In this document: one piece after another, positions 1 to 64,000 of the stretch
Layout of the letters: every line of letters starts with the position of its first letter
Position numbering within the stretch: the stretch's first letter is position 1
Assembly: GCA_905178155.1 (NCBI GenBank)
Contig: CAJINV010000019.1
Coordinates: forward strand, 502,475 to 566,474
DNA from: Amoebophrya sp. A120
Lineage: Eukaryota; Protista; Dinoflagellata
Length of the DNA stretch: 64,000 bases
Direction of reading: 5' to 3'
Made by a program: the position numbers and the translations under genes
Notes under the pieces: generated by a model
The model's database searches: none
Told to the model about the DNA's origin: nothing
The model's input: the letters and a program-made list of their open reading frames with translations, nothing else

Positions 1-2
1 CA

Positions 3-1610
3 GGAGGGGACGATGAACACGCGTCGCCGACGCAAGTTTTTCAAAGCTGGCCCGTCGACGGTGAGTTCCAACAGGACACAGCCGACGACGACCTCCTGCT
101 CGACCAGGAATTGCTTGGAATGCTGAATGGCACTGCTTCAACATCCCGTGGTGATTCTTGCACTAACTCGCCCACGCCTTTTCACAACTACACGCCCCAG
201 TTTTATTCCCTCTCCAGGCAATCGACGGAGGAAAGCCAAAGATCTTCGAGTTCAAGCTCCGGCCTGCTCGGTAGGGTCAAGCACGTGCAGTCTTGCCCCG
301 CGGATCTGTACCGCATTGTAGAGGATGTGGAGGAACTGGAACAAGACGCGGATTTCCCCCACCCCGGAGCCACTGGTGCGTATCCACAAATTTGTCAACT
401 CGAATCCGATGCGACTCCGATCGTTGAGGACGCGCGGCTCCGTGCCCGCTTGCAACAGTCCGGCAAATCGTTTCTGTGCAGCAACTTCAGTCCGGAATGC
501 GGGCGGGATGGCTACTGCTATTGCCGCGAAGGGGCGGATACGGGTGGTGAAGAAAGGATGATGTTGGCGAATGACACAAGTCCTGCGTCAGATCATGGAG
601 TTGTCAAAGATGTTGCCGAGGAGGATTCTTCTATGTTGCAGGCGAGAGGGGAGGATGCAGCGGGAGGTGCAGATGGGGAGTTTGACACACCGAAGCCCGA
701 CGAGCAGGCTGACCAGGTCCAAGAACTCGAGAAGCTCCGGCAAACGCTTTCGCAGCGACTCAGCCGTGGCTCGATGCGGAGCTGTTTGTCTTACTCCGGC
801 CCGAGCTCCCCCGTGTTGGCACGGCAGCAGAGCGGGGGAAGCGATCATGGAGAAATTATTGGCACGACGGACGGAGTGCTACCGACCGCCGCGATGTCGG
901 CTACTACTCCGTCAATCGCGTTGGCGGAAGAGATTTCCGGCGACACCTCCACTTTTCTCCACAAAAGCATGAGCAACGTATCCAGCGAGTTTTCGTTTAC
1001 CCGCCAGTCCAGCCACAGCGAACCCACCTTCTCCCGCCAGACCAGCAGTGGGAGCGGCAGTTTTGCCCTGAACGCTTGTTCGAAACGTCAGGTATCCACC
1101 AAATCAAAAGCACAGTCCGCGCCGGTGAGCAGGCAGGGGAGCCGGCAGGCGTCGAAGGAAGCGTGCGGAAGAAGTAGGCGATACAATCTTTCCACCTCGC
1201 AGAGCGGTTCATCTGCCATAGTGGTGGGGCAACAAGGAGAAAATAGTAGAACTGGCACTTCAACTTCTACGGCCATCGTGCCGCACCAACACAACTCCGG
1301 CGTTTCAACAACATCCCGCGGCCTCCCCTTCTCCGGCCACAAAAAGTTTGCCTGCGCGGTCGGCGCGGCCGCGGTGTTGGGCGGGCTGTCGCGCGCTTGC
1401 GTCCGGCAACCGAATCCGCAGCAAAAGACTTCGGACGGGGCAAGAGCCTCGGCTTCCGCCTTCGTGCCTATTCCAGGAGAAAAAGAACGCAGCGGGAAAA
1501 GCGTGGCGGTGCCGAAAAAACAGGTCGACCATGGGTTGGGACCAGTGGGGGAGCGAGGGTACTTTAGGGTTTTGTACTACTGCGTGCGGACGATTTTTGC
1601 TAATGCATGA
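3..1610 (+). CDS. 5'-partial hypothetical Ser/Gln-rich low-complexity protein with a C-terminal hydrophobic stretch
   Basis: Frame is open from base 3 to the stop at 1610 (ORF 111..1610 extended upstream); no recognisable domain; no introner inside. Confidence 0.65.
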   Translation, partial: GGDDEHASPTQVFQSWPVDGEFQQDTADDDLLLDQELLGMLNGTASTSRGDSCTNSPTPFHNYTPQFYSLSRQSTEESQRSSSSSSGLLGRVKHVQSCPADLYRIVEDVEELEQDADFPHPGATGAYPQICQLESDATPIVEDARLRARLQQSGKSFLCSNFSPECGRDGYCYCREGADTGGEERMMLANDTSPASDHGVVKDVAEEDSSMLQARGEDAAGGADGEFDTPKPDEQADQVQELEKLRQTLSQRLSRGSMRSCLSYSGPSSPVLARQQSGGSDHGEIIGTTDGVLPTAAMSATTPSIALAEEISGDTSTFLHKSMSNVSSEFSFTRQSSHSEPTFSRQTSSGSGSFALNACSKRQVSTKSKAQSAPVSRQGSRQASKEACGRSRRYNLSTSQSGSSAIVVGQQGENSRTGTSTSTAIVPHQHNSGVSTTSRGLPFSGHKKFACAVGAAAVLGGLSRACVRQPNPQQKTSDGARASASAFVPIPGEKERSGKSVAVPKKQVDHGLGPVGERGYFRVLYYCVRTIFANA

Positions 1611-2463
1611 CAGAAGATGTTGGTTCTTGATAATGCATTGTAGCATCAATAAACGAGAAGTTGAAGTGAATATTATATTGGAAGAAAACCGACCAAATCA
1701 GGCCTGCACTGGCCGACTTGAGCAAAATTGGGCTGCCAGTATCGCAGCAACCGCTAGAGAAAGACCGGGCGTGCCGGACGAAGCTGTGCGGGCCGGTGAC
1801 CAAGCGCGGTAGCCGGTTGAAACGCGAAAACGCAAAATGCTCCATCACCTCGGACACTGGTTTGATGATTCGCGCCACGAGCGGCGTCTTGGCGGGCAGG
1901 TTGATTCGACAGGTACTGTTATTTTGTCAGATAGATGAAACTGGCTTTGTTACCGTAGTTCCTTGTGATGCATTGTTCCTGCACCAGTAGGCTACTTCGG
2001 CGAGTACTACTTAGATTGCAGGCTGTTTTATCGGATTATGTAAACTAGACAGTCGGACGTTGTTATGCGATTTCTACTTGTTTGATTTTTCCGCAACTGA
2101 AATTTTTTCAGGCTGCCTGCGTGTTAGCTTCTTTCGGTGCGGGGACAGTTGCGAACGAGTGGTTCGTGGCCTTTCTCTATCACACCGAGAGAATCGAAAT
2201 CTCTTCTCAGTGGGAGTCGCAGCTCTACTCATTTGCATCAGAAACAGCATTTGCAGAATTTGAATCACAAGAACTTAGGTTCGTCGAAAACTTCTTTGTA
2301 GTTTCTTAGGACGATATTGTCATCAGCAACGAGCATGGTTACTCCAGCTACACTGACGCCACCCGAGGAGAAGTTCCTTGATTTCGCTTTCATACTCTCG
2401 AGGCGCTGGATGACGCGAGCACGCAGCAGGGAACAGCTATAAGCAGTAGTTCATCATCCGGAG

Positions 2464-2725
2464 TATCAACTGTAAAAATGTCTGGGTCTGGAAGAGTGCG
2501 CGATTTGTCACGTAGCTCTTTCATGACCCATGAGGTCTGTAATGCAGGACCTAACGTGACAGATTCTGTGCACTCTCTCTCATGCCTATCCTGCATGAGA
2601 AACTCCCTCCCGACTTGGTCAAAACTGGACGACTTTTGGTAATCATGCAACACAGATTTTTGCATGCTTCAGATTTAGCATGACAACTTGCATTCTTCCA
2701 GACCCAGACATTTTTACATTCGATA
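2464..2725. mobile_element. Introner family A
   Basis: ~30-bp TIR tatc..tgtaaaaatgtctgggtctggaaga; DR cggag/cggag; may lie in a 5' UTR. Confidence 0.9.
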
Positions 2726-2768
2726 CGGAGCGGCGATCGTCGATGCGTTCGCCGAACAAGAAAACGGT

Positions 2769-4361
2769 ATGAAACCAAAAGCTGCACAAACGCGACCTTC
2801 TCCGGAACAAGATGAAACAAGCACGGACGAGCCAGCTTCCGCGTCGTCGTCCCAGCAGCAGGACCAGGACCTTATTACCGCGAAAAAGAAATTCGCGACC
2901 AGTCTGCAACAACCGACGACCGGCGGAGGCCCGGCGCAACAGCAACAGTTTTCCTCGATTTCTTCCGACCCCGCAGCTGCTCCGGAGTTTGCCCCGATTG
3001 AAAAGATCACCTCCAGTACCAGCACCGTTTCCGACGATCTGGCAACAGCTTTGACGAACAAACTCGCAAAGAATGCAGGTGATTTTCAACTACAGCAAGT
3101 GCCAGACGTCAATTCCGGGCACTCGGAGCTGTGCCGCATTCTCCACGACACCTGCGACATGTCCGACGTGTGGGGCACGATAGAGGCGGGAATTGCCGCG
3201 GACCAGATCTTTTCCAGGATCGTGAAGCCCATGCTGATATGCATTGCAAATATGTCTGGGTCTGGAATAAACTTGTGATGCAAGAAAGAAAATAGTGAGC
3301 GCACAACTCCAGTGCGCTGCTCAGCACGACAAGTTTTGCCGTGGTTCTGAGTTGCGTACTCCGCATGAGAAGCTGCGTGTTTGCATGACAGACAAGAGGA
3401 GCTCTTCGCGGCCACGCAATACAGAGCGCAGATTCGTGCCGAACTAGCATGACAAATCTCGCAATCTCCCAGAGGACCTAGACATATTTGCATTTGATAG
3501 CTGATTGCCGGCCACGCGAGCAAGGCCATGTCGCAGACGGTGGAGATTTTCACCGAGGGGGTGTCGCTCTACCTCGTGCAGAATGTCGTACCTTTGATCC
3601 AGGGGGCAGCCACCGGGGAGAATCCCCTCAGCTTGGACGCGATCACCGATGTGAAGGCAGCGGCGTCAATTTTGTTTCTCGCCGGGGTAGCGGGGGTGAC
3701 GGAGGTGGTGGTACAGGAAGTGCTGAAAAAACCAATACAAACACTGGAGTTATACGAGAAGCGAATCTTGCGTTTTCTGGTGAAGTGTAGACGCCGGTTG
3801 GGCACAACTTCCACCACTGCAACTTCTTCTGGGGGTAGTAGTTCCTCGGAGGAATTTAACAGGGATATCTGGAGCAAATTTTTCCAGGAACTCGCGACTG
3901 AGCGGATTGAGGAGATCGAATTGCACCAGCTGGAGGACTATCAAATATAAAATGTCTGGGTCTGGAAAAATTCATGTTTGTCATGCTTGTCCGGCATGAC
4001 CCCTAAATCTGTCATGCACGTTACCAGAGAGCTCCGTTTTTCTGTGATGCAGAAGCGCAGTTTGTCATGCAGAATAGGCAACCCGAGGAGCTCAGAAACT
4101 TGTCATGCTGAGCCAGCATTTGTAGCCTCATCATGAGACGCCACCCAGCATCACAAGTTTCCAGACCCACACATTTTTGCACTTGATAAGGATAGCGAGG
4201 CGGGATCTTTGCTCGAGGCGGACGGTGCTTTCGGCATGTGCGAGGAGGATGTTGCGTCCCTGGAAGAGTACGATGAACTCCTCGGTGGGTTTGAACAGTG
4301 GTCGCTGTTTGGAAATGGTGCGAGGAACGAAAGCAGTGAGCCGGTCCGCAGCAGTCCGTAG
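2769..4361 (+). CDS. Hypothetical protein interrupted by introners at 3238 and 3939; start codon uncertain
   Basis: Removing element + one DR joins KPML|IAGHASKAMSQ and QLED|SEAGSLL, ending at TAG 4359-4361. The frame also runs across the 2464 element back to an in-frame TGA at 2379; the first ATG is 2769. Confidence 0.6.
3238..3499. mobile_element. Introner family A
   Basis: TIR; DR gctga/gctga; frame restored. Confidence 0.9.
3939..4188. mobile_element. Introner family A
   Basis: TIR; DR aggac/aggat. Confidence 0.9.
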
Positions 4362-5918
4362 CGCCTTGAATAGGTTCGGACTGCGAGGGTGATCGGGGAA
4401 GAATTTTAGGAATTTAGGAACTTTTTCCTATTTTTGTTTGAGAATACAGAAAATTACTTCGACGTAAACACGGTTGAAGACAAAAAGTATCTAAATCATC
4501 ACGTGCGGAAACCAATAAAAGAAGCCGGCGTTTTCTTGCATGAGGTGCAAGAAATAAGTGATTTTGAGTGGTTACTGCAAAATCTCTATCTTTTTCTTTT
4601 TCGAATGTCAGTCACGTACTTCCGAAGAAGGCATACTACAAGTAGCATTCCAAGAATTTTCAGGCTGCTGCTTTTTACCGAAAACGTCGACAGCAACCAC
4701 ATTTTCCGCCAGCTATTTGAATTAAAACCAAAGCCAGCGCCTTATTGCCTGGAAAAACTAGTACAAAATGTTTGCCCTCTACGATCAGCACAACCGGGCG
4801 TCGTGGCGGGGAAGCAAGTTTTTTTACAGTTTTGGCAAGAATATCGCTATCACAAGAACCTGCATCAGCCACCACTTTCATGAGCGCTTTTTGTCCGTGT
4901 CGGTAAGAAAGAAAAACAATCTTTCCGACGGACTCATCTTCCTTTTCTTGCGCGATTCAGGGTTCTTTTTTGAATTCGAATCCTGCAGAGCTTAGAGCTT
5001 CTTTGCTAATGTTGATCTCAGATACATCATTTTCCTACGCTATCTGCACTGGGCATGATCTTGTTCAGTGCCACGCAATGGTTGAAACTTCAATGATTTT
5101 GAAATTGTATATCACTCAGAACTTTATTTATTACAGAATTTTCAGAGTATTTTTCGTCAAAAGCCGTAGAAATTTAACGAAGAATGGCAACGAAAAGGAA
5201 TACAGACGAATGGCCGTGGCTTTCGGAGGAATAGGGACGCCTTGTTGCCACGAGACGATATGCTACACTTGTTGGGAATAAAGATCACTTTTGTCAATGC
5301 AAAACTGTACTTTGAAACTCTACAGATATTGTCGCATCCAGTTTGGGAAAAGTCACTGCGCTTATCAATCAAATCCTAGAAGTAAGAAACCGTTTTCATA
5401 TACCAGATAGCTGGATGAAGTAGCGCATCAGATAGGACAGGAAACGCAACGCGAGCGCAAGCGCATATAAAAAAACTAAATCACAGTTCATTGTAGTGAA
5501 GTGCAACATGATCAACAAAAGCCGAACTTCTGACCGGGAACAACTCACTGCCGCAACAGGCATAGGCGGGAAATGTAAGAACTCTGTTCATATCCTCCGC
5601 TTTATCTGCCGTTTACGTTTCGATTTCTCGCCCTCGAGTGCAAGAACCTTGGATTTTTAGCATTAGAGGGTAATTGTGCTGCTGGAAGGCGAGGGAAGAG
5701 CGAGAGCGAAGCTGTGATGAGTGAAGCCGTACTACATGAGGAGATTTGGTTTTTCGTTTTCAGTCTTGTTCGTTTTGCTACTATAATTACTTGCTTTCGT
5801 TTGATTCAGGAGCAGTGCGCATTTTTTCGGCAGAGAAGTGGTCATGACGCTGCGGAACAATCTTATACAAAACTACGCTTATTGACCGCACTACTAGCGG
5901 CGATCATTTTTGAGAAAA

Positions 5919-8900
5919 ATGTCCGACGAGCCTCCGTATCCTGTGCAAAAGTATCGTACTCGTAGTAATCGCAGTCATGCTTGACAAATCTCCTGCCCAA
6001 GGCCAATCAGCATGACAAACTCCATTTGTAATGCTGAGCGAATCTGTATTGCAATTACTACTAGTACGATACTTTTGCAGTGCATACTCCGCCGCCGGCG
6101 GAAGAGGCTCCGGCGGAGGCCCCCGTACAACCGGCTGAGGCTGCTATACCAGAAGAAGCGGCACCGGCGGGCGACGCGCCGGCAGCAGATGAAACTGCCG
6201 CTGCTTCCCCGACAGGTGACGCAGCTGCACCCGCGGAAGCCTCGGTTGCGGAGACATCAGTGGCAGATGCCGGCACACCCGGGACCGACGCCCCGGCAAC
6301 CGGCTCGGTTGCCCTCGCGGGCGGGCTGGGGGCGTTGCGAGCGGCGTCGAAGCTCATGCGACGGACTAGTGCGGGTAATCGCGTGTGGACCAAGGGACAG
6401 CGAGTCAGCGTAGATTTGAGCTCGGCGCAGGGGTCAAAGGTAGTAGAACTTGTTTTTCATCGTGCTCACAAATGGAAGTTACTTGCAGAGGAGCAGTTTG
6501 AATGAAGGAAGTCATTTCATAGTGATGCGAGTTCTATTGTACTGCTTGATGTACATACGATGATATGCAAGAAATAAAAAACATCAAACAGGACCAGCCA
6601 GACGCGGAGGCGGCGCGACTGAGAGCCAAAGAGGCAGAAATTACGTACGTCGATGGAGAGGGTGAGTTGAAAACTGTGTTGCGCGACAAGGATCAACTGC
6701 CTATGCAGATTATGCATCGCAAATATGTCTGGGTCTGAATTTTGGATAGTGCAAATATCTGCGTTGCACGATCTCGACCAAAAGCTGTCCACTTTTGACC
6801 AAGTAGCTGAGAGGGAGTTTCTCATGCAGACGAGGCATGATAGAGGTCAGACAGAATCTGTCATGCTGGGTCATGTATGACAGACCGAGGTCCTGGAAGA
6901 CCTGCATGACAAGTCTTCCAACCTTCCAGACCCAGACATATTTGCATTTGATACAGATCTCCAGTTTCGAGCGGGTGGATGGTTTCGACTTTACCCTGGC
7001 AAAGGTATCTATCTTCACTGCTTCTCGAGTAGATCCTTCGTGTTCAACAACTTGTCTTGCAGAGTATGCATTCTTACGAGGTTTTGTCATGCGGGAAGCG
7101 CATTATTGAAATAGAAATACTTTTTTCACAAAAACAGAATTCCACCTGGGTGTCCGGCACTGAAGTTGCGTTTATCAACGGCCACTCCGTGATTCTGTAC
7201 GACGTCGTATCCGAGGAGCAGAGAATACTTCACGGCAAGGACAGTGGTGGCGTTGGGGCGGTGCAGATCTCGCCTGACGGCGCCTACTTGGCCATCGCGG
7301 AAAGCAGTATGGTTTTTGTTTCGATTCTGCTGTTGCATAAATTCTGAAGAGCAGGATCGTTCTTGAGCCGCATGCACGGATGCTGTACCATGCAACTACG
7401 CAAAGAAGGATCTATCAGCATGATTTTTGTACCAAACATCTATCAGGTATCGAGCCCCTCGAGCAGCCGCCAAGGATATTTATCTACCAATTCCAGACCA
7501 TGAAGGTGCACCGGGTACTGCGGAAGTGTTCTGAAAAGGGCTACGTCGGCGTTTCCTTTTCCCCGCACAACGAGGATCAGCTGGCGTCCCTCGGGGCGTT
7601 TCCAGATTACTTGTTGACGGTGTGGAACTGGAAGGCGGAAAAGATCATGCTGAAGTGTAAGGCGTACGGGCAGGACATCTTCCAGGTACGATGGGGCCAG
7701 TTCCCCGGGCAGCTCGTCACCACCGGTGTCGGGCACATAAGGTTCTGGAAAATGGCGACCACCTTCAGTGGGCTCAAGTTGCAGGTATAGTAGTGGAGCT
7801 TTTTGTCATGTTGATGATGTTGGGAGAAGTTCGTTGTTGCACCATCATTTTTTATTTTTTCCGTGTGTAAAGATGTTGCACATCGCAACTGGTTTTAGTA
7901 CTATTTTTACAATTTATTTTGCACGACTAAAATAAAAATTATCCCTCAGGGCGCCCTGGGTAAGTTTGGTGGAACGGAGCTCTCCGATATTCAAGGCTAC
8001 GTGGAGCTGCCCGACGGAAAAATCGTGACGGGGTCCGAATACGGCAAGCTGCTGTTGTGGGAGGGAGTTTTCGTCAAGTGCGAGTTTGTCGACACGGAGG
8101 GGAAAAACGCCCACGTGGGCAATCTGAACGTGGTGTTCCTGGACGAGGATAAATATGCATTGCAAATATGTCTGGGTCTGGAAACTGGGAACTTGTAATG
8201 CTGGCCTTACATTCCTGTGAAATCTGTATGCATGACCAGCAAAAGTCGCAGCGTCTCTGATCATACGAAAGCGCAGTTTGTCATGCGGAGTGCGCATGAG
8301 AAAGCGTTCTGCAAACTTGTCATGCTCTCCTGCATAAGGAAGTGTCTTCAACATGCACATGTTCGCATTACAAATTTCCAGACCCAGACATATTTGCATG
8401 TGATAACAAAAATCTGAAGACAAAATACGTCGTCTCCGCGGGCGAAGACGGGTTCATAAGGTGGTGGCCGCTTTTGGAAATCGACGCAGCGGAGGCGGAT
8501 TACGATTCAGGTATACTTATACTACAGCTGGGAGTGTTTTTTTTTAATTGCAGGTTTCTTTGCGTGAAATAAAACTTTCCGTTGAAAAAACGCGAATCAC
8601 GAGGGTGTGCTTACTTTTATGCGATCCTTCACAGCAATCACGCAAAGAGTCTTTTTTTGCATCAAAGAATTGAAACAAATCGTGAAAACCCCAGGCTCCT
8701 TGAACGTCACAATCCCTTGCGTGAAGGAAATCGAAGTGCCGCACTCGCCTATCCAGAAGGAAGATTTGCTCGGGTTGTTCTTCTTTGTGGGAAGAAATTT
8801 GCAGATCAGGTTTAGTTCATTTTCGCGGTGGGAATCGAAACGCTTTGAACACAAAGACCTTGCATGTAGTCTACGATTTTGTTTTCACTTGCCATTTTAA

Positions 8901-11900
8901 GTCGGGAAAATTTCGATGCGAATCATTGCAATATGCACGAAGGGAGAAAAGAATGCATGCGTTTTTTCAAAAAGTGAAGTTTTGCTGCACAGTGATTGTA
9001 CTATCAACAGGAAGATACCCCAGTTTTTTTCCCTTTCCATACCTCCTTACCCGGCCTCCATTCAGTCCCTCGCGGTGAGCAAAGACAAAACCAGGTGGGT
9101 GATACAGGACGACAAGAACGGAATTCTCTGGCACTACAACGTGGGCACCAACGAGTTCAAACAACTCTTGAAATCGCACTCGGGCCCGATTTCTTCCGTC
9201 GTCTCGCTACCGCCGTACTTCGGAGGTGTCATCACCGGCGGGGCCGAGGACGGAACCATATGGATTGTAAAAGTGTCTGGGTCTGGAAACTTGTGATGCT
9301 AAAATGTGCATGATGAAAACACTGCCGAATGCAGTCCGGCATGACAACTTCCCAAAACGCTTTCTCATAGGCAATCCGCATGGGAAGCTGCGTTTTTGCA
9401 TGACAAAAGAGGCTGCGACCGTTGTTGGTTGTGCAATACAGATTTTCTAGGTATGGAAAGCTAGCATGACAAGTTCCAACCTTCCAGACCCAGACATTTT
9501 TGCAATCCATAAACCATTCGGCTCTACAACGTGACGGAGGACCAGTCCGTGTCTTCCTCGCTAGTCTTCCAGTCGACGGAGGGCAATCCCTACCCCAACA
9601 CGGGGATCTGCCAGCTGGTGTTACCCCCCCTCGCCGTGGACCCGAGTTGCCGCACGGTCACGGTCGGTTACACCAACGGTGTGATAAGAACCTTCACGCT
9701 CTACCACGGCGCGTTTGTCCTCCGGGAAGCGCTGAAGCCGCACGCAAACGCGAAGATTTCCTCCATGGGTTTCAGTATCAAATGCAAATATGTCTGGGTC
9801 CTCTGGAAGATCAAGGTTGCGAGACTTGTCATGCTAGTCTGGCATGATTCTGCGCTCCCTCTGTATTGCGTGGTCACCAAGAGGTCCTCTTGCCTGTCGT
9901 GCAAAAGCGTAGAAGTTTCTCATGCAAAATAGGCAGTACAGAAGCACAATGAAAAAACTGGTCATGCTTAGCGGCGCATTTCAGAGCACTTATTGTGCAC
10001 GGACTTGCATCACAAGTTTCCAGACCCAGAAATATTTGCAATGCATATTCAGTCCCAACGCGCAATTCTTCGTCTCGATCGGCGAGGATCTGACCGCGTT
10101 TTTCTTCACCGTGAACGCCGACAACAGCAGTCACGGCGGATCGTTGCTGCTGCCCTTAGGGTTTGTCTCCTTCCACTCCAAGTGCCTCTCCTTCTCCTGG
10201 CATTCGAGTTCCGCGAAACTGCTACTTTCCTTCCAAGACGGTACCGTCGGGGAGATTCAAACGCCGAACCTATCAACTGTAAAAATGTCTGGGTCTGGAA
10301 GAATCCAACTTGTCATGCTGATTTTGGATTCTAAAAAAATCTGTATTGCATGAGCAGCAAAGAGAGTCCAAGTTTTGCTACACGGAAAGAGCATTTGTCA
10401 TGCGGTATAGCCATCAGGGAGCCCTCACAAAATCTGTGATGCTAGGGCATGCATCACAGAGATCAGGAGTCATGCAAAATGTGCATGACAAGCCTGGCAA
10501 TCTTCCAGACCCAGACATTTTTACATCTGATAGAACCCAAGTGAGATCGACACGCAGGACAGCTTCGAGATCCAGTTACCACACAAACTCTGGATGTATC
10601 CTGTGTCAAAACGTCCCCACCCCATAGTCAAGTTGGTAAATCTGCAACACAAATCTCCAAGTTTTGGGAGTTATGCATGACAAGTCTCCAGTTGTAATGT
10701 AATCGTGTTTAGCAAGGACAGCCGCATCACAAAGACGCATGCTTGTCCTGTTTACAGCATTACAAATCTCATAACACGACTACAAAGTCCAAGTCCTCTC
10801 ATGCAGATGCGCATTGCAGATGTTTCTGTGGAGGCAAATCTGCATGACAACTATGGGGTGAGGACGTTCTTACTTAGGATAGGATGCCGGAAAGGTTCAT
10901 CCCTGCAGAGCCGTCGAGCGCCGAGGAGGAAGTGGTCGAGGGAGAGAAAAAGGAGGGCGAAGAAGAGGGCGAAGGTATTACGATGAAAAATTCCCCCAGC
11001 CCCGAACTTGAGAGCATCTGTATAGCAAACCTTTCCAAATGAAACATTCGCCCTCTTGCATCTATCAGCATCACAGATTTCCGATCGTGAATAGCAATTT
11101 GTATTGCAAAAGATCCCAGCAAGAGCGGCGTTTCCGTTTGTCATGCAAGCGGTGCGAAACACGCCTAGACTCTGCATCAGAAAGATTCGTACTCCTTTCA
11201 TGCATGACAAAAAGTTTTCATTTGGAAAATTCGCATCACAAATTTTTGCACCTTTGGGGGTGGGGGCGATTTTCCTCGCGATAGAAGGAGAGGAAGGAGC
11301 CGCTGAGAAGCCGAAAGCCGTTGTGGAAGCCGCGGTGGCGAAGCCGAAAAAGGCCAAACCCACGAAGAAGAACACGATGGGCGAGGAAGTTGAGGAGGAG
11401 GCGGAGGCGATCGAAATTGTCGCCGCAGTCTACAGGAACGACGACACAGTGCTCTTCGCAGCGACGGGAGAGTATAGTGAAGTTTTAACATCTGATTTTT
11501 GCGTTGACTGGAACGCAATCACAAATCGTTTATTCTGCTTTATGGGTCCTCGCGTCTATACAAGAAGATAGAACAACTACCTATGCATCCATTCGAAAAT
11601 TATTGAAATTGCTCGGGATCGATCGTTCATTCAAAAGATTAAATGCAAAAAAAAATTCTCTAGGTACAAGCAGTACCTGTACTGCATGTCCGTAGCCTCC
11701 TCCAGTTCCGAAGAAGGCCAGTGGATTCCCACCAGCACGAAATTCGGTGCCAAGTTGTACAACAGTATGGCGTATCCGAAAACGAAATTCCCGGAAACCA
11801 CCATCGTTACCTGCATGACTTTATCCCCCCAGGCGGATCTACTCATGCTGGGCTTCAAGGATTCCAGGGTGTGGCTGGTGCCACTCGAGCACGGGGCGGA

Positions 11901-14900
11901 CCCCAGCAGCGAGCCCATGAGGAAGTACGTGCAGGTGCTGCAGGGGTCAAGCAGAAGCGGGGCCGTGAATTCGCTCAGCCTGATGGGAAACAGCGTGCTT
12001 TTGATCGCGGGCAATGACGGAGTGATGTACACGACGAGCCTGGCAAGAGAAGGCTTGAAACTATACCAAGAAGCGGATAAAAGTACTTTATTTTTGGTCA
12101 AATTTCAGATTCTAGCATATTAACCTGACTCTGTCTATTCACGTGTTGAAAAATTGAATCTTTGCATGTCTGTGCATGAAAAGGAAATCAATACGTGAAA
12201 AAAATTCAAAACAAAATCAGACGGGACGGCGGCCCGCTTCGATGAGAAGCAGTGGGACAGCTACCGGACGCCACTCACCTTCACCGCAGTCGCAGACTGG
12301 AAATTACCGACGATAGAAGACAAACCCTCCGCGGTGAGGGACATCACCGATCCGGCCCATTTTTCCGTGCAGGAGGAAAAATTGAAGTCCGAATTGGAAA
12401 ACGCAAAAGCCGCAGCGGAAAAGAAGAAGGACCATGTCAGGAGCCAGATCGCGGCCATAAGAAAAGACCTGGAGCTGCTGAGGGCGAGCAACGTCACGTA
12501 TAAGTAGTTTTTTTTCTTAAAAATAAAAGATGTAGTAGATGAGTAACGCTTGTTCGCGAAAGTTTGGCATACTGTACTGAGAAGGACGAGACGAGTGGTG
12601 GACAACTGAGCCTTGTCGGTTCGATATGATATCATCTTCTTACTTTAATATGAAACGCAAACCCGTTAACAGCGACTCCGGGGCCGAATTAATCCCCAAC
12701 ATGGTGGCGGATCCGAGTTACATCGAAATCGTGAAGGCAGAGCAGCAACAGAAAATCGAAAACGTGCACACCGAACTCGCGTGGGGCATCGAGTACCACG
12801 AGGTGGCGATAAAGAAATTGAAGGAACGCTTTCTCGACGAATTGGACCACGATATCCTGTGCAAAAACGTCCCCACCCTAGAGCTGTCATGCAAATGCGC
12901 AATGATAGGAACATTTGTGATGCGCAGCCCCATGAGAGGCGTTTCCAGTCGCGTCAAAATTTGTATTATGCTGTTAACAGGATAAGAAATTGACTTTGTC
13001 ATGCGGCTTTCCTTGCCAACCACCACTACACTGCAGAGGGAAACTTGTCATGCACAGCTCCCAAAGCTTGTAGTTTTGTGTTGCTAGATTCCCAACTTGA
13101 CTCTGCGGCGGGGACGTTTTTGCAAAGGATACGCGAGCGCGTCGTGGTCCGCGCGTTTTTGACCCCCTCAAAAATCACGACCTTCCGGGTCAGCGGCCTC
13201 CCCGCGGCGCTGAAGGCGCACCTCGCGGGCCTGCACTCGTTGATTTTCAAATCCGGTGCGCAAACGATGGACGACGACGAAGACAGCGATTTGGACTTGC
13301 AGGACGGCACGAGCGTGAACAAGCTGAAGTCCTTGCAAGACTCCGCCGCGGTTGCGGTGCCGGGTGTGGCAAACCCGCTGGAAAAGGAAAAGGTCCTCAC
13401 CTCCGCGGAGATCCGGGCGGAGAGACGGGCGGCGCGGTTAGCGAGGAAGCAGGAGATGAAAAAGTTGGAAGCGACCAAACCCGGGCCGAACAGTGACGAT
13501 CCGCAGGATTTTATCCAAGAAAAAAACTGTGTTAGTGTAACTCTTTTGGGAAAACTGCATCACAAGTTTGTCTGCTATGATAGGAAAAACTTGTTATGCG
13601 CAGATACGAAGGGAAAACGCCTAGGAAGCGAGCCGATCATGCATGTCAAGCATGACATCAAATGTAACAGTTTTGCATTTTCTGCATCACAGATTTACAC
13701 TTACACAGTTTTTTTCTTGCATAGATCTGGACGCGATCCAGCTGGCGAAGGACACTTTGGGAAATTACTTGCTGAAAACCGCCCCAGACTACAAGGTATC
13801 CTGTGCAGAAGTATCGTACTCGTATTGCAATCATGCATTACAAATCTTTTTCTCAAGGTAAATCCGCATTACAAATTTTATTTGTCATGCTGAGAAAATT
13901 TGTAATGCATTTCTACGAGTACGATACAATACTTTCGCGATTCATACAAGGTTCCAGAAAACCAAAGAATCAATGCGGAGAAGAAAAGGAGACAAATGTT
14001 CTTATTGGAAGAATCGGTGCATGCAATCAAGATGGAATTCACGCAGAAGGTTTTGGCTTTGCGGGATTTTAAGGAGGAGGTGAAGAAATCCGTGAAGCGC
14101 GATTTAATCATGCTCGAGCAGATCGGGGGGTCCATCGCCGACAATTTGAAGGCGATGGTGGTCGGAAAAGAAGCGACGCAAATGGACGAATATCCGGAAA
14201 AGCGATTTGATTACACCGAAGAAGAATTGACGGACTTCGCAAAGACCGGGAGACTATTCGCGGACGAGGCGGGGAATGGAGCGGTAATTTTTTTTTTTGA
14301 CTGAGTGGTAGGATTTCGTTTTCCAAAGCCTGGCGCGCTTTTTACAAGTTCACTTCGCTTTATTATCTTGGATCCGCATTTTCAGTTGTAATATGGTCAA
14401 GTTTTGCTTTTCACAATGTAAGTATTCAAAAAAAATCAGGACTCCGCCCCCTCGCACGAATTTCCAACGGAATACGATATTCGGTCTGTCTATGCATTTG
14501 GAAAAAAGTTTCGCACTGTTGTTGTGGGGAAGTGAATTTTGTTGACAGATGTTTTTCAGTCGCGGCTGACATGCTGAGCAGGCGCCGCTTGATTTGTGAA
14601 CGAGTAAAGCACAAATACTTACTCCACTGCAAGCATGCGATACAACTTTTTTTCCCCCTGACACCAGTCGGCTTAGGAAGATGCAGATGCGGCAGCGCGC
14701 CATCACGAACCCGCTGTCAAGTTCCTCCAGCAACCCCCTGGCTAAAATGTGCATCGACGAGTACGAGCGAAGAACGGTTTACAACCGACAGCAGCTGGAG
14801 CAGCAAATCCGGGAAAAAATCGACGGATTTGACGAGGCGGTCTGCCAGTTAGAGAAGGAAAAAGCAAAACTTGAGTCCGATCTCAAGAACGCCCAGACGA

Positions 14901-16600
14901 AACTGTTACTGCTCTACGAGGAGCTTCAAACGCTGAACGACTTGGAAGCGGAGGACGCGAAACTGATGCAGAAGTCTTCCAAGTGCAAGCAGGACCGGCT
15001 GACCATCATGGCGCAGATCAAGGAGTGTCAGGACAAGCTGCAGGAGAAGCGGGACGAAATCGAAAACTGGAGGAACGAAGAACAAAACTTACAGGCCGAA
15101 TTCACCGACACGGTCGGGGAAACCAGCCCGTTTCTGCCCGTGCTGCTCAAGCTGTACAAGAAGAAGGTTAAGAGGAAGAAGAAGAAGGCAAAAGACAGCG
15201 ACGAATCCGGGGACTCGGACGAGGATAGCGACGACGACGACGTATCTTCTGGGAAAACACCATCGCACTCGCGTAAGGTGATTTGCAGCTGTTATTTGCA
15301 TGTTACAGCAGACTTTGTTCCCTATTGCCTGTGTCTGCATGACAAACTGCATTTTTTTCCTGGGTTCACTTGCTCATGCGATTTATAATTACACTAGTGC
15401 GATTAGTAGTTTTGGAATGCATAAAAGGATGATGATGACGACGACAGCGACGAGGAAGAGCAGGAGGAGGATGTGTGCCCGCAGGGCTGCGACATGAGCG
15501 TTTACGAATCGGTCTTAGAACTCCGAGACAAACGATTAGACATGGAGGACGCGTTGTTAGAGATTCAAAAAGCGGTCGAGGAGTTGAGAAGAAGTCACCA
15601 GAAATTGCTCTCCGACGAGAAAAAGATCGACAAGGAACAGGAGCAGGCAGACAAGGAGATCCAGGGGTTCCAGTCCGAAAAACAGAAAATGTTGAACAAA
15701 ATCGTGCTGGCGCTCACCCTGCGGTTGAGTCAGGTATACTGTAGTCAAAAATTATGTTACATAATGAAGCAACCAGAATTGTCAGACAATTCTGGTTGCT
15801 TCGTTGTGTCCACAGCATGGTAGTTCGATCTATGCATGAAAAGAAAGAACTAGGTCATCACGACGCAACGCAGGCGTTTTATGAAAACGAAAAATTATCA
15901 ACAACAGGTCCAATGCCTCACCGACCCAGAAAACGAGGGAGACTTTGCCCAGCTGGCTTTGAACCTGAACGACTACCTCGTGTTCCCGAACGAGAGACTG
16001 AGACTACTGATGCAACGCATCACGGAGCTGCACAACGAGAAGGCGAACGTGCGCAAGCAGTACAAGGCTTTGAAGAAGGAGTTTGTCGTCCGGGGGAAGC
16101 AGAAGAAGCTGGTCGCGGCGGAGATTGAAGATCTGGAAATCAAGTTTCAGGACCTGCAGCGGCTGAAATTCGGGCAGCAAATCGATTTGGACCTAATCGA
16201 GAAGGAGACGGAAGAAGACCCCTACATGATTGAGTTAGAAAACAAGATCGGGTCCGAGGAAAAGGAAATGAAGAAGACCAAAGCCCACTGGATGAAGAAG
16301 CTCGACGACGTGACGAAATTATTGCAAAGCGAAACGGACAGAAACACGGAATTGAACGAAAAGTTGGTGGAGCTCGGGTACCAGAAGGTCGAGTTGGACG
16401 AAACGTTGAACGCCAGAATCAGCAATGTCACGATCAACGACGACGTCACGCTAGAACTCCGGATAAAAGAGGAGGAGAAGATGCAAGAACAAATTTCGGC
16501 ACAGCAAGCGGAGATCCAGACCTTGCAGGCGGAAATCCAACTGTTCCGGAAGAAGGGCGGACATATCTACACCACGGTAACCTCGAACCGGCACAACTAG
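5919..16600 (+). CDS. CFAP44: Cilia- and flagella-associated protein 44 (WDR52/FAP44): WD40 repeats plus C-terminal coiled coil; multi-exon
   Basis: Spliced product contains [121 protein letters not shown] and FRKKGGH, all recognisable CFAP44 segments; 12 introners and about 12 GT-AG introns traced. Confidence 0.92.
5937..6086. mobile_element. Introner family B (150 bp)
   Basis: TIR tat....tgcaaaagtatcgtact; DR ctccg/ctccg; joins MSDEPP|PPAEE. Confidence 0.9.
6711..6953. mobile_element. Introner family A
   Basis: TIR; DR cagat/cagat. Confidence 0.9.
8154..8405. mobile_element. Introner family A
   Basis: TIR; DR ataaa/acaaa. Confidence 0.9.
8750..9041. mobile_element. Aged introner with degenerate TIR
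   Basis: TAT...ATA ends, weak TIR, DR tcgcc/cctcc; removal +5 nt gives HSP|YPASIQSL. Confidence 0.65.
9259..9511. mobile_element. Introner family A
   Basis: TIR; DR aacca/aacca; joins WD motif DGT|IRLYN. Confidence 0.92.
9776..10047. mobile_element. Introner family A
   Basis: TIR; DR ttcag/ttcag; joins GFS|PNAQF. Confidence 0.92.
10271..10532. mobile_element. Introner family A
   Basis: TIR; DR gaacc/gaacc. Confidence 0.9.
10597..10881. mobile_element. Introner family C
   Basis: TIR tatcctgtgtcaaaacgtccccacccc; DR ggatg/ggatg. Confidence 0.9.
10976..11283. mobile_element. Introner family D
   Basis: TIR tat....atgaaaaat.ccccc; DR gaagg/gaagg (also yields GT-AG). Confidence 0.9.
12853..13131. 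mobile_element. Introner family C
   Basis: TIR; DR cacga/cgcga. Confidence 0.88.
13512..13723. mobile_element. Introner family E
   Basis: TIR tat.caagaaaaaaactgtgt; DR gattt/gatct. Confidence 0.88.
13797..13946. mobile_element. Introner family B
   Basis: TIR; DR caagg/caagg (also yields GT-AG). Confidence 0.88.
15242..15427 (+). other. GT-AG intron that retains introner geometry (fossil introner)
   Basis: G|TAT...ATA aaAG|G, residual inverted aaaac....atcgcact at both ends, internal gcatgaca. Confidence 0.6.
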
Positions 16601-18952
16601 GTGCTGGGTTAGTTCACGCTTATCGTGTCCGATCATATTATTTCGGGTTGCGGTGCTGGGATGCGGTCGGAGGGGAGATGAGTAATAGACCGATTCCTTT
16701 GTTGGTCGTGCAGAACTTTTCATAAGTTAGCAGAACCAGCAGTGGGATTCACTTTGCGAAAATTTTACTTACACATCAGTTGTTATTCAGATTACAGAAC
16801 ACTAGGTATCAAAATCCAATAGCAGGGACGGAGAGTACAGCCAGTGGCTGTTATTGTGGCCCTCTCGTCCAGAATGTGAATCGTTTAGTGGTATTTTACG
16901 AAATAGATGGCGCTGCGGCGCTATGCAAACATCGGCACAAATTAGCAGTCGAAATTAAAAGTTTAGGATTCAATCAGATAGTGCTGTAGCTGTTGTAGAT
17001 GCGCTTATGCAGGAAAAAGTGCGTGTTAAGTATCCTTGTTAGTAACCTGACAAAAGATGAAATAGATCATTCGCTCTTATGTTTATCCATTTTAGCAACG
17101 TTTAGAGGCTGGAACGAGGCAGAACTCGGATGTCCTCTCGGCCTACTACTTCTTACGGTTTTATTAGCTTAGTATCAAACTGAAAGTTGCAAGCCGGAAC
17201 TTTTCGTCAAACTGGAGTAAACAACGCTATGCGGCGACTAAGCGCCGCAGCTGCGGTCTCGTGGCTGCAAAGAATGTCTTTTGTATGATTTACAGATGCT
17301 GTTGATGTAACTCAAGCTTCTCTGCTTTGAAAATGCTTCAGTGTGGAGAACACGCTGCAAAAATGCAGCAGCCGGAGGAAAGATCAGTATGTGTTCGCCT
17401 TGTCACGGTGTTGCGCCCACTCAGGTGCAACCCGCCTTCTCCTTTGGTGTACGCGAGGTTTCAATGCGTGCAAGCGCAATCGAGCCGAGACACCAGGGTC
17501 GGAGTATGATGCGCGGGCTGCGCGTGAATGCTATCCGGCCAGACTGCGGCGCCACTGCGTGGACAGCGCCCGGCCGCGGCTAAGGTGCGCGCGTGAAAAG
17601 TGCAGCGGCAACCGATTCCCTTCGCAGTTCCTGAAACACATCGCAGCCCACTTCGGCGCGAGCCAGGGGCTGCGCGCGGGGGCGCTGCCCAGCAGCACGG
17701 GAAGGCCGCGACGGCCCTTGCGGAGGTTGCCCGGCGCAGCGGGCAGCGCCTCGGAGGGCAAAGGACTGGCGGGGCAATGGGGGCGGGCAGTCCTTCGCCA
17801 ATGCCGCGCACGGGGAGCCCGCCAGCCTGTGCGCCTGGGGCAGTTCACCAGCGGCCCCGCCCCGGCGCGAGTTGTGTGCTTCGCCTCCCCACCGCCCGGC
17901 GCGATTAGGCGCCTCAATGCACCGCGGCAGCACCGTGCTGGAGCTCAATAGAGACGGTGGGGGCACTTCTCCGCCCGGCGGTATGAAGCTTCACGGATGC
18001 AATTAATCGGCCGGCGCCGGCCGCTACACTGGGGGCCGCAGCTTCGCCGGGCCGCTCTTAAGGGCTTGGCCGGTTTGGCTGGTGCCGCAGGAAGGCACCC
18101 GGGCCCGGGGCGCAGGGGGCCACTTCGGTGGGGGGGGGGGGCGTGCTACGGCTTGCGCCGCTATTGGCGCCGGCCAAATGGCCCGGCGCTTCGAGTGCTG
18201 GGCCGGGGGTTGCGTGTTGCCGCCCAAGCGAACTGCGAAACAACCTCAGCAACCTGACCGGCAGCGCCTTTCCTGGCGGCGGGCGCGCGCCCCCCGGCTG
18301 GACCTCCACAACACTTACCGGAAACGCGGGCCCGCTGGCTTTCTCTTTTGGCCTATGTATTGCGAATTTTCCGGGGCCCCCATCCGGGCGGCGGGTTCCG
18401 GCCCCACATTGCGGCCGGGGGCCCCGGCCCCGCCTTGCGGCCCCTTAGGGTAGCGCCCCCCTAGCCCGCGCGCACGCGCCGCCGCTCCCACGTGCAGAGG
18501 CGCGGCGGCATCGGCCGCCGCACGAGGCCAGGGCAGAGCGACGAGGCGCCACGGCGCAGCCCCAGCCGTGTAGAGGCGGCGGCCGGTCCATCCAAATACA
18601 AGGCCCATGTGGCGCCACTAACTCCATGCGCGGGGCTCGCTCCCTCGGGGATGCACGCCGCAAGACCGGGGTTTCACAGAGTGTGCGAGAAGACGCAACT
18701 CGAGGGCGAGCGTGAGATTTGTTTGTTCAGAGTGAGCCGTGCATTCATTACACCGCGATACCGGAGAGAGTTTTGCAAAAGCAAGCACGTGTTTTTTTTT
18801 CTAACGTCTGCGAAGCTTTTTCCGATCTGTGCCACTACAAAACGAGAACTGAATATTGTCGAAGGCACCTAATAAAAAAGGATGTTCGCACGCACGCATC
18901 CTGTCCGTACCTGAATGCTATGATTGATAAATGAAAAGCTCCGACCAGAGCG

Positions 18953-21900
18953 ATGCCTGCTCGCCGCATCTGGGCCGCTGGCTATCGGGATAGTGCGGGT
19001 CCGCAGATTCTGTCGTTGCTGCAGAAGTTTCTGGTTTTCCAGCATGCTGTCGAAGCGTCCCTCATCTCCTACCTCACAGGAGAGCAGGAGAATGCTGCTC
19101 CTGGTGCAGCCAACCAGCAGCAGCTCTATGATTCACCGTCGTCTGGGCTGGATCCAAACCACGACGGGTTGGCGGTAACTCCCACCACGTCTTTCGTCCA
19201 GTTTGAGACAAGAAATGCGCGGGCCCGGGAGTTCGAGTCGTCGGACCTGCAGCGATATGCTGTGCAAAAGCATCGTACTCGTAGTGATTGCAGTCATGCA
19301 TGACGAATCTGGTTCCTTAGCTTATTCAGCATTACAAATTCTATTGTTCCTTCTGGAAAGATTTGTAATGCTATTTCTACTAGTACGATACTTTTGCAAT
19401 GCATAAGCGACCCGGATCGCGGTACTTGGTCCAGCCGCAGATCCGGTACAGTACAGACCCGAACAAGAGACAACCGAGTGGCCGTCCATCCTCTCGTCGT
19501 CCGCAGCGTAATGTAGGGCACAAGACTTTCGGGCAGATCGTTACCAGCGCGGACGTGGATTTGTTGGTGAAGAAGCGCAGGAAAGTCGCGAAGAAAAAGG
19601 TGGTCAGCGAATACGACTACGGGTACAACTACGATTTCGGCTTTGGTGCCGACAACGACACCAACAACACAAACGCGACCGAGGAACCCACAACGGAGGA
19701 ACCAACCACCGAGGAGCCGACAACGGAGGAACCGACGACAGAAGCAGCCATAGACCCGGACAACACCACAACCCTAGCACCGGAGCCCACCCCGCCGCCG
19801 CCGCCCCCGACGCCGCCGAATCCCCCGGCAAACATCACCACAACGGTGTCGCCGTTAACACCGCCACCGGAGGAGGAGGAAGAGGAGGTGGTGCTGGTAT
19901 GTCCCAGCGGCTACGTGCAGCGGAACGGCGGCATTCCGGGTCCGGGGGATCTGGGCGGCGCGGGGACCCTGATTCAGTGCGGCGACCTGTGCAACACCAT
20001 GCCGAAGTGCCAATCCTTTGAAAGCAGTATGAAATGGGGCTGAGTAGAACAAAAGGGTGCAGATGAATCGGCAAGCTTGTTGCTTTGCTAAGTGGAGAGG
20101 GAGTTAGGTTTCTCGTCTGTGGTAGGCATGATGCGAAGATGATTTCGGCATAGCAATATGCATTGCGTTCTGCGCAGAAGACTGCACTCTTTTCGGTCTG
20201 ATAAAAAACGACGAATCCTGCCAGATCAATTACGGCCACGTTCCCACCGATCAAGCGGTAGAGGGCTTCATATTCTGCAGCAAAGGTACTATGGGTTGCT
20301 TCTTTAGAAGTAGATTTTGGGATTGAACAAGAGGCAGTTCTTATTAGGGTTGGAGTTCTTGCAGGGAAAAAATTGTGATGATGCTGCCCGTGTGCTGCAG
20401 CTCTGGTCGTGTGAGTGTTTTTTTGAAAAACAAATTGGCAATGGGAGACTTCGACAGCCATATAGATTCGGAATAGATTCCAAATAGATTTGAAATAGAT
20501 GGTTTCTGTTTTCCGAAAAAGCGTCTGCAGTTCTGCAGCACGCGATCGAACGGAGAATAAAAACAGTCACCGAAGTCGCGAGCTGGGCGAAAAATGAAAA
20601 CAATTCTGACCAAAATTTCCCGGGCCGATGAGAAGTGGCCACAAGGTGCCTGCCCTAGCCCGAGAAAGTGGCCAGGTGAAGGGGGTAATCTTGCAGCGCA
20701 AGCGCCGCGCTATGCTTTTAGTTGGGCCTAGACTCTCGGACCAAGTAAGAGCATACCCTGGCGCCTGGGAAAAAGATTGCTCTGGCCCGCAAAAGTTGGC
20801 ACAGGCGCCACGGCATTCTTTTGCCGGGGCTGCCAGGTTTTAAGGCCAGGCACTGTCACAGCGGTGCGCTTGTGATGCGAAATTAATTCTCCTGGCCCGA
20901 GAAAGTGGCCAGATCGATGATGGGGGCGCGTGGTGTTTCTGATGCGAAAATGTTCTGGCCCGAGAAAGTGGCCAGATAAGGGGGGGTGATCTTGAAGTAC
21001 AAGCAGCACGCTGTGCTCTTGCCTGGGCCTCTCGACTTTGAGGCCAGGTAAGAGCATAGCATGGCGCTTGGGAGGAAAAAAGGCCGCGTCAGCCGAAAAA
21101 AAGTTGGCCCAAACACCACGGCACTCTCTTACCTGGCCTGGCAAATTTTTAGGCCAGGTAAGAGAGCAGCGCGGTGTTTGGGATGCGAAAACGTCCCGGC
21201 CTGAGGTGGCCAGGAGAAAGAGACACTTTTTTTAGCACAATCGCCATGCTGTGCTCTTACCTGGGCCTCCAGATTTTGAGGCCAGGTAAGAGGATAGCAT
21301 GGCGCTTGGAAGGAAAAAAGGCCACGTCAGCCGAAAAAAAGTTGGCCAAAACACCACGGCACTCTCTTACCTGGCCAGGCAAGTTTTGGCGCCAAATTAC
21401 GGCCACGTTCCCACCGATCAAGCGGTAGAGGGCTTCATATTCTGCAGCAAGGGTACTTATCGTTTACTTGTCTTTTCCAAGTAGATTTTGTGGTTGACGA
21501 GGCGTTCGTTAGGAGTGGTTTTGCATGGAACACTATTCTATTGTGATGATGCCCGTGTAGTGCAATTCTGTTTGTCTGAAAATAAATGTTCTTTCGGAAA
21601 ACAATATGGATAACAAGAGTCCGTGAGACGACCATACCAATTTATTCTCAGCTGCCACCGAGTTTCCCGTCGAGATCGCTCCGGACATGATTCTGTTGAA
21701 GTTTCAGAAAGGGTCGGAGATGAATATGACCTGCTCAAACGTTACAATCTCAAGCGTTACAATAAAATATGGAAATCTGTGATGCAAGAGCGCATGATCT
21801 AGCCAACTCTCATAGGATTGCGCATGACAAGTTCCGGAGCCCCACCCCCCACTACAATCAGGCGAAATTTGTATTGCAGAACGTGGAACGCTCTGCGAGT

Positions 21901-24900
21901 CTGTCATGCTCATCATGCAAGACAAATCTCAGACTCTATTGAAACGTTTGAGATTGTAACAGCTGAGCAGGTTATAATGAAGTGTCCGGCGGGGTTTCAC
22001 GCCGCGAACGACGCGGAGTGCAACGCTCTGGCGATCTATCCACAGTAAATTTCCCGTACACGTACAAATGTGGTTTCTGCATTACAAAACTTGCCTTCAA
22101 TCCTAGTGCAGCATGACAAGCTGGGCTTTGCAAGGTAGCGAAATTTGTCATGCATTTTGTACATGTACAGGAAATTTACATTGCATACGATCAAAGAGGA
22201 CATGGACTTCGGCGGTTCCATCTACAATCGTGGCGAGCACATCGACGGCTGCACGCTCGCATGTATCGCAAAACTGTCTGAGTCAGGAAGAATGCAAGAT
22301 TTGTCATGCTTGTCTGGCATGAAACAAAAATCTGTGATGCATGGGCACGAAGCGGTCCTGTATTCTGTCATGCAAGCACGCAGCTTGCCATGCGGAACAC
22401 GCAACACAAAGGAGCCCAAAAAATTTGTCATGCTTGGCTCCGTATTGCAGTGGATGAACTCTCATTCACTTTTAGCATTACATTTTTCCAGACCCAGACA
22501 TATTTGCAATGCATAGCTCACCTACGCGGACAACAGTGAGGGCGCTGTGGACGTGCGCAACGAGGTGTTTTTCAATGTGCGACCCCCGGTGGCCGCGGAC
22601 AAACCGCCCACGAAGGGACACCGCATTTGCACCCCGGACGCGCCGGCGTTTGTTACCGGGTACGGGTTCGTGTCGCAGGGGGAGGAGTGCATCCCGAATG
22701 GGGGCTTTCGCGAGTGGGTGGAGGGCGGTCCGGACCTGATCGGGCAGCCGTGGTACTGCGCGCGGCAGTGCGACCTGGAGCGGGATTTCTACTGCGAAAT
22801 GTACAGCTCCAGCCCGGGTCGGTACTGCAAGCTGTACAGCGATTGCCGGCAAAAGGTGATGATCACCGGGCTGCGACCGTCCTATTTATACAAACGAATC
22901 GGTCCCTCGGCGAGCTATCAAAGTGAAAGAAGCCCCCACCCCATATCGAAAACGGAAGATGCGCGAATTTGTGATGCTGTATTTGAGTACACAAGTCGAC
23001 TTGTATTGCTAGAAGTCCAATAGACGACGCTGCAGCCTAAATTGCAGGCAATCTGTCATGCTGTTTCCCACTTCCAGTTGCCTCCGGTCATCCTGGAGCT
23101 GCAAGGCTTTCCCACGCTAGGCAGCACTACAGTCCGCATTTTTTGCCTTCTAGCATCACAAAGCTGATTTGTGGCCACAAATCTGCATCACAGATTTCCG
23201 TTTTGATATGGGGAGGGGGCATTTTTCATTTTGATACGATCTACCCGATCTTCATCGCGTCGGACTTCTACATTCTCCCCTACAACGGGGCGACCCGGAT
23301 GGTGTGCCCCAACACACTCCGCTACCCGACGGTGCAGGAGTGCGAGATGATGGCGATTCGGGAGGGTTTCGGCTGGGGCGGCGAAGTTTTGTTGCCGCAG
23401 TACCTGTATCAAAAGTAAAAATGTCTGGGTCTGGAAACTTGTAATGCTAAAAATGAATGGTAGACGCTACGCACTGCAGTACGCAGCTGTGCATGGCAAT
23501 TTTTTTGGCTGCCATGTCTTACGTATTTCGCATGGCAAACTGCGTTTTTGCATGACAGGTGCGAGGGCTTTTTCGTGCCTATGCAACACAGATTCTCGAG
23601 TCATGCTAGACAAGCATGACAAACTTGCATTCTTCCCGACCCAGACATTTTTGCATTTCATAACCTGTCCGGCTGCGTGATTCCGGTGGAGGCGGAGCTG
23701 GGGACGGCGATTGTGGAGATATCAAGTGTAAAAATGTCTGGGTCTGGAAACTTGTGATGCTGGTTGGCGTATCATGAGGCGGCCACAAGTGCTGGCTCAG
23801 CATGACAAGTTTCTCAGCTTCGAAGTGTTGCCTATTCTGCATGACAAACTGCGTTTCTGCATGACAAAAAAACGGGGCTCTTGGGTAACGTGACAGACTT
23901 TGGGGTCATGCTGGCAGAGCATGACAGATCTTCCATTCTTCCAGACCCAGACATTTTTACAATCCATAGGAGATCGAGAAGGACAACAGCAGGACGACGC
24001 TGTATTTCAACAACATGCCGGATGAAAACGTGCCGACGACGACCTCCACGACCACGACAACCACCACCACGACAACAACGACGACAACCACCACAACCTC
24101 CACTACCACGACCAGCACGACCACGCAAATGATCTACACCAATATGCCGCTCCCCCCGACCACGACCACGACGAGCAGCACAACGCACGCGCCGAACACC
24201 ACAGCGCCGGCGCCCGTGCCAACGACGTCGACCACGACAACGAGTACCACCACGCTCAAATACGTTCCGATGCCGAATACAACCCTGCCGCCAATCGTGA
24301 CGACAACGACCGCGGTGCCCACAACCACGACGGAGGCGCCGATCACGTTCCAGGAACCGGAGATCACAACGGTGGAGGCGAACACGACCTTAGCCGCGGA
24401 AACCACGACGGAAGTCCCCACGACGACCGAGGCGCCGACGACCGACGCCGCGACGATCGAAGCGACGACGCCGGCCGCAACCGAGGAGCCCACGACGCAG
24501 AACGCGACCCAGGTGTTTCAACCTGTGACGCAGGCCGCCCCGGCCTTGCTGAAGAGAAACGAGGAGCAGTTGGACCCCGGGTTAGATTCCAACGTCGATG
24601 ACGTCTGGCTGAACGGGGCCGACCAGCTGGACGGGCACACGGACATGCTGAGCGAGGAACAGTTGTACGGCGGTGCTGAGACCACCGGGACGGACTATCG
24701 AATGCAAATGTTTCTGGGTCTGTGAACTTGTGATGCTAGTACAGTGTACTTGCATCATGAAAAAACACAATTTCGACTGCAGCCAAAAATTATGACATGA
24801 CAACTTTGCAGAACGCTTTCTCATTCCTAGGTGCGTTTATTTTGTATGACGAAAGAGTTTTTATGGTTAGGCAAGACAAATCTCACAGGAAAACGAAAAG

Positions 24901-27900
24901 GGTAAGACCAGCATTACTAGATCTTTCCAGACCTAGACACGTTTGCACTGCATACGGACGTGTATGATCCGAACTACATGGTCGAGCCGATTTACGACAA
25001 CCAAAATCCGCCGTATGACTTACCTTCTTGGCCGGCCCAACATAGTCCAAGTAGTGGAAAAACTGTCAACTTCATGCAAATCGTGATGACTGGAGGTGGA
25101 TCATCTTCTAGCAGTGCGTCCCGAGATCTGAACAGCTTCGGCAGGACGGGCAGTTTGGTTTTGCAGCAAAGTAAAGCCTCATCTGCAGTCCTTAAAGACT
25201 CGTTATCCGAGGAAAACGCGGAGCAAAAAGCGACCATGCGATGGCTAGGCAGAGCGGGGCACCGCGTCTGCACCAGGATAAACCAGGTGAAATTACTTGG
25301 CTACACGATGGCGGGTGATGGCTTCGACTGTTACTCGGCGATATTGTGAGGAAAAATCTCCCTTCCCCATATTCAAAACGTATCTTCTGAAAATTTGTGA
25401 TGCAGATTTGTGACCACAAATCCTGTCTGTCTTGCTAGAAGGCAGATCCAGGCTCTCTGCCACGCTATGCAGGCGATTTGTGATGCTTCGAGGCCTACAC
25501 GGCAGACGCCTGCCGTGCTAGGTGCCTACACCATGAGGCTGAGGCCCCTATCTAGGCTTGCGATCTGCGTGCAGTCCTCTACTGCAAGACAAATCTGATT
25601 TGTGTACGCAGATCCAGCATCACAGATTTCTTTTTTTATATAGCGAGGGGGGATTTTTCCTCACAATAGGCGACGCAGCGGATTTACCGCACTGGCGACC
25701 CGGAAACCGAGGGGGACCCGGCGGCGTGCGCGTCGGAGTGCGATATGGACGGAAAGTGCTCGGTTTTGGTGGTGATGCGGGGCTTGGAGTGCAGAATCTA
25801 CGAGGAGTGCGCGGAGAAGAAAAAGGCGCCGGATAGCATGGTCGTGTGGCTGTACGAGAAGAAACACAGTATTTTGAAGTGAGTGTTTTTGACAGTATGC
25901 GTAAGCTACGAAGTGAAGAATTGGTTCGTAATTTTTACTGTCCGCAAAAATTTGGCAATATCCTTATCCTCCAGCAAAACTTAAAACACCGCGTACAAAA
26001 GTTTGTCATGCGCTCTGTGCACCAGCATAATCGCATACTTAACGCTCGTCGTGCATGAAAGACCTAAACTTTAAAAATCCAGCTCCCCCCGTCGAGGTAG
26101 AATTGGACGTCGACCTGGAGAACGAAGCGACTGAGATCAACCAGAACCTCACCTTAGGAGACAAAAAAGCGGAGAACGGCACCACGATTCACACACGAGA
26201 AGAGCCGGCCGAGGCCCTGATGCTTGCGGAAAAGGGGCGGAGGCAACTCGGGAAAGCTGAAATGCAACTCCACAAGTCCTCCTCTTCCGCACAGAAGACC
26301 ACGGCTCTCGCACGGATGGGCTACATGACGGGAAAACGGGCGGAGACGAAACTAGACCAGATTCTAGCGAGGTTCAACACGGGTTTTCAAAAGCAAAGAA
26401 TCCGGAATTCCAGGTACAAGGGTGACCTCGGCACCGACTACCGAACCGCCTCTACCGGTGTTATTGACGTGAACGGCGCGGCGAATGGCTACGAACCGTT
26501 CGGGGAGAGTCTCGTCCGGTCGTTAACGTGCAACCCAGACATGCAGAACTTGATCGCCGACGTGAAAAACGGGGGCACAGTGTATGGCTGTTCTGCGGTG
26601 TGCAACAGCACGGAGGGCTGCGGGTTCTTCGCGTATTCCGACGACGAGTCGTGCGACATCTACAAGTATCCATTGCAAAAGTGTCTGGGTCTGGAAGGGT
26701 ACGCCGTTTGTCATGCACATTTTGCATGATCCATGATGTCTGTGGTGCATGCCCTAGCATCACAGATTTTGTGACGGCTCTCTGATGCCCATGCTGTGTG
26801 AGAAATGCCTACTCCGCGTAGGAAATAGTGGACCTCTTTTGCGGTTCATGCAATACAGATTTTACGTGTAATCCATAGGCAGCATCACAAGTTGCCATCT
26901 TCCAGGCCCAGACATATTTGCAGTTCATAACAAGCGGTGTGACGAGATGATTCAGGCCCCGAACTACCGCGAGCGCGGCGGCTATCCTGAGTAAAAACGT
27001 ACCCACACCAGAGTCAAGATGGGGAATCGGCTAGACAAATCCACAAGTTTTGGCTGTTTTGCATGACAAATTTGGATTCGTAGTGTAGTGCTGTTTGAGC
27101 TAGCTCAGCAGCGTCACAGATCTAGCATACCATGCTAATTGGAGTATGACAAATTGCAAAACACGACTAGAAAACGCTTCTCATGGGGCTCCGCATGAGA
27201 AACATTTTCAGCATGCAGATTTGCATTACAACTCTGGCGTGGGTACGTTTTTACTCAGGATAGCGGCGTGATGATCTACCGGAAGGAGCTCCGGCCCCGG
27301 ACGAATGTGACCTGTGGCGAGACGGACTACTTTTTGACGGCGCCCGGCTTTAACCACTGCCCGACCGCATCAAATGTAAAAATGTCTGGGTCTGGAAGGG
27401 TTGGAACTTGTGATGCAAACTCTGGAACACACAAAAATTTGTGTTGCATGAGCGCCAAAAGCTGTCCACTTCTTGGCACGCAAGCAGGAAGTTTCTCATG
27501 TGGGAGAAGCATCGTGAGGCGTGCTCAAAACCTGTGATGCTTTTGCCTGCATCAGACGCCATTTGCGTGATCCGAAATATGCATGACAAATCTCGCAATC
27601 TTCCAGACCCAGACATTTTTACACTTGATAAACCGGCGTGCGGTACGAATCTGCTTCGGAAGCGGAGTTATTGCAATGAAAAATGCCCCCACCCCCGAAC
27701 TTCTTGGGAGCATTTGTATTGCAAACGGTTTGCAATACAAATGCTCCCAAGTTCGGGGGTGCATGTTTCATTTGGAAAGGTTTAACCTTTCCAAATGAAA
27801 CATGCGCCCTCTTGCATGTATCGGCATCACAGATTTCCGATCGTGAATAGCAAAAATTTGTATTGCAAAAGATCCCAGCAAGAGCGGCGCTTGTCATGCA

Positions 27901-30900
27901 AGCGCTGCGACACACACCTAGACTCTGTATCACAAAGATTCATACTCCTTTTATGCATGACAAAAACCTTTCATTTGGAAACTTTGCATCAGAAACTATT
28001 GCAATTTCAGGGGTGGGGGGCACTTTTCACTGTAATAGGAGTGTCGGGACATCTACGAGAACTTGTGTAAGGACACACTGATCAACATGGTCACCAATGT
28101 CCCGTTCACCTTTGCGGGCGCCAAGTCCTTCGACGAGCCGTCCGGCTGCTTTGCGAAGTTAATGGAGAGCGAGACCAGGGGGGTCTACAACGTGCAGCCA
28201 GATTCCGGTGCGATGGGGAAATACGACCACCTGCTCTGCAGCCGTATTTTTGAAATGAATTTATTTCGTCGACTACAGTTTTTATGTGTCATCTTGTCTA
28301 CTCAACATCTGTGTTGCAGCAAGCAGTGACTTGCAGGGGTGTAATTTCTCATGCGTAGTAGTTCTCGCTAAGATGCAAGAGAAACTCCATTGTGCTCTCT
28401 CACGTCCTCCAGGTATCCCGACCGAGAAGATCGAGTGTGGCGACTCCGGCTACGTCATCGCCCCAAAAGGTGCGAAAAAGTGTCCGGACGGCACGCGCTT
28501 TGCGCACCCCGCGGACGGGACGATGTGCGGCGAGATTTGGAACAACGAATGCGGTATCAAATGTAAAAATGTCTGGGTCTGGAAGAATGCAACTTGTGAT
28601 GCTGTATTTAGATTCCAAAAGAATCTGTATTGCATGAGTAGCAAACGGAATGCAATTTTTGCTACGCTGAGAAGGCATTTGTCATGCGGAATAGGCATCA
28701 AGAAGCCCTCAAAAAATCTGTATTGCTAGGGTATGCATCACAGACATCATGGCTCATGCCAAACGTGCGTGACAAGTGTCAGAATCTTCCAGACCCAGAC
28801 ATTTTTACAGTTGATATGCGGGCCGATAATCCGAGAAATGTCGCCCAACCACATTCAAACCTTTTCCGAAATCAACTCGGATCAGTTCCCGCCGGGGTGT
28901 TTCTTCTCCTTAGGGCCAAACGAGAAGTACGGGGCCTACAACCAGGGCGGGGAGTATGAAGAAGGGGCCGCGAAAATAGAAAACCCGTATCAGCGGCTAC
29001 TGTGCACAAGTACTTTCCTATTCTGGTTGCGTTTCATTTTTTTATGCTTGATTTTCATGCTTGTTGAGCATCTTTGTTTGTCATGCGCATCTAGCCTGGC
29101 AGAAAACAAACTAATTCTACTGTGATACGCAAGAGGTGGTAAGTAAATCAAGACACAACCCACAGGTGCCGAGGCCGAAGAGATCAAGTGCGGGAACACG
29201 AATTTTTACCTGCCCCCGCTATCAAATGCAAAAATGTCTGGGTCTGGAGGAATGCAAGTTTGTCATGCTTGTCTGGCATGACTCGAGAATCTGTGTTGCA
29301 TAGCGACGAAAGAGCCCTCTTAACTGTCACGCGAAAAGGTAGTTTGCCATGCGGAATACGTAAGACATGGCAGCCACAAAATTTGTCATGCATAGCTGCG
29401 TATTGTGGCGCGTCTATCATTCACTTTGAGCATTACAAGTTTCCAGACCCAGACACATTTGCAATCCATACCCGCCGATGGAAAACAAGTGTCCGGAAGG
29501 AGCGCGGTACGCAGCTTTCAACGAGGACGAGTGCAGGACGATCTACAAGTCGCACTGCGAACTCACGCTGATGGCAAAGTTCCCGCATTTGAACAACAAT
29601 TTTAAGACGGACCTGGACAACGACGATCTCCCCGGCGGCTGCACGTTTGTGCTGGGGGGCGCGATGGAAAACTACGCGGGATTCAACCAAGGAGGCAGCT
29701 TAGACCCGGACAACAGACCCATTATCATGGAAAGCCAAGCGAGAATACTCTGCCTCCGAGGTACAGTTGAAGCTTTGCTTAATTTGTTTTAAGTGATCAC
29801 TCACAGATTTGATATTGATTTATGCTAAGAAAGCGCTTCGTAGTGCCTCGCTAAGCAAGTAATTTTTTGCCGAAGGAGCAGCGTTGCACTGAAATGGCCC
29901 GGCGATTTAGTGCCTCCATTAAGCAGTGCCTTTTTTGAGTGGCGCCTCGCTTAAGTAGTGCAGCGCTTGAGTAGTGCCGCGCTTAGGTAGTGCCGCGCTT
30001 AGGTAGTGCCTCGCTTAGGTAGTGCGTCGCTTAAGTGGTGCCTTGCTTAAGTAGTGCGTCGCTCATGTAGTGCCGCGCTTAAGTAGTGCCACTCGCTTAG
30101 GTAGTGCCTCGCTCAAGTGGCGCCTGGCTTAAGTAGTGCGTCGCATAAGTCGTTCTGCGCTCTCGTAGTGCCGCGCCGAAGTAATGCCACACTTAAGTAG
30201 TGCCTCGCTTAAGTAGTGCTGCGCCCACACAGTGCCTCGCTTACGTAGTGCCTCGCTCAAATGGCGCTTCCCTTAAGGAGTGCGTCGCTTAAGTAGTGCG
30301 CTTAAGTAGTGCCGTCCCTAAATAGTGCGTCCCTTAAGTAGTGCCTCGCTCCTCCAGTACCTCGCTTCAGTGCTTCGCCTAGGGAGTACCTCGGCCGCTT
30401 TCGGCTGGTTTCCATAGATTCATCTCACTGCGAACCATATAATCAAAGACAACAAATAAAACAAATTATTCACTCAGGCGCACCGGAGGACACGATGCCG
30501 TGCGGGAACTCGCAGTACTACCTCAACGCGAAAGGCAAGACCACATGCGACTCGTATACATTGCAAATGTGTCTGGGTCTGGAAGAGTTCCAACTTGTCA
30601 TGCTAAGTCCGCTTCATGCAAAAATCTGTCTTGCGCCAGCACCAATAAAACAAGTTGCACTTTTTTAACCAACATGAGACGGAGTTTCTCATGCAGGATA
30701 GGCATGATAGAGGCAACATCACAAATTCTGTCATGCTAGGTCCTGCATTCCAGACCTCATTGGGCATGGAAATTTTGCATGACAAGTTTGTGCTCATCTT
30801 CCAGGCCCAGACATATGTCCACTTCATAACTCCGGCGGTGTGCCCATTTCCTTCGACGACCCCGCGGACGACGACAATCCGGGCGTCTGCAAGTCCATCT

Positions 30901-33900
30901 GGACCCAGCACTGCGAGACCGCGCTGAACCAAGTGCTGCCCACCTACCGAACCCAGTACACCATCGCGGCCGACGGGCCGAGTTTCTGCTACGCGTCCTT
31001 CGCCGCCGCGGCCGACGGGTCGAAGCAGGTCACGGGGCAGTACAATTCCGCGGCGACCGACGACTCCGTTCAGCGGGTCCTCCACACGTACGAGCGCTTA
31101 TCCGCTGCAAATATGTAGTCTGGGTCTGGAAGAGTGCGAGTCTGTCATGCTTTGCCGACAAGACAGAAAAGTCTGTCATGCTTGGTGCGCTACAGTGCCA
31201 CTTGTTTGTCATACAAAAAAGCCATTTGTCATGCGGTTCACGCTAGACATAGCCGCTCAGAAACTTGTCATGCGCGGCCCCCCATACAGGTTGCGCATCA
31301 TTCGGACATTAGCATCACAACTTTCCAGACCCAGACATATTTGCAATGCATAGCGCTTGATTTGCGACAACGTCGGGGGTTTCATGTCCATGGGCAAAGG
31401 CTACTGCGAGCTTGGCGCCTACAATGGCGCAGCGAAAACGGCCGATAAAGATCAGATGACGGAAGCGATGTGTGCCGGGATCTGCCGCCGGGAGTACGCG
31501 TGCCGCTACTTCTCCGTGAAGGCGAAAACCAATTGCGTTACGTTCGATGAGAACGCCGGCGAGTGCCCGGTCGGAACCGATGTCAACACCGACCTATGAA
31601 TTGCAAAATTATCGTTCTAGTAGAAAGCGCATGACAAAAGTCCTCAGCGTGAGAAATGGAATTTGTCATGCTGATTTACCTTGGAACTGAGATTTGTAAA
31701 AATGCATTACTGACTACGAGTGCGATACTTTTGCACAGCATAGGACTACGAACTGTATAAGAAACTCGGTGGGGAGGAGCGCGTAGGCCTGGAATCTCTG
31801 CAGGTCTCCATGTCCTCGGAACTGGAGGGCGCGGAGGGGACGAAGGCGTTGGAGTACCGGGTTGGGGACAGTACGGAGTGGGCTACTGGCTCCTGCACCT
31901 CCATATGGATTGCAAAAATGTCTGGGTCTGGAAGGTTGGAACTTGTGATGCTAACTTTGGACTCTAAAAAATTGTGTATTGCATGACCAGCAACAGGAGC
32001 CCGGTTTGTGCTACGCGTGGAGGGCATTTGTCATGCGGAATAGGCATCAGGAAGGCCTCTAAAGATCTGTGATGCTAGGGCTTCCATGACAGACATTCTG
32101 TGTCATGCAAAAACAGCATAACAAATTTCGGATTCTTCCAGACCCAGATATTGTTGCGTTTCATACTCCACCGCGAACGGCAACGGGCTGCAGTCCTGGA
32201 AGGTGACGTTTGTCGAGAGAACCTTCAACGAGACCGACCAGAGCGTTTTGTCCGTTGACGAGGTCTATAAATGCAAATATGTCGGGGTCTGCAAGAGTGT
32301 AAACTTGTGATGCTAAATCTGCATCATGGAAAAATTTCCGTTGCGTGATTACCAGAAGCCGTGCACTTTTGACGAAGTTGCGAGGGAGTTTCTCATGCGG
32401 AATAGGCATGAGTGAGATCTCATACAGTCTGTCATGCTAAGTTCTGCATTGCTGACCTCGTGTGTCATGGAAAACCCGCAATACAAGTCTTTCAATCTTC
32501 CAGACCCAGACATTTTGCATTTGATAAAGTCAGGCGGTTTGTCACCAAAATCGTGATCTGGAACCGGGCGGACGACGCGCAAGAAAGGCTGAACAACGCG
32601 GACGTGGTGATCGACGACCAGGTTGTCGCCAATCTCGGTGAAGTGACAAGCAACCCCGCGGCCGGAACCGTCGTGTTGCTGAACGCCTGGGGCGGGAACT
32701 TGGAGATCAGGCTGACCGACCACTTTTTGACGATTTGCGGGATCCACGTTTTCGCGGAGTCTATGCCTGCGGTTTTCCCGACGGAAACAACGACCGAAGC
32801 GCCCGCGGCGGAAGAATCGGGGACGATCTCCCCGACGCACGAAACTACGACAACGGACCATCCCCCGATTCCGGTCGCGGCAGAAACCAGTACGACTACA
32901 ACTACCAGTACAAGCACGACAACCAGCACGACCGAATACGACGGCACGCTTAGCCCATACAACACCACAACCACAAGCACCACGACGGAGAAAGAGGCGG
33001 AGTTTGTCGCGAGCACCGTGCCCGGCACAAATAACGATAATTACGACGCGACGCACAATATCAGATGGAAATATGTCTGGGTCTGGAAGGATGCAAGGTT
33101 TGTCATGCTTGTCTGGCATGACTGAAGAATTTGTGATGCGTGTCCAAGAAGAGACCCTTTTTCTTGTCGTGCAAAAACGCAGCTTGCCATGTGGAAGGCG
33201 CAACACTAAGCAGCGCAGATACGTCTCATGCTTTGCTGTGCATTACAGAGCATTCACTATTTCCAACCCAGCATTACAAGTTCCCAGACATATTTGCAAT
33301 GCATACACAACATAACCACGACCCACGCGCCCGCGGATCAGTTTGTGAACATTACACAAGCGCCGGGGGGCAGTGGCGGTGGAGGCGATAGTGGTGGTGG
33401 CGGTGATGCCAACACGGGGCCAACGACCACGCCCAACCCGGACGGGAGCGCGCAGACGTCGCCGGACAGCGCCACACTGACGAAGAGCCCTAACAATGCC
33501 ACACTGGTGAATAAGCAGAACAACTTTTTACTAGATGAACAACAAGAGCCTCTTCCAGTGAAGATAGATCAGAACGTGCAAGCCCCCGGAGGAACAAACT
33601 TCGCAGGAGCTGCAGGAGCAGCAGTCCCACTTCCGGGAGAAATGAACGCGATCCGCACGAGTGCGACCGATTTTACGGATCCGGCGTACGATTCCGCGGG
33701 CGAATTTCCGGCAGTGGAGGACTTGGGTGTGCAGCAATATCAAATGTAAAAGTGTCTGGGTCTGGAACAAAGCAACTTGTGATGCTGCATTTGGATTCCA
33801 AAAAAATCTGTATTGCATGATGAGTACCAAAGGAAATGCAATTTTTTCTACACTGAGAGGGCATTTGTCATGCGGAATACGCATCAAGAAGCCCTCAAAA

Positions 33901-36900
33901 AATCTGTATTGCTAGGGTATGCATCACAGACATCATGGCTCATGCAAAACGTGCATGACAAGTGTCAGAATCTTCCAGACCCAGACACTTCTGCAGTTGA
34001 TAAGCAACAGCAGCCCACAGAACCCTTCGGCGCGTACGACCCAGCGAGTAATGCCGGGCAGACACTTATCAAAATGAAAAATCCCCCCTCCCCATACCGA
34101 AAGGGAGATTTGTGTAGCATGATTTGTGAGCACAAATCACGTTGTCATGCTAGAAGGGAAGAGATGCGAATTGTAGTGCTGGCTGGCGTAGGAAAGCCTT
34201 GCGCCTTTAGCATGACAGAAAGCAACTGGAAACGGAAAACAGCATGACAAGTTGCCTGCAAACGAGGGAGCAGCTGCGTCTCTTGGCCTTCTAGGAATAC
34301 AATTCGATTTGTGTACTGAAATACAGCAACACAAATTTCGTTTTGGATATGGGGAGGGGGGATTTTTCCTCACAATAACACTACAGCAAGAGTTAGAGAC
34401 GCAAGAAAACCCAACCAAGACCCAGCTGAACACGCAGGGGACGGGGATAGAAGGGGATCCGAATTCCCAATCCTGGTATCCCGGGTCGCCGCAGGGGGGC
34501 AGTGACGAACTGCACTACTTGGAAAAAGACGACCCGGAGCTGAACGGTAAAGCGACCATCGTGGACTGGATGCCAGGACAGCACGAGATAGATCCCAAGA
34601 CAGACGCGATTCCAAAGACGGAAGTGACGAAGTTGGAGGACTTGCAGTTGCTGGAAAAGGGTCGGAAGGTGGAAAACATGGAGAGAAGTACTTCAGTATC
34701 TTCTGGGGAGAAAAATAAATCTGAAGAAGAAGATGCCGACCTGACGGAATTGCTCAAGAACTGGAGTGGTATTTGTACGTGTTTGATGTCCATACTTCTA
34801 CGTGTTTTTTAAAATTTCGTGCAACAGAATGATTAAATCACGAATTATGGTGCGAGTCCTGCATGACAGAAGGGAATTCCACAACTACATCATAGGTGAT
34901 CAACTCGCTTCCGTACTGTCAGACCAGGAAGTAAAGTTCAAGAGTCATAACCCAGTATCGTAGCCTAGTGAAAAGAACACATCGAGCAGTCAAGAAACGT
35001 ATACCGTTTTTTTTTACAGGAATTCTACTCCTGGAGAATCGCTTTGTAGGTCCAAGAAACGGGCGGCAAATAAAGTCCTTACTGTTACAACAATGTTGTG
35101 CGCGACGCAAAAGCTCATGAACAATGACAAAAGTTTGTCCATTTTGATTTACAGAAATTCTTGGTTTACAAAGTTTTTTGACTCTTCCAATTTTCTGTCC
35201 ATACCCCCCTCCAGCAGCAGTTCATAGACGACCAGGCTCCGCCCTCCGGGGGCGCGCAAACCCCCGGCACCGCGTCTTCCTCCGGTGGCGGCATTTTCAT
35301 GCAGATGATGAAGAAGGCCATAGATTTCCTGCCAAATATTCTTATCAAATGCAAATATGTCTGGGTCGGGAAGAGTCCCAGGTTTGTCATGCATATTTTG
35401 TAAGACCCATGACGCCTGTGATGCATGACCTAGCATCGCAGATTTTTTGGGGGCTTCCTTATGCCTAATCCGCATGAGAAATGCGCTCTCCGTGTAGAAG
35501 AAACTGGGCTCCTCTTGCTAGCCATGCAATACAATTTTTTTCAGGATCCAAGGACAGCATCACAAGCTGGAACCTTCCAGACCCAGACATACTTGCATTT
35601 AATAATTCTGGTCAGGTCACAACCGGACGACGATAACGCCGAGGGGCTGGATAGTAGTGAGGATGAAACAATAAAAAGCAAAAAACAACACTCCTCGTCC
35701 CAGCACGTCATCAAGCAAGACCTCCGAGACCCGCATAAGAAGCTGCAGAAAAAGATAACTACGAAAAACACGGCATCCAACAAGCACCAAACCGCTTTGA
35801 TTCAGAACAAGAAGCAACTTCCGAAAGAAGTTCAGGAGATTGTAGAAAAGGAGAAGCAAGACCTTGCCTGTTTTGAATCAACCAAACAAGTGAATGATGA
35901 GAAAACAGACTTGCAGCACACCTGGCGGGCGTCGGTCGAAGACGGGAGTAAGTTCGTGACAAGGGTTTTCATCGCCAACAAACCGGGCGAGAACCCAGAA
36001 CTACTCAAAAACACAAAGCTGTTTGTCGACGGGTCAATCGTGAACGAGTGGCGCGGCGCGGGGGATGACGGCGTGTACATTCCGATCTACCGGAAAGCGA
36101 GGTCCTTTGAGCTGAAGTCCACAGCCACCGGCAAAGTCGCCGCCCTGCAGAAACCGTTTCCGGTGTGTAAGTTCCAAGTGCTGACCCAGTCCCCGAAGTT
36201 CCGACCCATCGGCTGCTATCGCGATTACGTGCGGGGGACGATGAGAACGTTGCCCGTGCAGAAGATGGCGATGAACACAATGAACAGCGAGAACTTCTTT
36301 TCCCCCGAAGAATGCGCGGTGCAGTGTCACGGGGTCAACGAGGTATCAAATGTAAAAGTGTCTGGGTCTGGAAGAATTCGAGACTTGTCATGCTGCTTTT
36401 CCATGACCCATGAGGTCTGGAATGCAGGACCTAGCGTGACAGATTCTGCGAGACCTTATTAATGCCTATCCTGCATGAGAAACTACCTCCCGACTTGGTC
36501 AAAACTGGACGACTTTTGGTAATCATGCAACACAGATTTTTGCATGCTGCAGATTTAGCATGACAAGTTGCAATCTTCCAGACCCAGACATTTTTACATT
36601 TGATACGAGGGGCCGGACTACAAGTATTTCGGGTTGCAGAAGTCCGGGGAGTGCTGGTGCGGGAATAGCATGCCGGATATCGAAGAAAAAAACTGCGTTA
36701 GTGTAGCTGTCTTGGAGTGACAGCATGACAAATTGGCTCTGCATGACAGAAAAAACCTGTCATGCACGGCTAGTACGTGGAAACACATATGCAAAGAGGA
36801 CGGCATGGTTAGCCAGCATGAGAAATGTAACTGCGTAGCGTGCTTTGCATGACAGACTTACACGGACACGGTTTTTTCCTTGCATGCCGGAGCTGAAAGT

Positions 36901-37961
36901 AAAGCAGAAATTTTGCAACATGAAATGCTCGGTGGAAACAAAACTGCCGAGCGGCACGACTTGCGGCGGCGACTGGCACAACTCGGTCTTCGAAATGACC
37001 GAACTGCCGCGTACTTTTGCTGATTTGTGTAGAAGTTTTGTGTCGCGGAAGTAAAACTTAAACTTCTGCAGAAACAGGACACGATTATAGATTTTTGAGT
37101 TTTTCTCCAACTACAGGGTTGTCGTCATGTGTAATGACAAAATTCCTTTTGATTTTAGCTGTTCTCGTCTTACATGATAAAAACAAACACCCCAGCCGGC
37201 GTCGACCGTGTAGACCTGGAAGCTTTGGAAAAGCAGCAAAGCACGCTGCGAAAAGTTGTGGACCATATCAAATGCAAATATGTCTGGGTCTGGGAGATTG
37301 CGAGACTTGTCATGCTAATCTGGCATGACTCTGAACTCTGTATTGCGTGGCCGCGAAGAGCTCCTCTTGCCTGTCATGCAAAAACGCAGTTTCTCATGCG
37401 GAGTACGCAACTCAGAACCACGGCAACACTTGTCATGCTGGGCAGCGCACTACAATGCTTCCACTAATCCCTTCCTTGCATCACAAGTTTCCAGACCCAG
37501 GCATATTTGCAATGCATAGACAACCTGCAGACGCAACTGCGCATCGCCGGGGGGGAGGAAGCGAAGACGCCAGATACCAAATGTAAAAATGTCTGGGTCT
37601 GGAAGAATGCAACTTGTGATGCTGAATTCTGTATTGCATGAGCAGCAAAGAGAGTCCAAGTTTTGCTACACGCAAAGAGCATTTGTCATGCGGTATAGGC
37701 ATCAGGAAGCCCTCACAAAATCTGTGATGCTAGGGCATGCATCACAGACATCAGGAGTCATGCAAAATATGCATCACAAACCTAGTAATCTTCCAGACCC
37801 AGACATTTTTACATTTGATACCAGACCCCAGCAGCCCGAAGGCCGCCGCCAGGATGAAGCAGCAGTTGGGCGGGGCCATAATAGACTCGCGGGAAGATGA
37901 GCAAGGAAAGCCTCGAGAGAAAGTGCCAGATCAGGAAGTGCTGCGGTTCAGGAGGCCGTGA
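18953..37961 (+). CDS. Giant secreted/surface multidomain protein, roughly 2700-2800 aa (PAN/Apple-like Cys domains, Thr-rich mucin tracts, four 6-Cys repeats, F-type lectin-like, WSC)
   Basis: Frame traced continuously through 29 introners and 8 GT-AG introns. Motifs: CSAVCNSTEGCGFFAYSDDESC (Apple-like), IVIWNRADDAQERL (F-type lectin-like), IGCYRD...EECAVQC...YKYFGLQKSGECWCGN...CNMKC...CGG (WSC), poly-Thr at about 24030-24500. Could be more than one gene. Confidence 0.7.
19256..19405. mobile_element. Introner family B
   Basis: TIR; DR agcga/agcga. Confidence 0.9.
20028..20203. mobile_element. Aged introner; DR lost
   Basis: TAT...ATA ends, residual inverted aaaag.gtgcag; removal +5 nt joins CQSFES-x-DESCQINYG. 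Confidence 0.55.
20610..21394. repeat. Intronic array of related hairpins (about three 240-300 bp units)
   Basis: Repeated stems ctcttacctgg(g)cct...aggccaggtaagag (e.g. 21109-21181, 21238-21309) and ggcccgagaaagtggccag. Confidence 0.8.
21395..21457 (+). repeat. Duplicate of exon fragment + donor site at 20228-20290
   Basis: 62/63 nt identical; the following intron sequence is homologous but much more diverged. Confidence 0.85.
21725..21976. mobile_element. Introner family F
   Basis: TIR tat.acctgctca....gttacaatctcaa; DR atgaa/atgaa. Confidence 0.9.
22037..22187. mobile_element. Introner family H (single copy here)
   Basis: TIR tat.....gtaaatttcc.gtaca.gtacaaa; DR cgatc/cgatc. Confidence 0.88.
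22260..22515. mobile_element. Introner family A (CAT left end)
   Basis: Diverged TIR; DR gctcg/gctca. Confidence 0.85.
22916..23236. mobile_element. Introner family G
   Basis: TIR tatcaaa.tgaaa.a.gccccc.ccccatatc; DR cgagc/cgatc. Confidence 0.88.
23407..23662. mobile_element. Introner family A
   Basis: TIR; DR acctg/acctg. Confidence 0.9.
23720..23968. mobile_element. Introner family A
   Basis: TIR; DR ggaga/ggaga. Confidence 0.9.
24696..24954. mobile_element. Introner family A (diverged)
   Basis: TIR; DR cggac/cggac. Confidence 0.87.
25342..25668. mobile_element. Introner family G
   Basis: TIR tattgtgaggaaaaatc; DR ggcga/ggcga. Confidence 0.9.
26667..26929. mobile_element. Introner family A
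   Basis: TIR; DR acaag/acaag. Confidence 0.9.
26983..27262. mobile_element. Introner family C
   Basis: TIR tatcctgagtaaaaacgtacccac; DR gcggc/gcggc. Confidence 0.92.
27368..27630. mobile_element. Introner family A (CAT left end)
   Basis: TIR; DR gaccg/aaccg. Confidence 0.88.
27669..28037. mobile_element. Introner family D with internal inverted duplication
   Basis: TIR; DR ggagt/ggagt. Confidence 0.9.
28555..28816. mobile_element. Introner family A
   Basis: TIR; DR tgcgg/tgcgg; near-identical to 33738 and 42510. Confidence 0.92.
29220..29470. mobile_element. Introner family A
   Basis: TIR; DR cccgc/cccgc. Confidence 0.9.
29840..30390. repeat. Intronic ~16-bp minisatellite (gtagtgcctcgcttaa)n
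   Basis: Many degenerate copies inside GT-AG intron 29761-30477. Confidence 0.85.
30555..30828. mobile_element. Introner family A
   Basis: TIR; DR actcg/actcc. Confidence 0.88.
31099..31352. mobile_element. Introner family A
   Basis: TIR; DR gcgct/gcgct. Confidence 0.9.
31595..31742. mobile_element. Introner family B (diverged)
   Basis: TIR; DR cgacc/ggact. Confidence 0.8.
31904..32165. mobile_element. Introner family A
   Basis: TIR; DR ctcca/ctcca. Confidence 0.9.
32266..32526. mobile_element. Introner family A
   Basis: TIR; DR aggtc/aagtc. Confidence 0.88.
33059..33305. mobile_element. Introner family A
   Basis: TIR (right copy partly deleted); DR cacaa/cacaa. Confidence 0.88.
33738..34002. 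mobile_element. Introner family A
   Basis: TIR; DR agcaa/agcaa. Confidence 0.9.
34067..34377. mobile_element. Introner family G
   Basis: TIR; DR acact/acact. Confidence 0.9.
35343..35604. mobile_element. Introner family A
   Basis: TIR; DR attct/attct. Confidence 0.9.
36344..36605. mobile_element. Introner family A
   Basis: TIR; DR cgagg/cgagg (also yields GT-AG); splits the WSC domain. Confidence 0.92.
36678..36886. mobile_element. Introner family E (ATG right end)
   Basis: TIR; DR ccgga/ccgga. Confidence 0.87.
37266..37518. mobile_element. Introner family A
   Basis: TIR; DR gacca/gacaa. Confidence 0.88.
37575..37820. mobile_element. Introner family A (TAC left end)
   Basis: TIR; DR ccaga/ccaga. 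Confidence 0.9.
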
Positions 37962-39374
37962 GACCAGCACATGATTTGGGTGCAGCTTTTGTGGAGGTGA
38001 AAGCGGGTCTAATTTGCTTCCAATTAGATACGTATTCAAACAAGTTTTTTCGTAGAAATCAATTTTCAAGAAAGTCGCTTTATGTCCATTCATTCGACAA
38101 GCTGAAGCTTAAGGCTGTTTCGTAAAGGCTTTTATTCAAAACATCCCATTAAAGACAAAAAACTTGGCCCGATTTGTGAGGGAAAAGCCTTTCCAAGAAA
38201 GACCCGCCACGAAAAAAGGACCGTAAAACAAACCGTTAAAAGGGAACAGCTGATACTCAAAAACACCGACTTTATTAGGGACCGAATTTCTATTTTCATT
38301 CTATCCGACAAAAAAAAGAGCATTCACAGTCGCCTGCGTTAGATGCGGGAGCCTGTGAAGATGCTTTAGACAATAAACACACATCTAATGACTTTACCTG
38401 GAACAACATTTTTACATATTGGAGGTTTTTTATTGTTTCGCTTTATCACGCCAGGGACAGGGTTTCGAAGAATTCAAAGCGCGTAGTTCGGATTTTGTTT
38501 TGAAATTTTACGTCGCCGGTAGTACTTATCCGTAGGAATACGGACATATGTCGTGCAAGGGCGCACTACTGTGCCCCCCTAGTCTGATTTTTTGAAAAAA
38601 GTACACTAAAGAAAATGTTTCGTGATCGTGCATGAAAAGAACGTAAAGACTTTGACATTGCTTTGCAACAATGCCTTGTACCTAGAGCCGTTGTAATGGA
38701 CGCCGGATCATACTACTACATGAAACTCATTCTGCTAGAATCTCGGGGATGCGAAAACGTCTCAAGAACCGTATTGAAAAATCACTGGCGGAGCTTGTTT
38801 CCGTTTGTTCTCCTGTTTGTTTTGCAAGGTCTAGGTGTTACCGTTTAGTAGAACCACGCTAATGGAGGAAAATGATTGCGGCTGAGAGCGGTTGCGAAGG
38901 TTATTTCTGTTTCTTGTGTTAAGTATTTGCGATGAGAAAAAATGCGGGTCAAAAAAGGCTGGTTTAACGCAGAACAACTCTGCCTCTTATACGGCTTAAT
39001 TTCTTTTGCCGTGCGTCAACACAAACTAAAATAGATTCCGTGGTGCAGATGAACTTTCAGAGCCAGAAGAATCTTGCTGCAGCTAGTGCGCGAAGCATTT
39101 TTTACAACCATTTTTATTTTCATGTGTGTACAACTAGAACCGTTTCTCGCTGTCAAGATGAGCATCGTAATATCGGCAAGCTCTGCCGCTTTGCGGACTT
39201 CCTCTGGAGGTGCTACGTCGTCGCACACGGTGACTACCTCCGCGAGAGCAGACCCAAACGCGGAGAGGTAGCACGAGGCCGTTTTTCCTATTTCCCGGAG
39301 ATTTTCATCTAGGTCGACGCGCACACTACATCCAGGGGTGAGGTCGCGACTGCAGCTCTTCTTCGAATTAGATC

Positions 39375-42300
39375 ATGAGTTCCAACGCCGACGATTATGA
39401 GGACGCGCGGGACGTCGATGCTGGGCCTGCAATTCCAGGAGACCAGAACAAAACCTCCCAGCCGCCTTCGCTTCGCGACAAACTGCAGCAGCGTTGGAAC
39501 ACACCAAACCTGGAGATGGAATACGCCACTCTGGAGAAAGCCACTTCGAACTTCTCCCCGCTGAATAAGCTCGGGTCTGGCGCGTTCGGCTCCGTTTACA
39601 AGGGGACTTTGGAGGACGGGAACGAGGTCGCGATCAAAGTCATCGAGCACAACTCGGACCAAGCCGGGTTTGACGACGAAGTCCAGATGCTCAGCCGGTT
39701 ATGACAGTGCACAACTGTCCCCCGCCTCCCCCTCCTTCGTATTGCAAGGACAGCAATACAAACACTCGCAGATATGGAGCCTGTGCATGACAAGTTCATG
39801 CGCATAATGTAGTACTGTTTCAGCTCCTTCCGGAATCTGTCATGCAAACAGACCACACGGCAGCGCTTGGATTTGGTGTTTTGCATGAGAAATGACAGAG
39901 ACGGGGAGTTGTGCACTCGCAGACCGGTTCCGACACCCGAACTTGGTGATTCTGATGGGGTTCTGCAAGGGGCCCATTGGGAAGGAGCGGATCTTGGTCT
40001 ACGAACTGCTGTCCGGCGGCGACGTGCATCAGCGGATAAGATGGAGCCGAGAGGGAATCAAGGGCTTCAGCGGAAAGCAGCGGTGCAGCGTGGCGCTCGA
40101 TGCGGCGCAAGGGTAAGGAGGAAAGTAGTGGGTCGATGTAGGTCTTTTTCCTCTACTTTGTGATGCGGCATGAAGTTGTAGATCGAAATTTGAAAATAGA
40201 GAAAAACGTGATCTGGAAATTATAAATTTCACTGTATCAACAAGACAAATTCTCCACCAGGCTGTCCCACCTGCACTACTCGAAGCCGAAAGCGTTTCAC
40301 CGGGATATCAAAACCCCTAACATCATCCTGGACCGAAAAGACACCGCGAAGGTCGGCGATTTCGGCCTGGCTTGTGTGTTATGCATTGCAAAAGTATCGT
40401 ACTGGTAGTAATCGCATTCATGCATTACAAATTTCCTTCTCAAGCTAAATCCGCATTAGAGATGCCATTTCTCATGCTGAGGAAATTTGTAATGCAATTT
40501 ATACTAGTACGGTGCTTTTGCATTGCATATTTGTGCGAAAAGCAGGACGAACTGACAAAAAACGTGAACCAGACCGCCGGCACCGTCGGCTACGTCTGCC
40601 CCCACTACATCCGCACGGGGATCGTGTCCGAAGCGACGGAGGTGTACGCGTTCGGGATGGTTCTGCTGGAGTTGCTCACGGCGACCCCACCGGCGGTTCA
40701 AATCCGGGAGAAGGAGTTCAAGTTTCTCGTGAACGAATTGAAATACGACGTTGAGGAGGTGATGCGCAGGCTCGACCCCGCGGCCGCTTGGGACTACTTG
40801 ATTGCGCGGCAGATCGCGAACCACGCCCTGAAGTGCATCGATCCGGACATGGAGAAACGGCCGAAAATGCCGTTTTTGGTGACACAACTGCGGAAGCTGG
40901 ACCAGGGGATTGTGGACGATGAGAGTATTATAGTAGCGTCGTGCTGTATTGGACTTCTAGTACGGTGTTCTACTAGATCATGAAGAACAAACCACCAGAA
41001 ATGTAATGTAAGTAGGAAGAGGCACTGCTTTCGGCCTCTTGACGCATGTTATAAAAACACATGATTTTTTCCTTAACAGCTGCCGGTTTTTCTTCCTACA
41101 GCCAGTCCCCGTCGCCATATTTCCCGGCACCATCCCCAGTCCGGCCTCCCGGGAACAACAACAGCCTTGCTCCAAACTACAACCAAAACCATCACTATCG
41201 CCAGCCGAATTCGCCCTCCAAAGCCTACCACAAGCAAACCGGGCAACTTCTCCTTTCCGGTATGCGGGTACGGGCGCGGTGGAAGAATTTGATGATGTAT
41301 GCATAGCAAATATGTCTGGGTCTGGGAAGTTGCGAGATTTGTCATGCTAGTCTGGCATGCCTCTGAGCTCTGTGTTGCGTCACCGCGAAGAGCGGATCTT
41401 GCTTGTCATGCAAAAACGCAGTTCCTCATGCGGAGTACGCAACTCAGAACGACGGAAAAACTTGTCATGCTTGGCAGCGCATTACAGTGCGCCCGCTATT
41501 CCCTTTCTTGCGTCACAAGTTTCCAGACCCAGACATATTTGCATTTGATATGATGTGCAACGGCACGATTCAGTCCGCGCACACTGACGGCAGTTGCGTA
41601 TCAAATGCAAGTAGGTCTGGGTCTGGAAGTTTGTCATGCATCTCGCGGATCACAAAGAAAAGATAGTCTGGAATGCACTCACAAGCATCACAAATTTTGC
41701 AAGAGCTTTTTCATACCTGTATCCGCATGAGAAGTTCGCGTTTAGTGTGGCAAAAAGCGGGTAGCTTTTGCTGGTCACGCAGTACAGATTTTTGTACGAT
41801 TCAGATCTAGCATGACAAGTTTGGATCCTTCCGGACCCAGACATATTTGCAATCCATATTGCGACATCCAGTACGATGACGGCGATTTTGAGGAACGCGT
41901 AGACGAGGTGGAGCCGCACGACGAGTACGAAAAGGAAAAATCCCCCCTCCCCCTACTGAAAAGGTATACTTTTGGGAATTTGTGATGCTGATTTGTGGTC
42001 ACAAATCGTGTCTGTCTTGCAAGGAGACATATTCAGAAGGCCCCCGGTATTATGCCGGCGGTTTGTGATGCTGTTGGGCCTACAGCATAGACTTTTGCCA
42101 TGCTGAGCGCCTAGGCTAAAACCTCTCCACACAGGCTCGGCATGGGCCTGCAGTCCTCTACTGCAAGGCAGGGCTTATTTGTGTACGCAAATCCAGCGTC
42201 AGAAGTTTCGTTTTGATATGGGGAGGGGGGATTGTTGCTCGCAATAACGAGCAGCCCAACCCGATGGTAAGGGAAATGCTGGAAAAGGAGAAGCGAGAGC

Positions 42301-45300
42301 AGGTGGAGGCGGCTGCGGAAGAACGAAGGAAAGAACAGGAGAAGGTGGAAATAAGACAGCAGTCGAAGTCGAGAAGGAATTCCAACAACAAGTTCGGAAA
42401 CAATTACGTTGACCAAAAAATCGACGCAACGGTAGACTTACACCCGCCGAAAAGCCCGACTGGTGGCATAGCGGGGATCGACTTTTTCGCCAACGCCACG
42501 AAGCAGATGTATCAAATGCAAAAATGTCTGGGTCTGGAAGAATGCAACTTGTGACGCTGCATTTGGATTCCAAAAAATCTGTATTGCATGAGTACCAAAG
42601 GAAATGCAATTTTTGCTACGCTGAGAAGGCATTTGTCATGCGGAATACGCATCAAGAAGCCCTCAAAAAATCTGTATTGTTAGGGTATGCATCACAGACA
42701 TCATGGCTCATGCAAAAGGCGCATTACAACTACAAGTGTCAGAATCTTCCAGACCCAGACATTTTTACAGTTGATAAGATGGAGAAGTTTACCAGTGAGT
42801 TTTCCTACGACTACGCGCAATACAGCGAACAGGTGAACAGCATTGCGGAGTACTTCATCCATGGGAAAAATAGCCAAAGTGCATCAAGCGCGTCGGCGGG
42901 CGGAGAAGAACAGCACGATCGTCCAGACGATGGAGACGCCGGAAAAAAATCACCAGCTGGAGTAGAAGGATCTTTTCCACAGCAAGCGCAGGCATTTGAA
43001 CCGGAACTACAGGTAGACAGGCAGCAAAGTAGTAGCCCCGAGCACAACATCACGCCAAAAGACATGATGATCTCTGCCAATCTACCCTCTCCTGAGGGCG
43101 GGACACATCAAACTGGTCCTGACCACGAAAGTAGTCAGGAGCAGGAGGAGAACGAGAACCTCAATGTGGAAGTTGATAGTCATAGCTTGGAAAAAATAAA
43201 ATACGACGAGTACTACGACGACATGGTAGACCACGAAAGTAGCCCGCAAATAACGCCTCCAGGAGGAGATGGAAACAACTCTACCAATGAAAAAACACCA
43301 GCAATAAATGAAAACCTCGTCGACACCACCAACGCCACCGGTCGATATCGCAGGGAAAAATCCCCCCTCCCCATATTGATAAGGTACGTTCTCGGAAATT
43401 TGTGTTGCGGATTTGAGGTCACAAATCACATTTGGTTTGCAAGAAGACAAGGGCAGAAGCAGAAGCTTCCGCACCATTATGCATGCGGTTTGTCATGCTG
43501 TTGGGCCTACAGCGCGGACGTTTTTCATGCTAGGTGCCTAGGCCACTATCTCTCTACTCGCGCTTGATATGAGCCTGCAGCCCTCTCCAGCAAGACAGGT
43601 TCGATTTGTGTGCACAAATCCAGCGTCAGAAACTTCGTTTTGACATGTGGGGGATTTTTCCTTTTGATAGTCGAGCAGAGTTTCGTACCGTGCTCCAGTA
43701 CCCGAGATCCTGGCAAGCCGCCGAACCCGCGTTCCAACAGACGATTCAAAACACCTTCGCGGCGAGTGTTCCAGTCAGCCCAAGGACGGTCGAGCTGTTT
43801 CAGCAGATGCTGACCAATTTAGGAACGGGAACCAGTAGCAGCTCCTCCGCGCCCTTTGTCGAAACGGATACGAGGGAGTACGTCGGGGGTGCCGGTCATG
43901 AACAAGAGCTAACTGCAGCAGGTTTTTCAAGTGGTCTTCAGCACGAAAGTTGGAACTACCGATTCGTCCAGTGCTACCACAAGACGCAGTCCCCCTTCCA
44001 GCAGCATTTCCACCACGAGACAGATTACCAACAGCCCATACCGTTCTTCGACCACCCGCCGTGTGTCCTGTACGACGTGAACTCGGTTGGTAGGCTGCAG
44101 CAACCCTCCGGGTATATCAAATGTAAAAATGTCTGGGTCTGGAAGAATGCATGTTTCTCATGCTTGTCTGGCATGACTCTTAAATCTGTCATTCACGTTG
44201 CCCAAGAGCCGCGTTTTTCTGTCATGCGGAGACGCAGTCTGTCATGCAGAATAGGCAACACCTACAAGCTCAGCAATTTGTCATGCTGAGCCAGCACTTC
44301 TGGCCCCCTCATGCTACGCCACTCAGCATCACAAGTTTCCAGACCCAGACATTTTTACAGTTGATAGGGTACTGGGATTGCGTTATTTTAGATGCGGAAA
44401 CGCGCCACACGATATCCCGCGAGCATTTCCGGATTCTGCAGGTCAGGGAGAGTCCTACTTCATCCGGAGGTGGTGAATCAAGCGGCCGAGAAGTAAAGAA
44501 TCAGTATCAGCAGATCCAGTGTATCAGCAGTAACGGGTTGATGCTAAACGGAGAGTTGATCAAGAAGGAGTCCGGGCTATTACAGTGAAAAATGCCCCCA
44601 CCCCCGAACTTGGGACCATTTGTATTGCAAACCTTTCCAAATGAAACATTCGCCCTCTTGCATCTATCAGCGTCACAGATTTCCAATCGTAAATGGCAAG
44701 AATTTGCATTGCAAAAGATCCCAGCAAGAGCGGCGCTTGTCATGCAAGCGATGCGACACACGCGAACACGCCTAGACTCTGCATCAGAAAGATTCATACT
44801 CCTTTCCTGCATCCATGACAAAAAGTTTTCATTTGGAGACTTCGCATCACAAATTTTTGGAACTTTGGGGGTGGGGGCATTTTTCACTGCGATAAGGGCC
44901 TATGAAGATCCAGCACGGGGACATTCTCGGCTTCATTGCGCATTTGAAACAAGCGCCGTTTCTGCATTTGCGGTTCGAAGTCCGGGAAAAAATGCTAGAA
45001 ATAGCGAAGAAACCGAAGCCAAAAGTGGATCTTGCGGTCGGTGGTTCTGTGCTGGTGAAAGAGCAGAATATGAAGCCGAAACGAAATAACGCGAAGGGGA
45101 GCAAGCCTGCAAGCAGTAGTGACAATGCTTCCAAGCCGGCCGTGTTGAAAGCCACTACGACCTCGTCCCCCCAAAGGAACAAGAGAAAGTCGCGCGATTT
45201 CGCGTCGCCGCAAAATCCAAGCGCCGGGACTACAGATCCTGAGAACAGGAAGGAGCAAAAATCCACTACTTCTGCGACACACCAGCAGGCTATTCCGCGG

Positions 45301-48300
45301 AAAAAGTCGAATTCGCCTCCGAGTCCCACCCCGCCGCCGATGCAAAAAGAGAGCAATGCAAAAAATGAAAGCGCATTTTTACTAACCCCTGCAGATGACA
45401 CCATCGACCTCCCGAAAAATTGCGTGGCCGGTCGGTGGTGCCAGCCCAATGATCACGCTACCCAGGCTGCCTTGCGCCGGGAAGCGATGTATCTGTTGGA
45501 CGTGAATTTCGAACAAATTATGGAGAATAACAGCAGCTCCAGTGCTGGGTCAGCAGTGCCCTATCCTGTGTAAAAACGTCCCCACACCAGAGTCAGGATG
45601 GGGATTTTGCAACACAAGCCTAGGAGTTTTGGGAGTCACGCATGACAAGTTGCACTCCGCAGCGTAGTGCAGGTTAGCAAGTGCAGCCGCATCACAGATT
45701 CATCTGCTCATCCTGTTCACAGCATCACAAATTCCAATACACGATTGGAAATGGCTCGCATGGGGATGCACATTACAAGTCTTTCTGTCTTTGCAAATCT
45801 GCATTACAACTCTGGTGTGGGGACGTTTTTACTCAGGATACGCCCGCATTATCTTCCTTCCGCCGCCAGCTCTATTACGTCCTCGGTCCGGACAAAATTC
45901 CGCAAAAACTCCGGATCGGCCGGAACTATCAGAAAGCGCTGTGGGGAAAGAGTAGCGCGGAGCTTCTACCGGAGGAGTTGCTGGAGATAAGAGTAGAGCA
46001 GCCTTCTTCAGTTGATTTTGTATTAGAGATGAACAAAGCAAATCCAAATGCGAACCCTGAGAACTGCCGGTTTGTCGCACGGGTAATTTGGCCTTTGCAG
46101 TACAACTACGGCGTGGAACTTGGACCGGGGGAAGAAATTAGCCTCACGTCCGGTGCGCATTTTGCAGTGGAGATCAAGAATTTGACGGTCAGCATGACGT
46201 GGATTCCGCTGAACGTGCGACAGGAAGTTGCTTTCGCTAATGTAGTTGATGTAGTACATCAGACCAACCAGCGCGAGGGCATGGCTTCTGGTGCTGACGG
46301 TGCAAACAGAACCGAAGATTTGTGGGACAGCAAAGTCGCCGGGTCGGAAAAACTCGTGCGGAGGGACCAGCAGCGGTCCGTGACAAAATCGCCTGACCAC
46401 GCGGAAATTGTAGTAGATGCTGAACAAGGCGGAGGCAGCGCAGAGAGGACAAAGCGCGACAACGGGCAACATCAAGACGAGCCGAGGCTTACTCAACCAA
46501 CCTTCCGATCTCCGGTGACGCAGAACGCGGCAACCGCGACCTCCTACCCCGCGGCCCTTGGAACCGCGGTTACCATTGGTGGGACGCAGATGGGCTTATT
46601 GGCCGGGCACATGGCGTTCGATCCGTTGTTGCACAATGGGACGACGAGTGCTGGCTCTACTGCTGCTCCTAAAGTAGAGCCGCCGTTGGAAAGCTTTGTC
46701 GTGGAAAACCACGAGGAACATGCACGACCAGGTTCTTTCGCAGAGCCTCATCTCCCAGACCACCTGCAAGTGAACACGAACGATCCAGACACCACACAGA
46801 TCTTCGACCGGAAGAATGCGGTTGCTCCGATGCCGTTTCCGCAAGAGAAACCGGCGATATTACCACGCCCAGCACCACTTCCTTCCGACGCGGCAGATAA
46901 CCTTGACGACACGCAGATTTTCCACCCGCCAACCCGGGTGAGTCACGAGCTCCCGCCGATGGATGCGCCGCTTTTAGACACGAACTTTCATTTCCAAACC
47001 CACATCCCACAGGAGTTCAGCAACAGCACGGTTATTCCAGCGGATTCGGAGCAGGATCTTCATCGGGAGGTGGACCACAAGAGAAGTCCACTACTGGATC
47101 CAATGAGTAGTACGAAAATCCGACAAAACGCAAGTTCGTCCGCGGTGTATCTGCCGGCGCCCAGCAGTACTAGTCATGGCCGTGGTCCTCGTCCGGACTT
47201 ACCGGACCAGAGAAGTTCGCCGCGTTTGGTAAATGAACACGCGATATGGATTGCAAAAATGTCTGGGTCTGGAAGAATGCAACTTCTGATGCTGCATTTG
47301 GATGTCTAGAAAATTTGTGTTGCATGAGCAGCAAAGGGAGTATAATTTTTGCTACGGGAAGAGGGCATTTGTCATGCGGAATAGGCATCACGAAGCCCTC
47401 AAAAAATCTGTGATGCTAGGGCATGCATCACAGACATCATGGCTCATGCAAAACTTGCATCGCAAGTCTCATAATCTTCCAGACCCAGACACTTTTACTT
47501 TTGATACGCGACGACGTCGAAGCGGCAACCAACACTGATGAACAACCTCGACGGCTCGCAGAATACCGGACAGCAACTCAACATTCCCCCGTTACTGCAA
47601 ATGCCCACGTTGCTACCCAGTTCCGGTCGGGATTTTAGCCTGCAGTTCGGGACGGGTGCTGCTGGCACGACGACGGCCTCCGGATCATGCCCAGGAGCGG
47701 CCATGGGATCGCCAATTCTAGGGTCCTCTGGATCATCCTCGCAGTACCGGGCGCCGACTGTGGAGAAGGTGTCTCTGATGTCAGAACTATCAAATGCAAA
47801 AATGTCTGGGTCTGGAAGAGTGCAAGTTTGTCATGCTTGTCTGGCATGACTCGAGAATCTGTGTTGCATAGGCACGAAAAGGCCCTCTTACCTGTCATGC
47901 AAGAACGCAGCTTGCCATGCGGAATACGCAAGACATGGCAGCCAAAAAATTTGTCATGCATAACTGCGTATTGCAGTGCGTCTATCATTCACTTTTCGCA
48001 TTACAAGTTTCCAGACCCAGACATTTTTGCATTTGATGAGAACAGGAAGTGAACAACGTGCCCACCGCGAGTACCATGTTCCCCAGTAAAGACACGGAAT
48101 ATTATAACACGGCCGCGACTGCTAGGGAACGACAACATTCAGGAAGTAAAAACAGTGGTCTGCAACAGCCCCAAGCGCTTATTTCCCAACCGCATATTCA
48201 AGTTGGGAAAAGTAAGCTGCAAAAAATGCCCTCGCCGACGTCGACGAATCCTTTCCTCGGTGCAGCGACGGCGCAGCAGTACAACCAGGCACAATTTCTG

Positions 48301-48963
48301 ACTGGTTCGTCAAGCGGAAGTGAGCAGAATGGCCAGGAAGAAGACCATGGAAGCGAACAACTGCAGGACCACGTCGGCATAGTAGAGAGAACATCCTCCA
48401 AAGAGCAGGACTCTGCAGCTTTTGCCAATAAAGTAGAGAACAACTACAGCACCAGCACGTCCCAATCCTCTCCCGACAAGAATTCGTTCGCGGCCAGCTG
48501 GAAGGTGCGGCTGAAGAAGGTGGAAAACCCGCGGCAGAGCGCGTCGAATTTCCAGATGCCCAGTACGCCCGCGCCGAACCGGTTGCCGACGGAGTTGTCG
48601 TCCTCCCTCAGAAAGCACCTCCAGCGGAAATCCGAGGAGCGAGAGAGGGAAGAAGGTGGACAGAATGCTGCTGATACAACTTCTTGCCAGCCTCAAGTTC
48701 AACATGGCCGGGAAAGTTTCGGGATTAACAGCGGCGAGGCAGGGCCAGGTGGAGAGAGAGTGCAAAGTCGGGGTGCAGAGGTCGTGAACGAGGAACAACA
48801 CGAACAGAAAGAGAGCGATTCTTTTCCTGCGGGTTGTATCGCTGCGCCGAGCGGATTTTTCTGGGAACAGACCAGCGGGGATTTGAGATCGTCGCCGCCG
48901 GACAATCCGCGATCCGCCTTTCATTTTGACAACACAAATGAACAAGAAGATGTAGTGGAATGA
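39375..48963 (+). CDS. RLK/Pelle (IRAK-like) Ser/Thr kinase with Tudor-like and FHA domains and long disordered regions
   Basis: LEKATSNFSPLNKLGSGAFGSVYKG, VAIK, RFRHPNLVILMGF, HRDIKTPNIIL, DFGLA, GTVGY, VYAFGMVLLELLT; Tudor-like GMRVRARW...DIQYDDGD; FHA VGR...ISREHF...SSNGLMLNG...IQHGDIL; 12 introners and 2 GT-AG introns. Confidence 0.82.
39700..39923. mobile_element. Introner family I (single copy here; AGA right end)
   Basis: TIR core gtgcacaact; DR ccggt/ccggt; joins kinase LSR|FRHPNL. Confidence 0.87.
40380..40529. mobile_element. Introner family B
   Basis: TIR; DR tgtgt/tttgt; in the kinase activation loop. Confidence 0.88.
41298..41550. mobile_element. Introner family A
   Basis: TIR; DR tgatg/tgatg. 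Confidence 0.9.
41599..41858. mobile_element. Introner family A
   Basis: TIR; DR ttgcg/ttgcg. Confidence 0.9.
41926..42246. mobile_element. Introner family G (TAC left end)
   Basis: TIR; DR acgag/acgag. Confidence 0.87.
42510..42776. mobile_element. Introner family A
   Basis: TIR; DR agatg/agatg. Confidence 0.9.
43346..43669. mobile_element. Introner family G
   Basis: TIR; DR gtcga/gtcga. Confidence 0.88.
44115..44366. mobile_element. Introner family A
   Basis: TIR; DR gggta/gggta; in the FHA domain. Confidence 0.9.
44578..44894. mobile_element. Introner family D
   Basis: TIR; DR cgggc/agggc. Confidence 0.88.
45562..45840. mobile_element. Introner family C
   Basis: Long near-perfect TIR; DR tgccc/cgccc. 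Confidence 0.9.
47245..47506. mobile_element. Introner family A
   Basis: TIR; DR cgcga/cgcga. Confidence 0.9.
47788..48038. mobile_element. Introner family A (ATG right end)
   Basis: TIR; DR agaac/agaac. Confidence 0.9.
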
Positions 48964-49563
48964 ACAGAAAAATATAAAAAAAACACTATTAGTTTTTACA
49001 CATCGTTTGGTAATTGACAGAACACGACACTTTTTCTTTTGAAGCACCTGCTTTGACGCGGTTCGTTTTGATCCTAGAATTTTCCTTACTGTAGCTTTGA
49101 AAATATTCCTCTTCGCAAGAAGGAAGAAAAAGAGATGCTTCAGCCTGGGTGGAGCAGAGGTGAGAACATCATGAATAATGGATGACGCCATTTTTTTGCC
49201 CAAAGAAATTTTCATTTGCGCCACGCGATAAACGTCGAGCCTGGAGCAAATAAGACACTTGCGACGTCTTGCCTGTCACATTGTAGATGCGGAGGTTTCT
49301 TACTACTACCTCGGACCTTGTTCTGGTGCTTGTTTTTTTTCTGGTTTCGTTTGCCGGGTGACTTTGTCGTGCGCTTCGCTGCACTGTCGTATCGTGATCA
49401 AAATATGACTTGTGTCTTGCGCAACATCAAAAGTAGTTTGAAGATGTGAAGCCGTTCTCATCAATCCCGCACGATACACATTTTTTCGTGGAAGGAAATA
49501 CGACACGGGACGACCCATTGACTGAGCCATTGTTGCGTGGTCTTTCCACCTTGCCGCGCCAGC

Positions 49564-52500
49564 ATGCTGTCGACGCGACGGCAGGCCACGGCGAGCTGCC
49601 GAGGGGTTTTGCAGCGACGAGGCTTTTTCGGAGTGAAGAGCCCAGTGGAGGTAGTACAACTTGTTGGTGGCAATATTTTCTGTGTCGTGCAACATCTTGA
49701 TTTATTTTGTACTCGAGCCTGTCATGCATATTTGCAGCACCAGATGAACATCTCAACCATTCTGATTCTCACTCTTCAGGCCAGCAGCGGCGGTGTGTAC
49801 GTGACAAAGTACCAGATTACGAAAAAGGGGAAAGCCGGCGTCGATTACGATGACTTCCTGCTCACACTTATCCTGTGTAAAAACGTCCCCACCCCATAGC
49901 CAAGATGGAAAATCTGCTAGACAGATCCATAAGTTTTGGGAGTCACGCATGACAAATTTTTCTCTGTACCGCAATGCGGGTTAGCAAGGACAACCGCATC
50001 ACAAAGCCATCCTGGTATCGTGTTTACAGCATCACGAATTGCATAACACGATTGAAAATACCTCTCGTGGGGATGCGCATATACAAGTTTTCCTGTGATG
50101 GCAATTCTGCATGACAACTCTGGGTTGGGGACGTTTTTTCACAGGATAACCCTCCCGCAGCGCGATCAGCTGGCGTCGGAAACGAAGCAAGTGGAATATG
50201 GCCTGCTCAAACGTTGCAATCTCAAACGTTACATTAGAATCTGGATTTTGTATTGCATGAAGAGCATGAGGAACGTATAGAGAATTGAGCTTTTCGCAAT
50301 ACAAATTGAGCCGAATTCTCAATGCAGTTTGGAGCCCCCGAAATACTTGTTATGCGAAATCCTATGGGAGTAGGCTAGATCATGCAGCTCTTGCATCACA
50401 GATTTCCAGACTCTTTTGTAACGTTTGAGATTGTAACACCTGAGAGGGTTATATGGAACTGTTCTTGAAGTACCTAAAAGTGGTGACTGACCACGAAGCG
50501 AGAAGCGATGACTTCAAGGACTTCTTGAAAAGATCAAAGGACGGCCTGATGGTGGAGTCGGACGTGTTTATCACCACGGAGGAGCTGCTCAGCGCGATGT
50601 GGGCGAACGGTTTCGCGGAGAAGGTTTGTGATGAAATTTGTGTTGCTTAAAGCAGACTGTCAGTCATGTTGATAGATATTTTTCGTAAGTTTTTCTTGCT
50701 CTTGCATTATGCTACTGATCTCAGGTGATGTTGACTACCGACGTGTTGATCTGTACTTGATGTGAACCGAAAAAAATCCTACAGGAGCGAACTGCGGTGC
50801 AGTACACATTCCCAGCCGAGTACAAATTCCACTATCCCGAGCTTGCCGTGCTGTTCAACATATCGGAGGAAGATTGCTACAAGTACTGCATGAGAAAACG
50901 AATAGAAGCCAGCCACATTGGTCAGCTGGACTCGAAAAAAATGAAGCCCGGGGGCTGGGTCAGGGACCACTGGTATAGAATAGATTGTGTTTTGCGAGGC
51001 AGTGTTTGCTCTTGTTGTTCCCGGTGCATGACAAGGCTACACACACTTACTTACTTACATCAAAATGGTACGTCCACTTCGAAATATGTATCAATCAGGT
51101 TGATTTTCGGGGCCTCGATTTTCTTGCTGAAGACCTTTCCCTTATGAAATGTAAAAATGTCTGGGTCTGGAAACTTGTGATGCTGGGTGGCGTCTCATGA
51201 TGAGGCCAGAAATGCTGGCTCAGCATCACAAGTTTCTGAGCTTCTAGGTGTTGCCTATTCTGCATTACAAACTGCGTTTCTGCATCACAGAAAAATGGAG
51301 CTCTTGGGTAACTTGCATGACAGATTTAAGAGTCATGCCAGACAAGCATGACAAACATGCATTCTTCCAGACCCAGACACTTTTACATTTGATATCCCTT
51401 CTTCAACTACTACTTCGCCCTGAAAGGCTTCGGTACGGGCATGTTTCTGTGGACGAGTTACACGGCGTTTTCCCGCTACATCGGCGACGTGATACAAAGA
51501 AACGAGTTTATGGCCGCCCAGAAAACCGCACAAGACGTGATGGAGGGCGAGGACAAGATTATGGCTGCCATGAAGAGATTTGCGAACGACAGCAAGTGCC
51601 TGGACCGCTTGGCCAGCTTCAGCTCGGATTTGAGGGTGTTGAGAAGGATTTTTCAATGGTGCTGGTTACATTGACAAATTGAATCATTCGCTTCTTGTTT
51701 CGGAAGTTAGTAGTGCATGACAATGTAACATCAACTCCATCCACCTTTTCACTTCGTAAAAAATAACCCCATATCAGCCCACCATGGCGAGCTACCGCAA
51801 GGCGCTAATCGAAGCGGAAAAGCAGCAGCTTATCGCGAAAGCAAAGAAACAGCTCCAGTCCATTCTCTCCTTTGAGGATTCGAACGGCGCGAAGTTGCAG
51901 GATAGTTTGGTCAAGGAAGTAAAAGCCGACTTCACCCGGAAGTTTGGTACCGATGCGAGTATGCAGTCCGCGGCATTTGAGTCAGCGTTGACAGGTACGC
52001 ACTTTTTGCTTTGCAGCTGCCTGTGCTTCATGCCATTGCTGAACGCCCGCGCGACCCTTTTCGAACATCCTGGCGCGCCAGAACCCCCGACCCTGCCCCG
52101 ACCCTGCCCCGACCCTGCCCCGACCCTGCCCCGACCCTGCCCCGACCCTGCCCCGACCCTGCCCCGACCCTGCCCCGACCCTCGCAGTTTGGCTGGGTTT
52201 TGCGCGCGGGATCCGGCCGGAAGGGTTCCGGCCCCCCATCCTAGGGCGCCGCCTTTCCTTGCAGTGCGTAGGACCTATAGTGCCGACGATTCGCGGGCAC
52301 ATGCTCGTTTTCGCATTTGTTCTGTTTTCCCGTCCTCGCAGAAGGGCCGAACAGTGGTCGAGCAAGGACCAGGATGCAGGTCGCCCACTAAGGGCGTATT
52401 TGCGTTTAAGTTGGCACTTCATCACCTCCTCGTGCATATTTAGCGCGCAACCCCCTCCGCCCTAACAAAAAATCCCAGGCATCTCCGGCGAGACTTCGAA

Positions 52501-53159
52501 ACAGGACCCGGTGCTGAACTTTTTCGCGGACAGCCTGAAGCAGATTGACCTCTCGGGCAAAGCGAAGGCGAACGCGTCCGGCAGTGTGTCCGAGCGACTG
52601 GCCTTCATGCAGCAGCAACAGGAGCAGGAGTTCGTGAAAACGTTCTACGTCACCGCCGAAGAGACGACCGCCGTGAAGTCCGCCAGCGACGAGGCGGCGA
52701 AGACGAAACTGATGGAGCTATCAAATGCAAATATGTCTGGGTCTGGAAGATTTCTCGATTTATCATGCACATTTTCCATGGGCCATGATGTCTGTGATGC
52801 ATGCCGTAGCATCACAGATTTTTAGAGGGCTTTGTGATACCTCTACCGCATGAGAATTGCCCTCTCCGCGTAGCACAAACTGGAGTCCTCTTCCTGGTCA
52901 TGCAATACACGTTTTTTTAGAATCCAGAGACAGCATCACAAGTTTAGAATGTTCCAGACCCACACATATTTGCATTTGATACGAGCAGCTGTACAGCAAG
53001 TGTGGGTTCCACGTTCCCGGGGCCTACACCATGACGGACGCGAAACCTCCATCCGACAGCGGCAGTGACTACGTGAAGGAAGTCTCTGATGCGGTCGGGA
53101 AACTGACCAAGGAGTTAGAGCAAAAACGGGCGGCCAGCTTGCAGGCTGCGTTTGCATAG
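49564..53159 (+). CDS. Mitochondrial ATP synthase peripheral-stalk subunit b, apicomplexan type (Toxoplasma ICAP2-like)
   Basis: Arg-rich presequence; KYQITK, LFLKYLKVVTD, FPAEYKFHYPELAVLFNISEEDCYKYC, MKRFANDSKCLD, EQLYS and terminal AFA* resemble Toxoplasma subunit b as I recall it; 4 introners and 5 GT-AG introns. Confidence 0.8.
49869..50148. mobile_element. Introner family C
   Basis: TIR; DR acact/accct. Confidence 0.9.
50197..50453. mobile_element. Introner family F
   Basis: TIR; DR tggaa/tggaa. Confidence 0.88.
51143..51394. mobile_element. Introner family A
   Basis: TIR; DR tccct/tccct. Confidence 0.9.
52085..52182. repeat. Perfect 11-bp tandem repeat (ccccgaccctg) x ~9
   Basis: Read directly; lies in intron 51995-52478. 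Confidence 0.92.
52719..52981. mobile_element. Introner family A
   Basis: TIR; DR ggagc/cgagc. Confidence 0.88.
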
Positions 53160-53682
53160 GACAATGCTTGAGAATTTGGTCGAGCATTGGACCTATGCAG
53201 GGCGAACGAAGATGTGACGAACCTTTACAACAGCATCGTGCATAAGTTAGTACGCGGACAAGTGAATGTGAGATCTTTTCTTTACGTCGGATGAAAAACT
53301 GAATTCTTTGATGCAACAAACTGAGCTTCTCTTTGCTCTCTTGGGTGGAAGTCTTGCACAGATGAGCCGGATGCTACGTTGAAGCTATCTCTTTGTTTTT
53401 TTCGGAAGAAGATATGCAAGGAACACTAACGCAGGTCGTGTTCTTCTAACGAAAAGCACGCGAGGAAGATGTAAAGTTCTTTGGGTTCCTTCTTAGGAGT
53501 GGAGAGGGCTTCACACACGCGAGGGGAAAGGGTAACAGAGTCTGGGGAATGTACAGTTCTTGTAAAAATGGAGCGGCAAGTCAGAGTGAAACTACCCTCC
53601 TGGTATCGTATCTTCGGTCGTTATAGCTTGACGCAGCGTGTTATTCCTCGTCTTCTCAAAACACGACCTTGCACAGATCAAA

Positions 53683-55146
53683 ATGGCAACTCCCGCCACT
53701 TCGTCCGCAAGTTTCTCGTGGCAGGTCGCCATCGGTTCAGCAATCAATCTTGCCGGCTACGCATTGCAAATCGGCGTTCTGAAGTTGTTCATTCTCCGTT
53801 ACGATTTTCCCCACCCACTGTTCCTCACGTTTCTCGACCAGCTGGTGGCGTTTTTCGCGATCTTGTTCGTGACGCACGTGGTGAAGATTATGCCAGACCC
53901 GAGGGTGGTGCCAAGGTTCGTGGCGGACGTGAAGGAGAGACTGAAGAAAACCAACCGGCGGCTGGACTTCACGGACACAGCTGGTGCGGCGGACCAGGAC
54001 GAAGTTCTTTCGGCATTGGTGAACAAGGGAGAAGCTGCTGGACAAAGTGCCGTCAAAAACAAAACAAATCAAGGTGAAAGCCTAGGAACCACGATAATTC
54101 CGACGTACAATTTCAAGACCCAAATCCTCCCGCTAGGCTTGCTCAACATCATATCCGGCGCCACGCACTACTCGGCGCACGAGTTTCTCTTTCCGAGCTT
54201 CGTGGAAATGATGATGATGACGCAAACCGTGCCCCAGGTCTTGCTCAGCAAATTTCTCTCCCGCGACATCTCGACCCTGACCTTGATCTCCGTCATCCCC
54301 ATCACCTTCGGGTCGGTCCTCTGCGCCTTCGGCGAAGTGAACTACAGTGTCAGTGGGATTGCGCTCGTTCTCGGCGCGATGCTCTCCGGGGTGTTCCGTC
54401 GGGCGGTGGCAGAAGGGGTGATGAAAAGCGGGCAGCAGGCGGCGGGACCACGTGGTATTAGAACAACGTCCTCTTCCACCCCGGGCATCGTTCCCAAGAC
54501 CGATGGAAGTATAAACGCAGGAATAAATAACTACAGCGAACTGCAGAAAAACAGTTCCTATGGTGCCGCACCAGCCGGCGCCTCTACTTCTGGACTACAA
54601 GAGCCGCCGAAACCAGTAGGGTTAAATCCATCCAGGAAAAATGACCCGACCCTCTCCGAGAAGATGATGGTCAGTTGGGGTATGGCGTACCGATTGACGC
54701 CCATCAACGTCGTCGGGTTACTGCTCCTTTCCCTCTTCGTCGAGGGCTCGGAGCCCTGGACGGAGGTGCACGGTAAAATAATAGTCTCCACGAAGTTTCA
54801 CTCGATTTATTTCGGGCTGATGCTACTCGTTTTTAAAGGTTTAGGAACCACTGTTTGGTACATATCCGAATTCACTCTCGTTCACTTCGCGGGCGCGTTT
54901 TACATGGCAGTTTTGAACAACATTAGTCGCGTAGGGGTGATATTCACGACCCTAGCCGTATTCGGCAATTCGGTATCGAGTTTGCAGGGCTGTGGGTTTG
55001 CGCTCACGCTTCTCGGGGTTGGTGTTTACCTCTATGATTTTGGCTTTGGTAAGAACAGAAGTACAACACCAGCTTCTGCCGACGTGCCAGCCTCTGTCAC
55101 GGCGTTGAGTGATGATGCCTACAAGGAAAGAGCAGTGAAGCAGTGA
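53683..55146 (+). CDS. Triose-phosphate/nucleotide-sugar transporter family (SLC35/DMT), intronless
   Basis: About 10 hydrophobic segments; DFPHPLFLTF, LCAFGEVNYSVSG, VFGNSVSSLQGCGFALTLLGVGVYLY typical of TPT/SLC35E. Confidence 0.8.
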   Translation: MATPATSSASFSWQVAIGSAINLAGYALQIGVLKLFILRYDFPHPLFLTFLDQLVAFFAILFVTHVVKIMPDPRVVPRFVADVKERLKKTNRRLDFTDTAGAADQDEVLSALVNKGEAAGQSAVKNKTNQGESLGTTIIPTYNFKTQILPLGLLNIISGATHYSAHEFLFPSFVEMMMMTQTVPQVLLSKFLSRDISTLTLISVIPITFGSVLCAFGEVNYSVSGIALVLGAMLSGVFRRAVAEGVMKSGQQAAGPRGIRTTSSSTPGIVPKTDGSINAGINNYSELQKNSSYGAAPAGASTSGLQEPPKPVGLNPSRKNDPTLSEKMMVSWGMAYRLTPINVVGLLLLSLFVEGSEPWTEVHGKIIVSTKFHSIYFGLMLLVFKGLGTTVWYISEFTLVHFAGAFYMAVLNNISRVGVIFTTLAVFGNSVSSLQGCGFALTLLGVGVYLYDFGFGKNRSTTPASADVPASVTALSDDAYKERAVKQ

Positions 55147-55909
55147 TCTTCTTCTACGATTTTTTCCGCTAATTTTGTTTTCCAGAAAAGGAAAAATCCG
55201 CCATGGCATATTAGCGGGACATTGACTGCTTTCGCTTTGCGACATGTTGGGATATCTACTGTGCTATACAAAATAAACGTGATCGTCGGAGTTCGTTCGT
55301 GAGGCAGGATCTACTAGCACTGAATGATCACGGAAAAATTCTTGTATGATTTGGGGAACTGCTTCTGCTAGGTAAAGGTAAACAGATTATTGGGACGTTT
55401 CGTACAAGACAAAGAAAGAGAGACTAGTGAAGACGCGAGATGAATTGAGGGGAGCTATTTCTATGCGAACATCTAAGCGAGTGAAGCTGCAGAATTAAGA
55501 GACAAAACAGCAACACTTACTTAGATTTTGCACTCCTGGCACCCGCACCGCTGCCTCGATTTTTCCGTTTGTACGTTGATAGACTTCATCTCGTGAAGAT
55601 ACGATGCGTGGGTCGTTGTACGGCTGAGAAAATTCATCTGGGATAGAGTAAATTACACTCCATCTTGGCGATCTGTCGTGCCGAGTCGTTTAATATTCGC
55701 CAAACTACCTCCACCCTGACCTTGCGTCTCCACAAATTTTCGTGGCACTGCTAATAAAGGACAATAACCAGCTGGATTCATCCGCACACACGGTGTGCGT
55801 GGTGGTGAGTAAATTTTTTGTGCCTGCTAAGGAGACTGACATATATTTCCCCGACGAAAAACGGCTTTATTCTGTGCACCCCGCGTTGGGACAAGCACAA
55901 GACAAGAGG

Positions 55910-58699
55910 ATGACGGCGTTCTCCTTCGCCGCTGTCGCCGCCAAGTGGTTCTACCTCTTCTCTCCCATATCAAGAACTGCAAAAGTGTCTGGGTCTGGAA
56001 GACTGCGAAACTTGTCATGCTGATCTGGCATGGCCCTTAAATCTTCTGTATTGCGTGGCCACAAACAGCCTCTCTCGCCTGTCATGCAAAAACACAGCTT
56101 CTCTTTCTCATGCGGAATACGCAGCACAGAAGCACGAAAAAACTTGTCATGCTTGGCGGCGCACTACAGTGCATTTGTTATTGGCTGTCTTGCATCACAA
56201 GTTTCCAGTCAGACCCAGACATTTGTGCACTTGATATCCCAGCAGCCGGTACAATTCCTTCGTTTTTGCCCTGGCCGAGCTGAAGGGCGCCAAGGAGACC
56301 AACCATTTGCGAGGAGCGGAGAAGGTATGCATGGCAACTCTAGGAACGGAGGACACTTTTTTGCCTAGTAAGAGAACAGGTTTTCCTCGTCGCCTGTATG
56401 ATGCTGCCCTGTTTGCTGTAGTCCGGAGTCACATTAGCATTGAAGAACGTAATGCATTTCTCTATTCACTCACAGGTCGGCTACACTCAAGAAGATGACC
56501 ACGTGGTTGAAGATGCGGTTCCTGCGGCCATGCTGGAAAAGGTATGTAGATCTTATTGGACATTTTACCTCAGTAGTAGATTCTCCTTACGGGACGGTAT
56601 GTCGTCCTCTTTATCGTCCGTAGTCAAAGTAGCACTGAAGTACAGTGTACCCTTCGCAACTTCACTCACAGGCCGGCAATCACGAAGATGATGACGCTGC
56701 TGCAGATGCTGCTCCTGCCACGTCTGCACTCCAGACCAGCACCACCAGTGGGGCCGATGATGCTGCGCTCGGTCAACAAGATGACGTCGATTCGCGCGAG
56801 ATGGGGGAGGTACTCATTATTGTGGTCGGAGTTTTTTAATGTAGTAAATAAGTATTGCGCCACGTGATGTGGTAGGATATGAATATGATCCACCTCTTTG
56901 TGATGCTGGTGCTGTTTATTCATTGTCAGAACTACGCGATTATACTCGAACATCTCATATTTTCACTCACAGGCCGGCAACCACGAAAGTGACCACGTCG
57001 CTGAGGATGCTGCTGGCGCCAACTCTGCACTCCAGACCAAAACCAGTGAGGCCGATGATGCTGCGCTGGGTCACCAAGATGACGTCGATTCGCCCGGGGT
57101 GGAGGAGGTACTTACTTATTATTGTGATCACAATTTTTTAATCTTGTGGATGAGTATCTCGCCACGTGATGTGGTAGGATGTGAATGTGATTCACCCCTT
57201 TGTGATGCTGGTGCTGTTTGTCAGAGTTACGCGATTATACTGGAACGTCTCATATTTTCACTCACAGGCCGGCAACCACGAAAGTGACCACGTCGCTGAA
57301 GATGCTGCTGGCGCGAACTCTGCACTCCAGACCACCACCAATGGGGCCGATGATGCTGCGCTGGGTCACCAAGATGACGTCGATTTGCCCGGGGTGGAGG
57401 AGGTACTTACTTATTATTGTGATCACAATTTTTTAATCTTGATCTTGTGGATGAGTATCTCGCCACGTGATGTGGTAGGATGTGAATGTGATTCACCCTT
57501 TTGTGATGCTGGTGCTGTTTGTCAGAATTACGCGATTATACTGGAACATCTCATATTTTCACTCACAGGCCGGCAACCACGAAAGTGGCCACGTCGCTGA
57601 AGATGCTGCTGGCGCCAACTCTGCACTCCAGACCAAAACCAGTGAGGCCGATGATGCTGCGCTGGGTCACCAAGATGACGTCGATTTGCCCGGGGTGGAG
57701 GAGGTACTTACTTATTATTGTGATCGAAGTTTTTGAATCTAGTGGACGAGTTTTGCGCCACGTGATGTTGTAAGATGTGATCCTCTTTGTCGTGCTCTCT
57801 GTCAGCACTGTACTAATTACACTTGAACATCTCATAATTTCACTCACAGGCCGGCAACGACGTTGCTGCAGATGCTGCTGCCGCCAACTCTGCACTTGAG
57901 ACCAGTACCGGCATGGCCGACGCTCTTGCCCCCCCCCCCCCCGACGGACCGGATACGGGGTTTCTCGTGAGCAAACTGAACCAAATCCAGGACGGCCGCA
58001 CGGGTCTGGTGCAAGCCGGAGTCTCCGTATCCAAGAAAAAAACTGTGTTGCTGTAACTCTTTTTAGGAAACGGCATGACAAATCTTTTTGGCATGACAGC
58101 GTCATGCGCAGTGAGTAAGTACGCGAAAGCACGTACGTAGCCTGTCATTCATGTACAGCATGGCAAGTGTAACTGCGTTGGATCTTCTGCAACACGGGCT
58201 TACACTAAGACAGTTTTTTTCGTGCATACTGCGACCGCGAGGTCGACGTGATGTCGTGGATGATGAACAAAACTGGCCTATCCTAAGTAAAAACGTACTC
58301 ACCAAATAACAAGATTTCGATTTATCATGCAAATCTACGCGTCTGAGTGTAGAATATGATTCTTGCGGCTCCCCATGAGGGCCATTATGTCATCCGGATA
58401 TTTGGCATGCTCTATATTATAAATGATGCGAATTCAACATGTTGACGCGTCTGCGCTATGAGCCAAGTGAGACAACCCTGCGAGTTCGAAGTTGTCATGC
58501 GCAACAACCAAAATATCTTCGCTTGTGATGTAGCAGAATTCCCATCTTGGCAATAATCGGTTCGGTACGTTTTTGCACATGATACGGCAACGCCACCCGT
58601 GTTGCGGAAGCGTACAAAAGCGGCTTCGTCACCGAGTTCAGTCTCCGGGATGGCGACAATGACAAGGTCCTGACTTATCCGAGTGGGGAGAATGACTGA
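55910..58699 (+). CDS. Putative secreted acidic repeat protein built from tandem exon-intron units
   Basis: Hydrophobic N-terminus, repeated exons AGNHESDHVAEDAAGANSALQT...EE, each with a tcactcacag acceptor and GT donor; 3 introners; frame closes at TGA 58697-58699. Confidence 0.65.
55968..56236. mobile_element. Introner family A
   Basis: TIR with small indels; DR tccca/tccca. Confidence 0.88.
56460..57900 (+). repeat. Tandem ~300-bp exon+intron repeat
   Basis: Units start at tcactcacag near 56466, 56662, 56963, 57258, 57559 and 57840; the middle three are near-identical. Confidence 0.88.
58028..58228. mobile_element. Introner family E
   Basis: TIR; DR ctccg/ctgcg. Confidence 0.85.
58279..58584. 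mobile_element. Introner family C (diverged)
   Basis: TIR tatc....g.aaaaacgtac; DR tggcc/cggca. Confidence 0.78.
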
Positions 58700-59849
58700 G
58701 TCAGAAATGTGGAGTCAAGAAGTTTGTTAATTTCTTGTCATGGTGGTTGATGGAAGTACAAGTATGAATTGAAGTAGTTTTGTTGTGCAGGAGTGGGTCT
58801 GTCACACTCGCTTTCTGCGGCCGTGAGTGAGAATCTTGACTTGAATTTGATTCCGAATTTTTCCTCCGGGATATCGTTCCGGCCGAGTGCCCCATCCTGG
58901 CGTCCACCAGTTTTGCCGGCCGTCCAGGTGCGAGCATGACGCCAGTGGTTTTCTGCGAATTCTTACCATGCTGAAAAGTGTGTGCGAGCATATTTGTCGT
59001 GTACTTATGGCTAGAAGATTGAAAAGCATTTGCGTACACCTGGCATTTGGAGTTTATTGTGTTCTTAGGCCCACATGCATTAAATGGCACTTCAAGTACA
59101 TGACGAATGTGACGATGTCGATTCACTTTTCCGCATGACACACCTGCGCTCGTCGGCGGAATCTGCTGGAGCGGGTCGGCAGCACGTATGAGGGTACACG
59201 ACTCTCCCTCACCCTCATTCGAGAAATTATAGAAACGCCAACGGAGATGGAGCGTGTGCATGAAAAATTCCACCTACTTAGGCTGATTGTAATACTGTAC
59301 GGACTTGGGAATTTGTCATGCAAAGAGCAGCAGCTTGTGGATCTTTTCCCGGACGGACGAATGAGGTGGAGGGGGAGTTGTGGACTCTGATAGCCCGGGG
59401 ATCGTCGAGTCGACGGGTGAGCAGCAGGTGGTCGCCGTTGGTCCCAGTGGAGGCACCATGGCGGACGGAGCTGTGTCAGCTGAGCACCAACCGACTGCTT
59501 TTCTGCAACAAAAGTTTTGGGGTTTGTGCGACTGTTTTAGCGGTATTTTCTTTTATATAAACACGGTTGAAGTAATTGCACCGTGCCCACGGTGTGTGGG
59601 AGTCCTCGTTTGGACTTTTTTCTGAGAGCTGTAAGTCTTGTTCTTGTTGATTCAAGGTTAGTTGGAGGCTGAACAGGCGGCAAGCCGCTGACCTGTATGG
59701 CTACGGTCACTGTAGGTCATGCTCGGGAATGCTTAGGAGTGCGAAAATAACATTTGAAACGGGGGAAAACTAGACGAGACTTGGGGATTTGTAATTGTGT
59801 TTGAAGTTCCTGTTCCAAGGTTGAATTCGGTAGGAATGCGTTACAATAA

Positions 59850-60190
59850 AGCTCTCCACTTCGAAACTAGGGTCGACTGTTGACAACCACGAGGGCACTT
59901 TTGACAACCACGAGGACACTTTTGACAACCACGAGGACACTTTTGACAACCACGATGACGTTATGACTGACAACCACGCCGTCATCTCCCCGCAAAGTGG
60001 CCCAAGGCGGCAAGACGCGGGTCCGACGCAACCCGGAGTGTTGGCGTTGGAAGACGACCATGCCCTTCGCCAGCGGCAGCGCGAGGAGCAGGCCGCGAGG
60101 GACAAGGAGGCCGCGACGGAGGCCCGGAGGCGGCAGCAGGAGCGGGACATCGTGAGCGACCCCTGGCTCATGGCCGGTTGGCTTTCCTGA
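59850..60190 (+). CDS. Possible terminal exon of a hypothetical protein with TFDNHED repeats
   Basis: Open frame containing 21-bp repeats, continuing into ORF 59963..60190; upstream exons not resolved. Confidence 0.3.
59876..59977 (+). repeat. 21-bp tandem repeat (acttttgacaaccacgaggac), 4-5 copies
   Basis: Read directly; encodes TFDNHED. Confidence 0.8.
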
Positions 60191-62280
60191 TGATTTCTAG
60201 TACTACAACACTGATTGATAGATTTCCGACCGCTGTCATGAAGATGATGAGGATTTCAGCTTTTACGCCTTTGCAGCAGTCAGACCAAGGCAGAAGTTTT
60301 CAAGTTCGTTTCTATTGTTTGTAGCAACAGTTATTCCAACGATATACGTCTTACGTTTCTGTTTGTTTTTTCTCGCCAATTAGCACACGACGAAGAAAGC
60401 AAGACTTCCACTAAAAAACAACGTCTCCAACACCAACGGACAAACGAAGAATCACCAGCGTGAGGTTCTTCTGGCTCAGTTGAACAACATGACTTGTATC
60501 TATCTTATCTGTGTCCCCAAATGCAAATCTATTGGAGTGAGGTGGTAGTAAGGTGCGGGGTCAGTTGGAAGCTTTATGATGAGCATATGCTAGTTGAAAA
60601 ATTCGAAGAATGAACAAATACAAACTAAGCAACAAGGGTCCGAGAGACTCGCTTTAGGCAAAAAATCGCAAGACAAATTTAAGTTATGTTGAATTACACA
60701 GACAGCTCTTCAGTTTTGTACAAAGCAAGTAAACTTTACGAACGGTAGATAGAAGCGTAAGACAGGTAGACGAAGATCTGCAGCGAACGACAACCACGAA
60801 GGAAGAAGTATAAAAAAAGACAAAAAACTAACACAATCTCAAAAAAAAAAACAGTTCTTCACCAACTTCACAGCGAGAAAAGCAACATATTTTATTCTGT
60901 GCTCTTTCTCTATCTCTTTTCCCAGTAGCGTTAGCAGTTTCTTGTACGACAAAAACACTTTTTAACTTTTCAACTTTTCAGTAGGAACCTAAACTTCGAC
61001 ACCAACTTTTTAATTTTACAGCTCTTCACTTTATTTTTTCTTAAGTGCAGGCCTAAAGCGGCTCTTGCAGACTGACTTTTTCTTCAAGTAGCGCTAAAAC
61101 ACGAGAGAAGAAAAAATCTTCACCCGGATCCCGTGTATCCAATATGAACAAACAAACAAACAACTCTATGTATTAGTTTCAATTATAGCATCACAAATCA
61201 AACAGTCCAACTGTACAAGCAGTGGTTACAACCCGACGTTTATTACTCGATTTTTACAACCAGACACTCCACAGAATTACCAGTTCAGAGGCGCTGTTAT
61301 TAGTAATGCTTTCAGGAGGTAGTGCTCTTCAAAGAAAAATTAATGGCAATTTTGAGTTTGACCCTCATTTTGACCCACGTCGAAGTAGAAAAATGCACCT
61401 CACTGTCTGATTCTCGACCACGCAAAAAGCAACACACGAAAATTTCTATTTGACACCGAGATAGACAGAAGGCGCATGACGAGCTGTTTCCTCGAAAAAT
61501 TGAACAGGACTTTTGTTTTTTCCGCTTAAGTGTGAAAGCAAAACGAGGACGCTAAGAAGGGCGGTAACGATCTAGAAAAATTTGCGGCGCAAATTTCCGG
61601 ATTTGTTCGACTTGTGCATGGAAGTAGAATCAGAGAAGACGAGCATCAAGATACGCGGCGTATTAGAAAAAAGAAAAAGTCTTCGCTTCCAGTATTGGAA
61701 TGAGGAACAGGAAACTCCGCTGCGCTCCATTTTTGGACGATCTGGCGCTTCTTGATGTGCTCGAGGTGGTGGAAAGTTTGACGCTCCTTGAAACAGCAAG
61801 GTTCGCGCTCGCAGTTATGCCGCACCTCACTGCAGGATCGCATTTGAAGTAAATTTCTTTGAGTTGGCCGAGGATTTTGCACTTCGTGCATGCTGCAACT
61901 ACATCGCAAATCTCTTACTCTCTGTCAAAAAGTAGATCAGCCAGAAATGCGAGCATCCAAATAGCGAGATCCATAAGACCCGCAGAGAAGTGAAACAGGA
62001 TCAAAGACCCGAAATTCGTCCCAGGATCAAAATACGAAACGAAAGCTCCACTTGTCACCGCCTGAAAGGTGTTTTATTTGTGGTCTCTCTCGCATGTTTT
62101 GGAAAGGAGAGCTTTAAGCTATTTTCGTGTTGTTGTGAGCCTTTAATGATCGATTGGTACAGCAGTGAACTTAGTCAGGATTTAAGTAGGTTTTTAGATA
62201 GTTTACATCCAACTCGAAAATCACGGATACTCAAGATATAGATCTTGTCTGTTCTGCTCACAAATAACGACAAGCACAAA

Positions 62281-64000
62281 ATGTCCATGACGGAAGAAGA
62301 AGGAACTCGCGAGGCGCTGCGCCTCGCCCGCATGCAGGCGATGCTGGACAAGGGAGACGCTCCGGTCCAGGCGAAATATATGCGACATCAGGGGAAAGAC
62401 CAAGCAACCGAAAAGGAAGCAGCAGCCCTCTCCTCGCCCACGACGCACGAGATGAAGCCGGCAGCTGCAAATGATGGAGAACAAAAGGGACAGTCCGAGT
62501 CGTGTCCTCATCGCGACACCGCTGCCACGACACCTGCCACGGTCACAGAAGCAGCAAGCCAACAAGCGGGAAATATAGTTGTGGAGTCCTCCGTTCTGGC
62601 CACCGATGGTACAGAACAGACTACATCTGCAAAGCCCGACGAAGGACAGCAGCAAGAAGCGGAGCCGCCGACGAAGAAGCGCAGAAAAAACGACAAGCGG
62701 GGGCAGTACAAGAATAAGGAGAGGCAGCAGATGCAGAGAGAGGAGCGGAAATTCAACAACGTGGACCGGCTGCAGACGATTTGTCTCGAGCTCGCCTTCT
62801 GGAACCGGTGCGAAAGCAGCGGATGCACACTCGGAAGTAGAGCAGCGCGGTGCCATTTGTCCGCACCGGAGGTTGATCTGTCAGGAACAACAGCCGGAAG
62901 CTCCTGCAAAGATGGACAGGAACAGCAAGCCGGAAAGAGCCAACCAGAAGGGGGCAGTTGTAACACGACCAAAATCTGCCGGCGCAATCACGACATTGCG
63001 AAGAAGCTTCTGGAAATCAAACAGTGTGGCGGAATGCCGTATTCTTTGCCGGAGATGGCACAAGCCGCAGCTGAGGGAGCGGTTGAGGCGGGAACAGAGC
63101 CGATAGCTTTCACTGCGAAATCCACATCTTCGGGACTGGAAATGGCCGGCGAAAAGAAAGAGGACGTCGTGGAGATGGTCAGTACTGGCAATATCCCTTG
63201 TCTCGTCTACCGCACCAACGGGTTTTGTCCCGCTGGCGTGAACTGCTTGTGGGCCGGAGACCATGTGGATCTCAACACCGGGGAAAATCTCTTTGACTGG
63301 GACAAGATTGCGGCGAAGAAGGCGGAAATGGAGTTTGGGAAGGGAAGGGGCATGACATTGACAAATAGTTCGTCTTCACCTATTGGGAAAACTTCTGATA
63401 GTACCTCAGAAACGGGTTTAATATCCGAGTCGCAAAAGCAGAAGCAGCCGGACGAGTCCAGCACTGCTTCCCCCACGACGGCGTCGACAAAAACAGAAGA
63501 TTGCTCTTCACCGGAACATCACGCAGGAGAGGAAAATGTAGTTCAACAGAACCAAGACGCCACGAATCCTGCAGTTACGGGTGTAACAAAAACTTCCCGT
63601 GATATAATTATGCCAAAAAAATGTGAAGAAAAAAGTACATCCTCCAACATAATTTTCGACAAGCAAAAGGATCTGATTTCCTTCATCCGGAATGATTTGG
63701 GGTGTCTCTCCCTCCAGTCCGGTATTCACGAAACCAACCAGCTAAATGACGACATCCGGAACCAACTTCGGCGCAAGAAAATCGCATTTCCAAAAAGCGA
63801 CGAAGTGGTGGCGAAATTCCATTTACTGAGCAAAACGATGGACGACTCGGCGCTCTCCAATGTTGAGACAAAAAATTCATCAGAAACTGCGACAATAGAG
63901 GAAAAAGTTGACACGAATAATGAAAGTGGAGCAGCACCAGCAGGTGCGATTCGCGAAGGCGTACAAGGTATCATCGCAAACACAAGCGTCGACTCTACAG
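62281..64000 (+). CDS. DUS3: tRNA-dihydrouridine(47) synthase DUS3-like, N-terminal part (3'-partial)
   Basis: GDAPVQAKY, KRGQYKNKER, CCCH-type CLVYRTNGFCPAGVNCLWAGDH and NQLNDDIRNQLRRKKIAFPKSD match the DUS3 N-terminal architecture; catalytic domain lies beyond the window. Confidence 0.72.
   Translation, partial: MSMTEEEGTREALRLARMQAMLDKGDAPVQAKYMRHQGKDQATEKEAAALSSPTTHEMKPAAANDGEQKGQSESCPHRDTAATTPATVTEAASQQAGNIVVESSVLATDGTEQTTSAKPDEGQQQEAEPPTKKRRKNDKRGQYKNKERQQMQREERKFNNVDRLQTICLELAFWNRCESSGCTLGSRAARCHLSAPEVDLSGTTAGSSCKDGQEQQAGKSQPEGGSCNTTKICRRNHDIAKKLLEIKQCGGMPYSLPEMAQAAAEGAVEAGTEPIAFTAKSTSSGLEMAGEKKEDVVEMVSTGNIPCLVYRTNGFCPAGVNCLWAGDHVDLNTGENLFDWDKIAAKKAEMEFGKGRGMTLTNSSSSPIGKTSDSTSETGLISESQKQKQPDESSTASPTTASTKTEDCSSPEHHAGEENVVQQNQDATNPAVTGVTKTSRDIIMPKKCEEKSTSSNIIFDKQKDLISFIRNDLGCLSLQSGIHETNQLNDDIRNQLRRKKIAFPKSDEVVAKFHLLSKTMDDSALSNVETKNSSETATIEEKVDTNNESGAAPAGAIREGVQGIIANTSVDST

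Follow-up and report, generated by a model that had tools for sequence, protein, structure and literature searches.

A fixed one-plus-four cut register for introners of Amoebophrya sp. A120 and a donor core shared with host introns

We found that introners of Amoebophrya sp. A120 are absent from likely-RNA contigs at cuts that fit a single fixed register, N|TAY...ATA-NNNN, placed one base before the TAT start and four bases after the ATA end of the element (hereafter 1+4). This register is supported by the splice junctions and an annotated protein of the window, by which we mean the whole 64,000-nt stretch of DNA analysed. Introners thereby start N-T-A-Y, which is the host GTAY donor minus its G and suggests a relaxed spliceosome for both kinds of intron. 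We consider it likely (probability about 0.7) that a relaxed U2-type spliceosome removes introners through the U+2, A+3, Y+4 core shared with the host, without G+1 or a final AG. By what means A120 and A25 excise introns that number in the tens of thousands and lack a visible signature was still an open question in 2021.

Results

Introners in the window

The assignment to A120 is borne out by two exons that match, at 100% identity, proteins listed by NCBI under that name. The window holds the published A120 introners, TAT...ATA elements of which we curated 64 (span 2463..59396). All 64 lie inside + strand genes, and they are 148-369 nt long, totalling 16,590 nt when one repeat copy is counted per element. 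Most start with TAT (60), two with TAC (37575 and 41926) and two with CAT (22260 and 27368); a sequence-only reading of this DNA had named both TAC starts and missed the two G-CAT elements. An ATA end is present in 61/64 and a perfect 5-nt direct repeat in 43/64. The elements form repeated families, are excised from transcripts according to likely-RNA contigs and the annotated protein, and make up the majority of introns in the window. They show the traits of MITEs, namely inverted ends, a target duplication of fixed length and both orientations; repeat comparison together with the contigs identified related copies in opposite orientation, all of them removed (35343 versus 28555 and 31904). 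Outside the curated set are two decayed elements (14491 and 34961) and a doubtful candidate (60343). Intron coordinates below follow the 1+4 register, one base 5' of the TAT, TAC or CAT start, and all features are on the + strand.

Junctions at mismatched repeats

Among the joints listed, 17 element junctions fell in likely-RNA contigs, and six of these, at mismatched repeats, were informative on the cut. The contigs were guessed to be RNA; the two samples they represent belong to a single study, which probably also underlies the annotation. In the first joint set, 15 of 51 joints were listed, of which 10 were used and five linking different element copies were dropped; in the second, 12 of 13 were used and one internal to an element was dropped.

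At introner 30554..30832 (repeat ACTCG/ACTCC) the joint 30549>30829 allowed 0-4 left-repeat bases to be kept, indicating that the last left base is intronic. Introner 31594..31746 (CGACC/GGACT; joint 31590>31744) allowed 1-4, introner 32265..32530 (AGGTC/AAGTC; joint 32262>32529) 2-5, and introner 37265..37522 (GACCA/GACAA; joint 37264>37523 in X1 and X2) 4-5, with neither allowed cut of the last giving GT, GC or AG. The range was 1-5 at introner G-CAT...ATA-AACC (27367..27634; joint 27363>27632 in X1 and X4), and 3 or 4, counted in the element frame, at the non-AG intron G-TAG...ATA-CCCC (34960..35207; joint 34958>35207 in X1 and X2). Keeping four left bases and the last right base was the sole register that fitted 6/6 informative junctions, each of which only bounds its cut, so that the single register is the simplest fit across introns and not a proof for each intron. 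Four kept bases remained the sole fit when the decayed element 34961 was removed from the informative set. These junctions, of the kind that the sequence-only reading had named as a check, support the intron that it proposed, running from the last left repeat base through TAT...ATA to the first four right repeat bases.

Retention of a whole left or whole right repeat was rejected by the junctions at 30555, 37266, 31595 and 34961. The contig joints at 31595 and 34961 keep neither repeat whole, that at 31595 retaining the first left and the last right repeat base. Every splice joint in the set (22/22) permitted at least one cut that gives an intron starting N-TA or G-CA, and at 5/17 element joints no allowed cut offered GT, GC or AG. 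Contig joints also cover introner 36343..36609 (CGAGG repeat, GT-AG in 1+4) and introner 37574..37824, which starts A-TAC. The G-CAT introner at 22259..22519 (GC donor in 1+4, repeat mismatch at position 5) leaves an open frame on removal and has no RNA junction; the G-TAC introner at 41925..42250 likewise leaves an open frame. Junctions at 22260, 22916, 3939 and 58279, informative if present, were absent among the joints listed. Matches in the raw-read runs X9 (4 reads) and X10 (165 reads) fell on element pieces only, with zero junctions. A protein search with exon 30834-31094 gave zero matches, and one with the kinase exon returned relatives only, the gene's own protein being absent.

Protein evidence and decayed elements

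The CFAP44-like gene (5919..16600), to which the annotated protein P0001 was mapped, contains 24 introns: 10 host GT-AG, 13 introner-derived and one C-TAT...CAG. Splicing in the 1+4 register over these 24 introns reproduced the protein exactly, and the protein-bounded junctions also include four kept left bases. One of its introners, 15242..15427, is decayed and GT-AG in 1+4 (G-TAT...ATA-AAAG), the protein permitting only 15242 or 15243 as donor. The CT-AG intron at 14490..14667 joins a C-TAT donor (14490 or 14491) to an ordinary CAG acceptor; it has a decayed inverted repeat (12 of 20) and no direct repeat, and P0002, a transcript-derived independent relative, is collinear across its junction. 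Together with intron 34960..35207, where G-TAG is joined to ATA-CCCC with no repeat and no terminal hairpin (inverted-repeat score 6 of 20; fold z -0.65), this indicated that the two ends work apart. Terminal stems are the usual state of the elements, and these two introns are the cases that have none.

Host introns and their donors

Host donors with evidence from an RNA contig or an annotated protein, which we call supported (n=20), comprised GTAT 10, GTAC 5, GTAG 2 and one each of GTAA, GTTT and GTGT. Another 12 resting on open reading frames comprised GTAT 5, GTAC 6 and GTAA 1, where the GTAC cases are not independent because four are tandem copies and two a duplicate pair. GTAY thus made up 15/20 supported donors, compared with 0.108 of 3383 + strand GT (p 3e-11), and 26/32 overall, while GTAAGT occurred in 0/32, in agreement with the sequence-only reading. 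By position, A was found at +3 in 30/32, Y at +4 in 28/32 and G at +5 in only 7/32.

Contig joints defined the GTAT introns 28244..28412 and 34769..34895 and the GTAC introns 29010..29165, 29761..30477 (which contains a 16-nt tandem array, repeat D1) and 37011..37195, the last without slack and hence unambiguous. All 13 coordinates that had been listed as GTAT do read GTAT, and 12/13 are donors: annotated A120 proteins agree with eight of them (7005, 7307, 7785, 8511, 11472, 12498, 15734 and 50973) and likely-RNA contigs with two (28244 and 34769), while for 25869 and 40925 the evidence is an open frame alone. The thirteenth, 34955, was rejected, since the contigs join 34958/34959 to 35207/35208, which places the donor at 34960 (GTAG) or 34959 and gives a non-AG end. 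Two introns of annotated protein P0035, 50624..50784 (GTTT) and 51636..51777 (GTGT), are exceptions to N-T-A, and these host donors without +3 A count against the explanation that we favour.

Host introns are AT-rich, carry C at -3 in 13/15 and have no ATA at -7..-5. Their ends score 5-8 of 20 for inverted repeats (15 scored), amounting to no terminal inverted repeat, and they therefore cannot be recognised as introners of an older date.

Base constraints at the ends

To the 64 window elements we added 161 from a second assembly (loci L001-L167). An orientation could be assigned to 172 of the 223 elements called there, and those of them with a repeat match of at least 3 were kept; orientation by the codon model was correct in 38/39 and 10/10 scored window elements under the nearest settings. 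In the combined set (n=225), intron position +1 was free, as were the two final positions. G occupied +1 in 69/225, the same as in exons (p 0.77) and in line with the free +1 suggested earlier, and AG ended 23/225 against a background of 7% (p 0.09), a slight enrichment at most, indicating that canonical splice bases are not recruited from the target duplication. Nor are canonical U2-type ends (GT or GC start with AG end) a property of the elements as a class, being found in 4/64. The GT-AG elements in the 1+4 register are 10975, 13796, 36343 and the decayed 15242; three have an nnAGG repeat, the route to GT-AG that had been predicted, and in the fourth the repeat has decayed, its left copy ending in G and its right copy carrying nnAG.

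Elements and host GT-AG introns have +2 T, +3 A and +4 Y in common. The proposed conservation of +2 to +4 held almost strictly for +2 and +3; +4 was looser, and C is possible at +2 after G. Among the 161 oriented elements, donor-side +2/+3 showed 0 departures against 6 at the paired -5/-6 (p 0.03); pooled with the window the counts were 2 against 9 (p 0.065), both donor-side exceptions being G-CA. Conservation of TAT and ATA is also expected from the needs of a transposase. A at -7 was present in 64/64 window and 159/161 other elements, only a hint of a branch adenosine; an invariant branch A at this position was rejected because it is missing in 2/161.

Discussion

Proposed mechanism

We infer a role of the spliceosome in introner removal; it cannot be the standard one, because a normal spliceosome would need G+1 and AG. 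In solved spliceosomes, the ligation of the exons involves a pairing between G+1 and the final intron G. In A120, both requirements might be released together; U6, more than U1, would read the donor core, and U would be favoured at +4 as in yeasts that lost SNRNP27K or METTL16. The 3' cut would be measured four bases past ATA by the terminal stem, a nearby branch site or both, the stem contributing through pairing of +2..+4 with -5..-7. An Rfam search of the window returned no snRNA.

With such palindromic ends and an unconstrained 5-nt target, an element inserted anywhere in coding sequence, whichever way it faces, would be removed and leave the protein unchanged. A fuller picture, which we offer tentatively and at somewhat less than even odds, is that a U1-less A120/A25 spliceosome has dropped the G+1/AG checks, with U6 reading U+2, A+3, Y+4 and a four-base ruler acting after AUA. 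One code would then serve canonical introns and the 65% that are signature-free, and palindromic transposons could land at no cost anywhere in coding sequence, in either orientation. If the spliceosome is responsible, a living eukaryote can do without G+1 and the final AG, which are regarded as almost universal, and this would also explain how these transposons came to populate coding sequence with no preferred target. The fixed register provides testable positions (U+2, A+3, Y+4 and an ATA from which the 3' cut lies four bases on) and a rule for re-annotating the A120 genome, and it directs attention to SNRNP27K, U1, Prp8 and the ACAGA box of U6 with its methylation.

Alternative explanations

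A separate, non-spliceosomal or structure-guided enzyme cutting at a fixed offset from the hairpin (1 base 5', 4 bases 3'), with the GTAY match a coincidence, would suit the strong terminal inverted repeats of most elements, including the strong terminal hairpin at 31595 (z -5.0), as well as the free +1, -1 and -2. PMC7789003 suggests that exons are joined by hairpins and reports no U1, and a similar scheme has been proposed for euglenid nonconventional introns. We nevertheless regard such an enzyme as unlikely, given one intron cut at ATA+4 without a terminal hairpin (34960), one joining C-TAT to an ordinary CAG (14490), donor-side +2/+3 that vary less than their stem partners, and +2 C variants that both follow G and so form GC donors.

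If instead the spliceosome chose the most canonical-looking cut (GT, GC, GA or AG) in each intron, the single register would be an artefact of few cases. The proposed cut does give GT or GC at 30555, 34961 and 27368, Polarella introner classes use several frames, and splice sites are called variable in PMC7789003. With one base kept, introner 31595 could also run GA...AG, and this pair of ends, which dinoflagellates are known to use, counts against the explanation favoured here. Choice per intron is nonetheless improbable: five element joints lack GT, GC and AG at every allowed cut, +1 G is not enriched and AG hardly so, and four kept bases are allowed at every informative and protein-bounded junction. 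The host GTAY donors might also be relics of old GT-AG introners, their match a matter of descent and uninformative on the machinery; GT-AG introners do exist, one of them decayed, and introners are in the majority here. We hold this for very improbable, since host introns differ in composition and ends as described, GTAC forms one third of host GTAY donors but starts 2/64 introners, and decay would erase TAY unless it were selected. The relaxed spliceosome remains our preferred reading.

Relation to known systems

Farhat et al. 2021 (PMC7789003) describe A120 introners as inverted repeats that start with TAT and are spliced out, with direct repeats of 3-5 nt at their boundaries and 65% of introns non-canonical. 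According to their text, splicing follows no clear signature, and the position of the splice sites with respect to the hairpin varies. The portions of its text consulted state no fixed 1+4 cut, shared TAY donor core or SNRNP27K link, and a literature check at the level of text found no fixed 1+4 register in print. Its Table S4 has T at +2 in 9/9 predominant A120 non-canonical motifs and TT-NN in 9/9 A25 motifs, A25 repeats starting TTA, although these motifs may be biased by aligner placement of ambiguous junctions. Of 89 spliceosomal proteins sought there, 83 were found; snRNP27 and U1 snRNA were not, which may reflect detection failure in a fast-evolving genome.

Loss of SNRNP27K or METTL16 has been linked to +4 U in Saccharomycotina (PMC10581693), a preference that A120 shares; loss of SNRNP27K, undetected in A120, may likewise explain +4 Y. 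These yeast donors keep G+1 and G+5; in A120, G occupies +5 of only 7/32 host donors, and C is allowed at +4. Class 12 introners of Polarella glacialis (bioRxiv 10.1101/2020.10.14.339549) resemble those of A120 in their 5-nt target duplication and 1+4 geometry: at an NNAGG target, the last target base and the first base of the element form the donor, and NNAG the acceptor. The Polarella target must supply G and AG, whereas the A120 target may be any bases. Fritillaria borealis, like A120, has transposon-derived non-GT-AG introns, removed there by a U2-type spliceosome with reduced U6 m6A (PMC13326754, PMC11282704); it keeps AG-AC and AG-AT ends and U1, whereas +1, -2 and -1 are free in A120 and U1 is undetected. 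Euglenid nonconventional introns (PMC11282704) share with A120 elements a terminal stem, repeats resembling target duplications and non-canonical ends, but are described there as having a stem that begins at +4 and no donor core in common with host spliceosomal introns.

Introner ends and their splice register

Exons at window positions 14681–15238 and 51402–51620 were 100% identical to the CFAP44-like protein (NCBI name Amoebophrya sp. A120) and to a second A120 protein, respectively. The window carried 64 curated elements of 148–369 nt, each with terminal inverted repeats and a flanking 5-nt direct repeat (perfect in 43/64), of which 60 started with TAT and 61 ended with ATA; judged by the available text, they are the introner elements that Farhat et al. 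2021 (PMC7789003) described. A doubtful 426-nt element (TAT...GTA, 60343–60768) with a near-perfect 5-nt repeat lay outside all gene models built and was excluded from the counts.

The sequence-only reading had predicted that the last left repeat base and the first four right repeat bases are intronic (1+4), which corresponds to k = 4 when k counts the left-repeat bases kept in the joined exons. Among the 28 joint rows listed, 22 were local splice joints, five of them host GT-AG and 17 element-type, on contigs from two samples of one study that are guessed to be RNA. The removed length equaled element length plus five for every element, and repeats were mismatched in 6/17 element joints. Junction reads only bound a cut, its placement inside identical bases not being resolvable, and the mismatched contig joints allowed k of 1–5 (27368), 0–4 (30555), 1–4 (31595), 2–5 (32266), 4–5 (37266) and 3–4 (the decayed element 34961). 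Only k = 4 was compatible with all six, as predicted, and the five true introners alone gave the same value; elements 31595 and 34961 contradicted the opposite expectation that a whole left or right repeat is always kept. Protein-bounded junctions at 12853 (k 2–5), 15243 (k 4–5), 8750 and 52719 (both k ≥ 1) were consistent with k = 4. The 1+4 model reproduced the 1896-residue annotated protein exactly and yielded a 1515-codon open frame across 23 introns in a second gene. Introners are thus very probably cut in one fixed 1+4 register.

Host introns and their donors

Host introns were placed with two annotated proteins and with contigs whose source runs are guessed to be RNA; this gave 20 supported GT-AG donors (GTAT 10, GTAC 5, GTAG 2, GTAA 1, GTTT 1, GTGT 1), and GTAY accounted for 15/20 against a background of 0.108 (p = 3e−11). 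Open frames alone added 12 introns (GTAT 5, GTAC 6, GTAA 1), several of them tandem copies. The pooled 26/32 closely matched the GTAY bias claimed earlier (26/33), and the claimed absence of GTAAGT also held (0/32); G at +5 occurred in 7/32. The donor proposed at 34955 was wrong, as the contigs place the cut at either 34959 or 34960 and resume at 35207 or 35208. In the 15 host introns scored, 3' ends were A/C-rich and nearly G-free (e.g., 6576–6591), position −3 being C in 13, and neither a polypyrimidine tract at the 3' end nor a terminal inverted repeat was found.

Several repeats were noted in the window. A 16-nt unit in about 30 copies (29844–30347) lay inside a 717-nt host GT-AG intron skipped by contigs, and a 10-nt GC-rich tandem repeat (52086–52180) inside a 484-nt host intron (51995–52478). 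At 56690–57850 an exon together with its intron, about 300 nt in all, is duplicated in tandem, so that a single open frame contains four GTAC introns resembling one another. A short exon with a GTAC donor was present twice, about 1170 nt apart (20219–21453), surrounding a region of repeated inverted arms; the two copies are possible alternative exons. An intergenic GC-rich island (17300–18700, up to 65%) contained short inverted repeats.

Free and fixed positions, and the splicing machinery

We added 161 oriented elements found by pattern in a second assembly, one from a metagenome collection (loci L001–L167), for a total of 225. This assembly shared element families with the window at up to 96% identity to window copies; no common insertion site was seen between the two, the best matches being element-sized only. 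The +1 base matched exon composition (G in 69/225, p = 0.77), AG ended 23/225 elements against 7% expected (p = 0.09), and 11/225 were GT-AG. Since +2 to +4 pair with −5 to −7 in the inverted repeat, transposase or hairpin constraint alone should act symmetrically. Conservation was instead asymmetric: the second-assembly elements had no changes at +2/+3 versus six at −5/−6 (p = 0.03), and pooling with the window gave two versus nine (p = 0.065). Both +2/+3 exceptions were G-CAT starts, that is, GC donors; these elements, 22259 and 27367, were the only two with C for T at +2, both had G at +1, and none of the 161 second-assembly elements had C at +2. Position +4 carried C or G in five cases and −7 varied in two, so an invariant −7 A was rejected. 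Where related copies lay in opposite orientation, both were removed.

We favor a relaxed U2-type spliceosome that removes host introns and introners alike (probability roughly 0.7). It would read U+2, A+3 and Y+4 in both, with the requirement for G+1 and the final G, which pair at exon ligation in solved spliceosome structures, released. The 3' cut would fall at YAG in host introns and four bases past ATA in introners, where the terminal stem, or else a branch site close by, may help to place it.

A hairpin-guided enzyme that cuts introners is unlikely: it would suit the strong inverted repeats of most elements, but the asymmetry is not that of hairpin constraint alone, and two introns show the two ends apart. 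Intron 14490 combines a C-TAT start with a plain CAG end and only a remnant of the inverted repeat, an independent transcript-derived relative being collinear across its junction; intron 34960 has a G-TAG start and an ATA-CCCC end without a terminal hairpin. A near-canonical cut chosen intron by intron seems less probable still: in its favor, k = 1 would give element 31595 the ends GA...AG, but k = 4 fits all six mismatched joints. Descent of host donors from introners, which would account for the common TAY, is very improbable, the scored host introns having no terminal inverted repeat.

Comparison with published introns

In its available text, PMC7789003 gives 65% of A120 introns as non-canonical, with end dinucleotides lacking a clear signature and a variable splice-site position relative to the hairpin. 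Its Table S4, as available, lists predominant non-canonical motifs as NT-NN in 9/9 for A120 and TT-NN in 9/9 for A25, whose repeats start TTA; a free +1 with fixed U+2 predicts both, although aligner placement may bias these motifs. The available text of the papers found states neither a fixed register nor a common TAY donor for A120, and figures of PMC7789003 (Fig. 3 logos, Figs S19–S25) may show part; within the literature searched, so far as its text was available, the elements are already published and these two features would be the new part.

The same portion of PMC7789003 reports U1 snRNA and snRNP27 as not detected. Parker et al. (PMC10581693), in the text available, associate SNRNP27K or METTL16 loss with U at +4, the partner of the U6 ACAGA adenosine in its unmethylated form; by analogy, this link may extend to A120. 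From the accessible parts of the respective reports, an Amoebophrya strain from Karlodinium (PMC12005148) differs, as most of its introns are GT-AG and it has the full set of five snRNAs; Polarella class 12 shares the A120 geometry but needs an NNAGG target.
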